Source: a virus. From it: a stretch of DNA of 44,496 nucleotides. Of this stretch, positions 1-44,496 are shown one piece after another. Location of the stretch: positions 1 through 44,496 of IMG/VR virus record IMGVR_UViG_3300009124_000034; one strand, written 5' to 3'. The translations under genes were made by a program, and so were the position numbers. The notes beneath the pieces were generated by a model. The model was not told the DNA's origin, made no database searches, and was given only the letters and a program-made list of their open reading frames with translations. Positions within the stretch are counted from its first letter, which is position 1. Every line of letters begins with the position of its first letter.

Positions 1-77
1 AACAAGCTGCCCTTACAGGAAAGTAACGGCGAGATCCAGCTGTTTATGGATGGAGTTATTGCGGACCAAACATCTTG
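1..77. repeat. 77-bp terminal overlap identical to 44420..44496 (circular assembly closure)
   Basis: Direct comparison shows the first 77 nt of the window equal the last 77 nt. A reading frame continues across the join without a stop. Confidence 0.95.
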
Positions 78-975
78 GCGTGAATTTTGGGCTAACAACG
101 CACCATTCAGCCTTTTAGAGCTGGTACGTAAGAACGGTAAGGAAGCATTAGTTCCGGCCATCCCTGTAGATAACGACGGTCGTGCTGCTAAAAACGATGG
201 CAGCCCTATATCCATAACACCTTCAGCATTGTTTACAACCGGAAACATAATTGAAGGTTCGTATAAAGAAGAATTTATTGAGTACGGGCAGAGCACGCAA
301 CCTATGGTCGCCACTGTTGTTTATCGAGAAATGGAATCCTCTGGAGCGGAGTCTAGCCGCACTGTTTTTGCGCGGCAAAACACGGTTGAAGTTTATAGAA
401 AAAACGAATATAACGATGAAAATATCCCAGCAGATGAAATGTCTGCAGAAACCTTTGATGTTAGTTCGTTTGTAACACAAAGAGAGCAAGCAATTATGAT
501 CGGCAAGCTACTTGTCAATCAACGCCAGTTTACTACACGCGGCGTCGAGTTTAAAACATTCCCTACCAATAGCCCTGTTGAGCCGGGCAGCTATGTTTTT
601 ATTGATATCGGAAATACATCTTGGGACCAGTATTCTTCGGGAAGAGTGCTAACTGGAGGCGTTTTAAACAGCCCCCTGCATGACGAAATCAAAGACGGAA
701 ATTATACATTTTTGGTTTACAACCATGGAACGCAAGAAACCAAGAAGTACACAAATGTATCTGTTTCAAATATGACCGCTTCTGCCTTATCAGATCTTGA
801 CGGCTGGATGTACGTCATGGGCACTGATGCCCCCTCAAAAAGAGTGTTTCGTATTACAGAAGTTGCTCTAGAGGAGGAAGGCGAAGTTCGCGTCAAAGCG
901 ATGGAATACCCCTGCTATGAAGATCTGGGAGCTAAGGTTGCTGATTTCCGTAGTAGCAGATTCAACGTTCGCTAG
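1..975 (+). CDS. Tail tip / host-specificity protein (lambda gpJ-like), C-terminal part of the junction-spanning ORF
   Basis: Same frame as 41312..44496 once the 77-bp overlap is removed (total 4083 nt, 1360 aa). The track ORF 46..975 is only the piece after an internal Met. It follows the gpM/L/K-like genes. Confidence 0.75.
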   Translation, partial: NKLPLQESNGEIQLFMDGVIADQTSWREFWANNAPFSLLELVRKNGKEALVPAIPVDNDGRAAKNDGSPISITPSALFTTGNIIEGSYKEEFIEYGQSTQPMVATVVYREMESSGAESSRTVFARQNTVEVYRKNEYNDENIPADEMSAETFDVSSFVTQREQAIMIGKLLVNQRQFTTRGVEFKTFPTNSPVEPGSYVFIDIGNTSWDQYSSGRVLTGGVLNSPLHDEIKDGNYTFLVYNHGTQETKKYTNVSVSNMTASALSDLDGWMYVMGTDAPSKRVFRITEVALEEEGEVRVKAMEYPCYEDLGAKVADFRSSRFNVR

Positions 976-1008
976 GATGAGGATAACGGTGATTTCGTCT
1001 CCCTAGTC

Positions 1009-1443
1009 ATGGCTTTCTTTACCGGACGTTACGGAAGCCTCCAGATTGGCAGCAATACTATCCTTAAGATTCGTGATTGGTCGCTGGACTCCACGGTCGA
1101 GTTGTTGGGGACAAACACGGTAGACAGCACCGCAAATACTTTTGTACCTGGCGTCAAGGGTGCAACAGGTAGTGCCACCATCCTTTACTACCGCAAAGAA
1201 TCTGGCGACCCAGCCGCCTCCCAAGATTTTTCCTATGTACTGAGTCAATCAGGTGCTCTAAGCACTGGAGCGGTGGAAACTTCAGACCGCGTTTTGTTTA
1301 CGTTGAATGTTGGTAGTTCTACAGCTGACCGTATCCAGTTCAACGGTTACATCACATCTGTTGGCGTGACTGTTTCTACCGGCGAACTGAGCACTGTTCC
1401 GATTAGCTTCACCATGGACGGCGACTTCATCGACGTCCCCTAA
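1009..1443 (+). CDS. Small tail-tube-fold paralog (distal tail / fibre adaptor candidate)
   Basis: 144-aa ORF. N-terminus MAFFTGRYG and C-terminal ITSVGVTV motif are shared with the next ORF. The central W-S-L...G-A-T-G-S-A-T pattern resembles the major tail protein at 34993. Confidence 0.55.
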   Translation: MAFFTGRYGSLQIGSNTILKIRDWSLDSTVELLGTNTVDSTANTFVPGVKGATGSATILYYRKESGDPAASQDFSYVLSQSGALSTGAVETSDRVLFTLNVGSSTADRIQFNGYITSVGVTVSTGELSTVPISFTMDGDFIDVP

Positions 1444-1462
1444 GCTGCTGTAGTACACTAAT

Positions 1463-2338
1463 ATGGCTTTCTTTCTTGGCAACCACGGAAGATTTGTTTT
1501 CCGTCGAGGGCCTGATAAAGCCCTGGCTGAAATTACTTCGACGATAAGCCCGGACGATATCTCCCTATCCCTTAACAGGGTGGGTTTCGATGGATCGTTA
1601 GACAACATTATTACGGGCGACCGTATCGATATCAGGACAACCAGTGCCAGTGGGTTGGCTTTTATTCCTGCATCAAACTGGTCTAGCAACACAGTTGAAA
1701 ACAGTTTTAGCTGCTTTGTTCAGATCAACGAAGCAGGAGGTCTAAGGCTTTTCCCGACCTTTGCAGCTGCTGTTAATAACGAGCGAAGCTCTGAGATTAC
1801 GCTCCAGTCTTTTAGCGGTGATCCTCTGGATGTAACAGTCAGGCTCCAGGATGTCAGCGTCAACACGCTGGCAAACGTAACCTCCTACGAGTTCAACGCA
1901 TCCCGCGAAGCAATTGACGTCACATCTTTAGCCGACAAATTCAGAAACCAGTACAACGCTGGGCTTTTAAGCGGATCCGGCCGTCTTGACTGCGCGTTTG
2001 ATTACACAACAAACGGTGTAAACGACACACCTCTAACGCTTATGCAAACAATCCAGCGCCTAGATATCGGCGCAAGTTTTGACGCACAATTGTACTTAGT
2101 CGATGCTGAAATAACCCCTGAAACCCAAACAATTTTTTACCAGGCAACCGCTTTAATTACATCAGTCGGCGTAACAGTACCAAACGACGGAATCATCACC
2201 GCAACAGTTGACTTCGTAACGACTGGAGAGTTGCGCCTTATTTTTGGTCGTCCAGGGGAATACATCCTGCAGGAAAATACAGACCGCATTGAGCTTGACC
2301 AGTCCGTTGATTTCCTGCTCAAAGAAGTGACTGACTAA
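1463..2338 (+). CDS. Larger tail-tube-fold paralog (distal tail / fibre adaptor candidate)
   Basis: 291-aa ORF. It has MAFFLGNHG, YEFNASREAIDVTSL...GSGRL and ITSVGVTV motifs parallel to ORF 1009 and to the major tail protein. The start codon directly follows the 9-mer TACACTAAT. Confidence 0.55.
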   Translation: MAFFLGNHGRFVFRRGPDKALAEITSTISPDDISLSLNRVGFDGSLDNIITGDRIDIRTTSASGLAFIPASNWSSNTVENSFSCFVQINEAGGLRLFPTFAAAVNNERSSEITLQSFSGDPLDVTVRLQDVSVNTLANVTSYEFNASREAIDVTSLADKFRNQYNAGLLSGSGRLDCAFDYTTNGVNDTPLTLMQTIQRLDIGASFDAQLYLVDAEITPETQTIFYQATALITSVGVTVPNDGIITATVDFVTTGELRLIFGRPGEYILQENTDRIELDQSVDFLLKEVTD

Positions 2339-2376
2339 ACTAGGTCTATACACGTTCCTGACGCAGGAGTAGGGCC

Positions 2377-5300
2377 TTGGCTGACCAGCGCATTACACAG
2401 CTTGTCGAGCTTTCCGAGGCAGGCGTAGCTGAATCTGATGTTCTCGCGATCGTAGACATCAGTGGGTCCGAAACTAAGAAAGTTACCGCCAAAAACCTTG
2501 TTTCCGCAGGCGTTGACCTAATCGACGCTGGCGCGATCGACCTAAACAAACTTGACCAAAGTAGTACAACAAAATTAGGCACAGTAGCGATTGCGGACGA
2601 CGCAATTACCTACGCAAAAATTCAAAACGTCACAGCAACAGATCGACTGCTGGGACGCAGCACTGTAGGCAGCGGTGTAATCGAAGAGATTACCTGCACT
2701 GCAGCTGGTCGAGCACTGCTCGATGATGCAGACGCAACCGCCCAACGCACCACCCTTGGGCTTGGCAGCATTGCCACACAAGATTCCACAAGCCCGACGC
2801 TTAGCGGAGTCACCATCACCAGTGGAACAATCACTGGGATCACAGACCTTACTGTTGCGGATGGCGGCACCGGGGCATCTGACGCAGCAAATGCCCGAAT
2901 CAATTTGGGTGTTGACATTGGAGCCGACGTCCAAGCCTATGACGCCGGTCTGCAATCCATTGCAAATCTGACCACTGCAGCAGACCAGAGCATCTACCTC
3001 ACTGGTGCGGATACATATGCCGTTTACAACCTCACCACATTTGGCCGCTCACTTTTAGATGATGCAGATGCAGCCGCAGGTCGAGCAACGCTTGGTCTGG
3101 GTTCAATTGCAACGCTCAACACAATTACGAGCGCCGAAATCTCAGATCTGACCATTGTTACGGCAGACCTGCAAGACAATTCCGTCACGATTGGAAAGCT
3201 CAACCTCAACGCAGGCGAGCTAGCTGGAACGCTAATTGCCAACAACAGCCTTACAGCAACACAACTTGCAGCTGGTGCCGTTGAAACAGATGAACTAGCC
3301 GACAACGCAGTCACCTACGCAAAACTTCAGAACACATCAACCGACAACATCATCATCGGTCGCGTCACCCCAGGCGCAGGTGACTTAGAAGAAATCACCT
3401 GCACAGCAGTTGGTCGTGCTCTTATTGACGATGTAACGGTTGCCGACCAGCGCACCACCCTTGGCCTTGGAACGCTTGCCACTCAGAGTGGTACGTTTTC
3501 CGGTACGCACTCCGGCACCACAAGCGGCACCAACACCGGCGACCAAACCATCACCCTGACAGGCGATGTAACTGGATCCGGCACCGGAACATTTGCAACC
3601 ACAATCACAGCAGGCGCCGTTGGTACAACAGAACTAGCCTCCGATTCTGTTACCTACGACGTCCTCCAGGACACCTCAACAACGGATGTTGTCCTGGGTC
3701 GCAGCACAGCAGGCGGCGGAACTGTCGAAGAAATCGCCTGCACAGCAGCGGGTCGGGCACTTCTTGGCGATGCAACTGTTGCAGATCAAAGAGCAACACT
3801 TGGTCTGGGCAACATCGCCCTAGCCACTGGTACGTGGACTGACGGATCCTCATTCTCAGGAACCAGCAGCGGCACCAACACTGGCGACCAAACAATCACG
3901 CTAACTGGAGCGGTAACAGGCACCGGCACCGGATCCTTTGCCACAACTCTGGCAAATGACATTGTCCTGCAGGCCAATATCGCTGCGGGCGCAGTCACCA
4001 CTGCAAAGATCAACGATTCAGCGATCAGTCAGGAAAAACTCGCTGACCAATCCACCTCCGTAGTTTCAAGCGCTAGCCCATCCGGCACCGGAGCATTTGT
4101 TGGTCAAGGCTGGTACGACACCGCAAATGGACTTGCCTACGTCTGGGATGGAACGGTTTGGTCCCAAGAAGCAGGAATCCAAACGATCACCGTCACAGAA
4201 AGCACTCCACTTTCTATTGCAGTCACCAAGCCCGATAATTTCAGCGCTGATCTAACAATCACGCTTGACACCCAAGTTGCCAACAGTGTTTTCGCCGGGC
4301 CAACTACCGGGGCAGACGCCGCACCAACTTTCCGCAGCTTGGTTGCGGCAGATCTTCCAGATGCAACTGCGACAGATAAGGGTGTAATTATTCCAGGCAC
4401 CGGCCTAAGCGTCACCACTGGAACGCTTAACCACACCAACAGCGTCACTGGTGCAACCGTCAGCGGAATCACGTTCGACGCCCAAGGCCACATTTCAGCA
4501 GCAACAGCCCTAGTTGCTGGGGACATTCCCGAGCTAAGCACCAGCAAAATTACCTCCGGAACGTTTGCAACTGCTCTGATTGCAGACGGGGCAATTACTG
4601 CAGATAAGCTCGCCAACAAATCCACGGCACAGATCGGTGAAACTCTGCCGGTAGCGGATTTCATCGGTCAGATGTTCTTTAATCCGCTGGATAAGAACTT
4701 CTTCATGTGGGACGGCAACGTCTGGCAATCAATCGGTATTTCCGCTGGCGCTATTGTTCTTGCTGGTACGTATGACGCAAGCACAAACCAAGTTGCATCT
4801 GTAACAGGTGAAGGCACCGCAATTGGTTTGAGTGTTGGATCTGCTCTGCCGTCTGCAAGTAATACCAACTCAAACTATTACCTTGTTGTGTCCGAACCAG
4901 GCACTGGAACGTCGCCTGCGCCGACAGTTGCACTAGCACCGCCTGACCTAATCCTTTCCACAGGCAGCGATTGGCTGGAGATTGACGTCTCCAGCACCTA
5001 TACCGCTCAAACAGCAAGTAACGTTGCTTTTGTTCCAGCGGCAAACCTTGGTAGCACCAATGTTCAATCTGCGCTGGAAGAAGTTAGCAATGAGTGCCGC
5101 AATGTAGACAACATGACCGGCGGTGTGCTGGATGTTGATCGCGGTGGCACCAACATTGCGTCTTATGCCAAAGGTGATCTAATTGCAGCCAGTGCTTCAA
5201 CGACGCTTGACAAGCTCGCCGTCGGCACAAATGGCTACATCCTTAGCGCAAACAGCAGCACCACTACCGGTTTGGAGTGGATCGCTAATCAGGTCGGCAC

Positions 5301-5694
5301 CGTCACCAGCGTTAGCGGAACATCTCCTGTTCAAGTTGCCTCTGGTACGACAACCCCTGTTATTTCAGTTGATGCAGGCACCACCAGTGCAGCAGGCATC
5401 CTGCAACTCACGGATGGCGTAACAAGCTCAAGTACTACAACTGCAGCCACACCAAACGGCGTCAAGACTGCCTACGACCTTGCAGCTTTGGCAATGCCCA
5501 AAGCGGGTGGGACGTTTAGCGGTCAAGTCCTTTTTAACGAAAGCGCCTCACTGGTTTTTGAGGGTGCAAGCCCCGACAACTTTGAAACAACGCTGGATGT
5601 CGCAGATCCCACGGCGGATCATACCGTCACACTGCCGAATTTGACCGGCACCGTAGCTTTGACCAGCCAACTCGACGACGGTACTTTTGACTAA
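2377..5694 (+). CDS. Tail fibre with repeated modules
   Basis: 1105-aa ORF with a TTG start 8 nt after AGGAG. It has 3-4 copies of a TYAK(I/L)QN...GR...EEI(T/A)CTA.GRALL.D....A.QR.TLGLG module, G/T/S-rich stretches and W.DG..W motifs typical of fibres. Confidence 0.8.
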   Translation: MADQRITQLVELSEAGVAESDVLAIVDISGSETKKVTAKNLVSAGVDLIDAGAIDLNKLDQSSTTKLGTVAIADDAITYAKIQNVTATDRLLGRSTVGSGVIEEITCTAAGRALLDDADATAQRTTLGLGSIATQDSTSPTLSGVTITSGTITGITDLTVADGGTGASDAANARINLGVDIGADVQAYDAGLQSIANLTTAADQSIYLTGADTYAVYNLTTFGRSLLDDADAAAGRATLGLGSIATLNTITSAEISDLTIVTADLQDNSVTIGKLNLNAGELAGTLIANNSLTATQLAAGAVETDELADNAVTYAKLQNTSTDNIIIGRVTPGAGDLEEITCTAVGRALIDDVTVADQRTTLGLGTLATQSGTFSGTHSGTTSGTNTGDQTITLTGDVTGSGTGTFATTITAGAVGTTELASDSVTYDVLQDTSTTDVVLGRSTAGGGTVEEIACTAAGRALLGDATVADQRATLGLGNIALATGTWTDGSSFSGTSSGTNTGDQTITLTGAVTGTGTGSFATTLANDIVLQANIAAGAVTTAKINDSAISQEKLADQSTSVVSSASPSGTGAFVGQGWYDTANGLAYVWDGTVWSQEAGIQTITVTESTPLSIAVTKPDNFSADLTITLDTQVANSVFAGPTTGADAAPTFRSLVAADLPDATATDKGVIIPGTGLSVTTGTLNHTNSVTGATVSGITFDAQGHISAATALVAGDIPELSTSKITSGTFATALIADGAITADKLANKSTAQIGETLPVADFIGQMFFNPLDKNFFMWDGNVWQSIGISAGAIVLAGTYDASTNQVASVTGEGTAIGLSVGSALPSASNTNSNYYLVVSEPGTGTSPAPTVALAPPDLILSTGSDWLEIDVSSTYTAQTASNVAFVPAANLGSTNVQSALEEVSNECRNVDNMTGGVLDVDRGGTNIASYAKGDLIAASASTTLDKLAVGTNGYILSANSSTTTGLEWIANQVGTVTSVSGTSPVQVASGTTTPVISVDAGTTSAAGILQLTDGVTSSSTTTAATPNGVKTAYDLAALAMPKAGGTFSGQVLFNESASLVFEGASPDNFETTLDVADPTADHTVTLPNLTGTVALTSQLDDGTFD
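3310..3990 (+). repeat. Tandem duplication (2 x about 340 bp, about 113 aa) inside the fibre gene
   Basis: Unit 3310-3648 and the unit starting at 3649 encode parallel peptides (VTY..LQ.TST...GR...EEI.CTA.GRAL...TVADQR.TLGLG...SGTNTGDQTITLTG.VTG.GTG.FATT). Stretches of near-identical DNA occur at about 3527-3605 and 3871-3950. Confidence 0.8.
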
Positions 5695-5747
5695 CCAAAA
5701 TACGTAATATGGGAGGGTAATTTCCGGCCTAGCAATAGGCGTTAAGG

Positions 5748-8700
5748 ATGGCCCTCCAAAATCTTCGTAGTGGCGTTGCAAACAAGCGCCCAATTCCGAC
5801 GATTATGTCGGAGGGTCAGATTGCACTTAATACAAATGAAGCATCACCGGGTTTGTTTTTCAAAGACAGCAACGGTGATTTAGTTAAGGTTGGTCCTGTC
5901 CATATTGGAACCAGCGCACCAAACTCTTCGCCCGCTAGCACTGCTGCGACTGCACTTGTAACTGGTGCAACGTACCAGATCCTGACCGTTGGCACGTCTG
6001 ACTTTACGTCGGTCGGCGCAAGTGCAAACACCGTCGGCGTTGTTTTTACCGCCACTGGAACGACGACTGGAACGGGTACTGTTTCGGGCCAGCAAGGTGT
6101 TGAAAAAGGTGAGCAATGGTTGGATACCACGGGCGGCAATTATGTATTGAAGATTTACGACGGCACGGCATGGCGTAGTGAAGCTGGCGAATTTGTAAAT
6201 GTCAGCGGCGACACGATGACTGGTGCATTGCTGCTGGATAACGCAGCAAGTGCCAGCGCTCCAGATCTTAGTTTTGACGGTGATGCTAATACCGGGGTGT
6301 ATTCACCTGGAGCGGATCAACTAGCCCTCGCCACTAATGGCACTCAAAGAGTAATAGTGGATGGAAACGGTAATGTAGGAATTGGCGGCAATGGTACAGG
6401 TACTAGTCTTGGAGTTTATTTACAGAAAGGAGGAGGCGCTTCGGCGCACTTCTACGAAGCTTCAGATGGCACCAAAAAAATGATTGCCGGGGCTGACTCT
6501 GGGCAAGACTTTGTAAAAATTGGCTCTCTTTCAAGTCACCCTGTTGGACTTGTTGCTGGTAACGGAGAAAAACTACGTATTACCACTGACGGCAAAGTAG
6601 GTGTGGGGACTAGTAGCCCTGCCGGTTTACTTGATCTTGCTGGTACTAAAACTACCGCGTCCAACATTGGACAGTTGAACGTTCGCGACACAGCTTCCTT
6701 TGCAACAGGAGTAGGCGGATCCATTTATTTCTTTGGCAAATATAGAAATCTTGGCGATTATACGCCTGCAGGTTTTATCAATACAAAGAAAGATAATTCT
6801 ACAGAGGGAAACTATAGTTTCTCAATGGGATTTGGAACCATTGCTAACGGTGGTTCAATAAGCGAAAAAATGACTCTCACCTCGGGAGGGTCGCTAGGGA
6901 TTGGCACTACTTCGCCTAGCCATAAGTTAACCATTGGCAGCAGTACAGATGCAGATCTATTCTTTATGCAAAGCACGGGGTCGGCAAACAATACTAGCCT
7001 TCGTTTTGGCATTAGCGGTAATGATGCAGAAATCCATGGAAGCGGAGGTTCTAGTGGCAATCTTGTTTTCAAGACTTATGGAAATGAGCGGATGCGCATC
7101 GACAGCTCGGGCAATGTAGGTGTGGGGACTAGTAGTCCTGGTGCAAAACTGGAGGTGGCTGGTGACGCATTATTTGCTGGGGGATTTGATTCATCAAGCA
7201 CTACAACCAATGGCTTAAAAATTGATTCTAATGGAGCAATTTTTAATCAAAGGACAAACACAATTTCTACGTTATTTGGAGGCTATTACCAAAACTCGCA
7301 AACAGTTAAAATTACAGCAGACGGCTCGGCAACTTTTGCGGGCAACGTAGGGATTGGCACTACGACGGTTGACGAGTTATTGCACATTGAGCAAAGCGTT
7401 GGTAATTACGGTCCTGCCTTCAAAATTTCTAATTCAAACGCAAGTCGCTGGGGCGGAAAACTTGTTTTTGAATCTTTTAATAGCACAACGCCCTATGAGG
7501 CAGCGGTTATTAAAGCTGATGGCGGCAGTGCAACCAGCTCTGGCAATCTGATCTTTGAAACAGCAGGTAGCGAGCGGATGCGCATCGACAGCTCGGGAAA
7601 TGTTGGGATTGGAACATCAACTACCGTCGGTAAAATGACGGTCAAAATAGACACTAACAAGCATATAAGTTTCAACGGAGCGCAAGGAGAAGTAGGGAAC
7701 GTTCCAGCACTTGTTGCTCACCAAGATAACGGTTCTCTCCAGTCAATAGGTATGCGAGGCGTAGATCTGCGCTTTGCAACAAGCAGTGCCGAGCGGATGC
7801 GCATTGACAGCTCGGGCCGCGTTGGCATTGGAGCAACTAGTCCTGGAAGTTTTGATTCTGCTGCTAATCAACTTGTAATTCAAAATTCAGGAAGCTGCGG
7901 GATTACTATTGACGCCACATCAGGTACGGATAGCAACATTTATTTTGCCGATGGACCGGATGGCAATGAAGCCTACAGAGGAGTTATTACATACTCGCAC
8001 TCTGTTGACGCTATGCGCTTTGGTACGAACGGGGGCAGCGAGAAGATGCGTATCGACAGCTCGGGCAGGCTGTTGATCGGGACGTCTAGTGCTCCAGCCG
8101 GAACAGACGCTCAATATACTAAATTTGCAATCCGAGGCAACACGTTAAATGATAACGCTTCTTATCTTTCACTTGGCAATAACAAAACTACAGCAAATAC
8201 AGGAAGTAGCGATAATTTAGGCATCATTACTTTTAATGATAACGACTCAGATGCAGGTGAATATGCACGAATTACAGGTGCAACAGATGGAACCAATGGC
8301 ACTGATGATTATCCAGGCACATTAATATTCTCCACTACGGCGGATGGTGCGTCAAGTCCGACGGAGCGGATGAGGATTGAATCAGGCGGAGCAACTAAGT
8401 TTTCAGGGACCATTGCTCCTGCTACCGACAATACTCACAATGTTGGCGGCGCATCTTTGCGTTGGAGCACTATTTACGCCGCAACAGGCACGATCAACAC
8501 CTCCGACGCAAACCTAAAACAAGATATTGAAAATCTTGATGCAGCAGAACTCTCTGTTGCAGTTGCAATCAAAGGCTTAATTAAGAAGTTTCGCTTTATT
8601 GATGCTTTTGCCAACAAAGGAGATGGCGCCCGTATTCACGTTGGCGTAATAGCTCAAGAGGTTGAGCAGGCATTTGTCGATGAAGGTCTTGACCCACGAC

Positions 8701-8798
8701 GTTACGCATTGTTTTGCGAAGACGACATGGAGGACGGCACTAAGCGACTTGGTATTCGGTACGACGAGCTATTGGCGTTTGTCGTTGCTGCGCTCTAG
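5748..8798 (+). CDS. Tail fibre/spike with C-terminal intramolecular-chaperone (peptidase S74-type) domain
   Basis: 1016-aa ORF with repeated ERMRIDSSGNVGIGT modules. The C-terminus TSDANLKQDI...GVIAQEVEQ...YDELLAFVVAAL matches the S-D-x-x-x-K self-cleaving chaperone pattern of endosialidase-type fibres. Confidence 0.8.
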   Translation: MALQNLRSGVANKRPIPTIMSEGQIALNTNEASPGLFFKDSNGDLVKVGPVHIGTSAPNSSPASTAATALVTGATYQILTVGTSDFTSVGASANTVGVVFTATGTTTGTGTVSGQQGVEKGEQWLDTTGGNYVLKIYDGTAWRSEAGEFVNVSGDTMTGALLLDNAASASAPDLSFDGDANTGVYSPGADQLALATNGTQRVIVDGNGNVGIGGNGTGTSLGVYLQKGGGASAHFYEASDGTKKMIAGADSGQDFVKIGSLSSHPVGLVAGNGEKLRITTDGKVGVGTSSPAGLLDLAGTKTTASNIGQLNVRDTASFATGVGGSIYFFGKYRNLGDYTPAGFINTKKDNSTEGNYSFSMGFGTIANGGSISEKMTLTSGGSLGIGTTSPSHKLTIGSSTDADLFFMQSTGSANNTSLRFGISGNDAEIHGSGGSSGNLVFKTYGNERMRIDSSGNVGVGTSSPGAKLEVAGDALFAGGFDSSSTTTNGLKIDSNGAIFNQRTNTISTLFGGYYQNSQTVKITADGSATFAGNVGIGTTTVDELLHIEQSVGNYGPAFKISNSNASRWGGKLVFESFNSTTPYEAAVIKADGGSATSSGNLIFETAGSERMRIDSSGNVGIGTSTTVGKMTVKIDTNKHISFNGAQGEVGNVPALVAHQDNGSLQSIGMRGVDLRFATSSAERMRIDSSGRVGIGATSPGSFDSAANQLVIQNSGSCGITIDATSGTDSNIYFADGPDGNEAYRGVITYSHSVDAMRFGTNGGSEKMRIDSSGRLLIGTSSAPAGTDAQYTKFAIRGNTLNDNASYLSLGNNKTTANTGSSDNLGIITFNDNDSDAGEYARITGATDGTNGTDDYPGTLIFSTTADGASSPTERMRIESGGATKFSGTIAPATDNTHNVGGASLRWSTIYAATGTINTSDANLKQDIENLDAAELSVAVAIKGLIKKFRFIDAFANKGDGARIHVGVIAQEVEQAFVDEGLDPRRYALFCEDDMEDGTKRLGIRYDELLAFVVAAL

Positions 8799-8839
8799 AC
8801 CCTTTAGCCCTACTCACTACATCGCCTAGCGCGACAACC

Positions 8840-8865
8840 GCCCCGTGGCATAACGGGGCTTTTTT
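8840..8865 (+). terminator. Rho-independent terminator after the fibre gene
   Basis: GCCCCGT-ggcata-ACGGGGC stem-loop followed by TTTTTT, 42 nt after the stop at 8798. Confidence 0.85.
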
Positions 8866-8895
8866 ACTACAATCCCCTAGGAGCTCTCACTCATC

Positions 8896-9207
8896 ATGGC
8901 CACCACTTTCACCTGGGGCATCAACACCCTGGACCGCGAAACCGCTGATGGTTTCGTTTTCACTGCTCACTACACAGTTTCTGCCACTGACGGTGAAGCT
9001 TATTCCGCTGGTGCGTATGGCAGCATTGGTTTCGAGCGCCCCGAAAGCCTCATCCCCTATGACGACCTCACCCTTGAAACCGTAATCGGTTGGGTCAAAG
9101 AAGCTATCGGCGGCGACGAAAAGGTCGCTGAAATCGAAGCTGCCCTTGAAGCACAAATCAACGAAAAGCGCTCACCAACTAAAGCAGCTGGTGTGCCATG
9201 GCAATGA
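8896..9207 (+). CDS. Hypothetical protein
   Basis: 103-aa ORF with AGGAG upstream (8879-8883). Acidic, no recognisable motif. Confidence 0.6.
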   Translation: MATTFTWGINTLDRETADGFVFTAHYTVSATDGEAYSAGAYGSIGFERPESLIPYDDLTLETVIGWVKEAIGGDEKVAEIEAALEAQINEKRSPTKAAGVPWQ

Positions 9208-9329
9208 AGTCCCCAACTTCCTTAGGCAAAAACTTCATCCAGTCAAAGCCTAAGAAAACAAAACAGGGACAAGGAACAAATTCCAAGCCCCGGCATAATA
9301 AAAAGATGTATAGAGGCCAAGGCAAATAA
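9198..9329 (+). CDS. Small basic protein (hand-translated, below track cutoff)
   Basis: 43-aa ORF MAMKSPTSLGKNF...KKMYRGQGK. It overlaps the upstream stop and ends in a TAATG overlap with the next ORF. Confidence 0.3.
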   Translation: MAMKSPTSLGKNFIQSKPKKTKQGQGTNSKPRHNKKMYRGQGK

Positions 9330-9457
9330 TGGATAGCCACACGCTTGAGAACTGGAAAAAAGTTAAGCAAGCCCTTGAAAAGGCAGGCAAAACTGATTCC
9401 ATGTTCTACAAGCGTGCGGTTACCATTCTTGCTGGAAAAAGAGATCCTTTAGAATAG
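9329..9457 (+). CDS. Small hypothetical protein (hand-translated)
   Basis: 42-aa ORF MDSHTLENWKKVKQALEKAGK..., translationally coupled by TAATG to the preceding ORF. Confidence 0.3.
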   Translation: MDSHTLENWKKVKQALEKAGKTDSMFYKRAVTILAGKRDPLE

Positions 9458-9481
9458 GCTGAGAAAACCGGAGAACCTGCC

Positions 9482-9679
9482 GTGGATATTTTCTCCGGCG
9501 TCGCGACAGTCATCATTGCGTCTGCCACTGGCGCGTTATGGCGTTTGGACAAACGTTCCAGCGTTATGGATGCCCGAATTACGCTAGTTCTAGAGCAGAT
9601 TACAGCCTTACGTTCAGACCACAAGGAGCGTCTGGACGACCATGAAAAACGTTTACGTGTTTTGGAGCAACATCACTAG
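9482..9679 (+). CDS. Small membrane-anchored coiled-coil protein (lysis-cassette candidate)
   Basis: 65-aa ORF with a GTG start. It has an N-terminal hydrophobic helix IFSGVATVIIASATGALW and then a charged helical tail. It lies upstream of the endolysin. Confidence 0.45.
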   Translation: MDIFSGVATVIIASATGALWRLDKRSSVMDARITLVLEQITALRSDHKERLDDHEKRLRVLEQHH

Positions 9680-9705
9680 ACTCTGGAAGTGATCTTGTTT
9701 TAACT

Positions 9706-9843
9706 ATGGATCCAACAACGGTCGCAATGATCAGCATTGCGTTGTACGCAACCAGTGAAATCATCGGGATGTCCCCGCTACGCAGCAATAGCCTGATCCA
9801 GATTGTCCTGGAAGTGCTGATGCGTGTCTTCCCAAAAAAGTAA
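9706..9843 (+). CDS. Holin-like small hydrophobic protein (hand-translated)
   Basis: 45-aa ORF MDPTTVAMISIALYATSEIIGMSP...LEVLMRVFPKK, hydrophobic with a basic C-terminus, about 240 nt upstream of the GH19 lysin. Confidence 0.35.
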   Translation: MDPTTVAMISIALYATSEIIGMSPLRSNSLIQIVLEVLMRVFPKK

Positions 9844-9872
9844 GCAACGTTCCAGCGGACACCAAATGGCTG

Positions 9873-10115
9873 GTGCGTTTCGGTGATAAGCACTGGACGG
9901 ACCACCTAAAGAAGGCTGCCCAGGACTTTAAGTTCCAAGCAACCTTGAAGCCCCGCATTGACCTTGCTGTTAAGGACTGGCACGCATCCCAGCCCAAACA
10001 AAAATCCCGTGTTGTTTTCACTGAGCAAGAAGGTGAAGACACAACGGGATTAGGCCCACCAATAAGCTTTCACCACGACTGGTCTGATGACTCCAGGGAA
10101 GATCCGCCTGCTTGA
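9873..10115 (+). CDS. Hypothetical protein
   Basis: 80-aa ORF with a GTG start that overlaps the endolysin start by 29 nt. Confidence 0.4.
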   Translation: MRFGDKHWTDHLKKAAQDFKFQATLKPRIDLAVKDWHASQPKQKSRVVFTEQEGEDTTGLGPPISFHHDWSDDSREDPPA

Positions 10116-10821
10116 CCTGTTCAAGTACTACAAGAAGCTGGGTCACCAAACAGCGGGCATCCAAGAACTTGAGGAGCAGATTTTGCACTTCTGCCCAGAT
10201 TGCTTCGACCGTAACCAGGAGTGGTATCGGACGTGGTCTACAGCCGTTGCCCCAAAGGAGGGTAAATGGTTAGTTAGCCGTGAGCAGGTTGCGGAAATCT
10301 CAGGTTGGAAGCCGGGCCAATTTGACGACAACTTCATGAATGATCTAAATGCTCTAGTTCATATGACTGGAATGACCAGCCTTGAGCAACGCAGGCATTT
10401 AATTTCCCAAACTGCCCATGAAACTGGTCGTTACCGCTGGATGAAGGAACTCGGTGATGACGAGTACTTTACCCGCATGTACGACAACCGCAGCGACCTA
10501 GGCAACGGTCCAGGTGACGGCAAACTCTTTTTCGGCGGAGGTTGCATCCAACTAACCGGCCGCTACAACTACCAACGCTTCAGTGATTGGCTGGAACGTA
10601 ACGGTCTTGCTGACGATAACGTCATGAAAGAAGGCGCTAACTACGTCGCCAACAAGTACCCATTCCTGTCTGCCGTCTGCTGGATCGAAGAAAACAACTG
10701 GGCGCAAGTTTGCGAAGGCCAAGATGTCTACAAAGTAACCAGAGTTCTCAACGGCGGTTACAACGGAATTGAAGATAGGCTAGCACTTTATGCCAAAGCA
10801 CGTAAAGCTATTCTTAATTAG
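10087..10821 (+). CDS. Endolysin, glycoside hydrolase family 19 (chitinase-like lysozyme)
   Basis: Motifs AHETGRYRWMKE, GGGCIQLTGRYNYQRFS and LNGGYNGIEDR match the GH19 catalytic core. Confidence 0.85.
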   Translation: MTPGKIRLLDLFKYYKKLGHQTAGIQELEEQILHFCPDCFDRNQEWYRTWSTAVAPKEGKWLVSREQVAEISGWKPGQFDDNFMNDLNALVHMTGMTSLEQRRHLISQTAHETGRYRWMKELGDDEYFTRMYDNRSDLGNGPGDGKLFFGGGCIQLTGRYNYQRFSDWLERNGLADDNVMKEGANYVANKYPFLSAVCWIEENNWAQVCEGQDVYKVTRVLNGGYNGIEDRLALYAKARKAILN

Positions 10822-10908
10822 TGAGTTTTAGATAAGCGGGTCGTATTGTCAGGATTAGAATACAAATAGTTGCCCACGGGATCCCGCAGTTCTCTATGAA
10901 GCAACTAC

Positions 10909-11217
10909 ATGGATCACCAAATCCAAGAAACTGAGCTTGTCCCACGGAAGCAAGCAAAGATGCGCTTCCGGGAACGAATACTCCAAGGTTGGGATTACTG
11001 TTGTGCCTATTGCGGAGATCCGTTAGGCAAGAACGCAACCCTGGATCACGTCCACCCTAAATGCAAAGGTGGAGAAACAAGACTAAGTAACTTGGTGGGG
11101 TGCTGCTTCTCTTGCAACAGCCACAAAAGCGGTAACGATTGGGTTCAGTGGTTCAGGGATAGAGACTATTGGTCGCCAGACCGCGAAGATCGAATTTTAA
11201 AATGGCTGGCACGTTGA
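10909..11217 (+). CDS. HNH endonuclease
   Basis: CCAYCG...LDHVHPKCKGGETRLSNLVGCCFSCNSHK is the canonical C-x2-C...H-N-H zinc-finger nuclease pattern. It is the last gene of the rightward operon. Confidence 0.85.
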   Translation: MDHQIQETELVPRKQAKMRFRERILQGWDYCCAYCGDPLGKNATLDHVHPKCKGGETRLSNLVGCCFSCNSHKSGNDWVQWFRDRDYWSPDREDRILKWLAR

Positions 11218-11279
11218 AGAGCTTCTGCCACCGCCTTAGCTCTGTGCTCACTTTTAGTTTCAACGCAAATACCTTCATA

Positions 11280-11302
11280 GGGTGTACAGACGCGGTACAC
11301 CC
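11280..11302. terminator. Hairpin at the convergent junction (possible bidirectional terminator)
   Basis: GGGTGTAC-agacgcg-GTACACCC, an 8-bp stem between the HNH (+) and thyX (-) gene ends. A T-run follows only after 9 nt, so the call is weak. Confidence 0.3.
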
Positions 11303-11351
11303 CATCACCAATTTTTTGAATTTCTATCTTGAAATTCTCCATAGGGTAATT

Positions 11352-11975
11352 TTACTCAAACGCAGCCTCCGCAATTGCTGGAAATTGTTGTTTGAAGATC
11401 TCACGGCAGGCAATTGCAATTCGACGATGCTCTAGCTGCGTGTCCTCACTGGAGCGTAAAGAAATGTAATGGTACCAACTTCTCAAGGTGCCCTGCATAT
11501 AAAGCGTCGTTCCAGTGCATAACGGCAAGATGCGCCTTGCTGTTTCCTTAGCCACCCCGTCCTGGAGCATCCGGTCATACAGCGAAAAGGCTTGCCCAAT
11601 CACATAGGAAGCCTGCCGCTGATAACCATCCTGGCGCGTTGGATGAATATCCGCAAAGCTGTTCTGCCTGTTTTTGGTGTCTTGCCGCCTAAACCAAGGA
11701 GTCTCAGCCCGCGCACTTTTGGCATAACGAGTTGAAAATTCCTGGAACGTAAAGCTGCGATGCCTCAAGATTTGAGCGCTGATATCCCGCTCAGTTTCAA
11801 TTTTGACGCACATGCAAGCCATCTCCATAGGAGACCAATGCTTGTGCTTAATCAGGTACTTAATGAGCTTCGGGCCAGTTTCCCAGTTATCTTCGTTTGC
11901 TGGGTTACTGACCCTAGCCATTTTTACGATTAGACGTTCGGCATTGGGAGTAGCCCAGACAAGCGATACGGTCAT
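11352..11975 (-). CDS. thyX: FAD-dependent thymidylate synthase ThyX
   Basis: The ThyX signature RHRSFTFQEFSTRY (RHRxxSxxxxSxR) is present, and the 207-aa size is typical. Confidence 0.9.
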   Translation of the reverse strand: MTVSLVWATPNAERLIVKMARVSNPANEDNWETGPKLIKYLIKHKHWSPMEMACMCVKIETERDISAQILRHRSFTFQEFSTRYAKSARAETPWFRRQDTKNRQNSFADIHPTRQDGYQRQASYVIGQAFSLYDRMLQDGVAKETARRILPLCTGTTLYMQGTLRSWYHYISLRSSEDTQLEHRRIAIACREIFKQQFPAIAEAAFE

Positions 11976-12322
11976 TCAGGAACATCTTGATAACGTGCTC
12001 GTCGTAGGATACGGCGGATTGTCACTGGATGGCACCCATATTTTTTTGCGAGCTGGTCCGCTGACCAGCCCTCATATTTTCTAAGCTTCCTTATGTCAGC
12101 AATATTTTCCTGTGTAAAAAACGAGCTAGGACTTTTCGTACCAGCGGGTCGTTTTATATTCCAAAGAATGCCGTCATCATCAAGACGTTCCACCTGTTGG
12201 GTGGTACGAAACGTATGACCGCAAGATGGGCATTTCCTATAGCGCCTAACCCTTTTACCGGTTGGGTGACACAGGGTTGAAGTGACTACGGTGTTTTTGT
12301 GGTTGCATTCAGGGCAGTGCAT
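11972..12322 (-). CDS. Transcription regulator: NrdR-type N-terminal zinc ribbon fused to a C-terminal HTH, no ATP-cone
   Basis: MHCPECNHKNTVVTS...RVRRYRKCPSCGHTFRTTQQVE parallels the NrdR pattern MHCPxC...T.V..SR...VRRRR.C..C..RFTT.E. The C-terminus ADQLAKKYGCHPVTIRRIL is HTH-like. Confidence 0.6.
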   Translation of the reverse strand: MHCPECNHKNTVVTSTLCHPTGKRVRRYRKCPSCGHTFRTTQQVERLDDDGILWNIKRPAGTKSPSSFFTQENIADIRKLRKYEGWSADQLAKKYGCHPVTIRRILRRARYQDVPE

Positions 12323-13193
12323 CAGTTCCCATTCCGTGTTGACGTGAGTAGCGAAGACGTAAGCGTTTCAAAGTGTCGTAATAGATCGTCCTGACCCGTT
12401 CTCTAGACAACCCCAACTCCCGCCCCATAGCCTGGAACGATGTAGGTTCACCGGTTTCCAATCCAAGCGCACCACTGACGATGTATTTCTGGCGGTCGCT
12501 GAGGCAGATCAAAAGATCATCCATTTTTTCCGCCATTTCAAGAGCGCAGATGTTGGTAAATACATCCTCATCAGATCTAACGCTGTCGATTAGCATCACC
12601 CCGTCCTCTATATTTTTGACGTTGACGTCAAGGCTCAAGGCATCACTAGACCTATCTATGTAATCCTGGAGCTTTTCGGGACTGAGTTTTACTAGATCAG
12701 CGCACTCTTCTAGCGTTGGTTTCCTGCCATGGGACGCCTCAAACTTAGGCTTCCAGTTTTGGATTTTGCTGAGCAGTTCACTGGCATGAGCAGGCATCCG
12801 AATAATCCGGTCCTGCGTGCTGATGTAACGAGTAATGCTCTGCCTTACCCACCAATAGACATAGGTGGAGAGGGCGTAGCCCCGCTCAGGATCAAACTTT
12901 TTGATGCCATGGGCAAGACCCATGTTGCCCTCTTGCACAAGATCGTAGATCTCAATGCGCATACACTTGTGGGTGTATTTTTTGGCAATCGAAACCACAA
13001 GCCTAAGATTGCAATTAATTAACTTGTGGTATGCACGTTGACCCCGCTTAATCGCCCGAGCATCTGGTGCGTCCGCTGAAATCCAAGCTTGCACTTGACG
13101 AGCAAGGATGATCTCCTGATCTTTAGTGAGGAGAGGATATTGGCCTATATCCCGTAGGTAGGCTGCGAAACCTTCTTTAGTTTTCAACTTCAA
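12309..13193 (-). CDS. RNA polymerase sigma-70 family factor
   Basis: YLRDIGQYPLLT (region 1.2), NLRLVVSIAKKY and DLVQEGNMGL..FDPERGYALSTYVYWWVRQ (region 2), and LGLSRERVRTIYYDTLKRLR (region 4). Confidence 0.9.
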   Translation of the reverse strand: MKLKTKEGFAAYLRDIGQYPLLTKDQEIILARQVQAWISADAPDARAIKRGQRAYHKLINCNLRLVVSIAKKYTHKCMRIEIYDLVQEGNMGLAHGIKKFDPERGYALSTYVYWWVRQSITRYISTQDRIIRMPAHASELLSKIQNWKPKFEASHGRKPTLEECADLVKLSPEKLQDYIDRSSDALSLDVNVKNIEDGVMLIDSVRSDEDVFTNICALEMAEKMDDLLICLSDRQKYIVSGALGLETGEPTSFQAMGRELGLSRERVRTIYYDTLKRLRLRYSRQHGMGTDALP

Positions 13194-13371
13194 CCACAGT
13201 CGGCGGTGTACCTAATGCATGGCTCAATTGAAGAGCCACAGACAAAGCTTTTTCAAGCGTCACGTAAGAACAAGCATCCTCAGATTTGTCCGTGATCCTA
13301 AGACCTGAACCTGTGGCTTCATAACAAGCAGCTAGATAAGTCTGATTTTGGAGTTGAAGTGCGTAGCGCAT
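13177..13371 (-). CDS. Hypothetical protein
   Basis: 64-aa ORF overlapping the sigma gene start by 17 nt, in operon orientation. Confidence 0.45.
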   Translation of the reverse strand: MRYALQLQNQTYLAACYEATGSGLRITDKSEDACSYVTLEKALSVALQLSHALGTPPTVVEVEN

Positions 13372-13425
13372 AGCTTTATTTAAAGCTCCCGTACAGTAGC
13401 ATAATTACCCAGTTTGCCTAGGGGT

Positions 13426-13692
13426 CTACTCCTGATCTTGCGCATCTTTTTTGCGACTCGCCCTGCCATCAATTCGCCGCTTTACCGAAGCTTGCCAAGC
13501 AGCATCATCCGCCTCCAAAGCTGCCTGGTACGCCGCACTTGGGATGCAACGTTCCAGTTCCTTGTAGATCACATCGCGAACCCAGCTGGTAGGTCGCACG
13601 TTGAGCCCATTGGCTAGGCCAATCAGAAGCTCAGCGCGATTGGGATCGAGCAGGATCTGAAAATACGTCTTATTGCCGTGGCGGATTGCCAT
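13426..13692 (-). CDS. Hypothetical protein
   Basis: 88-aa ORF in the leftward block, no motif recognised. Confidence 0.5.
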   Translation of the reverse strand: MAIRHGNKTYFQILLDPNRAELLIGLANGLNVRPTSWVRDVIYKELERCIPSAAYQAALEADDAAWQASVKRRIDGRASRKKDAQDQE

Positions 13693-13776
13693 CCTGCGCG
13701 TTGTCTACTACTAAACAGTCTAACAATGTGCTACCAAGTAATTGAGTCATCGACGTGCTTCCGCCACCCCTTGGCC

Positions 13777-13795
13777 TGAGACTCACGAGACTCAT
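13777..13795. promoter_or_regulatory. Paired GAGACTCA sites (operator-like)
   Basis: tGAGACTCAcGAGACTCAt, two direct copies 1 nt apart. The same pair recurs at 23922-23939 (opposite strand) and as an inverted pair at 23451-23468. Confidence 0.45.
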
Positions 13796-13845
13796 TTCGT
13801 TGCGCACGACAGCCCTTACGAATGTCCCTTGCTCCCTCCAAGAAC

Positions 13846-14034
13846 TCAGCCGCCCGCTGAAGATCCGCAGTTGTTGCCCTTGCAATTTCGTATTGCAGAT
13901 ACCGCATGATGATTTGCCGTCCTGTTAGTGGCGCCATAGGCAGCATCCATCACATCCCCAAGTGAACTGTAGTAGCCCAGATCTTCCGGCACCATAAGGC
14001 TCCAGCCCTGGGACGTGCGATGAATGCTCACCAT
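13846..14034 (-). CDS. Hypothetical protein immediately downstream of polA
   Basis: 62-aa ORF whose ATG lies 1 nt after the polA stop. It overlaps by about 100 nt an alternative-frame ORF (13731..13946), so the true gene structure is unresolved. Confidence 0.35.
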   Translation of the reverse strand: MVSIHRTSQGWSLMVPEDLGYYSSLGDVMDAAYGATNRTANHHAVSAIRNCKGNNCGSSAGG

Positions 14035-14035
14035 G

Positions 14036-15964
14036 TCAGTGAATCTCCGACCAGCGTTTACCGACTGAAGGCTCAGCTAGTGGCGGAATATCCCCAAGCC
14101 ACTTTGCTTCCGAGTCTTCCATTATTTGTTTTAGCCTTGCCGCCCACTCTTGGGCCTTTTCTTCCCTAACAAGCAACAAGATTTCATCGTGAATGCACGC
14201 TGCAATCCTGGCCTCAGTTTCCCCAACCTTGACTAACTCCTTCCAAAGCTTGCCCAACGCACACTTGAGGATGGCCGCACCAGCACCTTGGATTGGCGTA
14301 TTACACCGAACCGTTAGGCGATTCATCTCCCCAGGCAACCACCGCCGCATCCCAGACAGCGGTATCCGCATAAAAGCATCTTTTTGATTTTGCGTTTGCT
14401 CTGCGGCATACCCCTTTTCCTTTTGCCACTTAGCAATCCCCTGGTACGTCTTGAGCCACTGGTCGCGAATTTCTTTAGCGTCCTCAAGTGTCATGGTGAT
14501 GCCACTACTACCTGCGTAGTTACGAAGACCCTTCGCACCAGAGCCATAGAGCAGCCCAAAGTTTGCTGACTTGGCTATCTGCCTAGAGCAGCCGATTGCT
14601 TCTGCTGTAACCGTGTGAAGATCCTCGCCATCTTTAAAGGCTTGGATCATGCGTTCATCTTTAGCCACTGCCGCAGCGAGTCGTAATTCCATCTGACCAA
14701 AATCAGCATCCACAAGAAGCCAACCATCAGGAGCCTCAACACAACTGCGGAATTCTTTGTCACGCGGGATCTGCTGGTTGTTGGGTTTGATGCAGGACAT
14801 CCGCCCACTTTCTGCCCCGAGCTGCAAATAACTGGCACGTACAAAACCGTCAGAGTCCATTTTTTCAAGGATAGAATCCACCATTTGACGGCGTTTCTCA
14901 GCCTTTTTCCACGCAAGGTAAAGCTGAATAACGTGATGATCCGCCGCGTATTCCTGGAGCGCTGCACGACTTGCACTGGGTTTTCCTGTTTTGTTATCAA
15001 TGGGCTCCTTGCCTAAGAGCGCCGTGAATTTTTCCAGAAGCTGTTTTGGTGAGTTGAGGTTAAACCCTTTGTACTTTTTTGTACCCAGTCGTTTGGAGCC
15101 CTCCTCCTTAGCCCGTAGGTTAAAAATAGTTGGTTGAGTTTCGAGATCTGCGATCTCCTGCTCCCATTTATCGCGTATAGAAGGGTCGTGGCCCATCTCC
15201 GTGAGTTTCGCTTTGAGATAACCCAATCGCGGGGAGCTTTCTCTGGGCAACTTGTGTTTAGCTGGCAGAGCCTCATCAAGCTCAAACAAAAACTCCTTAG
15301 AAAGCGCAGCGATTTCATGTTCATAGTCCTCCCGTAGAGCATCAAGACTGGAGCGATTCCAAGGCAAACCGGTGCGCCACATCAAAGCCATGGCCTGCAA
15401 AGCGTTACACTCCAGCCCATAGGCACTCAGCAGCCCATTTGACGCAACTTTTTTGCGCAATACTTCATCAACTTCTAGCAGGATCTGCACATCCTTTGCC
15501 GCGTATTCAAGCTGCTCATCACTGAGTTCTGGAGCGCCCCAGTCAGACTTTTGCTGTTCTTTGGATAAAGAAATGCCAAGCTCTCGCTTTACAACATCTG
15601 CCAGACCATGCTTTAAACCAGGGCGGCCGTTGTGTAACAGCTTGCTGGCAAGCATTGTGCAATTTACCTTCCCGTTTAAAGTGAAACCGTTTTCCTGTAA
15701 CCAGCCAAGATCAAAGACAGCATTGTGAGCGACCCAGCTACGATTTTTAGACTCTAAAAAGTCATCAATTAAATCCCAGCTAGCGTCATCAACCTCAAAC
15801 AAGTCAATGATGACAATGGTTTTATTGACTGCGGCGCCCAATTGAAGGAGGCGTAGTTTACCGCTTTCAGGCTGCAGCTGGAGCGTTTCGCAGTCAAATG
15901 CAACGTGCTTGGCAGCAGAAATTTTGCTGAGATGCTCAGCGCCGTAAAAAACTTTGTAGTTCAT
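14036..15964 (-). CDS. polA: Family A DNA polymerase (Pol I-like) with 3'-5' exonuclease domain
   Basis: Exo motifs VAFDCETLQL, NAVFDLGWL and YAAKDV. Pol motif A is LVDADFGQMELRLAA, motif B is KSANFGLLYGSG, and motif C is CIHDEILL. Confidence 0.95.
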   Translation of the reverse strand: MNYKVFYGAEHLSKISAAKHVAFDCETLQLQPESGKLRLLQLGAAVNKTIVIIDLFEVDDASWDLIDDFLESKNRSWVAHNAVFDLGWLQENGFTLNGKVNCTMLASKLLHNGRPGLKHGLADVVKRELGISLSKEQQKSDWGAPELSDEQLEYAAKDVQILLEVDEVLRKKVASNGLLSAYGLECNALQAMALMWRTGLPWNRSSLDALREDYEHEIAALSKEFLFELDEALPAKHKLPRESSPRLGYLKAKLTEMGHDPSIRDKWEQEIADLETQPTIFNLRAKEEGSKRLGTKKYKGFNLNSPKQLLEKFTALLGKEPIDNKTGKPSASRAALQEYAADHHVIQLYLAWKKAEKRRQMVDSILEKMDSDGFVRASYLQLGAESGRMSCIKPNNQQIPRDKEFRSCVEAPDGWLLVDADFGQMELRLAAAVAKDERMIQAFKDGEDLHTVTAEAIGCSRQIAKSANFGLLYGSGAKGLRNYAGSSGITMTLEDAKEIRDQWLKTYQGIAKWQKEKGYAAEQTQNQKDAFMRIPLSGMRRWLPGEMNRLTVRCNTPIQGAGAAILKCALGKLWKELVKVGETEARIAACIHDEILLLVREEKAQEWAARLKQIMEDSEAKWLGDIPPLAEPSVGKRWSEIH

Positions 15965-16197
15965 CAGCTGTGATTAGTTTTTTCGTGTTCAATGGCCACT
16001 CTGTAAGTGCAAGCTATAAAACAAGCTGCCCTAGCAAGATAATGAGCATTTGCTATTGCTCTTTGAGTTTGTTCGCGATCTGGATCGCATTCTGCTTCAG
16101 CTAATTCTTCTGTAAGCATTTGCACTTGGGGACTTTGTAAAAAAATTTGAGCTGCCATGTTTTGTGCAGCCAAATCAAAAGCTTCGTGAAAATCCAT
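15964..16197 (-). CDS. Hypothetical protein
   Basis: 77-aa ORF whose stop overlaps the polA start by 1 nt. Confidence 0.5.
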   Translation of the reverse strand: MDFHEAFDLAAQNMAAQIFLQSPQVQMLTEELAEAECDPDREQTQRAIANAHYLARAACFIACTYRVAIEHEKTNHS

Positions 16198-16202
16198 AAA
16201 AA

Positions 16203-16373
16203 TTAAAAAAGGTGTTCTTCGGGAAATTCGCCCTCCCAGTTGGACTCATGAGTCCCATTTGGTGCGTACCAGCCGGAATCATCCATGTACCAACCAGCTT
16301 CGGTGCGGGCGAAGAAGATTTTATCCTCAGCATTGAGGCTGCTGAGCGAGTTGTCGTGAATCGGAATGGTCAT
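16203..16373 (-). CDS. Small hypothetical protein (hand-translated)
   Basis: 56-aa ORF MTIPIHDNSLSSLNAEDKIFFARTEAGWYMDDSGWYAPNG... with an ATGA overlap with the upstream gene stop. Confidence 0.4.
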   Translation of the reverse strand: MTIPIHDNSLSSLNAEDKIFFARTEAGWYMDDSGWYAPNGTHESNWEGEFPEEHLF

Positions 16374-16669
16374 TGGAGGGGGTCATCAAATGCGGGTGGA
16401 ACGTCCTTGATCAGTTGTTGATGCAGGATCACACTGCGCTGGCTTTCTAAGCGGTCAATCAATCGACTGAGATACCACTTGGCCTTGCACAGATCCTGAA
16501 TGGTGTTGCCTTTAAGCCAAGCACGCAACAAATACTTCAAAGTGTTACCAAGAAGGAATCCAGAAGCAGGGTCTGGTGCGTGCTGAACTGCGTCCTCAAT
16601 GACGTCAATGGCTTCAAACCGCCCCGCTGTGTAGTGGGGCGGCTGGTTGACTAGATCATCTGCAGCCAT
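16370..16669 (-). CDS. DUF3310-family protein
   Basis: NQPPHYTAGRFEAIDVIE...GNTLKYLLRAWLKG...LCKAKWYLSRL matches the DUF3310 pattern (PxHY..iE.id....KYl.R...K...KA.wYl). I prefer the internal start MAADDLV at 16669 over the track start at 16858. Confidence 0.7.
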   Translation of the reverse strand: MAADDLVNQPPHYTAGRFEAIDVIEDAVQHAPDPASGFLLGNTLKYLLRAWLKGNTIQDLCKAKWYLSRLIDRLESQRSVILHQQLIKDVPPAFDDPLQ

Positions 16670-16913
16670 CGTGCCAAGCAATCCCGCATGGATTATTGGC
16701 GGTAATCTCGTCGTCTGTGGGCTCCCAGTCAACAATCTTGTCGATTGCTGGCTGAATGTCGTTTTCAATAATGTCCATAACCCAACCAGGCTGGGCATCT
16801 GTAATGGGTGTGCGCTCTTCCTGTTTGACGAGAACGCGAAGCCTTTGCTGGAATGCATAAAGGAGACGATCCATGTTCATTTCGTAGATGTTGTTTGTGG
16901 TGTAGGCAGACAT
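16656..16913 (-). CDS. Hypothetical protein
   Basis: 85-aa acidic ORF in operon orientation, with a 14-nt overlap with the next gene. Confidence 0.5.
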   Translation of the reverse strand: MSAYTTNNIYEMNMDRLLYAFQQRLRVLVKQEERTPITDAQPGWVMDIIENDIQPAIDKIVDWEPTDDEITANNPCGIAWHDGCR

Positions 16914-16939
16914 GGTCTTTGATGGTTGATGTGATTTGA

Positions 16940-17191
16940 TCAGTAGTTGTTGATGGGCTGCCAGTTATCCACAAGCTCAGCAAGCTCTAGGAACTCACGA
17001 TGAGTTGTGGGCAGGGGTTCATCGCCTAGGAGGACAGAACCATCACAGACGGCACTGGCGTACTGCGGTGGGTCGTGGCGCGTAGCAGCTGAAACTTGGA
17101 CGATGTCGTCAACGACCGCCTGGAAGTCAACGGACCAGCCACAAGGACCGTGAATGATCTTGCGGCTTTGGATTTCGATGATGGCGCTCAT
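16940..17191 (-). CDS. Hypothetical protein
   Basis: 83-aa ORF in the leftward block. Confidence 0.5.
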   Translation of the reverse strand: MSAIIEIQSRKIIHGPCGWSVDFQAVVDDIVQVSAATRHDPPQYASAVCDGSVLLGDEPLPTTHREFLELAELVDNWQPINNY

Positions 17192-17228
17192 AGGTGCTGA
17201 GCAGTGGAACTCGACTACCCTAGCACTA

Positions 17229-17537
17229 TTAGAGCGTGAGGTAGGTATGGACGACCGGAAATGTATCAGCCTCGTAACTGCTCATGATGGATACGTCGAT
17301 CCCACTCACCAGGGCCTTTTCCACTTCAGCTTCAAAACGACAGAACTCTTCTGGGCTGTCGCTATAGAAGTCTTCGCAGATTAATTCCGGGAGTCCGTCA
17401 GGGTTGTAAGCGGTGAAGCGCACGACCGCCAAGAAGCCTTCGACCTCTGTGACTTTGTAGAAAGTGATGGTCGTAAGCTCCATGGAGCGCTTCGACACGT
17501 TCATACCAGTCTGGCCTTTATTAAAAACCGGATACAT
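17229..17537 (-). CDS. Hypothetical protein
   Basis: 102-aa ORF in the leftward block. Confidence 0.5.
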   Translation of the reverse strand: MYPVFNKGQTGMNVSKRSMELTTITFYKVTEVEGFLAVVRFTAYNPDGLPELICEDFYSDSPEEFCRFEAEVEKALVSGIDVSIMSSYEADTFPVVHTYLTL

Positions 17538-17562
17538 AATGTAGTAGAACTACACCTGGACT

Positions 17563-17739
17563 ATGGAAGCGCACCGAAGCTTTGCCTTGAATAAGTTCAG
17601 GCGCAGCATTGAGAAGTGCTCGAACGTAGAAGAGCTGCGCGAAATGAACATCAAGACAATGCAGCTCTATTTACGTCAACAGGACACCATCAGCCAACTA
17701 ATCAAAAAAGGCTGGCTGCCCTCTGATCCCAAGGACTAA
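17563..17739 (+). CDS. NblA-like small protein (phycobilisome degradation protein candidate), opposite strand to neighbours
   Basis: Hand-translated 58-aa ORF MEAHRSFALNKFRRSIEKCSNVEELREMNIKTMQLYLRQQDTISQLIKKGWLPSDPKD that exactly fills the gap between two leftward genes. The pattern F.L.K(F/Y)R..(I/V)...S.E(E/D)L...Q.LIK..W resembles NblA sequences recalled from memory. Confidence 0.45.
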   Translation: MEAHRSFALNKFRRSIEKCSNVEELREMNIKTMQLYLRQQDTISQLIKKGWLPSDPKD

Positions 17740-18101
17740 GACCGCAGGCCATGCACTTGAGAACTTATGCCGCGCTCCTTCCATTCCCTAATAAGGGTGC
17801 CAACCTTTTCAAAGCAGGCGTTACGGACGTCGTAAGGAATTGAGCGCATAAACTTTTCAAGCCTGAACATCAAAAGTTCATCACGGTCATCCACAACATC
17901 TGAGAACTTGTCGAAATGCCGGACGCCGTTACCAATGGCGCTAACCAAAAAAACCTGGAACGCCGGGCATTCAAGCAAATCTTTAAGTGTGTACTGATCT
18001 GCAAGCTCTAGAGACTCCTCGGGGAGGATAATGTCGTAAGGCATAAAGTTGTTTTGTAGTAAAGGGGTCATAAAGACCCCCGAGATGCTAGCACAAAGCA
18101 A
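17736..18101 (-). CDS. Hypothetical protein
   Basis: 121-aa ORF in the leftward block. Confidence 0.55.
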   Translation of the reverse strand: MLCASISGVFMTPLLQNNFMPYDIILPEESLELADQYTLKDLLECPAFQVFLVSAIGNGVRHFDKFSDVVDDRDELLMFRLEKFMRSIPYDVRNACFEKVGTLIREWKERGISSQVHGLRS

Positions 18102-18647
18102 TCAGTGTTTTTTGAGCCAGAGCTGCATGGCCTCTTCAATGGCCTGGGCTTTGTTGACCTGGAGCGCAATACAACGCCCCAGGAACTTGCACTTGAGGTT
18201 TTTGTCCACGGCAGAGATCACCATCTTCTCCCGTACAGACGTTGAGGAAGGGATAACCACTGGAAGTGTGTTGCTGACCTCCTGCAACGGCTTAGAGACG
18301 CTGAGATGGCTGGAGTCCTCCCGGATGGATTTAAACCGCGCAATACCGTCTTCAAAGCGCTTGTCAGCGGGCTTGACAAGCTCCAGGTTGACGGCGGTAC
18401 CAACAGGGCAAATCTCTTCGTTGAGCCATGAGGGCGCGAACTCCATGCTGACCATGCCCCTGTGAATGCCCTCTGGGACGTCACAGGATGGGTCCAGGGT
18501 GACAAACAGCAGTTTGGATGTGTTGGTGACGCGCCAGCTGGCCGCAATGCCCCAAGCGTCGTAATGGTTGTACGCCCCATCAACTGCAGGCCAGTTGGTG
18601 TTGCGTTGTTCTGCCATCGAAATAACCATCAGCAAGAAAGAAAGCAA
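18102..18647 (-). CDS. Hypothetical protein (alternative start at 18617)
   Basis: 181-aa ORF abutting the next gene. The first 10 codons are hydrophobic and may be untranslated (MAEQRN at 18617). Confidence 0.55.
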   Translation of the reverse strand: MLSFLLMVISMAEQRNTNWPAVDGAYNHYDAWGIAASWRVTNTSKLLFVTLDPSCDVPEGIHRGMVSMEFAPSWLNEEICPVGTAVNLELVKPADKRFEDGIARFKSIREDSSHLSVSKPLQEVSNTLPVVIPSSTSVREKMVISAVDKNLKCKFLGRCIALQVNKAQAIEEAMQLWLKKH

Positions 18648-18666
18648 GAGGTGCCCGGAGGCACCT
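18634..18666 (-). terminator. Possible intrinsic terminator/attenuator after the primase-helicase gene
   Basis: AGGTGCC-tccg-GGCACCT (minus-strand reading), a 7-bp stem followed by the T-rich tract CTTGCTTTCTTTCTT. It lies between the stop at 18680 and the next start. Confidence 0.35.
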
Positions 18667-18679
18667 CAAGCCTATTCCG

Positions 18680-21124
18680 TTAATCCCAAATTTCATGCGC
18701 CTTGTCCAAAGCATCTTGCAATTGCTCTGAACTGCGATCTTCCTCGCGCGCGCGGGGGCTATGGGACAACGTCCCACTTGGGTCAGATCCCGCGTCAGCA
18801 CTGGATTCCTTAGTGGGACACTCCTGTTTTTCAGAGAAGGTGTCCCACTTAGACGCTCCAGCCTCCAATTCCTTAGTGGGACACTTTTCGTCCTTAGTGG
18901 GACTGTCCCACTTAGAAAGTGAGTTATTGCAAGGGGTTTGGGGTAAGTGGGACACCTCTTTGAAGCCCCCGCGCACGAGTAAAGCTCTGTATTCCAACTC
19001 TGGAGACCCCTTCTTTAGTTGCTGGAGCGTCCTGACCTCCAACACACCCCGGTTGACCAAACGCTGGAGCGCTTTACGGATTGCGCTGACGTTGCCACCC
19101 ACAAGCGGATCAGCGTTGAGTTGCTGGCGCGACAACCACTCGTTTTTGGTTTGGAGGCGGTTCATGATCCGCTCTGCAACAGTTCCAGCCCGTGTTTGAA
19201 GCTCCTCAAGCTTGCGTGCCTCGACCAGGGAAACGGTGAGATCCTCGTTTTGGGTCTGGATAAGCGATTCACCACTGCGGTTCAAGCGTGACTTGCCAAC
19301 GGTGATGACCCGCTGGTCAACCTGAAGACCAGAGTCTTTTTTGGGGTGGCTGATATTCCAGACCTCAGAGACCGCAGCAGAGATGGCTGTAGAGCCTCGT
19401 GCGCCCCCTGTGGCCTTTGCAGCGTGGTGGAGGACCACGATGGTGCAAGCAGGCCAGAGAATGCCGTTCTTGGCGCTCAGCCAGTACAGAGGCTGCGCAA
19501 ACTCAGCCTTGTTCTCATCCCCCGCCTTAGACCCAGAGCAGCTGGAGAGGCTGTCGATGCAGATCATGGACGGCTTCACCCGGTTCATGGTCTTCATGAA
19601 CTGCGCCTGCCTGTAGATGTTGAAGTCAGGCTCGAACCAGAAGTTCTGCCCGTTTTTGATTTCATGCAGGTCGTACTCCTCTTGGAAATCCAGTGAGGAC
19701 ATGTCTGCGTTGAAGTAGATCACTGGACCTGCTTCAACCGGCACCAGCTGATCCTTGAGCTGGAACGGAATGCCATCCACCACATGCTTCATCAGAGCCA
19801 GGGCAGTCGCGCTCTTACCGCACCCTGGATCGCCGTACATCAGCAGGAGATACCCATAGGGCAGCAAACCAGGAATCAGGAAATCCCGAAGACCCCGCTC
19901 CCGGATATCCATGGTTCTGCCCGCTTCCCGTGTCTGCTGCGTGATGTACTCCATAAGCAGCTTTTCAACACCGGATTGGTCTTTGTAACGAGCTTCCATT
20001 GCGATGGAGTGCAGCTCGTAATTCATGCGAGAGGTGTCGTCGAGCTCATAAGCAGCCATACCGCGACGAATGATTTCGTCGTAAGGAAGCCCCACCTCCC
20101 TGGTGCGTTGAACTGCAGCCTCAGCAGCCTCAAGAATTTTCAGGCTGTCCGGCTGGAACCTGGTGCGTTTGGGGTCAATGCGGTCTGCCTGATAGATCAG
20201 GGAGCCCAGTCCAATACGGCCACCAGCTTTGAAGGAGTTCCAAGGCTGCTCACAGGGGTTTTGATTGCCCTGCCATTCATGAGCAAAGTCGAGGTCTTTG
20301 GCAGACCAGGCAGACCAGAGTGTGAGGCCCAAGTAATTGGGCAGTACGGAGTGGATCGCCATGCCAATGCGGATCCAGTGATCCCGCTGCCCAGCACCGC
20401 GAGGTTGGATGACGTCAAGGCAATCAGTGATGATCACCGCGATTTCATCCTCAGTGCGATCACTGAGATCAAGGGCAGTGCGGTTTTTGATGAAGGTGTT
20501 GGGAGCCTTAGCGGCCTTCATCTCCGCTAGGAGCCACGCAGGAGCCTCTGGAACGGCGTCCGGGTCCCCGCTGAAGTCATATTCCCCTGCGGGCCATTTG
20601 CCGTCCTGTGAGCCCGGATAGGCCCCGTAGATGACGCCCTGAGCACCGAACAGGACTTCGTAGCCGAGGTTGTGGTCTTCTGAATGACCAAAGCCACTAA
20701 CCTCATTCCAAAGTTCCTGAGGAACCCGGAAGATATATTTAGCGGCGTTCCTTTTAGTGGAAGTAATAACTGGAGCGCCGTCCAGATCCGAACCCCACTT
20801 ACGCTTGAGCGCAGCAAGATTTTTGTCAACGTCAAGGATGACAAGACCATTGCCTCTGATGCCAGTGAATACACCAACAGCAGAGAGATCAGAGCGCTTT
20901 TCAAGCTGGTGCGCTACGTCATCCCGATTAAGGGATTTGTCAAAGGCAAGTTCAAGGGGATTTTTACCGATGGCTTCTTTGCCGGAGATCATCCGAGCGC
21001 CTTTGCGGTAAATGGGAGCAAGTACCCAACTCAGGGGCAGTTGCTTGACGAGATCTACTAGTCTCATACTAAAGTGAAATAGAGGTTTACAAACGCCCTT
21101 CAGGTTCTGCGGCCTGAGGGGCAT
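18680..21124 (-). CDS. Bifunctional primase-polymerase / helicase (prim-pol + PriCT-like + RecA-type ATPase)
   Basis: VGVFTGIRGNGLVILDVDKN (prim-pol DxD), HWIRIGMAIHS (primase C-terminal type), Walker A LLMYGDPGCGKSAT and Walker B-like MICIDSLSS. The start may be 21066 (MRLVDL) because 21124 sits inside a strong hairpin. Confidence 0.85.
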   Translation of the reverse strand: MPLRPQNLKGVCKPLFHFSMRLVDLVKQLPLSWVLAPIYRKGARMISGKEAIGKNPLELAFDKSLNRDDVAHQLEKRSDLSAVGVFTGIRGNGLVILDVDKNLAALKRKWGSDLDGAPVITSTKRNAAKYIFRVPQELWNEVSGFGHSEDHNLGYEVLFGAQGVIYGAYPGSQDGKWPAGEYDFSGDPDAVPEAPAWLLAEMKAAKAPNTFIKNRTALDLSDRTEDEIAVIITDCLDVIQPRGAGQRDHWIRIGMAIHSVLPNYLGLTLWSAWSAKDLDFAHEWQGNQNPCEQPWNSFKAGGRIGLGSLIYQADRIDPKRTRFQPDSLKILEAAEAAVQRTREVGLPYDEIIRRGMAAYELDDTSRMNYELHSIAMEARYKDQSGVEKLLMEYITQQTREAGRTMDIRERGLRDFLIPGLLPYGYLLLMYGDPGCGKSATALALMKHVVDGIPFQLKDQLVPVEAGPVIYFNADMSSLDFQEEYDLHEIKNGQNFWFEPDFNIYRQAQFMKTMNRVKPSMICIDSLSSCSGSKAGDENKAEFAQPLYWLSAKNGILWPACTIVVLHHAAKATGGARGSTAISAAVSEVWNISHPKKDSGLQVDQRVITVGKSRLNRSGESLIQTQNEDLTVSLVEARKLEELQTRAGTVAERIMNRLQTKNEWLSRQQLNADPLVGGNVSAIRKALQRLVNRGVLEVRTLQQLKKGSPELEYRALLVRGGFKEVSHLPQTPCNNSLSKWDSPTKDEKCPTKELEAGASKWDTFSEKQECPTKESSADAGSDPSGTLSHSPRAREEDRSSEQLQDALDKAHEIWD
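18762..18953. repeat. Iteron cluster: 7 copies of AGTGGGAC/GTCCCACT in both orientations (candidate replication origin) inside the primase-helicase 3' end
   Basis: GTCCCACT at 18771, 18842 and 18905. AGTGGGAC at 18812, 18875, 18896 and 18946. Extended unit CCTTAGTGGGACAC. Includes the palindromes TGGGAC-aac-GTCCCA (18762) and TGGGAC-t-GTCCCA (18898). Confidence 0.7.
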
Positions 21125-21129
21125 TTTTT
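21095..21129. other. Strong hairpin plus T-run overlapping the annotated primase-helicase start codon
   Basis: GCCCTTCAGG-ttctgcgg-CCTGAGGGGC, 10 bp with one G-U, followed on the given strand by ATTTTTTATT. The ATG at 21122-21124 (minus strand) lies in the stem. Confidence 0.5.
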
Positions 21130-21201
21130 ATTGTATGGAGGCTTGTCAAGCCCATGGAACGGTACTAGGGTGGTCGAGCCAACCGAGCAAGAACAGCGCT
21201 C

Positions 21202-21792
21202 ATGGGCTTCATTTCAACCAAAGCATCAAAGATCGCAGCCGGAGGCGGCGGCGGTAATGGCGGATATATGACCGCTTCCAAGCTGGGGGACGGCGAGTCC
21301 TATCGGATTGCCATCCTCAGCGAAGAACCCCTGGAGTATTTCACTGTCTGGGGCGAGACCGACGATGGCCAGAAGAAGCCATTCAGGTTTGCCGACGAAC
21401 CTACTGCTGATGACATCACCAAAGAACTAGGTGACTACAAACAGCGCATGAATTATGAAGGCACCGAACTTGAAAAACCCAAGTTTGCCCTTGCATTTTT
21501 CTGCTTTGACTACGCAGATTCCAAGGTCAAGGTATTTGAAATGGGTCAAAAGACTCTTATCAAAGAACTTGACAACATCTGCAACCAAGAGGATTACTCA
21601 AACCTCCAAGAATGGGACATGGTTGTATCACGTACAGGCGTAAAAATGAACACGGAATACAAAATTCTCCCCGCACCCCGCAAAAAGGGTATGCAGGAGA
21701 CCGTGGATGCAGCCTGGAGCGATGCTGAGGGCAAGGGCTACGACCTCACCCAGCTGATGGTGGGCGGAAATCCATTTGGCGAGACGTTGTAA
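21202..21792 (+). CDS. Putative ssDNA-binding / annealing protein (function from context only)
   Basis: 196-aa ORF with a Gly-rich N-terminus. It is the first gene of a rightward operon divergent from the replication block, upstream of a PD-(D/E)XK nuclease. No diagnostic motif was recognised. Confidence 0.35.
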   Translation: MGFISTKASKIAAGGGGGNGGYMTASKLGDGESYRIAILSEEPLEYFTVWGETDDGQKKPFRFADEPTADDITKELGDYKQRMNYEGTELEKPKFALAFFCFDYADSKVKVFEMGQKTLIKELDNICNQEDYSNLQEWDMVVSRTGVKMNTEYKILPAPRKKGMQETVDAAWSDAEGKGYDLTQLMVGGNPFGETL

Positions 21793-21886
21793 AGACCCAG
21801 ATTTCTGGTATTCTTTGCGAGTAAACGACTCTGATCGGCTGTTTACATCACGCCCAGCTGTTGTTCGCTGCTCCTGTGACTTCAGA

Positions 21887-21916
21887 ACCCCGAGACCCAC
21901 TTCTCGGGGTTTTGTT
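21887..21916 (+). terminator. Rho-independent terminator
   Basis: ACCCCGAGA-cccact-TCTCGGGGT followed by TTTGTTG, 95 nt after the stop at 21792. Confidence 0.8.
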
Positions 21917-21985
21917 GTATCCGCTGGAACGTTGCCATTCACATGCACTGATTTTGTGCTAATCTAAAAAACTGAAGGGGTACAA

Positions 21986-22018
21986 AGAGGCAACCGGCCG
22001 AGCGGTGGCCTCTTTTTT
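21986..22018 (+). terminator. Second rho-independent terminator in tandem
   Basis: AGAGGCAACCG-gccgag-CGGTGGCCTCT with one mismatch, followed by TTTTTTATT. Confidence 0.8.
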
Positions 22019-22051
22019 ATTGGCTATAGTAAATCTGGGAAAGAGTATTTC

Positions 22052-22228
22052 ATGACCTACGGAGCAGAAGACGTCCAAACCCAAGACCAGCGAATGGCCC
22101 GCTTAGAGCACCTATACCGCAAGGACCTCCGCTTCCGTAAGGATCATCCCTGGCACGGTCACTTCACCGGCCTATTCAATCTGTACCGCAACCATCCCGC
22201 AATGACCGAAAACATCAAAAGTGTTTAG
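22052..22228 (+). CDS. Small hypothetical protein (hand-translated)
   Basis: 58-aa ORF MTYGAEDVQTQDQRMARLEHLYRKDLRF... starting 34 nt after the terminator. The next ORF starts 2 nt after its stop. Confidence 0.4.
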   Translation: MTYGAEDVQTQDQRMARLEHLYRKDLRFRKDHPWHGHFTGLFNLYRNHPAMTENIKSV

Positions 22229-22230
22229 TC

Positions 22231-22392
22231 ATGCTGGAACGTACCCCAGAACCCGAAATACATAACGAAGAAGACGGCATGGTTCGTATTAGTATCGGAC
22301 CATACAAAGGCTGGGTAAGCTCACACCATCTCATAGACCCCAAAGTAAATCAGCTTATCCATATATGGAATCAGAATCACAACAAAAGCTAA
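22231..22392 (+). CDS. Small hypothetical protein (hand-translated)
   Basis: 53-aa ORF MLERTPEPEIHNEEDGMVRISIGPYKGWV... that overlaps the start of the nuclease gene. Confidence 0.35.
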   Translation: MLERTPEPEIHNEEDGMVRISIGPYKGWVSSHHLIDPKVNQLIHIWNQNHNKS

Positions 22393-23180
22393 GTACCTTA
22401 CGCACAAGTCGGCTGGTACGAGATGATTCTGGCGATTTCCGCGTATATCGGGACAACGGGGGCAATACTTTTCACTCTGTTACGCACATCCTCAAAGAAA
22501 CAGCCCCACCCCAACAAAAAGAGGCCCTGGAACGGTGGCTGGCTCGACCGGGTGCTATCCAAGACCGGGATTTAGCCGCCAACCGAGGCACCAAAGCCCA
22601 CGACGCCTGTGAATACACCTTAAAAACCGCCGCCCAGCTGGCACGCAAAACCGCCAACAAGCGCAACAGCTGGAAAACCTCCCCAGACGGGCTGGAACGC
22701 TGCCCCGCCCCCATCACCCAATGGGCCCTAGAGAAAGCCGCCCTAGGAGCTCCCAAAGTCCCCTGGAACGCTGCTGGTTACGCCCGCAACCTAAAGGGCT
22801 GGATCCTGGAAAACGTAACCGCCATTCATGCGATTGAATTTTCCATTCATTACAGCCTCAACCAAAACCATGGATTCGCTGGAACGTGTGATGCCCTTGT
22901 AGACGTGAACAAAAAATTGTGCATCGTTGATTGGAAGACCTCTCAACGTGAACGATCAGAGGACATGCTTACGAATTACATCGACCAGCTTGGTGCGTAC
23001 AGCATTGGACTCAAGAGTCTCACCAACATCAAACCGCAAGGCGGCCTAGTAGTGGTGGCACGTCGCACCGGAGCCCCCCAAGTCCGAGAACTAAGCGAAC
23101 TCGAACTTAGGGGTGCCGAATTTAGGTTCCTGGAACGTGCTGAAGCATATTTTTCTGGTTTAAAAGAAGCCGCAAGTTGA
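22365..23180 (+). CDS. PD-(D/E)XK family nuclease (RecB/Cas4-like or lambda-Exo-like exonuclease)
   Basis: GFAGTCDALVD...KLCIVDWKTSQ fits the D...(D/E)xK core. The upstream GTKAHD / SVTHIL motifs are typical of this family. Confidence 0.6.
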   Translation: MESESQQKLSTLRTSRLVRDDSGDFRVYRDNGGNTFHSVTHILKETAPPQQKEALERWLARPGAIQDRDLAANRGTKAHDACEYTLKTAAQLARKTANKRNSWKTSPDGLERCPAPITQWALEKAALGAPKVPWNAAGYARNLKGWILENVTAIHAIEFSIHYSLNQNHGFAGTCDALVDVNKKLCIVDWKTSQRERSEDMLTNYIDQLGAYSIGLKSLTNIKPQGGLVVVARRTGAPQVRELSELELRGAEFRFLERAEAYFSGLKEAAS

Positions 23181-23181
23181 T

Positions 23182-23502
23182 CTACCTGGAACGCTTACGT
23201 GGATAGATCCCCTTGACCTGCCTGATGTTTTTAAGGCAATGGGGGTGGTCTGCATCCCTTTCCCCACGAAGGAAGAACCCACCCCCAACCAAAACGCCAT
23301 TCAGAGGCAGCCTCCTGCTCCCCCAAGCATTCAAAACCACCCAAGGGCCATAGTGCTGCCTGGAGCGCTCTAGGGCCTCCTCCACGCTGTTTGCGAGGGT
23401 CTGGCAGTAGATGATCCGCTCAGCCCCACGTTTAACGGTATCCGTCAACGTGAGACTCACGAGTCTCGTCTCTGTGAAAGTTGGTAGCTGGAGCGTTTTC
23501 AT
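23182..23502 (-). CDS. Hypothetical protein
   Basis: 106-aa ORF convergent with the nuclease gene (stops 1 nt apart). Confidence 0.5.
   Translation of the reverse strand: MKTLQLPTFTETRLVSLTLTDTVKRGAERIIYCQTLANSVEEALERSRQHYGPWVVLNAWGSRRLPLNGVLVGGGFFLRGERDADHPHCLKNIRQVKGIYPRKRSR
23451..23468. promoter_or_regulatory. Inverted pair GAGACTC-ac-GAGTCTC
   Basis: Perfect 7-bp inverted repeat using the same word as the direct pairs at 13777 and 23922. It lies at the 5' end of ORF 23182..23502. Confidence 0.4.
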
Positions 23503-23505
23503 GGT

Positions 23506-23706
23506 TCAAACCTCCGAAGCGCAAACTTCACAAAGATCTTGTTTGATTGAAAGTCGGTAAGGAGCCCAGTCCTTACCGCCATTGATGGATTCTTGCCCAG
23601 TCACACTCCTGGAACGTTGACCATACAAATCGCCTTTAGCGATCGTTGCTTCGCATTGCTTGCAAGTGCGTTCTTTCCTGGAACGTTTGAGTTTCATTAG
23701 AGCCAT
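23506..23706 (-). CDS. Small zinc-ribbon protein
   Basis: 66-aa ORF with CKQC...CEVC cysteine pairs. The start codon lies within the first unit of the 19-bp tandem repeat (alternative start at 23697). Confidence 0.5.
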   Translation of the reverse strand: MALMKLKRSRKERTCKQCEATIAKGDLYGQRSRSVTGQESINGGKDWAPYRLSIKQDLCEVCASEV

Positions 23707-23776
23707 TCATAAGGGAAAAAGCCATTCATAGCGAAAATCGCCATTCATAGCGAAAAAGCCATTCATAGGGTGATTG
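23702..23776. repeat. Tandem repeat, 4 units of 18-19 bp (GCCATTCATAGCGAAAAA)
   Basis: GCCATTCATA at 23702, 23721, 23740 and 23758, each followed by an (A/G)G(C/G)GAAAA-type A-tract. It is intergenic, upstream of the leftward gene 23506..23706. Confidence 0.9.
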
Positions 23777-23921
23777 GCTGGAGCGTCGCCTTGGTGTGGT
23801 TCCGCTTGATGACCAATGTAGCACCACAGGGTCAGGCGTCAAGGTTGGCTGGTACGTGATCGCATACGGGTAAGAATGAGAATCGTTCTCAACAGCAAGG
23901 CGAGTTAACCCGTAGTCGTTA

Positions 23922-23939
23922 TGAGTCTCATGAGTCTCA
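23922..23939. promoter_or_regulatory. Paired TGAGTCTCA sites (operator-like)
   Basis: TGAGTCTCA-TGAGTCTCA, a perfect direct 9-mer pair, intergenic, 10 nt downstream (leftward) of the terminator at 23952-23972. Confidence 0.5.
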
Positions 23940-23951
23940 TCTACGGGCAAT

Positions 23952-23972
23952 AAAAAAGGCCCGAAGGCCCTG
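23952..23972 (-). terminator. Rho-independent terminator (minus strand) with UUCG tetraloop
   Basis: The minus strand reads AGGGCC-TTCG-GGCCTT followed by TTTTTTATT. It starts 4 nt after the stop of gene 23976..24338. Confidence 0.75.
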
Positions 23973-23975
23973 TAG

Positions 23976-24338
23976 TTACTTTGTACTGGTCCGCTTGCGA
24001 GCTTTACCGGCGTCAATCCTGACCTTACGAGTGCTGGGACGTTTACCGACAGATTCCGGTTTCCATTGATTCCAAAGTTCAGCAGGACAGGGACAACCGC
24101 CCTCCATGCTTTCCTGGCGTAGAGACCAAGACGGGATCAGCTCATGTGCTAACTGCCTCCCGCCTTCCTTTCCGTGTCTGCTGTGGAGCGTTAACAAGGT
24201 CTCCCACTCTGCTGGGGTGATCGGGTAACGATCGATTGCCCAGCGCAGATCTTTGTAGGCGATTTTTTCTAGGCGCTTGATTTCGCGCTCTTCTTGGGTG
24301 GAGCGCTTCTTTATTTCTGTGGTGCTGAAAACTGACAA
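23976..24338 (-). CDS. Hypothetical basic protein
   Basis: 120-aa ORF with a TTG start per the track. It is followed by its own terminator and is divergent from ORF 24496. Confidence 0.5.
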   Translation of the reverse strand: MSVFSTTEIKKRSTQEEREIKRLEKIAYKDLRWAIDRYPITPAEWETLLTLHSRHGKEGGRQLAHELIPSWSLRQESMEGGCPCPAELWNQWKPESVGKRPSTRKVRIDAGKARKRTSTK

Positions 24339-24495
24339 GGGTGTCTAGGTGGGGCTACCCAAGCACAATACAGGAAAAACGAAAAATGGCGATTAATTTG
24401 TGGAAAACTGCCTATAGCTAGGGTCTGTTGACTGAGGCGCTTGCGTTTCCCCAGGATCTGTGTTCTACTGTAGTGGTTGACTCCACCTAAAGGTC

Positions 24496-25131
24496 ATGAC
24501 TGCTTCCGCTGATCCTAAGTTCTGGGACTGTCCCACGCTGGACACTGACGAGCACATCCGTCAAAGTTTGGGGGAACCCTTAACGCTGCCAGATTCTGTG
24601 GATCCTGGCTCGTGGTGCGCTGATGCCGAACCAGCCCTGCTTCGCTGGTTTGCGAGGCAGACTCGTCAACAATACGTACAGCGCGTACGGGACAACACCT
24701 ACAATTCAGAAAACGACTTTTCTGCTAATTTCGTTTTTTCCGTGTTTGCTCCAGAGGACGCCCCTGACTGGTTTTTTTCTCCAGACGTCTTTGTTGTCGT
24801 TGAAAAGCACCTAGGTGGTGACGTACGCGGAAATTACGGACCTTTAGCTGTCTACCGCGCCGATTGTTTGGCCGAGACAGGCTTCCTTGATTGGGTCTGC
24901 GGCTGGCACGCTTCCCCGCTTCCGGCTGACGCTGATGCAGAGTGGCCAGCTTTGCAGGCTTGGAACGATCGCTTTGCTATTGGGTACAGCAGTTGGCCGA
25001 CTGGTGAGGTCCGGGACGCTTTGGTCAGTAAAGAACCTGCATGGTCGGAATCTTGCGGTGCCTACCTGGCACGCTTGGAAGACGTTCCGTTTCCGGTTGT
25101 TTTAGAACCGGTTGCGTCATTTTACTGTTGA
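24496..25131 (+). CDS. Hypothetical protein
   Basis: 211-aa ORF, first gene of the long rightward transcription unit. It contains the TGGGACTGTCCCA palindrome at codons 10-13. Confidence 0.6.
   Translation: MTASADPKFWDCPTLDTDEHIRQSLGEPLTLPDSVDPGSWCADAEPALLRWFARQTRQQYVQRVRDNTYNSENDFSANFVFSVFAPEDAPDWFFSPDVFVVVEKHLGGDVRGNYGPLAVYRADCLAETGFLDWVCGWHASPLPADADAEWPALQAWNDRFAIGYSSWPTGEVRDALVSKEPAWSESCGAYLARLEDVPFPVVLEPVASFYC
24523..24535. promoter_or_regulatory. 13-bp palindrome TGGGAC-t-GTCCCA identical to the one in the iteron cluster
   Basis: Exact 14-mer TGGGACTGTCCCAC shared with 18898-18911. It is preceded by CTAAG as in the iteron unit. Confidence 0.55.
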
Positions 25132-25187
25132 GATGCTACAGTAGAAACCGAGCAGACAAGCTCACCAACTATCACCACATCAAACCT

Positions 25188-25421
25188 ATGAACAACCTAC
25201 TAATCGGAACGGGCATCATCGGCGGAGCCTATGGCGGCGTCCTTTGTTTGGCTGGGGCGTTAGGTCTCTGGACCCCGTGCCCGGCTTCCTACAACAGCTG
25301 CAGCGAACTGCAGAGCAAAGCAACGTCAACGCTCCTGATCGGTGGTGCGTTGCTTGGTACCGGTGCCGGATTGTTCGCCATCGGTGCAGAGCGTGACCGC
25401 AAAAATCTGACCCGGATCTGA
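25188..25421 (+). CDS. Small two-helix membrane protein
   Basis: 77-aa ORF from the internal Met of track ORF 25041..25421: MNNLLIGTGIIGGAYGGVLCLAGALGLW...TLLIGGALLGTGAGLFAIGAERDRK. It has two Gly-rich hydrophobic helices and a charged tail. Confidence 0.5.
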   Translation: MNNLLIGTGIIGGAYGGVLCLAGALGLWTPCPASYNSCSELQSKATSTLLIGGALLGTGAGLFAIGAERDRKNLTRI

Positions 25422-25424
25422 ACC

Positions 25425-25601
25425 ATGAAATCAATCCAATTTCTAGGCCAGGACGTCACAGCAGAGCAGACCAAGGACTCTCCTACAGGGTGGTGCGCTA
25501 CCGGCTGGGAAAAGGGTCTACCGGTTTGCCGCAAGCCGATAACCGGCGAAGCTGTCGCTGAATTAATGCGGCGTTTCGATCACGTGGTGCGGACTGTCTA
25601 A
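25425..25601 (+). CDS. Small hypothetical protein (hand-translated)
   Basis: 58-aa ORF MKSIQFLGQDVTAEQTKDSPTGWCATGWEKGLPVCRKP... starting 3 nt after the previous stop. Confidence 0.4.
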   Translation: MKSIQFLGQDVTAEQTKDSPTGWCATGWEKGLPVCRKPITGEAVAELMRRFDHVVRTV

Positions 25602-25741
25602 GTGCTAGGGGAGAGACGCCTAGGGAAGCCTGAGAGGTTAGTTAGCTGTCTGTATGGATTGCGGCTTGCCTCTCTGCTGACAGTAAGGGTTAAAGCGGTT
25701 CAGCTGGGACGCTGCGCCGCAAGGGATCTCAGCTGCGGCTC

Positions 25742-25759
25742 GTATCTACCTGTAGATAC
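25742..25759. promoter_or_regulatory. Perfect 8-bp-arm palindrome GTATCTAC-ct-GTAGATAC in a 280-nt non-coding stretch
   Basis: Read directly and followed by AAAAAATT. There is no convincing ORF between 25602 and 25881. Confidence 0.5.
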
Positions 25760-25881
25760 AAAAAATTACTGTCACAAAACGACATGTTGCACTTCTTCAC
25801 ATAGCGCTCGCGGTTCCGCTTTTGTTGTGATAGGATACGGGAGAACCGGCAGCCCACCTCTAGCCCGGTCCCACCAACAAA

Positions 25882-26055
25882 ATGTCACTAACTCAAGTTT
25901 TCTGGTTACTCGAATCTTGCGGGTATCGTGTAAACAAAATGAAATCGGACGGACGCTATGTCGTCGCCCGTGGATGTTATTCCCCCTGCTACTGTCCGCC
26001 TGGCGGAAGATTTAACAAAACTGAATTAATTGCCTTTGCCGAAAACTTAGCCTAA
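25882..26055 (+). CDS. Small Cys-rich hypothetical protein (hand-translated)
   Basis: 57-aa ORF MSLTQVFWLLESCGYRVNKMKSDGRYVVARGCYSPCYCPPGGRF..., followed 9 nt later by a 10-bp-stem hairpin. Confidence 0.4.
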   Translation: MSLTQVFWLLESCGYRVNKMKSDGRYVVARGCYSPCYCPPGGRFNKTELIAFAENLA

Positions 26056-26064
26056 AAAGTATTA

Positions 26065-26091
26065 CTTACCCCCGCATTTACCGGGGGTAAG
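26065..26091 (+). other. Strong stem-loop (10-bp stem, 7-nt loop) upstream of the terminase genes
   Basis: CTTACCCCCG-catttac-CGGGGGTAAG. There is no T-run, so it is not a canonical terminator. It lies in the 212-bp leader before terS. Confidence 0.6.
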
Positions 26092-26267
26092 GTTCAAGAT
26101 TGCACGCGCTGCGCATGAAGGTAGGGAACCTGCACAAACAACACTAAAATTCTCTACTGTGCTAGGGGGCAGGGGTTCAATCCCTACACTGTGCTACACC
26201 GCCCCACCAAAAAATACGCAACCCATGTAAGATCGCTGGAACGTTGTTACATTGAACTCAAGATTCT

Positions 26268-26735
26268 GTGAATCTCTTGGAAGACAACATCGTCCCTGTG
26301 GGACACGACAACACCAACGAACCAGAAGAAACTGATCTAGTTGCAATCCCTGGATCGCAGGCGATTAACAGGAAGAACTATCGCAAGATTGAGCGTGTCA
26401 AGCGGCTCTATGCACGCCAACTTGAGGGCCTTCCCGCCAAGCAACTGGTCCTAGACCACGCCAAAAAAGAGCAAGTCAGCGAAGAAACCGCCTGGCGCGA
26501 CTGGCGTGAAGTCGCAAAACTCAACGACCAAGACTTCGCCCTGGAACGTGAGACCATGGCCGCCCGCATCTTCGCGATGCGCCAAAAAGTCCTCAATGCG
26601 GCAATGCGTCGAGGCCAAATGCAAACCGCCGCCAGTGTTTTGGATTCCCTGGCACGTCAAGTCGGTTGTGACGAAGCGCAATTAAACCAAGTATTGCCCG
26701 AAATCAACGTCAAAATCCAACCACCCGAGCAATAA
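26268..26735 (+). CDS. terS: Terminase small subunit (by position)
   Basis: 155-aa ORF with a GTG start whose stop directly abuts the terL start (TAAATG). It is helical and charged. No diagnostic motif. Confidence 0.5.
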   Translation: MNLLEDNIVPVGHDNTNEPEETDLVAIPGSQAINRKNYRKIERVKRLYARQLEGLPAKQLVLDHAKKEQVSEETAWRDWREVAKLNDQDFALERETMAARIFAMRQKVLNAAMRRGQMQTAASVLDSLARQVGCDEAQLNQVLPEINVKIQPPEQ

Positions 26736-27986
26736 ATGCCCGCAACCTTGGATTTAGGTCTCCGTCCCGCCCAATACGAAGTATTTAGCTCCCAAAAACG
26801 ATTCCGCGTTTTAGTTGCAGGCCGCCGCTTTGGCAAGTCCTACCTGGCCTGCATCGAACTCTTCATCAAAGCCCTGGCACGTCCAGGCGAAACCTACTTT
26901 TACTGCGCCCCGACATACCGGATGGCCAAGGACATCGCCTGGAAAACGTTAAAAAAGGTAATCCCACCAGAATTTATCACCTCCAAAAACGAAACCGACC
27001 TGAAGCTAGAACTTGTCAACGGTTCCACCATCGAATTAAAGGGCACCGAGAACGCCATGGCCCTGCGAGGCCGTTCTTTAGCAGGTGTGGTTTTAGACGA
27101 AGCCGCCTTCATGGACTCCGAAGTCTGGTTCGAGGTCATCCGCCCCGCCCTCGCCGACAAACAAGGTTGGGCCTTATTCATCAGCACCCCGGATGGAACG
27201 GCCAGCTGGTTTTACGACATGTGGTGCTACGTCCCAGAGGACAAAACCAACGACTGGTCCCGCTGGTGCTACACAACAATTGAAGGAGGCAATGTCCCCA
27301 GTGAAGAAGTCGAAGCAGCCCGCGCTCAACTTGACACGCGCACGTTCCGCCAGGAATTTGAAGCATCATTCGAGAACCTCAGCGGCCTGGTCGCCATCAG
27401 TTTCGCGGACGCCAACATCAGCAAAGACGTCCGCGACCTCCCCGTCCTCCCCCTCTTACTAGGCGTCGACTTCAACGTGGACCCCATGACCGGCATCTGC
27501 GCGGTTAAGAAAGGTGACACTTTATGGATTTTCGACGAAATCATCATGACGGGTGGTGCGACCACCTGGGATTTCTGCGAAGAAGTCCAAAACCGCTACG
27601 GCGTAGACCGCCGCATCATCAGCTGCCCGGACCCTACCGGCGGTGCCCGCAAAACCCAAGGCGTTGGCACGACCGACCACAGCATCCTCCGCAAATCCGG
27701 CTTCACCGTTTCCACCCCCAAAGCCCCGTGGAAGATCCGGGACAAAATCACCTGCGTCAACACCGCCCTCCTCGACGCCACTGGAACGCGCCGCATGTTC
27801 ATCCACCCCCGCTGCAAGGAACTAATCAAATCCCTCCGCACCCTGACCTACTCCCCTGGAACGGGTCTCCCCAACAAAAATCTCGGAGTTGACCACTGCT
27901 TCGACGCCTTGGGCTACCTATGCCTGCAAGTATTTAATCTGGCCAAACCCGAAACCATTGGCACAACAAACTACCGCGTATGGTGA
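26736..27986 (+). CDS. terL: Terminase large subunit
   Basis: Walker A VLVAGRRFGKS and Walker B LAGVVLDEAAF, with a C-terminal nuclease-type region. The 416-aa size is typical. Confidence 0.9.
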   Translation: MPATLDLGLRPAQYEVFSSQKRFRVLVAGRRFGKSYLACIELFIKALARPGETYFYCAPTYRMAKDIAWKTLKKVIPPEFITSKNETDLKLELVNGSTIELKGTENAMALRGRSLAGVVLDEAAFMDSEVWFEVIRPALADKQGWALFISTPDGTASWFYDMWCYVPEDKTNDWSRWCYTTIEGGNVPSEEVEAARAQLDTRTFRQEFEASFENLSGLVAISFADANISKDVRDLPVLPLLLGVDFNVDPMTGICAVKKGDTLWIFDEIIMTGGATTWDFCEEVQNRYGVDRRIISCPDPTGGARKTQGVGTTDHSILRKSGFTVSTPKAPWKIRDKITCVNTALLDATGTRRMFIHPRCKELIKSLRTLTYSPGTGLPNKNLGVDHCFDALGYLCLQVFNLAKPETIGTTNYRVW

Positions 27987-28177
27987 TCACCCCCGAAATC
28001 GAAGAAGCTTTGGGCCTCCTTTACCGAGGCCAAACCAACGTCGCCCTAAAAGCCAAAGAACTAAAAATCCCCCTCCCAAAATTAAAACAACTATTTAACA
28101 CCTACGCCCACCAAAACCCTGTCACCGAAAATGCCTGGAGCGGCAACACCGAGCTAAGCTGGCCATATGTAACCTGA
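27980..28177 (+). CDS. Hypothetical protein
   Basis: 65-aa ORF whose ATG overlaps the terL stop (ATGGTGA). Confidence 0.45.
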   Translation: MVITPEIEEALGLLYRGQTNVALKAKELKIPLPKLKQLFNTYAHQNPVTENAWSGNTELSWPYVT

Positions 28178-28247
28178 GTTTTCTAATGCCTGTACATTAC
28201 GGCCAAGGCAGCAAGAAAAAACCCAAGGGTAAAGGCACCAAAAAGAA

Positions 28248-28270
28248 GTAAGGAGTAAGGAGTAAGGAGT
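28248..28270 (+). promoter_or_regulatory. Triple tandem Shine-Dalgarno (GTAAGGA x3)
   Basis: GTAAGGAGTAAGGAGTAAGGAGT. The last AAGGAG ends 6 nt before the ATG at 28276. The first TAA is the stop of a 21-codon Lys-rich micro-ORF (28186..28251). Confidence 0.75.
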
Positions 28271-28275
28271 CTGTC

Positions 28276-28446
28276 ATGCCTAAAAAACGCGGGTTGTACG
28301 CCAACATCCAAGCCAAACGCAAGCGAATTGCGGCTGGTTCGGGTGAAAAGATGCGCAAACCAGGGTCTAAAGGCGCACCAACCGCCGAGCAGTTTAAAGC
28401 CGCCGCCAAGACCGCCAAAAAACGCAAACCTAAGGGTAAAAAATAG
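28276..28446 (+). CDS. Very basic 56-aa protein (hand-translated)
   Basis: MPKKRGLYANIQAKRKRIAAGSGEKMRKPGSKGAPTAEQFKAAAKTAKKRKPKGKK. It has an exceptional RBS and lies in the head module. Confidence 0.55.
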   Translation: MPKKRGLYANIQAKRKRIAAGSGEKMRKPGSKGAPTAEQFKAAAKTAKKRKPKGKK

Positions 28447-28796
28447 TGGCCATAGTCAACGTCACTGATACCAAGCGCTACACCAACGTCGTCGAATATA
28501 CGGGTGGCACGATGACTGCCGTCAACGACGAGATGCGTATCCACGCCCACGCCTCCGAATATACCTTTGCGTTTGAGGCGAGCGGCGGCGCAAATTTCAC
28601 CCTTGCCTTCGAGGCCAGCTTCAACGGCGGCACCACCTGGTACGAAATCGATACCAGCAAAACGATCAACAGCGACGGTGAGTATGTCTACTACTACTCA
28701 GGTAAGACGAGTTCAACCATCCGCTGCCGCATAGACGCCATAGCCTCTGGCACGCCAAGCATCGTCCCCCACATCGCAGTCACCTTCAACGGTTAA
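28446..28796 (+). CDS. Hypothetical protein (head module)
   Basis: 116-aa ORF with a GTG start overlapping the previous stop by 1 nt. Its composition looks beta-rich. Confidence 0.5.
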   Translation: MAIVNVTDTKRYTNVVEYTGGTMTAVNDEMRIHAHASEYTFAFEASGGANFTLAFEASFNGGTTWYEIDTSKTINSDGEYVYYYSGKTSSTIRCRIDAIASGTPSIVPHIAVTFNG

Positions 28797-28972
28797 TGGG
28801 CACCCGAATTTCCCCCGGTTTCTGCACCCACATGGAAGTAGACGCCGAAACCCGCATGACGGAAGCCACCTTTGCGTTCATGACGCCCCAAGACCCCGCC
28901 GACTTCGCCGCTCTAATGGCCCGCTTAGCATCAGGCATAGAAGTCATGATTGAGGTTGACGATGACGATTAA
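28796..28972 (+). CDS. Small acidic hypothetical protein (hand-translated)
   Basis: 58-aa ORF MGTRISPGFCTHMEVDAETRMTEATFAF...IEVDDDD with a TAATG overlap with the previous gene. Confidence 0.4.
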   Translation: MGTRISPGFCTHMEVDAETRMTEATFAFMTPQDPADFAALMARLASGIEVMIEVDDDD

Positions 28973-29216
28973 GCGCGGCTCCGAGAGCTTTTCAGGCTAC
29001 AACAAACCAAAACGCACACCAAATCACCCCAAAAAATCACACGCAGTCCTCGCAAAAGAGGGCGACAAAGTAAAACTTATCCGTTTCGGCCAACAAGGCG
29101 TCAAGGGTAGCCCCGCTGGAACGGCCCGCAACAAATCCTTCAAAGCCCGCCACGCAAAAAACATCGCGAAAGGCAAGATGTCAGCGGCTTATTGGGCCAA
29201 CCGCGTGAAATGGTGA
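28962..29216 (+). CDS. Conserved small basic phage protein (KP.RTP.HP.K...FG...RH...SA.YW pattern; DUF5872-like from memory)
   Basis: MTIKRGSESFSGYNKPKRTPNHPKKSHAV...IRFGQQG...FKARHAKNI...SAAYWANRVKW. I prefer the ATG at 28962 over the TTG at 28950. Confidence 0.55.
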   Translation: MTIKRGSESFSGYNKPKRTPNHPKKSHAVLAKEGDKVKLIRFGQQGVKGSPAGTARNKSFKARHAKNIAKGKMSAAYWANRVKW

Positions 29217-29252
29217 GTATCTGTCAAAATGAAATAAAGTAGCTATCTAACC

Positions 29253-30671
29253 GTGGTTTACAGCGCAAACATCCCGCCAACTGGAGCCTCGGTTAGCGAA
29301 TCCCCCTTTGTCCGCGACCTTGAAGTGATCGCGATGATGGAGGATTGGCAGGTCATGGCTGCCGTCACCCGAGGCACCAACTACATCCGCGACCTCTGCG
29401 ACACCTACCTCCCCCAAGAACCCCGCGAAGACGACGAAGCCTACGAGACCCGTGTAGACCGCAGCGTCCTATCCCCGTATACCAGCCGCCTAATCGAAAC
29501 TGCCGCTGGAGCGATTTTACGCAAGCCCATCCACATTGAAGGTGATGATTACTGGCTGAATTTAAGCCAGGATATTGACGGTTTAGGTTCAAATATCAAT
29601 GAATATGCGCGTCGTGCCTTGGTTAGCAGCCTTACCTACGGCCATAGTGCTGTGCTTGTTGACTACCCCGCAGCAACCGGCGCTCGAAATCTGGCTGAAG
29701 AACGTGCCATGGGACGACGTCCCTATTTTGTGCATGTGGACGCCCCACAAATTTGGGGATGGCGTCAAGCCGACTACACGATGCCCGGTAGTCCCCTTAC
29801 GCAAATCCGCATCCACGAATATGCAACCCGCCCCCTAAACGATTTTGGCGAAGAACAAGTCGAACAAATGCGGGTCATCTACCCCGGCAAATACGACTTG
29901 TACACGTTGGGGCAAGAAGTCGTGGAATTCTCCCAAACCGGAGGATTCAGCCTGGACGAAATTCCAGTGGTGCCCATTTACAGCAACCGCCGGGGCATGT
30001 TGCGGTCTCAACCACCCCTGCTCGACATCGCCAACCTCAACATCACGCACTACCAACGCCAAGCCGACCTAATCCACGCGCTCCACATCGCCGCGATGCC
30101 CACGCTTGTGCTAGAGGGCTGGGACGACACCCTTGGCACGGCAACGATGGGCGTGAACTACGCCATTGCGATGACACCTGGCAACAAGGCGTATTACGTG
30201 CAAGCGGATGCTACAAGTTTCGACGCCCAGATGCAGGAGCTGCAATCACTAGAGGGTCAAATGTCCACATTGGGCGTAACCAAGCTCTTCGGGCAAAAGT
30301 TTGTCGCCGAGTCTGCCGAGGCCAAGCGCATTGACCAAGCACAAGGCAACTCTGTGTTATCCATCATTAGCCAAGAGCTAGAGAGCGCTCTAAACCAAGC
30401 CTTTGGTCTTGCCGCGAAGTATGTAGGCATCGAACCCCCCGAAGTCAGCATCGACCGCGACTTCGATTACTACCGCCTAATCGGCCAAGACGTTGCCGTC
30501 CTATCTGACCTGAATACCAAAGGCAAGCTCAGCGATGAGATGTTGCTTGAGATCCTGCGTCGCGGGGAAATCCTGCCCGACAACACCAACATCCAAGACG
30601 AAATAACCAAGATCGCCTCAGCCGAACCCGCCCCAGCCCCTGCTGTAATTGAAAACAACCCTGTAGAATAG
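29253..30671 (+). CDS. Portal protein (by size and position)
   Basis: 472-aa ORF with a GTG start, between terminase and scaffold/capsid genes. The 9-mer AGTAGCTAT lies 7 nt upstream. Confidence 0.75.
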   Translation: MVYSANIPPTGASVSESPFVRDLEVIAMMEDWQVMAAVTRGTNYIRDLCDTYLPQEPREDDEAYETRVDRSVLSPYTSRLIETAAGAILRKPIHIEGDDYWLNLSQDIDGLGSNINEYARRALVSSLTYGHSAVLVDYPAATGARNLAEERAMGRRPYFVHVDAPQIWGWRQADYTMPGSPLTQIRIHEYATRPLNDFGEEQVEQMRVIYPGKYDLYTLGQEVVEFSQTGGFSLDEIPVVPIYSNRRGMLRSQPPLLDIANLNITHYQRQADLIHALHIAAMPTLVLEGWDDTLGTATMGVNYAIAMTPGNKAYYVQADATSFDAQMQELQSLEGQMSTLGVTKLFGQKFVAESAEAKRIDQAQGNSVLSIISQELESALNQAFGLAAKYVGIEPPEVSIDRDFDYYRLIGQDVAVLSDLNTKGKLSDEMLLEILRRGEILPDNTNIQDEITKIASAEPAPAPAVIENNPVE

Positions 30672-30692
30672 TATCGTTTAACTTAATTCCCT

Positions 30693-31397
30693 GTGTCTGA
30701 AGAAACGCAAGCCACTTCTCCTGTGGAGAATGCAGCTGCCCAGCCTGTGGCTGGTACGGAAGACTTAAAAGCTCAAATCGAAGCCCTAAAGGCAAAGAAT
30801 TCTGAGCTTATTAACGAACGCCGTAAAGACAAGGAAAACCGCGAAAAACTCCAAGGCCAGCTAAGTGAGGTCCAATCTGCACAAAAACAAGCAGAAGAAG
30901 CCCGCTTAGCTGAATCCGGCGAGTACAAAACGCTTTGGGACGACGCCCAAACAACAATTTCGGCCCTAAAGCAAACTTTGGCTGAAAAAGAAGCCGAAGT
31001 AAATGAGATCAAACAAGGCTACACCAAAGAACAACTGCGAGCAACAACCCTTGCCCAACTATCTTCCGCTGGTGCGCTTGCGCCCGATCAGTTGTATCGT
31101 CTAGTGGAGGATAATCTTCGCAACAAAGATGGACAGCCTGTGGCTGTTATCGGCGGTGTAGAGACTCCGGTGGCTGAGTATGTCGCCAACCTGAAAAATC
31201 CTGGCAGCGGTTACGAGCATCATTTTGCCGCAAGTAACACTGCCGGAATGGGTGTTACGGGCAGTGCCCGCGCCACCTCACTTCCTGGTCAATCCAACCC
31301 GTGGTTGAAAGACAGTTTTAACGTAACCGAGCAAATGATTCTTCTTAGTAAGGATCCAGACAAAGCTCGAATTCTTAAAGCTGAGGCCGGAAAATAG
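30693..31397 (+). CDS. Scaffolding protein (by position and composition)
   Basis: 234-aa ORF with a GTG start. The long charged coiled-coil region (EDLKAQIEALKAKNSELINERRKDKENREKLQ...) lies directly upstream of the capsid gene. Confidence 0.6.
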   Translation: MSEETQATSPVENAAAQPVAGTEDLKAQIEALKAKNSELINERRKDKENREKLQGQLSEVQSAQKQAEEARLAESGEYKTLWDDAQTTISALKQTLAEKEAEVNEIKQGYTKEQLRATTLAQLSSAGALAPDQLYRLVEDNLRNKDGQPVAVIGGVETPVAEYVANLKNPGSGYEHHFAASNTAGMGVTGSARATSLPGQSNPWLKDSFNVTEQMILLSKDPDKARILKAEAGK

Positions 31398-31409
31398 TCC
31401 CACTGGGAC
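31397..31409. promoter_or_regulatory. Everted palindrome GTCCCA-c-TGGGAC between scaffold and capsid genes
   Basis: Uses the same half-sites as the 18898 and 24523 palindromes with the arms swapped. It starts at the last base of the scaffold stop codon. Confidence 0.4.
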
Positions 31410-31440
31410 GCCCCCGTAAACCCGTTTTTTAGGAGCCCAA

Positions 31441-32550
31441 ATGGCTGCCATTTCCGAGAACTATTCAGGCGGAACATTTCTGTCTGACCTAGTAACCCGC
31501 CCTGAATTCCTTCAGTACACATCTGAAGGTATTTTTGAGCAATCCAAGTGGATTCAGAGCGGCATTGTGCAGCGTAATGCTGCCCTGGACGCCCGTGCAG
31601 GCGGCACCCGCGTGCGTGTTCCGTTCCATGACCCCATCGCACCAACCGAGGAGCAAATCCTCTCTAACGCGACCTGGGGCACCTCTGGCGCTGGTTACCT
31701 GACTCCTCAGGGCACCTCGGCTGACGAGCAGATCATGACTCTGCTGCACCGTGGTTTCAGCTACGCCCAGGACGACCTGTCACGTCTGGGTTCTGGCGCT
31801 GACCCTCTTGCTCACGTCCGCAACCAGCTGACCGCAGCAATCAACAAGCTGAAGACCACCACCCTGAAGTCCCAACTGCTGGGTCTGTTTGGTGGCATCA
31901 CCGCTTCCGGTGTTCTTGGACCCAACCAGTTCGACGCTTCCGTCGCTGGTGCGACCCCTGCCGAAGCCAACTACATTTCAGTTGGCAATGTTCTTGAAGC
32001 CAAGAACAAGCTGGGCGAGCGTGGTGAAGACATCGACACCATTGCGATGCACTCCGCTGTTGCTTATTACCTGCAACAGATCGGAATGCTGACCTTCAGC
32101 ACCTCAGCACTGTCTGCTTCTGGCGCAGTGACCTGGGGCGGCGGCGGTGTCGGCATCGGCCAACCCGAAGTGGGTCTGTTTGCTGGAATGCGCGTCGTGA
32201 TCGACGACCAGCTGACCTATCTGACCGGTGGTACTGCTACCCACCGCGTCAAGTACCCGGTGTACATGTTCAAGTCTGGCGTGGTTTCCGAGGGCATCCA
32301 ACAGGATCTGCGTCTCGCCGCCGACCGCAACATCCTGTCCATGCAGGACGTGCTGGCCGTCGATTACCACTACGGCTACCACATCACCGGCACGAAGTGG
32401 GCCGCCGCTGGCGACAACCCCACCAACGCCGCAACTACCGGCAACCTGGCCAACACCAGCAGCTGGAACCTTGTGTTCGCCACCACCAAGATGGTGCCGA
32501 TCGTGCGCCTGCTGGTCAACACTCCTTTCGACACCACCGCTTATTCCTGA
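31441..32550 (+). CDS. Major capsid protein
   Basis: 369-aa ORF after portal and scaffold, with a strong RBS (TTTTTTAGGAGCCCAAATG) and a strong terminator right after it. Confidence 0.8.
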   Translation: MAAISENYSGGTFLSDLVTRPEFLQYTSEGIFEQSKWIQSGIVQRNAALDARAGGTRVRVPFHDPIAPTEEQILSNATWGTSGAGYLTPQGTSADEQIMTLLHRGFSYAQDDLSRLGSGADPLAHVRNQLTAAINKLKTTTLKSQLLGLFGGITASGVLGPNQFDASVAGATPAEANYISVGNVLEAKNKLGERGEDIDTIAMHSAVAYYLQQIGMLTFSTSALSASGAVTWGGGGVGIGQPEVGLFAGMRVVIDDQLTYLTGGTATHRVKYPVYMFKSGVVSEGIQQDLRLAADRNILSMQDVLAVDYHYGYHITGTKWAAAGDNPTNAATTGNLANTSSWNLVFATTKMVPIVRLLVNTPFDTTAYS

Positions 32551-32575
32551 TAAGCTCCGGTTGCGAGATGGACAT

Positions 32576-32598
32576 GGCCCCTTCACGGGGCCTTTTTT
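32576..32598 (+). terminator. Rho-independent terminator after the capsid gene (shared with a convergent gene)
   Basis: GGCCCC-ttcac-GGGGCC followed by TTTTTT. The leftward gene 32603..32893 ends 5 nt away. Confidence 0.85.
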
Positions 32599-32602
32599 AA
32601 TG

Positions 32603-32893
32603 TCAAATCAGGCCCAACCGCATTTCCTCTTGCCGCTGAAACACCTCTTCCGTACGCGCCACCATCTTGTATGACCGCAACACAAGCTGATTAACAACGA
32701 CGTACGAGACTTTCAGCTCAATAGCAATTTCAGGCACAGTTTTACCATCTTCACGCATTTTGCGCACCTGCTTTGCCACATCAGCAAGCTTCCGAGGCTT
32801 TTCCACCGCTGGTTCGATAGTCTTCTTTACGCTGGATGCAACAGATTCGCTCTTACGGACAGGCATGGAGCTGGTACGCGTATTCATTATCAA
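32603..32893 (-). CDS. Small HTH DNA-binding protein encoded antisense inside the structural module
   Basis: 96-aa ORF (possible internal start MPVRK at 32866). GKTVPEIAIELKVSYVVVNQLV is a helix-turn-helix-like segment. It is the only leftward gene between 24.5 kb and the junction. Confidence 0.5.
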   Translation of the reverse strand: MIMNTRTSSMPVRKSESVASSVKKTIEPAVEKPRKLADVAKQVRKMREDGKTVPEIAIELKVSYVVVNQLVLRSYKMVARTEEVFQRQEEMRLGLI

Positions 32894-33050
32894 GGATAAT
32901 AGAAGAAGCTTTTTAGACGTTCAACGAGAATCTTTAGAGGATACGCAAGCCCAAGTTGAGCTTTCCGGCGGGACTGTGTATCACGCTTGCGCCCTACCAA
33001 AACCGCCCAAGCGCACCAGGGCTAGACTCAGAAAAAGGGTTTTTTAAGCC

Positions 33051-33581
33051 GTGGCCGCAACAATCGACGCCACCCTTCAAGGAGCATCGTCCAACAGCTA
33101 TGTGACGCTGGCGGAAGCTGACGCTTATTTTGAGACAACGCCCGACGAATCTACGTGGACAAATAAAACCGACGATCAAAAGAACCGCTCAATTATTTCC
33201 GCCACCCGTTACATCGACGGCTTCGAATTTTACGGCACCCGTTGCACAACAACCCAAGCCCTGAAGTGGCCGCGCAAAGAATACAAAGTTGACGGCGTCG
33301 AAATCAAATGCACGTTTATCCCAGACGACGTCAAGATTGCAACCTTTGAGCTGGCACGTGCCTTAGCTAACGACCCCAACGCTTTAGTCAACACCAAGGG
33401 AACTGACGGCACCTACGAAGAAGTCAAATTGGGCGATCTAGAGGTCAAGTACAGCACCCAAACCCAGACCCAAGGACTGGTCAACAATATCTTGGACATT
33501 TACCCCTGGCTGCAATCCATGCTGGGTCTGTACACCCGTTCCGGCGCAACAAATTACGCCGTAACGCTCCTACGAGGTTGA
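33051..33581 (+). CDS. Head-tail connector protein (gp6-like)
   Basis: NSYVTLAEADAYFETT...W......QKNRSIISATRYID fits the gp6-type connector N-terminal pattern. GTG start. Confidence 0.7.
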   Translation: MAATIDATLQGASSNSYVTLAEADAYFETTPDESTWTNKTDDQKNRSIISATRYIDGFEFYGTRCTTTQALKWPRKEYKVDGVEIKCTFIPDDVKIATFELARALANDPNALVNTKGTDGTYEEVKLGDLEVKYSTQTQTQGLVNNILDIYPWLQSMLGLYTRSGATNYAVTLLRG

Positions 33582-33582
33582 T

Positions 33583-33960
33583 ATGGCAAGAATTGACGAC
33601 GTTTTCGGCGCAATCCCCCCAGCAATCCTTGCCGACTGGGGTCAAAACGTGACCTACATCAAAGCAGGACTCCCCGCGACCTATAACCCAACCACTGGAG
33701 CGGTCACAACATCCGAGACCACAGTCACAGTCAAGGCTGTGATCACCAGCGTCAACCCAAGCGAGTATGAGGGTTTGTACCAAACTACCGACGTCAAAAT
33801 TTTGTTCGGCGCTGGTGAATTAGGCGATTATTACCCAAGCGAAGCGGATCGTATTCAGTATCCGCAGGCAGGCGAAACCCGCGAAGCCAAAGTTATTAGT
33901 ATCGAGACCAAGCGTGGCGACAAGCCTATTTTCCACACCATCATCGCGAGGCCCCAATAA
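33583..33960 (+). CDS. Head closure / head-tail adaptor protein (by position)
   Basis: 125-aa ORF starting 2 nt after the connector gene stop. Confidence 0.5.
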   Translation: MARIDDVFGAIPPAILADWGQNVTYIKAGLPATYNPTTGAVTTSETTVTVKAVITSVNPSEYEGLYQTTDVKILFGAGELGDYYPSEADRIQYPQAGETREAKVISIETKRGDKPIFHTIIARPQ

Positions 33961-34499
33961 TGGCAAAACGATCAATAAAATTTTTAGTCAACGACATCAA
34001 AGCAGCAACAGTCGAAGCTGCCCGGAATGCTTCAGTCGATATTATGAACTCCTTAGCAAATAGGGGACCAGCTTGGACAGGCCGTTACTCAAGCGCCTGG
34101 TACGCCTTAGCTGAAGGTAATTCGCCAGGCACTAATAGATCTAACGGCAAAATCTACAAATACAATCTACGCAACGTACCAAAAGGTCGTTTCAGGGAAG
34201 GTCAGATGTATACCATTGTAAATGGTATGCCGTACGCAGACCAAGCACAAGATTTGACACCATTTGAGCGCCCTGGAGTAAAAATAGCTGAACCAAGTCC
34301 CAACTTAAAAAAGATTGAGTATGGAGAACGCGCCGAAGGCAGTCGCCGTGGGGATCTTAGTCCTGGAGAAGGCAACCGGAGCACGGCCCCACTTGACTGG
34401 TATTTGACCTACATAAACGGCGGAGCACTTCAAAAAGATTTAGGTGACGGAGTCAAAAGGGGCTTTGGTACGTTTAAACCTAAAGGGTTCGGGCGATGA
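33960..34499 (+). CDS. Tail completion / HK97 gp10-like protein (by position)
   Basis: 179-aa ORF with a TAATG overlap with the previous gene. Confidence 0.45.
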   Translation: MAKRSIKFLVNDIKAATVEAARNASVDIMNSLANRGPAWTGRYSSAWYALAEGNSPGTNRSNGKIYKYNLRNVPKGRFREGQMYTIVNGMPYADQAQDLTPFERPGVKIAEPSPNLKKIEYGERAEGSRRGDLSPGEGNRSTAPLDWYLTYINGGALQKDLGDGVKRGFGTFKPKGFGR

Positions 34500-34927
34500 A
34501 CTATCAAGCTATCCGCGCTGCTGTTGAGGCCCCTTTGCTAACGGCGTTCAACGATTTGTCTCCAGCAGTCCCTGTTTACTTCGACAACATCACTGCCGTC
34601 CCACCCAACACGACCACTGAGTATGTGCGGGTGAATGTGACTTTTGGCTTGACCAACGAACCAACCCTGACCAGCAGCGTTGATTTTGCCCGTGGTGCGG
34701 TTGTCATCCGCGTCTTTACAGAGAAGGGCCAAGGTCCAGCCCGTAATCAAACTTTGATTACAACTGCTGCAAATGTTTTAGAGACGCTCAACGACACAGC
34801 AAAAACAGATAGCGGAGTTTTCTTCCGTTTAAGTCAACTTGAGGGTCCAACATTTTCTGCCGAAGAAACATCCCCACACTTCATGGGACGTATCGAAGCT
34901 GGCTACAAAGCAACAGTAATGGCTTAA
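34496..34927 (+). CDS. Tail terminator-like protein (by position)
   Basis: 143-aa ORF with an ATGA overlap, immediately upstream of the major tail protein. Confidence 0.5.
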   Translation: MNYQAIRAAVEAPLLTAFNDLSPAVPVYFDNITAVPPNTTTEYVRVNVTFGLTNEPTLTSSVDFARGAVVIRVFTEKGQGPARNQTLITTAANVLETLNDTAKTDSGVFFRLSQLEGPTFSAEETSPHFMGRIEAGYKATVMA

Positions 34928-34992
34928 CAACAGTAGCTATCCTGTAAGAAGCCGGGCAGTGCCCGCAGAAAACTTCATTCTCCGGTACTTCA

Positions 34993-35763
34993 ATGGCCGC
35001 CACCGTTCTGTCCGGCACCTCAGGTGCCCTGTATTACAAACCTGCTGGCACCCTGGGCCAGTTTGCTGAGTCGGATGTCACCGTCGCAAGTGACACCGTC
35101 ACCGTTGCTCCCTACCTGAACTTTAAGGTGGGTGATCCTGTTATTTTCAGTGTTGTCAACACGACCACTGGCGCGGCAGGTTCCGGCACCCTACCCGCAG
35201 GCATCACAGCTGGTACGACGTACTACGTGATTTCCTACACCAACAGCACGGGTGTAATGCAGGTGTCCGCTACTTCTGGCGGTTCAACGATCACAATCAC
35301 GGACGACGGCACAGCAGTTGCCCCGAACAAGTTCCAAGTCGAATACGCAAGCTTTGCGTCTGTCGCACAAGTTCGTGAATGGAGCTTTGAGATCACCCGT
35401 GACGAAATCGACGTCACCACGATTGGCAGCACCCCAGGCCAGTACGTACCGTTCAAGACCTTTATTGCTGGTTTTGCCGACGGCTCTGGTAGTGCCACTG
35501 TGTATTTCACCGACACGGACGACGCTCTGGGCAACCGGATGATTGAGGACGTGCTGCAGCGCATCCAAACCGGTTGTAAGTTCAAGCTTTACACCGATCA
35601 GGTGTTTAGCAGCGGCTCCTTGGACGACACCTTGAGCCGTTCCATTGAGTTTGAAGCCAACCTGACGTCCGCAAGCCTGTCGATCAACCCCGACGACGCC
35701 CAAGCGGTGGAAATCAACTTCCGCCCAACCACCACCCCGACGTTCGACTTCGCCAAGTCCTGA
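34993..35763 (+). CDS. Major tail (tube) protein
   Basis: 256-aa ORF upstream of the chaperone/tape-measure genes. VREWSFEITRDEIDVTTIGS...GFADGSGSATVYF is a tube-protein pattern, and a strong terminator follows. Confidence 0.7.
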   Translation: MAATVLSGTSGALYYKPAGTLGQFAESDVTVASDTVTVAPYLNFKVGDPVIFSVVNTTTGAAGSGTLPAGITAGTTYYVISYTNSTGVMQVSATSGGSTITITDDGTAVAPNKFQVEYASFASVAQVREWSFEITRDEIDVTTIGSTPGQYVPFKTFIAGFADGSGSATVYFTDTDDALGNRMIEDVLQRIQTGCKFKLYTDQVFSSGSLDDTLSRSIEFEANLTSASLSINPDDAQAVEINFRPTTTPTFDFAKS

Positions 35764-35787
35764 TACACTAATACCTAGGGGAAAGGA

Positions 35788-35816
35788 GACTCCGGCTAAC
35801 CGCCGGGGTCTTTTTT
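35788..35816 (+). terminator. Rho-independent terminator after the major tail gene
   Basis: GACTCCGGC-taacc-GCCGGGGTC followed by TTTTTT. Confidence 0.85.
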
Positions 35817-35855
35817 ATTACATGGGCGCTACACTAATCTCATACATCTCGATTA

Positions 35856-36206
35856 GTGATGCCCGCTTCTACTTTGCGTGCAATTGACCGTCTGCGTAAG
35901 GCAGCAAACCTTGAGCCCGTAAAAAAGACCGTCGAACTTTCCGATGGCACGGTTTTTGAGTTGTACACAACGCCATTGACAATGGCTGAGCGTGAACGCG
36001 CCCAACGCAACGCAAAGTCCGATGATGCCAACGCTTTTGCGCTCCAGCTGCTGATCGCCAAAGCCCAAGATTCCAACGGCCAAAAGTTGTTCAGCGCAGG
36101 CGAAATCGACGTCCTCAAGAACGAAGTTAAAGACAAAGATCTCCAAGCTTTGATGCTTGCAATCCTCAGCGATGACGACGCTGCAGAGATGGACCCAAAA
36201 TCCTGA
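35856..36206 (+). CDS. Tail assembly chaperone (gpG-like)
   Basis: 116-aa acidic ORF directly upstream of the tape measure. It ends just after the slippery heptamer. Confidence 0.7.
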   Translation: MMPASTLRAIDRLRKAANLEPVKKTVELSDGTVFELYTTPLTMAERERAQRNAKSDDANAFALQLLIAKAQDSNGQKLFSAGEIDVLKNEVKDKDLQALMLAILSDDDAAEMDPKS

Positions 36207-36391
36207 GCGCTGAGCTTCGCAAAGACAACTGGCTCATGCTGCAGTTCGGCGTTGCCAAGGAACTGGGCATGAGCTTGTCGCAAGTTCGCGCCACCATGAC
36301 CCCCGAGGAGTTAATCGGCTGGAGCGCCTATTTCAAGGTGATCAACGACGAGCAGCAAAAGGAAATGGATAAGGCCAGACGCCGCCGCTAA
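35856..36391 (+). CDS. Tail assembly chaperone -1 frameshift product (gpGT-like)
   Basis: The -1 frame is open from 36200 to the TAA at 36389-36391 (63 more codons, ...ILSAELRKDNWLMLQFGVAKELGMSLSQVRATMTPEELIGWSAYFKVINDEQQKEMDKARRRR). Confidence 0.65.
36194..36200 (+). other. Programmed -1 ribosomal frameshift slippery heptamer C CCA AAA
   Basis: X XXY YYZ heptamer in the zero frame GAC CCA AAA TCC TGA, two codons before the gpG-like stop. Confidence 0.65.
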
Positions 36392-36422
36392 AGTAGCTAT
36401 ACACATATTTTGGCAGTGAGTT

Positions 36423-39400
36423 GTGCCCGCCTATAACGCCCCCATTACTGTTGACATTATCCTTAAGGGTGAGCGGGGCCTTGCTCGTGTTATTGATAAC
36501 ATTCAACAAGCAGAAAAAATAACAGCAAGGCTAAGCAGACAAACAAGTAATTTACTAGATTTAAAAGCAGATAAAGCAGGAGATCAACTTGCCGTATATC
36601 GGAAAAAATTACTTGAGGCAGTAAAAAGTATAGACAGCCTAGGAATTAACAGTCAAGACGCCTCAGCTAGATCTCGTATTTTAGGCAACACAGTTGCAGC
36701 CACTGCGGATAAGGCGGCAGCGCTAGCCGAAGCACTTGACAATATAAATATCAAAGCAGGCGGTTTAAAAAGAAACAGCGAAGAGGTAAGAAAATTTGCG
36801 CGGGCATTTGTTATTGCAGAAAAAGAAGCGTCTGAATACCAAAAGCGTTTAAACGATCTTATTCGAACATCAAAAGGTTTGCAGCTTCAGGCAGTTCGTG
36901 ACGCCGAAGTAGAACGTCGTAAACAAGCTGTGCGTGGAAGAGCCCCTAGAACACGCCTAGGCGGTATTGAACCCGGCGGCGGATATAAGGATCTTGAGGC
37001 TAATTTAAAACGCATCCAAGAAAAAGAACGTCAAATCCGTGAAGGGCGTGCCAAAGATGCAGAAAAGCTTAGGCAGCTAGTTGCTCTTAACAAGGGCATT
37101 GAGCGCAGTTTGGCGAAGATGTCAGAAGAAGGTAGTAAAAGATTACAGCTTCAAACTTTTTTAAATAAAGCCAAAGCATTTGAAGCAGAGCTATCAGAAA
37201 AATTAGTTGAGAACGCTAGAAAAGAACGGCTAGAAAACAAAAAACGTTTTATTGCTGGTGCGCGAGCCCAACAAGCACGAAGACGCCAATTCAAGGAAGA
37301 CTTATTTCTTGGTGCAGGTTTCCCGCTTTTAACAGGGGCAGGCCCTGGTGGGGTTCTAGGCGGTGTTGCTGGTGCGGTAGCTGGGGGAGGTAAAGGGGGT
37401 TTCGGGGCTCAAATTTTCTTCAGCGCTATAGGTAGCGCTGTAGATGAAATTGTTGGCAAACTCATTGCAGGGGCTTCAGCTCTTGGCCAAGCGCTTAACC
37501 CTGTCACAGCAAATATCGATGCGATCATTGCGGCATCAGGCAAGGCCAACACAATATTGGCACAAAGTATTCAAGAACTCGAAGGCGTAGGTTTAAAAAA
37601 CACAGCGTTAGCTTTAGCAACCAAAGAATTAGCCGGTGTTGTTGGCAATGAAGGGGTAAACAGTCTAAAAGAATTTGGTTCAGATACCCAAAAATTAAGC
37701 AATGAGTTTGCCCGAGCAATGACGCAAATGCAGGCAGCACTTGCAGAATTTATTAATCAGACAGGTATTTTAAAACGGCTTTTTGGGGTGATTGAAGATG
37801 CCACATTATTTAAGCAAGCACGCACTACAACAGATCCAAAAGTTGCGCTAGCCATGGCGCAATTTCGCGGAGCCGAAAGGGAACGGGATAAATTCACTAC
37901 GCCCGGGTTTCCAGTTTCTCCTAGGCTAGAATTCCAAGTTGCAAAAGCAAAAGAAAAGGTACTTAAAGCACAACGACAAGCAAATAAAGAAGAAGCTTAT
38001 AATATTATAGGGCTTACAAAGGCTTTTCTTGCCCAGAAGAAAAATTTAGAACTAGCGAATACTCAGCTAAGCGTAGCACAAAAGCAATTTTCTGCCCAAA
38101 AAATTGCAGGCGGTTTTGCAGAGCAACAGGCCAAAGCCCAAGAAGCTCAAGCGCAGTTCGATAAAAGGCGCAATGATATAGTTACTAATTACGAAAAAGG
38201 CATTGGTAACCTTAGGCGTAACATTGAAAACCAAATATCCACGATTAGGTTTAATAACCTTAAAAAAGAGAACCAAATCGAAGACCAAAGAGCAGCTAAT
38301 GAGCTGGTGCGTCTTCGTAATCAGCAAGCCGCTGCAGGTTTATTCACAGCTGGAACGGGTGGTAATCCTGCTTTAAGGCAGCAAACGGAAAGCCTTAGAG
38401 CCGCTGCAAATGCTTACAATATTAAAGTACTTGAGACAGAGCAAAAACGAGCTAAGCTTGACCGAGACTCTGCTCTAACCGTTCAAGAAATTGAATTTAG
38501 AGCTAATAAGTTTAAGCTTGATGTTGCTCGTCAATCCGCCGAGCTTGCTTTAAACGCCGAAAACAATATAAATAAACTCAATAAAGAAATTAATCAACGG
38601 AATGCTGCTTTTGATGAAGCACGCTTTAAAACAGAAGTAGAGATAGCCAAACTTCGCTTTGATGTGCTTAAAGCCGAGGCTTATTTCTTAGACCAAAAAA
38701 TTGCTGATCAAATAAAAGTAGCCAAGGATGTCGGAAATATTGAAGAAGCAAACCGCTTAAGACAGAACTCCGATCTAAATAGACGTTTTATAGATGTTCT
38801 TGCGGACGAAACCGAAGCGTTGGGAAACATTAAACCTCCCCAAGCTCTAACTGAGGTATCGGGCATTACGCGCAGCGGGCTTGACCTAACTGAATACAAC
38901 AGGCTAACAAAAGAGCAGATTAATTTAGAAAAAGAATTAAAACAGAGTCGCTTAGACGCTATAAGTGCCGAATTAGAAGCAGCAGGTTTAGATAGGTTAA
39001 AAGCTTCAGCAGACATTTTGCGACAAGTTCAAGGTGAATCAGTAGATGCTTTAGCCGCAAGAAACCTACAACTTGAAAAGTCTGCTCGTCTATCCGAGCT
39101 AACCCAGAAACTGGGCAGCCAAGCCCTTGCTCAAGAGTTGACAAATATAGAGTTTGCTACACGGGCTCAAGAGCAAAAAATTAATTTAGTCCAAGTAGAT
39201 CTAGAAGGCCAACAAAAAGCGTTAGAAGCCAAAGTACTGACGGGCAAGGCAAATGAAGAAGAAATAAAACAACTTGAACGCATCCAAGAATTACTACAGG
39301 AAATTAACAACCTGCGTGGGGACATAAAAACAACGGAAGCAGAACTTAAAGGGGCAGCAAAAGGGGAGATTGAAACTTTTATTGAACAAGCAGAGGGCCG

Positions 39401-40058
39401 TTTAAACAATATGCAAGCCTTAGCTGTGCGAGTTTCTGAAGGCATTGGTAACGCCATCGGCAATTCTCTTAATAACGGTATTTCACAACTAATTGAGGGT
39501 AGTGCGACAGTTAAAGAAGTTTTTGCCGACATGTTGAAGAGCATCGGTCAAGTTTTGGTGCAAGAGGGCACGAAGATGATCGCCACCTACATCGCGATCG
39601 GTATTGCCAAAGCTTTTGCGGGTATAGGTGGGCTAGACGGCGGGCAGAGTGGTGGTTTGGGCAATGACCTTTATGGCAACATGAATCCTTTTGCGGGCTT
39701 CCAGTTAGCTCCGTTTAGGGCAACAGGCGGACCCGTCAACGCCAATCGCCCTTACATAGTCGGCGAGCAAGGACCGGAACTCTTCACCCCGAACCAAGCA
39801 GGTCGCATCAGTTCCACCAGCGACACCCGCTCTTTGCTGGGACGTTCCCCAGTGGGTCAAGGCGCACCAGCGATGAACTTTACTTTTGAGACCACCAATA
39901 TCGGCGGTAAGGAATTCGTGGATCGCGAGCAGTTAGAAGCAGCAATGGCGGTTACCCGTCGTGAAGCTGCAAACGACGGCGCAAAGAGAGGTATGGGCAT
40001 GACCCTAGATAAAATGCAGCATAGCCCTGCGACACGCCGCCGAGTAGGTATTAGCTGA
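36423..40058 (+). CDS. Tape measure protein
   Basis: 1211-aa ORF with a GTG start. It is coiled-coil rich with a Gly-rich hydrophobic segment (GAGFPLLTGAGPGGVLGGVAGAVAGGGKGGFG) and sits downstream of the frameshifted chaperones. Confidence 0.9.
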   Translation: MPAYNAPITVDIILKGERGLARVIDNIQQAEKITARLSRQTSNLLDLKADKAGDQLAVYRKKLLEAVKSIDSLGINSQDASARSRILGNTVAATADKAAALAEALDNINIKAGGLKRNSEEVRKFARAFVIAEKEASEYQKRLNDLIRTSKGLQLQAVRDAEVERRKQAVRGRAPRTRLGGIEPGGGYKDLEANLKRIQEKERQIREGRAKDAEKLRQLVALNKGIERSLAKMSEEGSKRLQLQTFLNKAKAFEAELSEKLVENARKERLENKKRFIAGARAQQARRRQFKEDLFLGAGFPLLTGAGPGGVLGGVAGAVAGGGKGGFGAQIFFSAIGSAVDEIVGKLIAGASALGQALNPVTANIDAIIAASGKANTILAQSIQELEGVGLKNTALALATKELAGVVGNEGVNSLKEFGSDTQKLSNEFARAMTQMQAALAEFINQTGILKRLFGVIEDATLFKQARTTTDPKVALAMAQFRGAERERDKFTTPGFPVSPRLEFQVAKAKEKVLKAQRQANKEEAYNIIGLTKAFLAQKKNLELANTQLSVAQKQFSAQKIAGGFAEQQAKAQEAQAQFDKRRNDIVTNYEKGIGNLRRNIENQISTIRFNNLKKENQIEDQRAANELVRLRNQQAAAGLFTAGTGGNPALRQQTESLRAAANAYNIKVLETEQKRAKLDRDSALTVQEIEFRANKFKLDVARQSAELALNAENNINKLNKEINQRNAAFDEARFKTEVEIAKLRFDVLKAEAYFLDQKIADQIKVAKDVGNIEEANRLRQNSDLNRRFIDVLADETEALGNIKPPQALTEVSGITRSGLDLTEYNRLTKEQINLEKELKQSRLDAISAELEAAGLDRLKASADILRQVQGESVDALAARNLQLEKSARLSELTQKLGSQALAQELTNIEFATRAQEQKINLVQVDLEGQQKALEAKVLTGKANEEEIKQLERIQELLQEINNLRGDIKTTEAELKGAAKGEIETFIEQAEGRLNNMQALAVRVSEGIGNAIGNSLNNGISQLIEGSATVKEVFADMLKSIGQVLVQEGTKMIATYIAIGIAKAFAGIGGLDGGQSGGLGNDLYGNMNPFAGFQLAPFRATGGPVNANRPYIVGEQGPELFTPNQAGRISSTSDTRSLLGRSPVGQGAPAMNFTFETTNIGGKEFVDREQLEAAMAVTRREAANDGAKRGMGMTLDKMQHSPATRRRVGIS

Positions 40059-40471
40059 TGGCAAGTTCTTTCCCAGTCATGATTCCGTCATCGCGGAAGT
40101 TTAAGATGGGCGAACTACCCACCAAAACCTACCGTTCAATGTCTGGTGCAGTGGTACGTCGAGCTTTTGGCAACAAGAAAACAAACTACACACTCGACCT
40201 GGAATTTAAAAATATCGGTGATGACGTTGCATTTCGTCAGTACTCAGGCACTGTCGAAGCAATTTTAAAGCACTACGAAGATGCTAACGGTACATTCAAC
40301 GCTTTTACTATCCCTAACAGGGTTTTCCGGGGCATGGGGGACGATACACAGTCTTATATTCAGGGACCAGACAATGTGTCTTGGCGCTACGCAGAGCCAC
40401 CCAACGTCACCTCAGTGCGCCCAGGAATCAGTACGGTACAGGTCAAATTGATTGGGGAGCTTGACGACTAA
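40058..40471 (+). CDS. Minor tail protein (gpM-like position)
   Basis: 137-aa ORF with a TGATG overlap with the tape measure gene. Confidence 0.5.
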   Translation: MASSFPVMIPSSRKFKMGELPTKTYRSMSGAVVRRAFGNKKTNYTLDLEFKNIGDDVAFRQYSGTVEAILKHYEDANGTFNAFTIPNRVFRGMGDDTQSYIQGPDNVSWRYAEPPNVTSVRPGISTVQVKLIGELDD

Positions 40472-40941
40472 TGACAATTGAAATCCGAATTTGCCAGTTT
40501 TTCGAGCTTTACACAAATAACGGTGTTAGCCACCGCTACCAAAACTACTTTGTAAAGGAGAGTAAATCTCTAGGTGGTAATAGCTATACGTTTGCTCCTT
40601 TCCAAGTTGATGGGGGTGTTTCAAGTCTTAACGCAGACAACGACCAGCTACAGGTTTTATTTCCGGCCACAGAATATGCAATTCGTCTAGTGGAGGAGGC
40701 TAACGGCAACAGAAAAAGCCGCCTAGAACTTTTCACACGTTTTGTAAACGAAAATGGCGACGTGCTTGTAAGCAACCACGACGGGTATTTTGTTGGAACG
40801 GGTGCTGCGTTTAGCGACGACACGGTCGAGTTACGTTTCCGCTCTGCCATTGATGGAATTACTCAAAATATGCCAGCCCGCAAGCTATCCAGGGAAAACG
40901 TCGGTATTCTTCCGTTGGAATCGCAATTAAATCTTCGATGA
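40471..40941 (+). CDS. Minor tail protein (gpL-like position)
   Basis: 156-aa ORF with a TAATG overlap. Confidence 0.45.
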   Translation: MTIEIRICQFFELYTNNGVSHRYQNYFVKESKSLGGNSYTFAPFQVDGGVSSLNADNDQLQVLFPATEYAIRLVEEANGNRKSRLELFTRFVNENGDVLVSNHDGYFVGTGAAFSDDTVELRFRSAIDGITQNMPARKLSRENVGILPLESQLNLR

Positions 40942-41312
40942 ACGACCTAATCGGTTTGGAGTATTGCTGGGGCGCACATCCAAGAGACGGCAGAAACAAA
41001 ACCGATTGCTTTCAGCTTGTTTGCGAGATTCGCTTCCGTTTGGGTTTGTCGGATTACACCGAAAAATTTGCTTGGGCCTACTGGCTCTACAACGAGAACA
41101 CACTAAAGCCGAGAAATATGGCTCGCTGGTTATTACAGGAGGGCGAGCGTATTAAAATGCCGGTAACTGGTGCGGTTGCACTCCTCAAGGAATCCAACAA
41201 TGCGGCTCTCGGCACTGTGACAGATCAAGGTCTGATCTGTATCGCACCAGGGGGCCGCGTTATTTGTATTCCAACGAGCCGGGTATCTGCGTACTATTTC
41301 TGGGTTGATTGA
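40938..41312 (+). CDS. NlpC/P60-type tail protein (gpK-like)
   Basis: LEYCWGAHPRDGRNKTDCFQLVCEI fits the y.wGg.....DCSGlv catalytic-Cys motif. Overlapping start and stop codons on both sides. Confidence 0.6.
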   Translation: MNDLIGLEYCWGAHPRDGRNKTDCFQLVCEIRFRLGLSDYTEKFAWAYWLYNENTLKPRNMARWLLQEGERIKMPVTGAVALLKESNNAALGTVTDQGLICIAPGGRVICIPTSRVSAYYFWVD

Positions 41313-44300
41313 TGGACCGCAAGCTTCTTCCCTACGAGCACCAACTGATCGATGCTCTTGGGATTACCAAGGAAGAGTATCTCGCTTTTGTTGCAGTCCA
41401 ACAAGAATACAAAGACCCCAAAGTTGGTACAGCGCTAGACATCCGGGCTGCTGACGGTGGAACGGTCGCTATTGTCCTTACCGTTATTGGAATTTTGTTC
41501 CAGGTTGGTGCGGCACTATTAGCGCCAAAACCCAAGATTCCTGACCTCACTGAAAAAACTCAGCGACGTTCCAGGGAAGCACGATTTTCACCAACCTTTG
41601 GATTTAATTCCGCTCAAGAGCTGGCTAGCTATGGCGACCCCGTAAATTTGGTTTACACCAATACTGACGATAACCCCAATGGCGGTGTGCGTTTGTCTGG
41701 ATCGTTGGTGTGGTCTTCGATTGAAAGTTATGGCTCAGCCCAATTCATGCAATTATTGCTTGTTATGGGCGCATCGCGAATTTTAAAGATCAAACCAGAA
41801 TTTACCGCATTTGGGCAGATAGCTTTACAGGATTTTGATCCAGGTCTCACTTGGATGTTCTACTCCAAAGAAGGCCCAGCAAAATTTAACGACCTCGAAA
41901 GCGGTACTTTAAGTTACCTAACTCCCGAAGATCTAAAAGGCAATTCTGTAGATAACGTCTGCCGAATTATACAAAAAAGGCGTTCCCCTAACCAAGCTGT
42001 TGGTTTTAGTCAATGCTATACGCCAACGACTTCGACAGCTTTTGGTCCGTATGACCCTATCCCCGTTAATGTTCGTCTGTTTAGCAGGGATGAAGCCGAT
42101 GGCGGCGTCATCAAAATTTTAAACGGCATTAAATTCTCTGATCAAGGAAGCAGCAACTGGTTTGGCGGTGATAGAAACTTTTCTCTTGGTCAAAAAATTA
42201 CCCTTGAATTCAGCAAAACAAAAAATAATTATGACCTTGACAATGAGGAAGACTCAGAAAGGGCTAAAGCTATAGCCGAACAGCAAGCTGACAACCTACG
42301 ACGTCAGTATGTCGAAAGCATGAACTATGGCACAACTTATATGTTTGGCACGGCCAAATTTATCATTATCAAAACCAGTGTAAACAAAGACTTAGATGCA
42401 GGCGATGTCAGATTCACACTGGAATGTATAAAGGAAGGCCGAGAACCCTTTACCCACCCAAAAAGCGATGAGCTAGATGATCTGCAGAACCCCAACGTTC
42501 CAAGTCTTCAAGACTTTAAACGAGCTCTAGACCAGCTGGAACGTGATGATGAAGAGGGTCAAGCGGGCACCCAGATTATTATTAAAGGGTTAGGTGTTGA
42601 TATTAATTTTTCAGCCTTTGAATCGCAAGGCGTGGAATGGACTGATATTTTTGGCGAAAAACAATACGGATTTTTTAACGAGCGCGGTTCAAAGTCAACC
42701 AGCGAAAAACGTTTAAGGGATCGCACAGTCGTCACGCCTCCCACGCTAAAAACACGTCAAGTTAGAAAGGAGCTTAGAAAACAATTAGCTGATCTTGAGC
42801 AAGTTATTACTGATATAGAAAATGGTGTTTTTGATAACCCCGATACCCTGCCAGCAAACGCCAATGCAGCCGCCCAAGACATTGCGTTTCAGATCACCAA
42901 TCGTGCTCTAAGGGGTAAAGAAACTCGTTTAAAAAGCATTAACGATTTTAGTCTTGCAGGCACGGTAGAAACGTTCCAAGATGTAAAACTAAGCAATGAC
43001 GAAGGCTCGCTGCGCAAAAGACTACAAGAGAAACAAAAGAATCCTGTCGAAAATGCTGACATAATTACAGCACTTGAAAATAAAATTTCAAACAGGGAAA
43101 ACAGAGTAATAAAAAAAGTACACGATCATTACGTTAAGCTTTACAAATTTCAAGCTTATAACAGAAGCGAAGGGGAGCCTCTCCCTGATGAACAATGGCT
43201 AAAAAACAGCAAGTTTTCTTTTGTAACTCCGGGAACTGGGTCGGCTTCAAACAACACTTATTTGGCTGGTACGGAAACCTTAAGGCAGTCGCTTGAGGAT
43301 AATAAAATTTTTAATGAACTTATCGTTGACAAAGATGGCGTCAAAGCCATGGAAGATAAATGGGGCGCTTTAATCAGTCAAAAACAGCAAGCAATTAAAG
43401 ACTTAAAAAGAATTGTAACCAACTACGAAAAACTTTTGCTAAAAGAAGGCTATGCAGATTTAAACAGAGCTTTCTTCAGCAAATGTCTAGTCAAGGTTGA
43501 AACCGCTTCATACGAAACTGTGTCAGCTTGCGATGTCGTCCGCTTTTCCATTAAGGCAAAGCTATTCAGGCGTATTGCCGGACGTCAACGAGAATACGCA
43601 AGGGATCGAATTGTTGAAGACTATTCTGCAGGCGATAATGGAATCCAAGATCGCACATGTTTCTTCAGGGTTTTCTACAAAGAGGTAGGCGAGCCCACGT
43701 ACGACGAAGCGCCACTCCTGTTTGCCGTCAGGCGTGGTTCGGAATCCGATGCACACCTTGGGCTATATTTTGAGCCTAAAAACGGAAAAATTGAAGCCTC
43801 AAGAGTACGCTGGCAATTTAAATTTGAGCCTGTTCATGACCCCATGGCCTGGCACGAAGAAACCGACAATACAAAGGTTGGTTACATAACAGGCATCGAA
43901 GATTACCAAAGCGAAAAACACAATGGCAATGCTTTTGGTTTTTACGGTCGGATCATAACCGGCACCAGCGGCGGCTTTCTTAACGCCATGTCAACCAAAG
44001 GCCCCGCAAACACTTTTGACTATGACATGTTTAGTAATACAACCGATACTCAAATCCAATTTAGTTTTGAGAACGGCCCTGAGTTGAGCATTCTTGCCGT
44101 AGCGGAGCAGCAGCTTGCTGGAACGCAAGATGCAAAAGGCGCAGACTACGAAAAATTATCAACAATGGCATTAGTAGTCAGAGCTGGAAAAGGTCTACAG
44201 GACCTGCGAAACATCAGCACATTTGTTGAGCAGGGCAAGAGATGTTTTAACGCAGATACGTTCCAGCGGTATAGCCCAGAAAAAAGCAGCAGCTACGCAC

Positions 44301-44496
44301 CAGATATTTTCGTAGATACTGTCTTGAGCACTACGGATGGTGTTGGCAGCTATGTCGCCGAAGGATCTCACGTCTTAGATCAAGAAGCTTTGATCCTTGC
44401 CAAGAAGTTTTGTAAAAATAACAAGCTGCCCTTACAGGAAAGTAACGGCGAGATCCAGCTGTTTATGGATGGAGTTATTGCGGACCAAACATCTTG
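41312..44496 (+). CDS. Tail tip / host-specificity protein (gpI-gpJ-like fusion), N-terminal part running off the window end
   Basis: ATGA overlap with the upstream stop. No other long ORF in any frame over 3.1 kb. Hand translation is open from MDRKLLPYEHQLIDALGITKEEY..., with a TM-like segment GGTVAIVLTVIGILFQVGAALLA. It continues in frame into 1..975. Confidence 0.75.
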   Translation, partial: MDRKLLPYEHQLIDALGITKEEYLAFVAVQQEYKDPKVGTALDIRAADGGTVAIVLTVIGILFQVGAALLAPKPKIPDLTEKTQRRSREARFSPTFGFNSAQELASYGDPVNLVYTNTDDNPNGGVRLSGSLVWSSIESYGSAQFMQLLLVMGASRILKIKPEFTAFGQIALQDFDPGLTWMFYSKEGPAKFNDLESGTLSYLTPEDLKGNSVDNVCRIIQKRRSPNQAVGFSQCYTPTTSTAFGPYDPIPVNVRLFSRDEADGGVIKILNGIKFSDQGSSNWFGGDRNFSLGQKITLEFSKTKNNYDLDNEEDSERAKAIAEQQADNLRRQYVESMNYGTTYMFGTAKFIIIKTSVNKDLDAGDVRFTLECIKEGREPFTHPKSDELDDLQNPNVPSLQDFKRALDQLERDDEEGQAGTQIIIKGLGVDINFSAFESQGVEWTDIFGEKQYGFFNERGSKSTSEKRLRDRTVVTPPTLKTRQVRKELRKQLADLEQVITDIENGVFDNPDTLPANANAAAQDIAFQITNRALRGKETRLKSINDFSLAGTVETFQDVKLSNDEGSLRKRLQEKQKNPVENADIITALENKISNRENRVIKKVHDHYVKLYKFQAYNRSEGEPLPDEQWLKNSKFSFVTPGTGSASNNTYLAGTETLRQSLEDNKIFNELIVDKDGVKAMEDKWGALISQKQQAIKDLKRIVTNYEKLLLKEGYADLNRAFFSKCLVKVETASYETVSACDVVRFSIKAKLFRRIAGRQREYARDRIVEDYSAGDNGIQDRTCFFRVFYKEVGEPTYDEAPLLFAVRRGSESDAHLGLYFEPKNGKIEASRVRWQFKFEPVHDPMAWHEETDNTKVGYITGIEDYQSEKHNGNAFGFYGRIITGTSGGFLNAMSTKGPANTFDYDMFSNTTDTQIQFSFENGPELSILAVAEQQLAGTQDAKGADYEKLSTMALVVRAGKGLQDLRNISTFVEQGKRCFNADTFQRYSPEKSSSYAPDIFVDTVLSTTDGVGSYVAEGSHVLDQEALILAKKFCKNNKLPLQESNGEIQLFMDGVIADQTS
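44420..44496. repeat. 77-bp terminal overlap identical to 1..77
   Basis: Direct comparison. See the first feature. Confidence 0.95.

Follow-up and report, generated by a model that had tools for sequence, protein, structure and literature searches.

CTGGNRCG, a hyper-abundant strand-polar octamer in an uncultured marine siphovirus and its family, with a possible Chi-like role

Why does a phage genome carry one short asymmetric word, CTGGNRCG, more than a hundred times and mostly on the same strand? The window, that is, the whole 44,496-nt stretch of DNA analysed, was closed as a circle of ~44,419 bp because bases 1–77 are repeated at 44420–44496 (a terminal overlap of 77 bp), and it holds the full circular genome (~44.4 kb) of an uncultured marine siphovirus.

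Counts, strand polarity and spacing of the octamer

The commonest 8-mer of the window was CTGGAACG, with 29 copies on the + strand and 7 on the – strand, at exactly the positions found by eye in an earlier note on this DNA. The manual +/– counts of CTGGAGCG (21/4), CTGGTACG (15/3), CTGGCACG (12/0), CTGGGACG (8/1) and CTGGCGCG (6/1) were also exact, while those of CTGGTGCG (14/6) and CTGGGGCG (5/3) were right on the + strand but too low, at 5 and 1, for the complements. CTGGNRCG as a whole had 110 sites on the + strand, as claimed, and 25 rather than 22 on the – strand (positions 1..44496), with a genome-wide density of 2.5 sites/kb. The edges of the word were sharp, TGG (positions 2–4) and CG (positions 7–8) being near-invariant, with C at position 1, any base but preferably A at position 5, and a purine at position 6. 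The preceding base was G or C at 70% of the sites, and the extended consensus of the + strand sites was S-CTGG-a-R-CG-t. Eight of the 14 CTGGTGCG copies read GCTGGTGCG, consistent with the half stated before.

The exact two-strand count bore out the strand-polar hyper-abundance, since an order-2 Markov model predicted 8.0 sites on the + strand and 6.4 on the – strand. Codon permutation gave 13.8±2.5 (+) and 6.8±2.4 (–), and within-gene synonymous-codon shuffles gave 24.0±3.5 (+) and 7.8±2.4 (–). The + strand excess was ~14x over the Markov model and 4.6x over the synonymous shuffles, and the – strand sites were also in excess, by 3–5x.

CTGGNRCG is a strand-polar signal of the DNA and not a peptide or codon-usage effect, since all three frames were used and leftward genes were equally dense. 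By frame, the + strand sites numbered 18/33/15 inside + genes and 13/17/7 inside – genes. The earlier argument for a DNA-level signal, that the motif is read in three frames inside the gene at 22365–23180, agreed with the coordinates. The – strand genes contained 33 forward sites (3.3±1.6 expected from shuffles) and 11 reverse sites (2.4±1.5 expected), and the forward-site density was alike in leftward and rightward genes. The claim that polarity is independent of transcription held for the + strand sites, which occur in both gene orientations, but the minority orientation was concentrated in the leftward replication block (11352..21124, – strand), which encodes ThyX, a Zn-ribbon/HTH protein, sigma-70, Pol A, a nucleotide kinase and a PrimPol-helicase. 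Nowhere else was the reverse orientation appreciably enriched, and the block had the 26 forward sites reported but 10 reverse sites instead of 8. No polarity switch was found around the circle.

Outside the densest region described below, sites were spaced more regularly than expected at random (CV of the gaps 0.78 vs 0.99±0.10, P=0.009), with an even spacing of ~450 bp and a largest gap not above 1.6 kb. Flanking structure was absent from 1,997 distinct site contexts, and conservation of the specified bases, at 0.81, was modestly above that of the flanks (0.72), with 0.68 for the N position. It is the density that is under selection and not the position: single sites come and go, while their density and regular spacing persist.

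The hot zone and the iteron array across the family

Around 250 metagenomic relatives, with GC from 33 to 63%, carried CTGGNRCG with the same polarity, including lineage variants such as TTGGARCG and CTGGATCG. The signal is family-specific. The earlier note had held that an equal frequency in unrelated phages of similar composition would speak against it, and no such signal was found in distant or unrelated phages with similar GC; in five cultured Synechococcus phages, CTGGNRCG was not enriched (O/E ≤1). The cyanobacterial host proposed before is weakly supported by a relative held in one Prochlorococcus single-cell genome, but that relative lacks the motif, and the likeness of the capsid and the large terminase (TerL) to those of cyanosiphoviruses is distant.

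Sites occurred throughout the genome, as had been claimed, but not uniformly, the core lying at 21.9–24.1 kb. This hot zone (21900..24100, + strand) contained 18 forward and 0 reverse sites in 2.2 kb. It is located between the replication/recombination genes and the terminase, carries 3–8 sites/kb, forward only, and covers an exonuclease gene together with small, poorly conserved ORFs of either orientation. The exonuclease, of the PD-(D/E)XK (RecB/Cas4) type (22365..23180, + strand), holds 7 motif copies in three frames. An SSB-like gene, possibly for a single-strand annealing protein (21202..21792, + strand; PHROG 1607/1192), was kept in motif-positive relatives. The putative small terminase, TerS (26268–26735, + strand), was assigned from its position and its conservation across relatives, and TerL (26736–27986, + strand) from Pfam Terminase_6N; the geometric argument below takes its packaging direction from these terminase genes (26268..27986).

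In the family profile, the stretch from –5 to –3 kb relative to the start of TerL had 3.2–3.3 forward and ~0 reverse sites per kb, and the leftward replication block had ~1 reverse site per kb. Mid- and high-GC lineages had CTGGNRCG spread evenly across the whole genome. Low-GC relatives retained the hot zone, with the motif limited to that genome half, and in one 44%-GC relative it occurred in the replication block and hot zone only, with background over 11 kb of structural genes. The forward-only hot zone is the conserved core of the signal.

A second, newly noticed polar element, the iteron array CCATTCAT, forms the centre of the hot zone. In the window it is a 19-bp tandem iteron-like array, AGCCATTCATAGCGAAAA x3.7 (23701..23768, + strand), a candidate array for pac/TerS binding, an operator or an origin. 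The iteron core GCCATTCA also occurs in five dispersed copies at 20272..23303 (20272, 21378, 21934, 22821 and 23296), all on the + strand; the window has 9 copies vs 1.8±1.3 expected, and 0 on the – strand. Across the family, CCATTCA occurred 779 times forward vs 117 reverse (~163 expected), and tandem iteron arrays were present in at least 19 loci, with the CTGGNRCG hot zone centred on them. At least three forward iteron copies were found within 6 kb upstream in 55 of the 67 family-type TerL loci, with a peak at –4.5 to –3.5 kb.

Candidate readers of the motif

The location of the hot zone upstream of the terminase genes and the uniform polarity around the genome, which fits unidirectional packaging, would suit a code that gives direction to a DNA translocase, be it the terminase during packaging, a motor of the FtsK/KOPS type or one for ejection. 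Like KOPS (GGGNAGGG) and other architecture-imparting motifs, the word is a polar over-represented octamer with one internal degenerate base. The motif was, however, doubly dissociated from the terminase: L246 retained the hot zone beside an unrelated TerL (23% identity), whereas L047, L049 and L054, with an 82%-identical TerL, a homologous TerS and a different early module, had lost the motif. CTGGNRCG thus tracks the early module and not the terminase type. This dissociation and the lack of a polarity switch disfavour a translocase or packaging code, which we consider very improbable. In addition, the convergence on a dif-like site that KOPS needs is absent, no FtsK-like gene turned up, and the structural half of low-GC relatives has no motif yet must be packaged.

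Restriction or modification could also be invoked for the strong orientation bias of a short asymmetric word, as evasion of Type III or Type ISP enzymes or as a strand-specific modification target. Type III and Type ISP enzymes need head-to-head sites, so that same-orientation sites are rewarded, and the EcoP15I sites of T7 are likewise almost uniformly oriented. But T7 avoids one orientation with no over-representation, and evasion predicts such depletion, not the 14x and 4x enrichment of the two orientations seen here. The hot zone is left unexplained as well, and the window yielded no gene for a methyltransferase or for modification, so this explanation is scarcely credible. Of the four mechanisms that the earlier note put forward, a Chi-like signal fared best and a primase site is possible, while the translocase or packaging motor lost ground and a modification target accounts for neither enrichment nor polarity.

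The PrimPol (AEP)–PriCT-2–SF4-type helicase (814 aa; 18680..21124, – strand; Pfam Prim-Pol, PriCT_2, AAA_25), encoded beside the hot zone and 5.6 kb upstream of TerL, is a candidate reader under the main rival to the Chi-like reading. It would recognise 5'-CTGGNRCG-3' on single-stranded template via its PriCT-2/helix-bundle domain and start primers there. In that case rightward (rolling-circle) forks would use the + strand as lagging-strand template, leftward forks early in infection would rely on the reverse sites of the leftward block, and the hot zone would act as a zone of initiation. The even spacing without large gaps suits Okazaki priming, the variants suggest co-evolution with an enzyme of the phage, and both the family-specificity and the absence from cultured Synechococcus phages agree with such an enzyme. 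Some relatives carry the motif between iterons, and the motif-negative relatives with the same TerL showed no PrimPol module in 4.5–6.8 kb upstream, flanks that may be too short. To our knowledge, 14–20x genome-wide enrichment is not reported for known primase sites. Template sites of AEP PrimPols are up to 8 nt, have a TG(G) core and are read on one strand; the NrS-1 PrimPol recognises the 8-nt TTTGGTTA (GTGG), which has a TGG core, and pRN1 GTG (PMC8718748). Against this, an obligatory Okazaki start site is excluded by the 44%-GC relative with its structural genes at background, the motif being dispensable over half of the genome in low-GC relatives. The rival is further weakened by the L203/L204/L208 clade, which has PrimPol and Pol A without the polar motif, and AEP and PriCT-2 identity to the window (56–61%) was alike in same-motif, variant-motif and no-motif clades. 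Forward sites were equally dense left and right of the presumed origin, with no polarity switch at the iterons. As weak evidence, four-fold-site skews with the transcription component removed (+ strand C>G, A>T) were opposite to those of a strand exposed as lagging-strand template. On balance, we regard a PrimPol initiation site as unlikely.

Less likely again is a reader that the phage encodes within its recombination/hot-zone module. CTGGNRCG could be a private Chi that pauses, loads or cuts via the phage exonuclease and its SSB/SSAP-like partner, or the target of a strand-specific nickase making T5-like interruptions on one strand. The exonuclease gene is overlapped by the hot zone and was present in nearly all motif-positive relatives, both gene and motif being gone from the L203 clade, and lineage-specific variants at similar GC suggest phage-borne specificity. 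Yet a forward-only hot zone (14–15 vs 0) is present in L070 and L080, in which no exonuclease homologue was detected, and the distant phages KBS-S-2A, S-CBS1 and S-2L have homologous exonucleases and no motif. We know of no Lambda-Exo/RecE-type nuclease that reads sequence on such a scale. As for nicking, T5 is annotated with one-strand-only nick sites of short consensus, but its major sites are few and not reported to be enriched; no nickase was recognised here, and nicks do not show in assemblies.

A Chi-like reading of the signal

The best reading of CTGGNRCG, which we hold tentatively, is a Chi-like end-protection signal. Its statistics are typical of Chi-type words, being bounded, degenerate inside, strand-enriched and frame-independent, and like Chi it keeps its density despite site turnover. 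The reading is favoured because real Chi clusters at the same place: lambdoid phages that lack RecBCD inhibitors carry Chi in strong excess, with the sites gathered between replication genes and terminase (Bobay et al. 2013, PMC3784561). Real Chi lies on the terminase-coding strand in HK97 (4/0) and N15 (2/0), as does CTGGNRCG here. The early module, which the motif tracks, is where anti-RecBCD functions would be encoded; no homologues of Gam, Abc2 or gp5.9 were detected. In sequence the word resembles proteobacterial Chi (GCTGGTGG, GCTGGCGG and GCTGGAGG, with a GCTGG core; PMC8022716), sharing CTGG with E. coli GCTGGTGG, although it ends in NRCG and E. coli Chi in TGG. Marine picocyanobacteria, the candidate hosts, possess recBCD (PMC5101192).

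Several points stand against it. The genome-wide density is >10x that of the E. coli core genome (0.2/kb) and ~4x that of the densest lambdoid hot zones, which reach up to three times the core-genome density (PMC3784561), and the hot zone is denser still. One variant spans relatives from 37% to 63% GC and differing variants stand side by side at equal GC, a pattern within one phage family that a phage-encoded reader would explain more easily than a host-specific Chi. The cultured Synechococcus phages were unenriched. This virulent-looking phage also encodes its own exonuclease and an SSB/SSAP-like protein, and lambdoids with their own recombinase over-represent Chi less than recombinase-less phages (PMC3784561).

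Under the Chi-like reading, the word would be read one way by a helicase-nuclease processing DNA ends, most likely a host enzyme of the RecBCD/AddAB type, and may make that enzyme spare or recombine phage DNA instead of degrading it. The word would be kept on the strand with its 3' end at the right-hand DNA ends, those left free by the terminase cutting upstream of its own genes if the assumed packaging direction is right, and presumably last packaged and first injected. An enzyme entering such an end and moving leftward would meet the word from its 3' side, and the densest, forward-only stretch is where these ends would arise. Its spread over the whole genome in mid- and high-GC lineages would help where ends are circularly permuted or rolling-circle tails are exposed, and in the leftward replication block the opposite orientation is maintained too, though less strongly. 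The density at which this phage genome maintains CTGGNRCG is far beyond any described case.

Counts, strand polarity and gene context of the motif

Exact counting on the two strands returned all of the CTGGAACG positions that had been listed by eye in the earlier note, 29 on the + strand and 7 on the – strand, and this word was the commonest 8-mer of the window. For the CTGGNRCG family as a whole, 110 sites were found on the + strand (forward) and 25 on the – strand (reverse); the forward total given earlier was right, while the complements of two members had been undercounted by one or two. A single-substitution scan showed that T2, G3, G4, C7 and G8 were nearly invariant, with C at position 1, any base at position 5 and a purine at position 6, and that the bounds of the word were sharp. 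The scan and the pooled logo described a short asymmetric word with defined and partly degenerate positions, as is the case for Chi, and its strand-polar over-representation, also in the manner of Chi, went beyond composition and coding constraints. An order-2 Markov model predicted 8.0 forward and 6.4 reverse sites, within-gene synonymous shuffling 24.0±3.5 and 7.8±2.4, and whole-codon permutation 13.8±2.5 and 6.8±2.4. Lower-order models and codon shuffles were used in place of the maximal-order Markov expectation, which was uninformative (z≈1) because each sub-word is itself enriched. A literature search on the exact string matched only PCR primers and returned no paper describing the motif.

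The signal was carried by the DNA and not by a peptide, since + strand sites were read in every frame, with 18/33/15 sites in the rightward genes and 13/17/7 in the leftward genes. The rightward genes contained 59 forward sites in sense and 8 reverse sites in antisense (shuffle expectations of 10.1±2.7 and 2.8±1.5), and the leftward genes contained 33 forward sites in antisense and 11 reverse sites in sense (expectations of 3.3±1.6 and 2.4±1.5). Forward sites occurred at 2.3 per kb in the rightward and 3.0 per kb in the leftward genes, densities that we regard as the same, in keeping with the earlier note, which held that polarity follows the DNA strand. The minority, reverse orientation is also genuinely enriched. 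A restriction-related explanation, in which strand bias serves the evasion of Type III or ISP enzymes, is disfavoured, as it calls for depletion of one orientation and no over-representation of the other, whereas both orientations were enriched.

The window came from marine metagenomes, and its exact 77-bp terminal overlap (1-77 = 44420-44496) indicates a circularly closed assembly with a true genome of ~44,419 bp. The gene set is of the siphovirus type and includes tail fibres and an endolysin. A leftward block encodes ThyX, a Zn-ribbon (NrdR/Ogr-Delta-like) and HTH protein (11972-12322, – strand), an adjoining full-length sigma-70 family factor with regions 1.2, 2, 3 and 4 (12309-13193, – strand), Pol A, a nucleotide kinase and an 814-aa PrimPol–PriCT-2–helicase, and is followed rightward by an SSB-like protein, a PD-(D/E)XK exonuclease, small unknown ORFs, the terminase, portal, scaffold and capsid. 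Comparable sigma genes are annotated in KBS-S-2A, S-2L, S-CBS1 and S-CBS3. Downstream of the terminase, at 28243-28270, the Shine-Dalgarno-like word AAGGAGT was repeated four times as a 7-bp tandem. Megablast of 25 kb of the window against cultured phages gave no match; its TerL was at most 44% identical to those of cultured phages (Vibrio phages; 42.5% for S-2L), and its capsid protein was 48% identical to that of an uncultured marine virus, 39% to that of S-2L and ~30% to those of cyanosiphoviruses.

Around the circle, the forward orientation prevailed in every 2-kb bin except the terminal 496-bp partial bin, which held 1 forward and 2 reverse sites and whose last 77 bp duplicate bases 1–77. 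The inversion of polarity at an origin and the convergence on dif that characterize KOPS/FtsK were not seen anywhere around the circle. A peptide or codon artefact, a repeat element or MITE, a phage sigma promoter and the sigma-54 –24 box (CTGGCACG) were all rejected, because the motif occurred in all frames and both gene orientations with no conserved flanks or spacing. In all ORFs of 80 aa or more, the four-fold degenerate sites, once the transcription component had been separated, had more C than G (~–0.14) and more A than T (~+0.12) on the + strand, a strand-linked bias independent of the motif itself.

Conservation, hot zone and iterons in the phage family

The motif was recovered with the same polarity from relatives collected by three different anchors. 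Eighty IMG/VR loci with a TerL 80–91% identical to that of the window (GC 33–60%; 711 kb) contained 903 forward versus 139 reverse sites, with ~87 expected per strand. In the 80 loci anchored on Pol A, which lies on the opposite strand (793 kb), the counts were 1356 versus 531 with ~97 expected per strand, and the motif was mainly on the strand opposite Pol A, matching the prediction for a polarity that tracks the genome and not the gene. A single-sequence search with PrimPol gave 3 loci, and an alignment-based search was used instead; its 77 loci (966 kb) held 1226 and 402 sites on the strands corresponding to the + and – strands of the window. In each of three GC subsets (low, mid and high), CTGGAACG ranked first among the 8-mers, at 25–28x the base-composition expectation. 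The comparison with related and unrelated phages that the earlier note had called for came out in its favour: the outgroups S-2L, a Vibrio phage, MED4-184, S-H1, Syn5, P60, S-CBS1 and S-CBS3 showed nothing comparable, enrichment in cyanophage KBS-S-2A was only ~2.8x, and the five cultured Synechococcus phages of the comparison showed none. KBS-S-2A has polar 8-mers of its own, CTGATGGC (11/0) and TGATGGCA (12/1), which were rejected as analogues because they are overlapping stop/start codons (TGATGG…) at gene boundaries; such words are a trap for k-mer polarity scans. The motif is a trait of a large uncultured marine phage family, with a conserved and reproducible architecture.

The core of this architecture is a hot zone between the replication/recombination genes and the terminase. 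In the window, it spans 21.9–24.1 kb and holds 18 forward and 0 reverse sites. Across the family, forward sites reached 3.2–3.3/kb at 3–5 kb upstream of TerL, where reverse sites were all but missing, and the zone extended from –5 to –2 kb relative to TerL, the same concentration between replication functions and terminase that marks Chi in phages. Reverse sites reached ~1/kb only in the leftward replication block. Low-GC relatives kept the motif upstream of TerL and had lost it from the structural genes. For one 44%-GC genome, reconstructed over 29.4 kb, CTGGNNCG was counted 37 times versus 5.7 expected; 12 forward sites and not one reverse site lay within 2 kb of the hot zone, and counts over 11 kb of structural genes stayed at background. 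Outside the hot zone of the window, the sites were more evenly spaced than random (gap CV of 0.78 vs 0.99±0.10, P=0.009), and the largest gap was 1,560 bp versus ~2,320 bp expected. Alignments with 127 relatives gave a conservation of ~0.81 at the specified positions, 0.72 in the flanks and 0.68 at the N position, and 1,997 distinct site contexts yielded the logo S-CTGG-a-R-CG-t with unstructured flanks and no preferred spacing. With site conservation so modest and contexts so varied, it is density and coverage that are selected, not particular sites. The clustering of copies at a fixed locus that is typical of iterons, origins and pac repeats was not found for CTGGNRCG, which is dispersed, turns over and has no preferred spacing.

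Such clustering, with its position conserved, was found for a second polar element, CCATTCAT. The window has 9 copies of GCCATTCA(T), none of them outside 20.3–23.8 kb or on the – strand: five copies are dispersed (20272, 21378, 21934, 22821 and 23296), and a 19-bp tandem array of AGCCATTCATAGCGAAAA x3.7 lies at 23701-23768 (+ strand), just upstream of a small leftward ORF. Family-wide, the core CCATTCA was counted 779 times forward versus 117 reverse (~163 expected), and tandem arrays with 18–25 bp spacing were present in at least 19 loci. Of the 67 loci with a family-type TerL, 55 had three or more forward copies, with medians of 5 forward and 0 reverse, and the copies were most frequent 3.5–4.5 kb upstream of TerL. 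The CTGGNRCG hot zone was centred on these arrays, with 5–6.7 sites/kb within ±1 kb and no switch of polarity, and in the relative L035 one CTGGAACG lay between two iterons. Five iteron copies each were present in the motif-negative relatives L054 and L047, two in L246 and none in L203, from which the iterons appear to go with the type of TerS/TerL rather than with PrimPol. This association suggests a pac/TerS-binding or late-operon regulatory array; an operator and an origin are further candidates.

Lineage variants, the early module and possible readers

Across lineages, the TGG..CG core and the polarity persisted while the specificity shifted. TTGGARCG was the form in the lineage of L231, L213, L182, L254 and L063 (15/0 in L231), and the variants CTGGATCG and CTGGCTCG were found in L245 and L246 (13/3 and 10/0 in L246). 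In the lineage with TTGGARCG, PrimPol was in addition shorter (~720–775 aa), and the flanks examined gave no Pol A match. Three relatives with a TerL 82% identical (L047, L049, L054) carried a different, GP88-type leftward early module and no motif, and L246, with the same replication/recombination module and an unrelated TerL (23% identity), had a forward-only hot zone directly upstream of TerL. The motif therefore goes with the early module rather than with the terminase, and a packaging or translocase code, which a uniformly polar word might otherwise serve, is disfavoured on this ground.

The main rival is that the motif is the initiation site of PrimPol, and we judge it unlikely. NrS-1 PrimPol recognises the 8-nt TTTGGTTA or GTGG (PMC8718748). 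The family specificity, the lineage variants and the even spacing of the motif are all compatible with a priming site of this kind. Orientation cannot separate this reading from a Chi-like one, because bacterial Chi sits on the lagging-strand template, as primase sites do. The presence along that template which priming requires was not maintained, however, as low-GC relatives do without the motif over half of the genome, the 44%-GC relative and others likewise being at background in the structural genes. Nor did the motif co-vary with the recognition domain, the AEP and PriCT-2 regions being 56–61% identical in clades with the same, a variant or no motif. The clade lacking it (L203, L204 and L208, IMG/VR contigs of 25–50 kb and 63–64% GC) retained homologous PrimPol, Pol A, SSB-like protein and sigma factor. 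The four-fold-site skews argue weakly in the same direction, since the excess of C and A that they show on the + strand is not what a lagging-strand template would carry if exposed.

The L203 clade had no exonuclease, CCATTCAT iterons, hot zone or polar motif, and in place of the hot zone it encoded dCTP-deaminase-like and PAP2-domain proteins, which may point to a different strategy of DNA protection. The joint absence of exonuclease and motif, with PrimPol and Pol A kept, speaks for a reader that belongs to the recombination module and is private to the phage, or for a nickase acting on one strand (as at a T5-type nick site), which we nevertheless consider improbable. Correlation of gene content was tried as a means of finding the reader and gave no single one; the exonuclease was the best correlate, against which stand the exceptions L070 and L080. 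More broadly, and tentatively, the word may be a phage-private "self" code, in which a phage-encoded protein of the replication/recombination module reads a lineage-specific polar octamer, so that priming, end processing or recombination would be confined to DNA of the phage itself. The motif and its reader would then co-evolve, giving each sister lineage its own form (CTGGNRCG, TTGGARCG, CTGGATCG). The candidate readers would be the PrimPol-helicase, an exonuclease/SSAP pair or an unrecognised protein of the hot zone.

The Chi-like reading and its meaning

The uniform polarity round the circle suggests a process that runs in one direction along the entire molecule: exonucleases attacking from a defined end, rolling-circle replication, injection or packaging. 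A Chi-like end-protection signal is the best fit, with a likelihood that we put slightly short of even. RecBCD recognises Chi from the 3' side of Chi. The motif is on the terminase-coding strand of the window, as are the real Chi sites of HK97 (4/0) and N15 (2/0), and with genome ends and packaging direction assumed, an enzyme entering the right-hand end and moving leftward would meet it from the 3' side. This end would be the one left free by the terminase cut upstream of the terminase genes, and also the last packaged and first injected. An HNH endonuclease gene (10909-11217, + strand) is the last of the rightward block, at its convergence with the leftward replication block (~11.3 kb). As HNH genes adjoin cos sites in HK97-like phages, the genome ends might instead be at ~11.3 kb rather than by the terminase, which might also put the reverse-oriented sites at the left end.

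In lambdoid phages without RecBCD inhibitors, Chi is strongly over-represented and concentrated between the replication genes and the terminase (Bobay et al., PMC3784561), a position that matches the hot zone of this family. No homologue of Gam, Abc2 or gp5.9 was detected in the window, and the association with the early module would be expected if the alternative modules carry inhibitors. The motif was denser by an order of magnitude than Chi on the E. coli chromosome, and several times denser than any phage Chi cluster on record, which weighs against the Chi-like reading. T5 was dropped as a Chi-rich comparator, having just 2 Chi in its first 50 kb. Two further observations weigh against the Chi-like reading: relatives from 37 to 63% GC share one variant, with different variants found side by side at a single GC, and the word is absent from other Synechococcus phages.

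Marine picocyanobacteria, which possess recBCD (PMC5101192), are the only hosts hinted at. A TerL scan of the genome collection returned mostly phage contigs mis-binned into MAGs of many phyla, and the only direct hint was L177, a 41.3-kb contig of the single-cell genome of Prochlorococcus sp. AG-418-M08, which is a relative with a TerL 77% identical and 34% GC; CTGGNRCG and CCATTCAT were both absent from the 13.4 kb of it examined.

The finding is real and strongly non-random, and the motif belongs with the known polar over-represented octamers read by DNA-processing machines; its density, the arrangement of hot zone plus iterons and the lineage-specific drift are new. Together with the CCATTCAT iterons, it provides simple sequence markers by which a widespread uncultured marine phage family can be classified and oriented. 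If the reader is phage-encoded, replication or recombination would use the motif to recognise self across the whole genome, by a code that has diverged among sister lineages, and we know of no such code described. Should the signal prove Chi-like, no denser array of the Chi type would be known, and the phage that carries it looks virulent. The motif would then probably be the Chi word of a group of uncultured marine hosts, possibly the picocyanobacteria, for which to our knowledge no Chi is known. The control of RecBCD/AddAB, the escape of phages from end-degrading defences and the limits of CRISPR spacer acquisition would then become testable in that host group.

Follow-up and report, generated by a model that had tools for sequence, protein, structure and literature searches.

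A conserved repeat array at the 3′ end of a phage primase-helicase gene as a candidate replication origin

To our knowledge, the replication origins of almost all uncultured phages are unknown. The locus treated here lies in a virus genome from IMG/VR (record IMGVR_UViG_3300009124_000034). The whole stretch of DNA that was analysed, 44,496 nucleotides, is called the window below. Within it a short DNA word is repeated inside the 3′ end of a primase-helicase gene, and the question is what the repetition is for. The word might matter as peptide or as DNA; if as DNA, it might be an origin bound by the product of the gene, as the original prediction had it, or it might serve some other transaction.

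Layout of the array

The gene (18680..21124, minus strand) is open over all 814 aa. Its product combines a PrimPol domain, PriCT_2, a RepA-like helicase (AAA_25), a predicted C-terminal winged helix and an iteron-encoded tail, with Pfam matches to AAA_25 (1.8e-15), PriCT_2 (6.7e-15) and Prim-Pol (1.1e-5). The 8-mer AGTGGGAC/GTCCCACT was recovered at all seven positions first noticed, 18771(-), 18812(+), 18842(-), 18875(+), 18896(+), 18905(-) and 18946(+), that is, seven times inside 18771-18953 where about 1.1 copies are expected for the whole window. A count over the whole 44.5-kb window gives eight copies against 1.14 +/- 1.05 expected, a number reached in 0 of 100 shuffles; the eighth copy is solitary, at 31397(-), outside the array. 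A degenerate additional site, aTGGGACA (18762-18768), is part of the first palindrome and brings the array to eight sites (seven exact and one degenerate) in 192 bp. Both palindromes described earlier, TGGGAC-AAC-GTCCCA (18762-18776) and TGGGAC-T-GTCCCA (18898-18910), are present, as are exact copies of the extended unit CCTTAGTGGGACAC at 18808-18821 and 18871-18884.

Read in the direction of the gene, the element opens with a GC box (18964..18977; coding strand GTGCGCGGGGGCT, encoding ..VRGG..). The outermost iteron on the winged-helix side follows (iteron 1, 18946..18953, plus strand; coding strand GTGTCCCACTTA, read V-S-H-L), and then the tight palindrome AGTGGGAC-T-GTCCCACT formed by iterons 2 and 3 (18896..18912, read K-W-D-S-P-T). 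The inner iterons 4 (18875..18882, plus strand, read C-P-T) and 5 (18842..18849, minus strand, read K-W-D) mirror each other across the dyad centre of the array (~18862), where CTGGAGCG is found (18854..18861, minus strand) in the orientation that is the minority one in this genome. Iteron 6 (18812..18819, plus strand, read C-P-T) mirrors iteron 2. Iterons 7 and 8 share the stretch TGGGACA-AC-GTCCCACT (18762..18778; coding strand AGTGGGAC-GTT-GTCCCAT, read S-G-T-L-S-H); iteron 7 (18771-18778) mirrors iteron 1, and iteron 8 (18762-18768) is the degenerate site. A second GC box closes the element on the gene's 3′ side (18747..18760; coding strand AGCCCCCGCGCGCG, read S-P-R-A-R), and a repeat search finds the two boxes as an inverted pair of 14 nt, 93% complementary and 203 nt apart.

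The inverted GC boxes on either side of the array and the dyad symmetry of the sites had been overlooked in the original prediction. The window's array comprises three mirror pairs, the sites on the two sides being opposite in direction, and at least three mirror pairs occur in 44 of 45 non-redundant IMG/VR loci. Across the family as many as four mirror pairs of sites are nested in the element, with inverted GC boxes outside them, in a canonical layout of -17, +61, +74, -90 on one side and +121, -137, -150, +194 on the other. The GC-box bracket is also found in relatives, with GC peaks at ~+/-110 nt from the dyad centre (107 loci), and relatives that do not translate the 3′-side box keep it at the DNA level (CCCCCCGCGCGAGG).

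The protein tail reads ...SKWDSPTKDEKCPTKELEAGASKWDTFSEKQECPTKE..., as claimed. Its iteron-encoded part (aa ~718-795; 18740..18973, minus strand) is predicted to be disordered, with pLDDT <50 across residues 99-166 of the modelled fragment. Beyond the array the gene ends in a conserved C-terminal helix (..SSEQLQDALDKAHEIWD; 18686..18730, minus strand; pLDDT 82-86), whose motif ER(T/S)xEELxxLxxxAxxxW(D/E) is kept in the clades with an ORF reading through the array. Directly past the stop codon lies a terminator-like hairpin with a T-tract (18648..18667, minus strand), kept in the relatives L001 and L002. A promoter scan of 18000-21500 returned no sigma-70-like sites. A mini-ORF past the array that would encode the C-terminal helix in short-ORF clades was considered and found no support: an HMM of the C-termini gave only E >= 0.012 against the downstream ORFs, a tiny database.

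The repeated word in relatives and its predicted reader

The primase-helicase has 1181 homologues in metagenomes. Megablast queries of 4 kb and 22 kb from the window matched nothing among 50,697 phage records, and tblastn of the protein gave only four weak PrimPol-domain matches; neither search yielded an annotated relative usable for comparison. A search for the host in the GTDB genomes gave one match, on a 44.8-kb contig that is binned in a gammaproteobacterial MAG and is probably itself a phage contig.

Among ~115 non-redundant relatives the array stands at the same place beside the primase-helicase gene. It begins ~20 nt or less from the end of the winged-helix coding sequence in essentially all of them, and in most the word count of the whole locus equals that of the cluster. 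What varies is the stop codon, which falls 9 to 145 codons past the winged helix depending on the clade. The array is translated in the window, in L001 and L002 and in other read-through clades, and is untranslated in most relatives: the same cluster of 5-9 sites is there non-coding, just past an earlier stop codon, and in a large group of ~45% identity it is intergenic. The repeated word is conserved as DNA in more than 100 related uncultured phages, translated or not.

Selection on the DNA word rather than on the peptide had been proposed, with a comparison of the two in relatives as a check. We ran this comparison and its outcome favours the DNA word, since relatives keep the word and not the peptide. 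The contrary view, that KWD/CPTK repeats are selected as peptide and the DNA repetition is a by-product, can point to several clades in which the ORF crosses the array uninterrupted, and to the conserved helix at the end of that ORF. Its chance of being right is nonetheless negligible. One DNA core, TGGGACA, is translated in f0, f1 and f2 and in both orientations across clades (VP/CP/VSH; GT/WD/GQ), and in the window too the word is read in other frames (VSH, LSH, SGT), a point that had escaped notice. In most relatives no ORF covers the array, and the tail is predicted to be disordered. Between the window and L002 (82% identical), the core differs at 1/48 positions versus 35/187 of the non-core positions of the element (Fisher p = 0.003). 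Substitutions between these two are not concentrated at third codon positions in the tail, where the counts by codon position are near flat (15/7/13) versus 25/11/62 upstream.

The predicted winged-helix domain covers aa 649-714 (18983..19180, minus strand; coordinates checked by translation), and its AlphaFold2 model has the order H-H-H-strand-strand at pLDDT ~90. Foldseek matches the domain to winged helices of the ArsR/PadR/TFE/RTP type (best E 2.8e-3); for a specific origin-binding homologue (P4 alpha, SaPI Rep) it returned generic winged helices and nothing else. The recognition helix, VSAIRKALQRLVNR, spans aa 679-692 (19049-19090), with the codon of R683 at 19076-19078. The identity of residue 683 changes together with the two bases that precede GGACA on its 5′ side. 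Since the loci compared are phylogenetically related, the following counts overstate the number of independent events: R at this helix-3 position is accompanied by TG-GGACA in 87 of 91 loci, and K with GG-GGACA in 15 of 18 loci, in six different helix contexts. Other residues there have other bases 5′ of GGACA (T/Q with GT, V with CT, N with CA), Q687E pairs with (A/C)C-GGACA, and the helix ALKKRLERL pairs with another word, GAGGGTGGCGC. One K-type clade is mixed (GG 16, TG 14). This co-variation points to the primase-helicase's own winged helix as the predicted reader of the sites.

Function of the element

The idea of the array as a candidate initiator-bound origin draws support from its conserved position, from the co-variation of residue and word and from a boundary in strand polarity that is described here. 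The motif CTGGNRCG occurs genome-wide with a strand bias (CTGGNNCG has 160 copies versus 21 expected), and this bias changes most sharply at the iteron element. In the circular genome, the best two-arc split of the strand labels starts between 18,854 and 19,022 (LLR 18.7, reached by 0 of 200 permutations); the arc from the element has 38 of 38 copies on the plus strand, and the remainder of the genome 72 of 97. In the relatives L070, L155 and L153 the best single change point coincides with the element (p = 0.001, 0.001 and 0.066), and in L154 it lies 1.3-1.8 kb off, inside the gene; hence three of the four relatives tested agree. Within the element itself, the strand of the gene carries TGGNRCG copies at three fixed places (64 of 71 relatives).

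We conclude that the element at ~18,747-18,977 is probably the replication origin of the phage and the adjacent primase-helicase its initiator; physical binding, melting, helicase loading and origin firing at the element are what we infer from these comparisons. The C-terminal winged helix (aa 649-714), through its recognition helix, would bind the heptamer TGGGACA. Eight dyad-symmetric sites between the inverted GC boxes could gather many protomers on ~230 bp, and this gathering would seed the hexamer of the RepA-like helicase on the DNA. A separate loader would be unneeded, as with SaPI Rep, P4 alpha and the papova/papilloma initiators. The fused PrimPol domain may then synthesise the first primers, which DNA polymerase A of the phage (14036..15964) would elongate. 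In the tail, the peptides KWD, CPTK, VSH and SGT would form a disordered linker up to the short conserved C-terminal helix, and would be passive translations of binding sites, present because the ORF of this clade happens to cross the array.

Several common marks of origins were looked for at the element. It has no AT-rich unwinding region: 30-nt windows across it are 43-67% GC, and the mean profile of 107 relatives has no AT dip, the element being slightly GC-richer than its surroundings. DnaA boxes occur at chance level, none of them near the element, and the cumulative GC-skew curve follows gene blocks without an origin signal. The CTGGNRCG polarity relaxes at the element (38/38 to 72/97) and does not flip as a bidirectional origin predicts. 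It is conceivable, though doubtful, that the element starts essentially unidirectional replication and that CTGGNRCG is a priming or loading signal of the PrimPol-helicase. The gene-strand copies at three fixed positions in the origin would then template the first leading-strand primers, and the ~110-125 opposite-strand copies around the circle would label the template of the lagging strand, with the highest purity (38/38) over the 8 kb beyond the origin.

Binding by the winged helix could also serve transcription, the array being an autoregulatory operator or a 3′-end roadblock that tunes read-through into the replication genes (18647 -> 11352). It lies at a transcription-unit junction, just ahead of the terminator-like hairpin, this class of winged-helix folds consists mostly of transcription factors, and the residue-word co-variation speaks for recognition, not for the purpose of binding. 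We think such a role unlikely: eight dyad sites over 230 bp plus GC boxes far exceed the needs of an operator, the predicted binding domain belongs to the same polypeptide as a hexameric helicase and a primase, and known analogues with a gene-then-sites layout are origins. The genome-wide polarity boundary at the element would also be left unexplained. A pac, partition or recombination function of the array, or binding of it by some other protein of phage or host, is very improbable. Such sites (pac, parS, recombinase arm sites) are also built of repeated inverted words, and the phage does encode an HNH/HTH protein (11972..12322) and a sigma factor (12309..13193). However, the array is always attached to the winged-helix end of the primase-helicase gene and its word follows the recognition helix of that protein, while the terminase genes (26736..27986) are 8 kb off and no integrase, ParA/ParB or protelomerase was seen among the 20 proteins scanned with PHROGs or in other scans.

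An element acting by its structure was weighed as well, with inverted repeats and GC boxes extruding a hairpin or cruciform, or folding in the mRNA, in the manner of pRN1 orf904. In pRN1 a PrimPol-helicase-winged-helix gene is followed downstream by the origin, a stem-loop of ~100 nt, and BIP-1-type phages have a similar stem-loop (PMC4234260). The 256-nt element folds at -59.2/-115.1 kcal/mol as ssDNA/RNA (z = -6.6/-6.7 versus shuffles), with the GC boxes pairing as the basal stem, but these z-scores do not discriminate, because inverted copies of a single word are bound to fold well in any array. The two GC boxes of L016 have an unusual insertion in common. Flanks of mirror partners, by contrast, are no more alike (4.85/10) than those of other pairs (4.59 for non-mirror opposite sites, 5.24 for sites in the same orientation), degenerate inner sites in the L023 group are uncompensated in their partners, Rfam has no match at E <= 1, and the residue-to-base co-variation favours read-out of sequence. 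With folding scores uninformative and no specific complementarity in the mirror-partner flanks, the hairpin/cruciform model was set aside, and a structural mode of action in general appears quite improbable.

A second repeat array, four copies of a 19-bp word, is found at 23,701-23,768. It was rejected as an origin: distant relatives have just one or two copies of its word, so that the arrangement as an array is not conserved, and a regulatory role is more likely.

Comparison with known replication systems

The best reading of the locus is an origin with a self-loading initiator, closest in logic to SaPI, P4 and lambda, with a different class of helicase. Among solved structures, the helicase part comes closest to RSF1010 RepA (1G8Y, E 2e-4, over the Walker region). 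RSF1010 RepA and RadA are the nearest solved sequences, and SaPI Rep, P4 or D5 chains are absent among its solved-structure matches.

The SaPI Rep/PriRep proteins have a C-terminal winged helix and 6-12 short iterons directly downstream of rep, in opposite orientation on each side; the iterons are 5-6 nt long, and binding is believed to involve a pair of hexamers of the protein (PMC9371898, PMC7581432). Common ground with the phage, on our reading of it, is a self-loading helicase-initiator, sometimes primase-fused (PriRep5), at least six short repeats at the 3′ end of the initiator gene, a C-terminal winged helix, predicted in the phage, and oppositely directed sides. The SaPI ori differs in having a central AT-rich region, which the phage element is without. 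The phage for its part has a helicase that matches Pfam AAA_25 and RSF1010 RepA, a PrimPol with PriCT_2 as primase, GC-box brackets, and an array that is translated in the window's clade. SaPI Rep helicases are of a different class and have the opposite (3′-5′) polarity.

In lambda, ori lies inside gene O, additional iterons lengthen the O protein (by 13 aa in Stx phages), and the iterons are followed by an essential AT-rich tract (PMC7466680). The likeness to this origin drawn in the original prediction stands for the iterons inside the initiator ORF, with the same imprint of DNA on protein, and fails for the AT-rich tract, which is missing here. Lambda O has no helicase or primase, and host DnaB is recruited through P, whereas the phage protein has its own helicase and primase. 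Most relatives of the phage, unlike lambda, have the array outside the ORF, and no sequence relationship of the phage element to lambda was found.

P4 alpha unites in a single polypeptide a primase, a helicase and, at the C-terminus, a winged helix by which origin repeats are bound; it had been likened to the phage protein as a prim-pol, wrongly, as its primase is of the Toprim type (PMC4234260). The phage protein also unites primase, helicase and predicted winged helix, of which the last alone is shared by domain type; it has Prim-Pol/PriCT_2 and AAA_25 rather than Toprim and SF3. P4 requires a second distant site, crr. No such site is found in the complete genome of the phage, where the TGGGACA word forms no second cluster, an absence that had been passed over.

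The ORF904 protein of pRN1 has an SF3 helicase, and its stem-loop origin, directly 3′ of the replication gene, is without iterons (PMC4234260). pRN1 and BIP-1 resemble the phage in the order of PrimPol, helical domain (PriCT_2 in the phages), helicase and C-terminal winged helix and in the position of the origin 3′ of the gene. The phage, unlike pRN1, has a repeated word, and the pairing of mirror partners is not specifically conserved. The IncQ plasmid RSF1010 is similar in using an iteron binder, a RepA-type hexameric helicase (1G8Y) and a specialised primase. Its oriV has a GC-rich segment. The RSF1010 primase starts at defined signals on opposite strands (PMC4234260). RSF1010 nevertheless divides the work among three proteins (RepA/RepB'/RepC) and has 20-bp direct iterons, an AT-rich stretch and the ssiA/ssiB hairpins. 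The phage instead has a single fused protein and 7-nt words that occur in either orientation; an AT-rich stretch is missing, and protein scans of its genome showed no RepC-like gene.

For this family, comparative sequence alone narrows a candidate origin to ~230 bp and names a candidate reader protein. It also offers a residue-base specificity code, testable by single-residue swaps, for a family whose homologues in metagenomes, marine ones among them, number more than 1000. Translated and intergenic origins would be interchangeable states of one element, and the iteron origin of a self-loading primase-helicase could do without an AT-rich unwinding region. If the CTGGNRCG polarity reports fork direction, the replication mode of such phages may be inferable by sequence alone. 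If replication is indeed unidirectional and the winged helix follows a residue-base code, the family would be self-contained, with origin specificity and primer-site usage both readable from sequence.

The repeat array and its conservation as DNA

The word TGGGACA recurs in both orientations at the 3′ end of the primase-helicase gene (18680..21124, − strand), whose 814 open codons and repeat-encoded tail translate as in the original prediction. Direct reading placed the seven copies of the 8-mer AGTGGGAC/GTCCCACT where that prediction had put them, at 18771(−), 18812(+), 18842(−), 18875(+), 18896(+), 18905(−) and 18946(+), and likewise its two palindromes, at 18762-18776 and 18898-18910; the former supplies a degenerate eighth site, aTGGGACA. 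Elsewhere in the 44,496-base window the 8-mer has a single copy, at 31397(−), and the word clusters nowhere else. The total of eight copies, against 1.14 ± 1.05 expected, was reached in 0 of 100 shuffles. Three mirror pairs (18946/18771, 18896/18812 and 18875/18842) are centred at ~18862, and two additional sites complete the tight palindromes. A GC-rich inverted repeat (18747-18760 and 18964-18977; 14 nt, 93% complementary) flanks the array, and a terminator-like hairpin (18648-18667) lies directly past the stop codon. The element is not AT-rich, GC content being 43-67% in 30-nt windows, and no DnaA boxes were found near it.

For comparison, IMG/VR and JGI metagenome scans gave ~150 loci encoding a related protein, mostly at 39-93% identity; in the protein database, none of the 1181 homologues of the primase-helicase is named. 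The canonical element of the family has eight TGGGACA-core sites, which make four nested mirror pairs; counted from where the winged-helix coding sequence stops, they lie at −17, +61, +74 and −90 followed by +121, −137, −150 and +194. At least three mirror pairs are present in 44 of 45 non-redundant IMG/VR loci. About 10-12 nt beyond the outermost site at each end is a GC box, with consensus CCTCGCGCGnGGGGAGAG on the left and ATATCCCCCCGCGCGAGG on the right, the two being mutually inverted copies. The left box is translated as LARGE or VRGG, and the right one as PRARE in read-through clades, being non-coding elsewhere. The mean GC profile over 107 loci puts the element slightly above the locus average, with peaks at about ±110 nt from the dyad centre. 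The whole-locus count of the word usually equals the count within the cluster.

All eight cores are retained, with drifting flanks, in relatives of 92% and 82-83% identity. Between the window and L002, the 82%-identical relative, differences affect 1 of 48 core positions and 35 of 187 other positions of the element (Fisher p = 0.003). Substitutions in the element are nearly flat by codon position (15/7/13 of ~62 each), and those just upstream are dominated by the third position (25/11/62 of 157 each). The word is translated in the window as CPT, SPT, VSH or LSH in one orientation and KWD or SGT in the other, and the read-through clades together carry the core in all three frames and both orientations. 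Across clades the stop codon falls 9 to 145 codons past the winged helix; in a large group of ~45% identity the ORF stops ~36 nt past that domain, leaving the array intergenic. Relatives thus keep the word in coding and non-coding settings alike, as expected if selection acts on DNA rather than on peptide, and the pattern is the opposite of peptides conserved with unrelated codons. In L002 (3836-4106, against 18680-18953 of the window) all four GTCCCACTAAGG copies have become GTCCCACTCAGG, a concerted change adjoining the core that turns K to Q in the peptide; the flanks of the opposite-orientation copies are unchanged.

A predicted winged helix that tracks the word

With 34 aligned sequences as input, AlphaFold2 predicts for aa 620-814 a winged helix at aa 649-714 (three helices and two strands, pLDDT ~90), an iteron-encoded stretch predicted to be disordered (pLDDT <50), and a final helix LQDALDKAHEIWD (aa 799-813, 18686-18730) with pLDDT 82-86. 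Foldseek against PDB returned winged-helix DNA binders only (ArsR, PadR, TFE, RTP and others; best E 2.8e-3). Read-through ORFs (L006-L016, L058 and L072-L152 among the related loci) end in a conserved helix, ER(T/S)xEELxxLxxxAxxxW(D/E), which may be a protein-protein contact; early-stop clades have no detectable equivalent of it.

The third helix of the winged helix, VSAIRKALQRLVNR (aa 679-692), includes R683; compared over ~115 non-redundant loci, the amino acid in this position varies together with the two bases that precede GGACA on its 5′ side. Arginine goes with TG (87 of 91 loci); lysine with GG (15 of 18 loci, in six different helix contexts, one clade being mixed); threonine and glutamine with GT (2 and 1 loci); valine with CT (1 locus) and asparagine with CA (2 loci). 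As these loci are related to one another, fewer independent events lie behind the figures than they suggest. If helix 3 contacts those bases, residue and word should switch together in similar backgrounds, and the R/K, T/Q, V and N switches are indeed found within otherwise similar backgrounds (the 60-74% clade). Also in line with co-variation, a Q687E variant goes with (A/C)C-GGACA, and in a locus where the helix is ALKKRLERL the array position is taken by an unrelated word, GAGGGTGGCGC. Helix GIRKALERL accompanies CGGACAA (9-13 copies), AITKTLQRL accompanies GTGGACAA, AINKTLQRL accompanies CAGGACA and AIRKSVQRL accompanies TAGGACA. Natural word variants occupy the same position in L052 (5121-5445), L145, L079/L082, L080/L081 and L136. 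These comparisons, good though indirect evidence, make it very probable that the array is a cluster of binding sites for the primase-helicase's own winged helix.

Genome context and a polar motif

A 77-bp terminal direct repeat (1-77 and 44420-44496) indicates that the assembly is circular and the genome complete, at 44,419 bp. The primase-helicase has Prim-Pol (1.1e-5), PriCT_2 (6.7e-15) and AAA_25 (1.8e-15) domains, and its helicase part is closest by sequence to RSF1010 RepA (1G8Y, E 2e-4) and RadA. Its same-strand neighbours form a replication module that includes DNA polymerase A (14036..15964), a nucleotide kinase, an HNH/HTH protein, thymidylate synthase and a sigma factor of the sigma-70 family (12309-13193, −), the last also kept in L070, L154 and L155. 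An SSB-like gene and one for an exonuclease run divergently from the 5′ end of the primase-helicase gene. Other genes encode tail fibres, endolysin, terminase, portal, scaffold and major head protein; the proteins scanned included no integrase and no product of a partition gene. Megablast of the window sequence against phage records was empty, giving no close cultured phage; with cyanosiphovirus portals, the phage's own portal shares ~36% identity.

Codons 1-10 of the primase-helicase gene are overlapped by a GC-rich hairpin of 12 bp, GCCCTTCAGGTTCTGCGGCCTGAGGGGC, with a + strand T-run after it (21095-21122); on mRNA it would sequester the start region and may serve translational or transcriptional control. 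Four direct 19-bp repeats, GCCATTCATAG(C/G)G, occupy an intergenic stretch at 23,701-23,768, just upstream of a small Zn-ribbon-like ORF (23506..23706, −) and close to two copies of ATGAGTCTC and a terminator-like hairpin. An 11-mer of these repeats has 1-2 copies at the equivalent place in the distant relatives L008, L017, L052, L070 and L072. This second array is probably a regulatory site; as a rival origin we rate it less likely.

A further word, CTGGNNCG, is in great excess: the window has 160 copies against 21 ± 4.6 expected. Copies number 125 on the + strand, 88% of them with a purine as sixth base, and 35 on the − strand. Since they occur in every reading frame, sense and antisense, the strand bias is independent of gene direction. 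The main forms of CTGGNRCG are CTGGAACG, CTGGAGCG, CTGGTACG, CTGGTGCG and CTGGCACG, densest at 19,022-26,874. In 114 related loci the polarity is the same, with 724 copies opposite the gene strand versus 256 on it. It is reversed in the interior of the element: in 64 of 71 loci the gene strand carries TGGNRCG there (124 copies versus 12), its three fixed positions being the two spacers, left and right, and the dyad centre.

A strand-asymmetry boundary is a classical sequence footprint of a replication start. In a circular change-point search, the best arc starts between 18,854 and 19,022, i.e. at the element, and ends at ~26.9 kb; it has 38 of 38 copies on the + strand, compared with 72 of 97 in the rest of the genome (LLR 18.7, equalled in 0 of 200 permutations). 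For four relatives with 22-kb loci, the single best change point falls on the element in L070 (72% identity, p = 0.001), L155 (73%, p = 0.001) and L153 (46%, p = 0.066), and in L154 (53%, p = 0.008) 1.3-1.8 kb off it, within the gene. The boundary coincides with the array. Because polarity there relaxes without a flip, unidirectional or rolling-circle replication towards increasing window coordinates fits better than symmetric bidirectional replication. CTGGNRCG, which resembles Chi-type GCTGGTGG and GSTGGAGG, may signal priming or loading, or else be a Chi-like site.

The candidate origin, its alternatives and known systems

Several independent comparative lines support the array as a candidate origin, with corrections to the original prediction, and we regard the element (~18,747-18,977) as probably a replication origin. 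As its initiator the primase-helicase would load itself: many protomers would bind the eight dyad-symmetric sites through their winged helices, the RepA-like helicase would assemble there, and the PrimPol domain would prime before extension by the phage DNA polymerase A. The ORF of the window's clade continues across the array, so that its KWD/CPTK/VSH/SGT tail would be a passive, disordered translation of binding sites, joining the winged helix to the short conserved C-terminal helix.

The same binding might instead serve an operator or roadblock function, and the array does sit at a transcription-unit junction; we think this unlikely, since it leaves unexplained both the polarity boundary and an eight-site dyad architecture on a helicase-primase fusion. 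Action through structure, as a stem-loop of the pRN1 type or as RNA, is quite improbable. The element folds with z about −6.6, but strong folding is inevitable for inverted copies of one word, the flanks of mirror partners are not specifically complementary (4.85 of 10, versus 4.59 and 5.24), degenerate sites occur without compensation, and an Rfam search matched no family. There is very little likelihood that the array serves another DNA transaction or another protein, as the proteins scanned include no such genes and the array always adjoins the primase-helicase gene and tracks its helix. Peptide-level selection on the repeats can practically be dismissed, contradicted by a DNA word that is kept while frames and stop codon shift.

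Among known systems, SaPI Rep/PriRep with its ori is closest in logic to the element: a C-terminal winged helix reads iterons of 5-6 nt, 6-12 of which lie directly after the gene, in opposite orientation on two sides, and two hexamers are thought to bind (PMC9371898; PMC7581432). Lambda has a translated origin in common with the element (PMC7466680). P4 alpha shares the primase-helicase-winged-helix fusion of the phage protein, although its primase is a Toprim and not, as originally proposed, a prim-pol (PMC4234260). In pRN1 ORF904 and BIP-1, PrimPol, helicase and winged helix are again joined and the origin again lies 3′ of the gene, but it is a stem-loop and the helicase is SF3 (PMC4234260). 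RSF1010, source of the nearest helicase homologue, has the same three activities but on separate proteins, and the helicases of SaPI, P4 and pRN1 are of another class than this phage's. P4 requires crr, a second site absent from this genome. With no AT-rich region, crr or 20-bp direct iterons, and with that difference in helicase class, the element would work like these systems yet belongs to none of them. A full-text literature search found no paper treating the word as an iteron. The element and its protein offer a well-resolved, experimentally testable pair of putative origin and initiator from a widespread uncultured phage family, accompanied by a specificity code found in nature and by a polar motif that, unexpectedly, spans the genome.

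Follow-up and report, generated by a model that had tools for sequence, protein, structure and literature searches.

The window is the whole 44,496-nt stretch of IMG/VR record IMGVR_UViG_3300009124_000034. Its two ends carry a direct repeat that marks a circular assembly, and the window is thus a complete circular phage genome of 44,419 bp (Table 1). The PrimPol-helicase gene lies within a segment flanked by converging arrays of the motif described below. In the distant relatives S-2L and KBS-S-2A, SSAP or SSB genes adjoin a nuclease gene. Comparison of the small ORFs with PHROGs, Pfam and PADLOC detected no Gam-, GamL-, Abc2-, MuGam- or gp5.9-like RecBCD inhibitor, although many ORFs are without annotation, and no methyltransferase or base-modification gene was detected in the screened ORFs.

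Table 1 Features of the phage genome and of its CTGGNRCG sites.
Feature	Position	Strand	Remarks
Direct repeat, 77 bp	1–77 = 44420–44496 (last 77 bases)		Marks circular assembly
Genome-wide CTGGNRCG set	121–44125	+	110 sites, ~1 per 400 bp
Opposite-orientation zone	5971–18861	−	15 of 25 − sites, densest beside the boundary
Small HNH endonuclease	10909–11217	+	Pfam match; conserved in the family, found in fetched relatives
PrimPol-PriCT_2-helicase (AAA_25) gene	18680–21124	−	Pfam matches
Arc without − sites	18862–27229		38 + sites, 0 − sites
SSAP/SSB-like recombination protein	21202–21792	+	PHROG matches
Densest CTGGNRCG run	21924–24041	+	18 co-oriented sites in 2.1 kb
PD-(D/E)XK exonuclease gene	22365–23180	+	Anchor of the dense cluster
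Small leftward ORFs	23182–24338	−	Function unassigned, poorly conserved in relatives; 8 antisense sites
Putative terS	26268–26735	+	Assigned by position only
TerL	26736–27986	+	Terminase_6N type

The 8-nt word CTGGNRCG is non-palindromic, has two degenerate positions, and occurs 110 times on the given (+) strand and 25 times on the complement (−) of this 44.4-kb genome. The 135 copies on both strands compare with 11.8 ± 3.1 in dinucleotide shuffles, and an order-2 Markov null predicts only 7.8 ± 2.8 + sites and 6.0 ± 2.6 − sites. In an unbiased gapped-word scan of the genome, CTGGNNCG ranked first with z = 37. All fixed bases are specific: no single-base variant exceeds 19 copies on the + strand, the terminal CG is required, and purines outnumber pyrimidines at position 6 by 110 to 15 on that strand. 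The commonest forms are CTGGAACG and CTGGAGCG; CTGGCGCG has just 6 copies. At position −1 of the + sites, G is favoured (50/110) and T disfavoured. The 3' flank shows no E. coli-type purine preference but only a weak T depletion and C excess at the fifth base. A sigma-54-like promoter (CTGGCACG-N4-TTGC) was ruled out by the logo, from which the downstream TTGC is absent.

The + sites use all three reading frames and extend into non-conserved DNA, with densities of 2.3 per kb in sense genes, 3.3 in antisense genes and 2.2 in unannotated DNA. Five of the seven sites in the exonuclease gene are in frame 0, where they encode Leu-x-Arg. Such tripeptides, among them several Leu-Glu-Arg copies in the exonuclease consensus, could mean that the pattern merely follows from codon usage, amino-acid repeats or base composition, and coding does make the word frequent in collagen-like repeats and high-GC coding DNA; but the counts of variants, the purine excess at position 6, the spread over frames and strands with equal or higher density in antisense genes, and the Markov null effectively refute this explanation, which we regard as next to impossible.

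The densest stretch of the genome (scan-statistic P ~0.001 against uniform placement of the 110 + sites) takes in the exonuclease gene together with small ORFs and a block of leftward ORFs that are poorly conserved. A sequence-only reading had singled out this stretch as denser than the rest, rightly, and the 18 sites that it listed (21924 to 24034) all match the motif on the + strand. Its statement that the complement strand has none there is borne out, since no such site lies between 18854 and 27230. The array crosses the coding-strand switch at 23180/23182, as had been claimed, and runs antisense within the leftward ORFs. The copies called intergenic (21924, 23778 and 23849) plausibly lie outside real genes, as the ORFs that cover them have no homolog in 80 relatives. 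Two further claims failed: the density said to remain elevated to about 29.5 kb is ~2.9 per kb from 24 to 29.5 kb, near the genome mean of 2.5 per kb, and the array, supposed to lie immediately left of terS/terL, ends 2.2 kb short of the putative terS. What stands of the array is a local peak; the enrichment itself is genome-wide.

The − sites follow a different map. A sharp polarity boundary at ~18.9–19.0 kb coincides with the 3' end of the PrimPol gene, and the best bipartition of the genome by orientation is the arc from 19000 to 27000 (Fisher p = 1.3e-4). Within 6–19 kb, + and − sites occur 6–50 bp apart (15529/15535, 18159/18175, 13525/13550 and 9848/9870). Both orientations converge on the replication/recombination core of PrimPol, SSAP and exonuclease. 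This segment, with its origin-like arrangement, looks like the organising centre, rather than the pac end alone. The polarity map is compatible with an origin between ~19 and 22.4 kb; no AT-rich origin-like region is evident by the 19-kb boundary.

The phage belongs to an abundant, uncultured, aquatic family, in which the motif, its polarity and the local peak are conserved in hundreds of related contigs with a GC content of 0.36–0.60. Relatives anchored on the capsid carry 963 + and 124 − sites. Across the family, + sites are enriched 33-fold over the exonuclease gene and the next 1–1.5 kb, and 11- to 14-fold elsewhere; this peak occupies 0 to +2 kb from the exonuclease start and ends ~2–2.5 kb past it. 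In the family zone equivalent to 5971–18861, 195 − sites are found where 29 are expected (6.7-fold). Enrichment of − sites occurs only left of the boundary at the PrimPol-helicase 3' end, with a density that drops from 1.86 to 0.17 per kb at −3.5/−3.0 kb from the exonuclease start. Depletion of − sites reaches 0.64x in zone B and 0.34x in zone C, in loci that are phylogenetically related.

In every relative the peak sits 2–6 kb upstream of terL. It follows the exonuclease gene and not terL, the distance between these two genes being anything from 2.0 to 5.8 kb. The cluster is also kept in one or more relatives with an unrelated terminase, and its position is thus not set by the packaging genes to which it had been referred. 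The terminase was rejected as the reader of the motif, which survives the swap to an unrelated TerL. Single sites turn over and density and polarity are maintained: site retention is 35.5%, against 22.3 ± 3.8% for control 8-mers. PrimPol divergence across the family is 33–46% overall and 35–65% in PriCT_2. The motif is the same in lineages L223, L225, L229 and L248, although their PriCT_2 domains are just 41–52% identical; a variant motif occurs in lineage L314, whose PriCT_2 diverges most (35% identity) and whose GC content is 0.36.

No near-identical cultured phage was found, and the cultured relatives share just 25–48% protein-level identity. The distant relatives S-2L and KBS-S-2A show no motif enrichment, a 20:9 strand bias in KBS-S-2A being equalled by the variant CTGGNRCT (19 copies), and the unrelated cyanophages examined carry no CTGGNRCG signal. 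A triple-motif scan of IMG/VR for unrelated carriers returned mostly tandem repeats in coding DNA, spaced at multiples of 9, 12, 15 or 18 bp; its true positives were relatives, and a few high-GC loci were ambiguous.

Sigma-factor and capsid affinities suggest marine Synechococcus/Prochlorococcus as the host clade, and E. coli-type recBCD is present in both genera (PMC5101192). The candidate cyanobacterial DNA sampled amounts to ~120 kb in all. The motif does not outnumber control variants in the 21 kb taken from a cultured Cyanobium genome, and in ~100 kb of high-GC cellular cyanobacterial contigs, taken as candidate hosts, it has 93 copies against 100 for the Y-variant control. Host searches with sigma-factor and ThyX homologs returned phage-borne proteins only; the nearest cellular sigma factors are cyanobacterial and ~40% identical, on contigs that are not picocyanobacterial. 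Look-ups for host DNA anchored on psbA returned mostly cyanophages, and MAG labels (“Limnobacter sp.” and “Opitutae”) are weak indications. The AG-345 single-cell viruses were rejected as cyanobacterium-associated because AG-345 is an extracellular-particle sort gate; AG-345-A17 lacks the motif.

The genomes themselves show that the motif is enriched and base-specific, how its polarity is distributed, that the family conserves it and that it does not depend on coding. We tentatively propose, with a confidence just short of even, that CTGGNRCG is a Chi-like polar signal addressed to a RecBCD-type enzyme of the host; which enzyme reads it, in which host, and by each step of the mechanism that follows, is what we infer. 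A host helicase-nuclease of the RecBCD family would degrade phage DNA inward from double-strand ends, which may arise from injected linear DNA, the packaging cut, a rolling-circle tail or a broken fork, and would read CTGGNRCG on the 3'-ended strand. On recognising the motif, the enzyme would stop destroying the DNA and load RecA instead, so that the genome would be protected and recombination-dependent replication and concatemer formation would be seeded. At ~1 site per 0.4 kb, an enzyme from any permuted end would soon be stopped. The + sites, densest over the exonuclease region, would face left-moving enzymes, and the − sites, confined left of ~19 kb, would face right-moving ones. Both sets would then point to the PrimPol-SSAP-exonuclease core, much as Chi is oriented toward oriC in the chromosomes of bacteria.

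Several lines of evidence argue for the Chi-like reading. The enrichment is extreme, motif-specific and independent of frame, gene orientation and gene content, and in hundreds of relatives sites turn over with density and polarity kept. The GCTGG core, with G preferred at −1, is common to known RecBCD Chi sequences, and in its genomic signature the phage matches published Chi-rich phages. Sites of both orientations point to a single segment. A change of terminase type leaves the signal intact, and so does divergence of the PrimPol recognition domain. In addition, the ORFs screened yielded nothing like the inhibitors Gam, Abc2 or gp5.9, and the suggested host clade carries E. coli-type recBCD.

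Other observations count against a Chi-like signal. The motif is no commoner than controls in the sampled cyanobacterial DNA, and the signal follows the phage lineage, as a phage-encoded reader predicts. The phage has its own SSAP and exonuclease, with the densest cluster on both, and it is the exonuclease gene that this cluster follows, rather than terL; abundant Chi in lambdoid phages accompanies a missing Rec module or a missing anti-RecBCD function, and Chi is usually sparse around Rec modules (PMC12315714). One site per 0.4 kb and two degenerate positions exceed any described Chi case. The variant motif in the lineage with the most divergent PriCT_2 fits a PrimPol reader equally well.

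The sequence-only reading had placed a protective Chi-like array at the unpackaged end of the genome. This reading is supported in part. Its geometry is sound: a RecBCD-type enzyme that enters a double-strand end to the right of the array and moves left meets the + sites from their 3' side, which in lambda-like layouts is the active Chi orientation (PMC12315714). The precedent of Chi-rich phages (PMC12315714), the GCTGG core and the failure to detect an inhibitor also fit a protective role. The assignment to the unpackaged end fits less well, as the position follows the exonuclease gene and − sites are enriched left of ~19 kb, and the link to host RecBCD is weakened by the lack of the motif signal in the ~120 kb of candidate cyanobacterial DNA and in unrelated cyanophages.

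A possible but rather unlikely alternative is that the phage's own PrimPol-helicase uses CTGGNRCG as the site at which it recognises its template or loads. The + sites would prime the lagging strand of rightward forks and the − sites that of leftward forks, the forks would leave an origin in or near the PrimPol-SSAP segment, and the dense cluster would serve as an initiation zone close to that origin. The same genome encodes a cognate PrimPol with a PriCT_2 domain, which we take to be the helix-bundle domain with which NrS-1 PrimPol and pRN1 ORF904 bind their template recognition sites (PMC8718748). The polarity switch at the PrimPol gene fits a replichore layout, the cluster follows the replication/recombination module and not terL, the signal is peculiar to this phage family, the candidate hosts and unrelated phages sampled being without it, and the motif varies in the lineage whose PriCT_2 is most divergent (35% identity). 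However, we know of no primase site that is enriched 10- to 30-fold genome-wide, and the primase sites of T7 and DnaG are just 3–4 nt long. Characterised lagging-strand primase sites are of that length (PMC8718748), and the motif is unchanged where PriCT_2 identity is 41–52%. The + sites are still 11-fold enriched left of the boundary, for which an extra rolling-circle phase would be needed, and the GCTGG likeness to Chi would be a coincidence.

In a wider form, which we hold to be about as unlikely, the motif would be a phage-encoded “replication code” read by the PrimPol-helicase or another conserved phage protein and not by a host enzyme. That it would act as an 8-nt polar signal needed for priming or loading, written hundreds of times, seems to us doubtful to the same degree. 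If so, replication would be self-specific, fork direction would be set around an origin in the PrimPol-SSAP-exonuclease segment, and signal and reader would evolve together, of which the L314 variant might be an example.

It is improbable that the motif serves some other DNA-tracking or DNA-binding protein as polar guide or binding site, for instance as a KOPS-like signal for a translocase or packaging motor, as a phage “self” mark against a phage nuclease, or as a target of strand-specific base modification. The polarity is strict, as with the similar orientation bias of KOPS, and matches the direction of the structural/packaging operon, and the signal is family-specific. The inverse orientation is depleted (0.34x) where + sites are densest, but this statistic is built on phylogenetically related loci. 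Moreover, the motif survives exchange of the terminase type, which makes TerS/TerL an unlikely reader, no candidate translocase was identified, and the screened ORFs yielded no methyltransferase or base-modification gene.

We consider it more improbable still that CTGGNRCG marks site-specific single-strand nicks by a phage endonuclease, for which the conserved HNH protein would be the candidate nickase. This idea is modelled on T5 and the Pseudomonas phage tf/Rembedalsseter family, where the precedent is WACTRTGAC, a 9-nt degenerate motif on one strand only, ~13-fold enriched, conserved in 61 related phages, absent outside them and denser on the right side of terL-oriented genomes (PMC11780129). 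But with 110 nicks in 44 kb the genome would exceed any described case about tenfold, double nicking at + and − sites 6–50 bp apart in the 6–19 kb zone would break the genome, and the 6.7-fold family-wide enrichment of − sites in that zone means that the motif is not one-stranded.

If the Chi-like reading is true, CTGGNRCG would be the first candidate Chi for an uncultured aquatic host, possibly picocyanobacteria with an uncharacterised RecBCD, and host Chi could be read directly from phage genomes. The “Chi-rich phage” strategy would extend past lambdoid phages to phages with their own recombination genes, at a density about five times that seen before. If a phage protein is the reader, the motif would mark the phage genome as self throughout its length, which would be a signal of a new kind. 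The convergent layout locates the probable replication/recombination centre of an abundant uncultured phage group, and on either reading CTGGNRCG is a sequence-only marker by which to recognise this family and orient its contigs.

Compared with known systems, the PrimPol-PriCT-helicase fusion is like archaeo-eukaryotic PrimPols, for which 8-nt sites have a precedent: NrS-1 PrimPol recognises the 8-nt 5'-TTTGGTTA-3' and 5'-GTG-3', and pRN1 ORF904 recognises GTG (PMC8718748). The polarity here fits a lagging-strand template, as for such sites; unlike them, our motif is enriched genome-wide, which has not been described for NrS-1 or pRN1. Like the tf/Rembedalsseter and T5 motifs, it is degenerate, asymmetric, more than 10-fold enriched, conserved in the family, absent outside and concentrated upstream of terL, but those motifs occupy one strand with ~9–13 copies per genome, whereas ~135 copies are found here, on both strands in one zone.

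Known Chi-rich phages without an anti-RecBCD function include LLS and its relatives, MD8 and P1 (Zheng et al. 2025, PMC12315714). In E. coli phage LLS, 20 of 23 Chi sites are in the active orientation and concentrated proximal to the terminase, and in P. aeruginosa phage MD8, 32 co-oriented copies make GCTGGCGC its most frequent octamer (PMC12315714). Our phage resembles LLS and MD8 in that one of its commonest genomic words is an asymmetric octamer built on a GCTGG core, which is overwhelmingly co-oriented with the terminase and structural genes, rises in density toward the terminase-proximal end and is common to the whole phage group, with no recognisable RecBCD inhibitor among the ORFs screened. 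It differs in its 110 copies (1 per 0.4 kb, against 20–32), in the two degenerate positions, in encoding a Rec module (the SSAP-like gene and the PD-(D/E)XK exonuclease) that carries the peak on both genes, in the second zone of opposite orientation that makes the layout convergent, and in that no enrichment was found in the candidate host DNA sampled. The RecBCD control sequences described are E. coli Chi (5'-GCTGGTGG-3'), the Pseudomonas “Chi” (5'-GCTGGCGC-3') and chi* (5'-GCTGGTGCTCG-3') (PMC12315714, PMC5041463). Unlike these characterised sequences, the phage motif, known from sequence alone, requires a terminal CG. It shares with all three the (G)CTGG core and a length of ~8 nt; chi* has GCTGGTGC in common with it, and every overlapping base of the Pseudomonas Chi fits (G)CTGGNRC.

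All 18 CTGGNRCG sites assigned by the sequence-only reading to the array at 21924-24041 were found, each of them on the + strand. Their co-orientation holds and so does the claim that they exceed chance. The array lies within a genome-wide excess of 110 + strand sites versus 7.8 ± 2.8 expected under an order-2 Markov model. The − strand carries 25 sites versus 6.0 ± 2.6 expected under the same model, and dinucleotide shuffles give 11.8 ± 3.1 sites for both strands combined. An unbiased gapped-word scan ranked CTGGNNCG at the top (z = 37). Every fixed base of the motif is specific, with at most 19 copies of each single-base variant; position 6 is R in 110 copies versus Y in 15, and at position −1 G is preferred and T avoided. 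T is under-represented (10/110) and C over-represented (42/110) at the fifth base after the + motif (offset +12, counted from its first base), and the C excess is seen again in relatives.

The + sites occur in all three frames. Sense genes carry 2.3 of them per kb, antisense genes 3.3 and unannotated DNA 2.2, so neither codon usage nor transcription direction accounts for them. The segment at 21.9-24.0 kb is the site-density maximum (scan-statistic P ~0.001, with 110 uniformly placed sites as the null) and spans the coding-strand switch. From 24 to 29.5 kb, where the density had been read as still elevated, it is only about the genome average. The ORFs over the sites at 21924, 23778 and 23849 are conserved in none of 80 relatives. 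Leu-Glu-Arg occurs three times in the exonuclease consensus (as ALERW, GLER and FLER), and the ~54/71 bp site spacing over this gene is seen again in relatives with only 50% identity. The motif matches Leu-Glu-Arg encoded as CTG-GAR-CGN, so DNA signal and exonuclease protein sequence may each have shaped the other.

A 77-bp terminal direct repeat (1-77 and 44420-44496) shows the window to be a complete phage genome, assembled as a circle of 44,419 bp. We found no cultured phage nearly identical to it. The closest cultured relatives by capsid and terminase are cyanophage S-2L (39-43%) and Synechococcus and Prochlorococcus siphoviruses (28-30%), and several of its gene types are also present in S-2L and phage KBS-S-2A. 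The phage sigma factor scores highest against the cyanobacterial RpoD family, is closest to RpoD/SigC types and is kept across the family of related uncultured aquatic phages; its nearest named cellular counterparts are for the most part cyanobacterial, at ~40% identity.

Genes and gene blocks of the phage genome
Feature	Position	Direction or strand	Remarks
Tail and tail-fibre block	46 to ~11.2 kb	rightward	last gene a small HNH endonuclease
Small HNH endonuclease	10909-11217		end of tail block
Replication block	11.35-21.1 kb	leftward	ThyX, Zn-ribbon/HTH protein, sigma-70 family factor, PolA, DUF3310 protein, PrimPol
Sigma-70 family factor	12309-13193	−	full-length, regions 1.2, 2, 3 and 4
PolA	14036-15964	leftward	in replication block
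PrimPol-PriCT_2-helicase	18680-21124	leftward	in replication block
SSAP/SSB-like gene	21202-21792	rightward	recombination module; small ORFs between it and the exonuclease
PD-(D/E)XK exonuclease	22365-23180	+	rightward recombination module
Small ORFs	23182-24338	leftward	
Packaging/structural block		rightward	putative terS, TerL, portal, capsid, tail genes
TerL	26736-27986	rightward	Terminase_6N type

The family is very large, with 273 IMG/VR relatives by capsid search and more than 544 by exonuclease profile. Its members come from marine, estuarine and freshwater samples and range in GC content from 0.36 to 0.60. Summed over 80 loci anchored on the capsid gene (0.8 Mb), there are 963 sites on the capsid strand versus 108 expected and 124 on the opposite strand versus 165 expected. 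Distant members, whose sigma factors are 50-62% identical, keep the motif, its logo and its polarity unchanged (35 sites versus 1.5 expected, 33 versus 2.4, and 12-13 versus 1.3). At aligned positions 35.5% of the sites are retained versus 22.3 ± 3.8% for control 8-mers; single sites turn over and site density is kept. The low-GC member L314 (IMGVR_UViG_3300027859_000149, GC 0.36) has its own polar variant of the motif, TGG(A/T)(T>A>G)CG, with neither the 5' C requirement nor the purine rule, and TGGATCG occurs 13 times; two further loci, L313 and L312, look intermediate. Another member, L236 (IMGVR_UViG_2786546711_000001), comes, judging from its ID format, from an IMG single-genome dataset rather than a metagenome.

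We then aligned 80 exonuclease-anchored, phylogenetically related loci at the exonuclease start. The + motif is enriched 11x and the − motif 6.7x in the distal replication module (−10 to −3.5 kb), 14x and 0.64x over PrimPol and SSAP (−3 to 0 kb), 33x and 0.34x over the exonuclease and variable DNA (0 to +2 kb), and 10.7x and 1.1x over the packaging and structural genes (+2 to +10.5 kb). At −3.5/−3.0 kb the density on the − strand falls abruptly, from 1.86 to 0.17 per kb. The window equivalent of this boundary is ~18.9-19.0 kb, where the PrimPol gene has its 3' end; of the sites between 19 and 27 kb, 38 are + and none is −, versus 72 + and 25 − in the rest of the genome. Between 0 and +2 kb (window ~22.4-24.4 kb) there are 9 − copies versus 26 expected, a difference whose significance is overstated by the kinship of the loci. 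The zone enrichments and the − strand boundary thus show that the two orientations converge on the PrimPol-SSAP-exonuclease segment, over a global + bias. The array belongs to a two-compartment polarity system that spans the genome and has the replication/recombination core at its centre. Pairs of + and − sites 6-50 bp apart occur only in the replication module (15529-15542, 18159-18182, 13525-13557 and 9848-9877), and at 15529/15535 the two copies overlap.

The sequence-only reading had placed the array just upstream of the terminase genes, as a possible guard of the non-packaged DNA end. This positional argument is only partly right: the array goes with the recombination module and tracks the exonuclease start, not terL. 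The peak position has an SD of 507 bp relative to the exonuclease start and of 1137 bp relative to terL, the latter with r = −0.90 against the exonuclease-terL spacing, which ranges from 2.0 to 5.8 kb in the family. Members whose terminase is unrelated (24-30% identical; L265, L269, L276, L292, L302, L304-L306, L309, L311 and L256) still have the peak, and their large terminase sits only 2.0-2.8 kb past the start of the exonuclease. In this subset the packaging module has been swapped within a family that is otherwise syntenic. The peak also reaches into DNA that is non-homologous between relatives.

The motif is absent from the S-2L genome, from contigs of T7-like and T4-like cyanophages, one of which shares a sample with a family member, and from the viral single-particle genome with the closest capsid (Marine virus AG-345-A17); KBS-S-2A shows no specific enrichment of it. 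Strand-asymmetric words of other kinds occur in KBS-S-2A (CTGNTGG, 52 versus 14 on the opposite strand) and AG-345-A17 (CTGNTGC / CTNNTGCT, 21-28 versus ~1 expected), and are probably coding or repeat driven. A triple-motif scan of IMG/VR (L084-L203) found CTGGNRCG at 9-, 12-, 15- and 18-bp periods in coding tandem repeats of many viral contigs, which we take to encode collagen-like or Gly-rich proteins, a recurrent false positive of clustered-motif scans. Among cellular sequences, 21 kb of Cyanobium sp. Maggiore-St4-Cus has 9 sites versus 11.6 expected, by a method that also recovers HIP1 as the top word in Nostoc. High-GC cyanobacterial contigs (~100 kb) have 93 sites versus 100 for the Y-variant control, and other cyanobacterial contigs reach ~1.4-2.3x the mononucleotide expectation, with no clear enrichment. 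One 16-kb contig of the family, bearing 35 polar sites (L223; GCA_012270025.1, JAAXJE010000030.1) and a sigma factor with a RefSeq WP_ accession, lies in a MAG labelled Limnobacter sp. Either the contig has been mis-binned or it hints at a host outside the cyanobacteria. MAG labels are weak evidence.

On sequence kinship and a close match to documented phage examples, we tentatively rank first the reading of CTGGNRCG as a Chi-like signal, with a likelihood somewhat short of even. The idea and its strand geometry, both proposed from the sequence, are reasonable and have published precedent (PMC12315714), and marine picocyanobacteria possess an E. coli-type recBCD (PMC5101192). However, the cyanobacterial DNA sampled, from candidate hosts at best, shows no enrichment, the phage has its own recombination module under the peak, and the exonuclease gene rather than the packaging genes anchors that peak.

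Second, though unlikely, the motif could be a template recognition site for PrimPol, whose PriCT_2 domain we take to be equivalent to the helix-bundle domain of NrS-1 PrimPol. The latter reads an 8-nt site (PMC8718748). Three observations fit such a site: the motif is family-specific, the polarity boundary falls at the PrimPol gene, and the lineage whose PriCT_2 diverges most is the one with the variant motif. Polarity cannot separate it from a Chi-like signal, because a lagging-strand priming signal predicts the same map. Other protein-binding, translocase-guide or modification readings are, even jointly, quite improbable. Still less probable are nick-associated motifs, which are likewise family-specific, ~13x enriched and mostly upstream of terL, but are confined to one strand at ~10 per genome (PMC11780129), whereas here the 6-19 kb zone has opposite-strand sites separated by 6-50 bp, and nicking both would produce double-strand breaks.

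The Chi-like reading invites comparison with known systems. Chi sites around oriC have a convergent layout, as does the window motif. CTGGNRCG shares a GCTGG core with E. coli Chi, Pseudomonas Chi and chi*, and Pseudomonas Chi fits it at all overlapping bases. The activity of E. coli Chi depends on 3'-flank bases 4-7 with a purine preference, whereas the window motif shows a C excess. Relative to the structural genes, the motif has the polarity found in Chi-rich phages. Phage LLS carries 23 Chi sites; the active orientation accounts for 20, and half fall within the 22% of the genome nearest the terminase. In MD8 the Pseudomonas Chi GCTGGCGC, which has been validated biochemically, is the top octamer, with 32 co-oriented copies. 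Both phages are without anti-RecBCD functions (PMC12315714).
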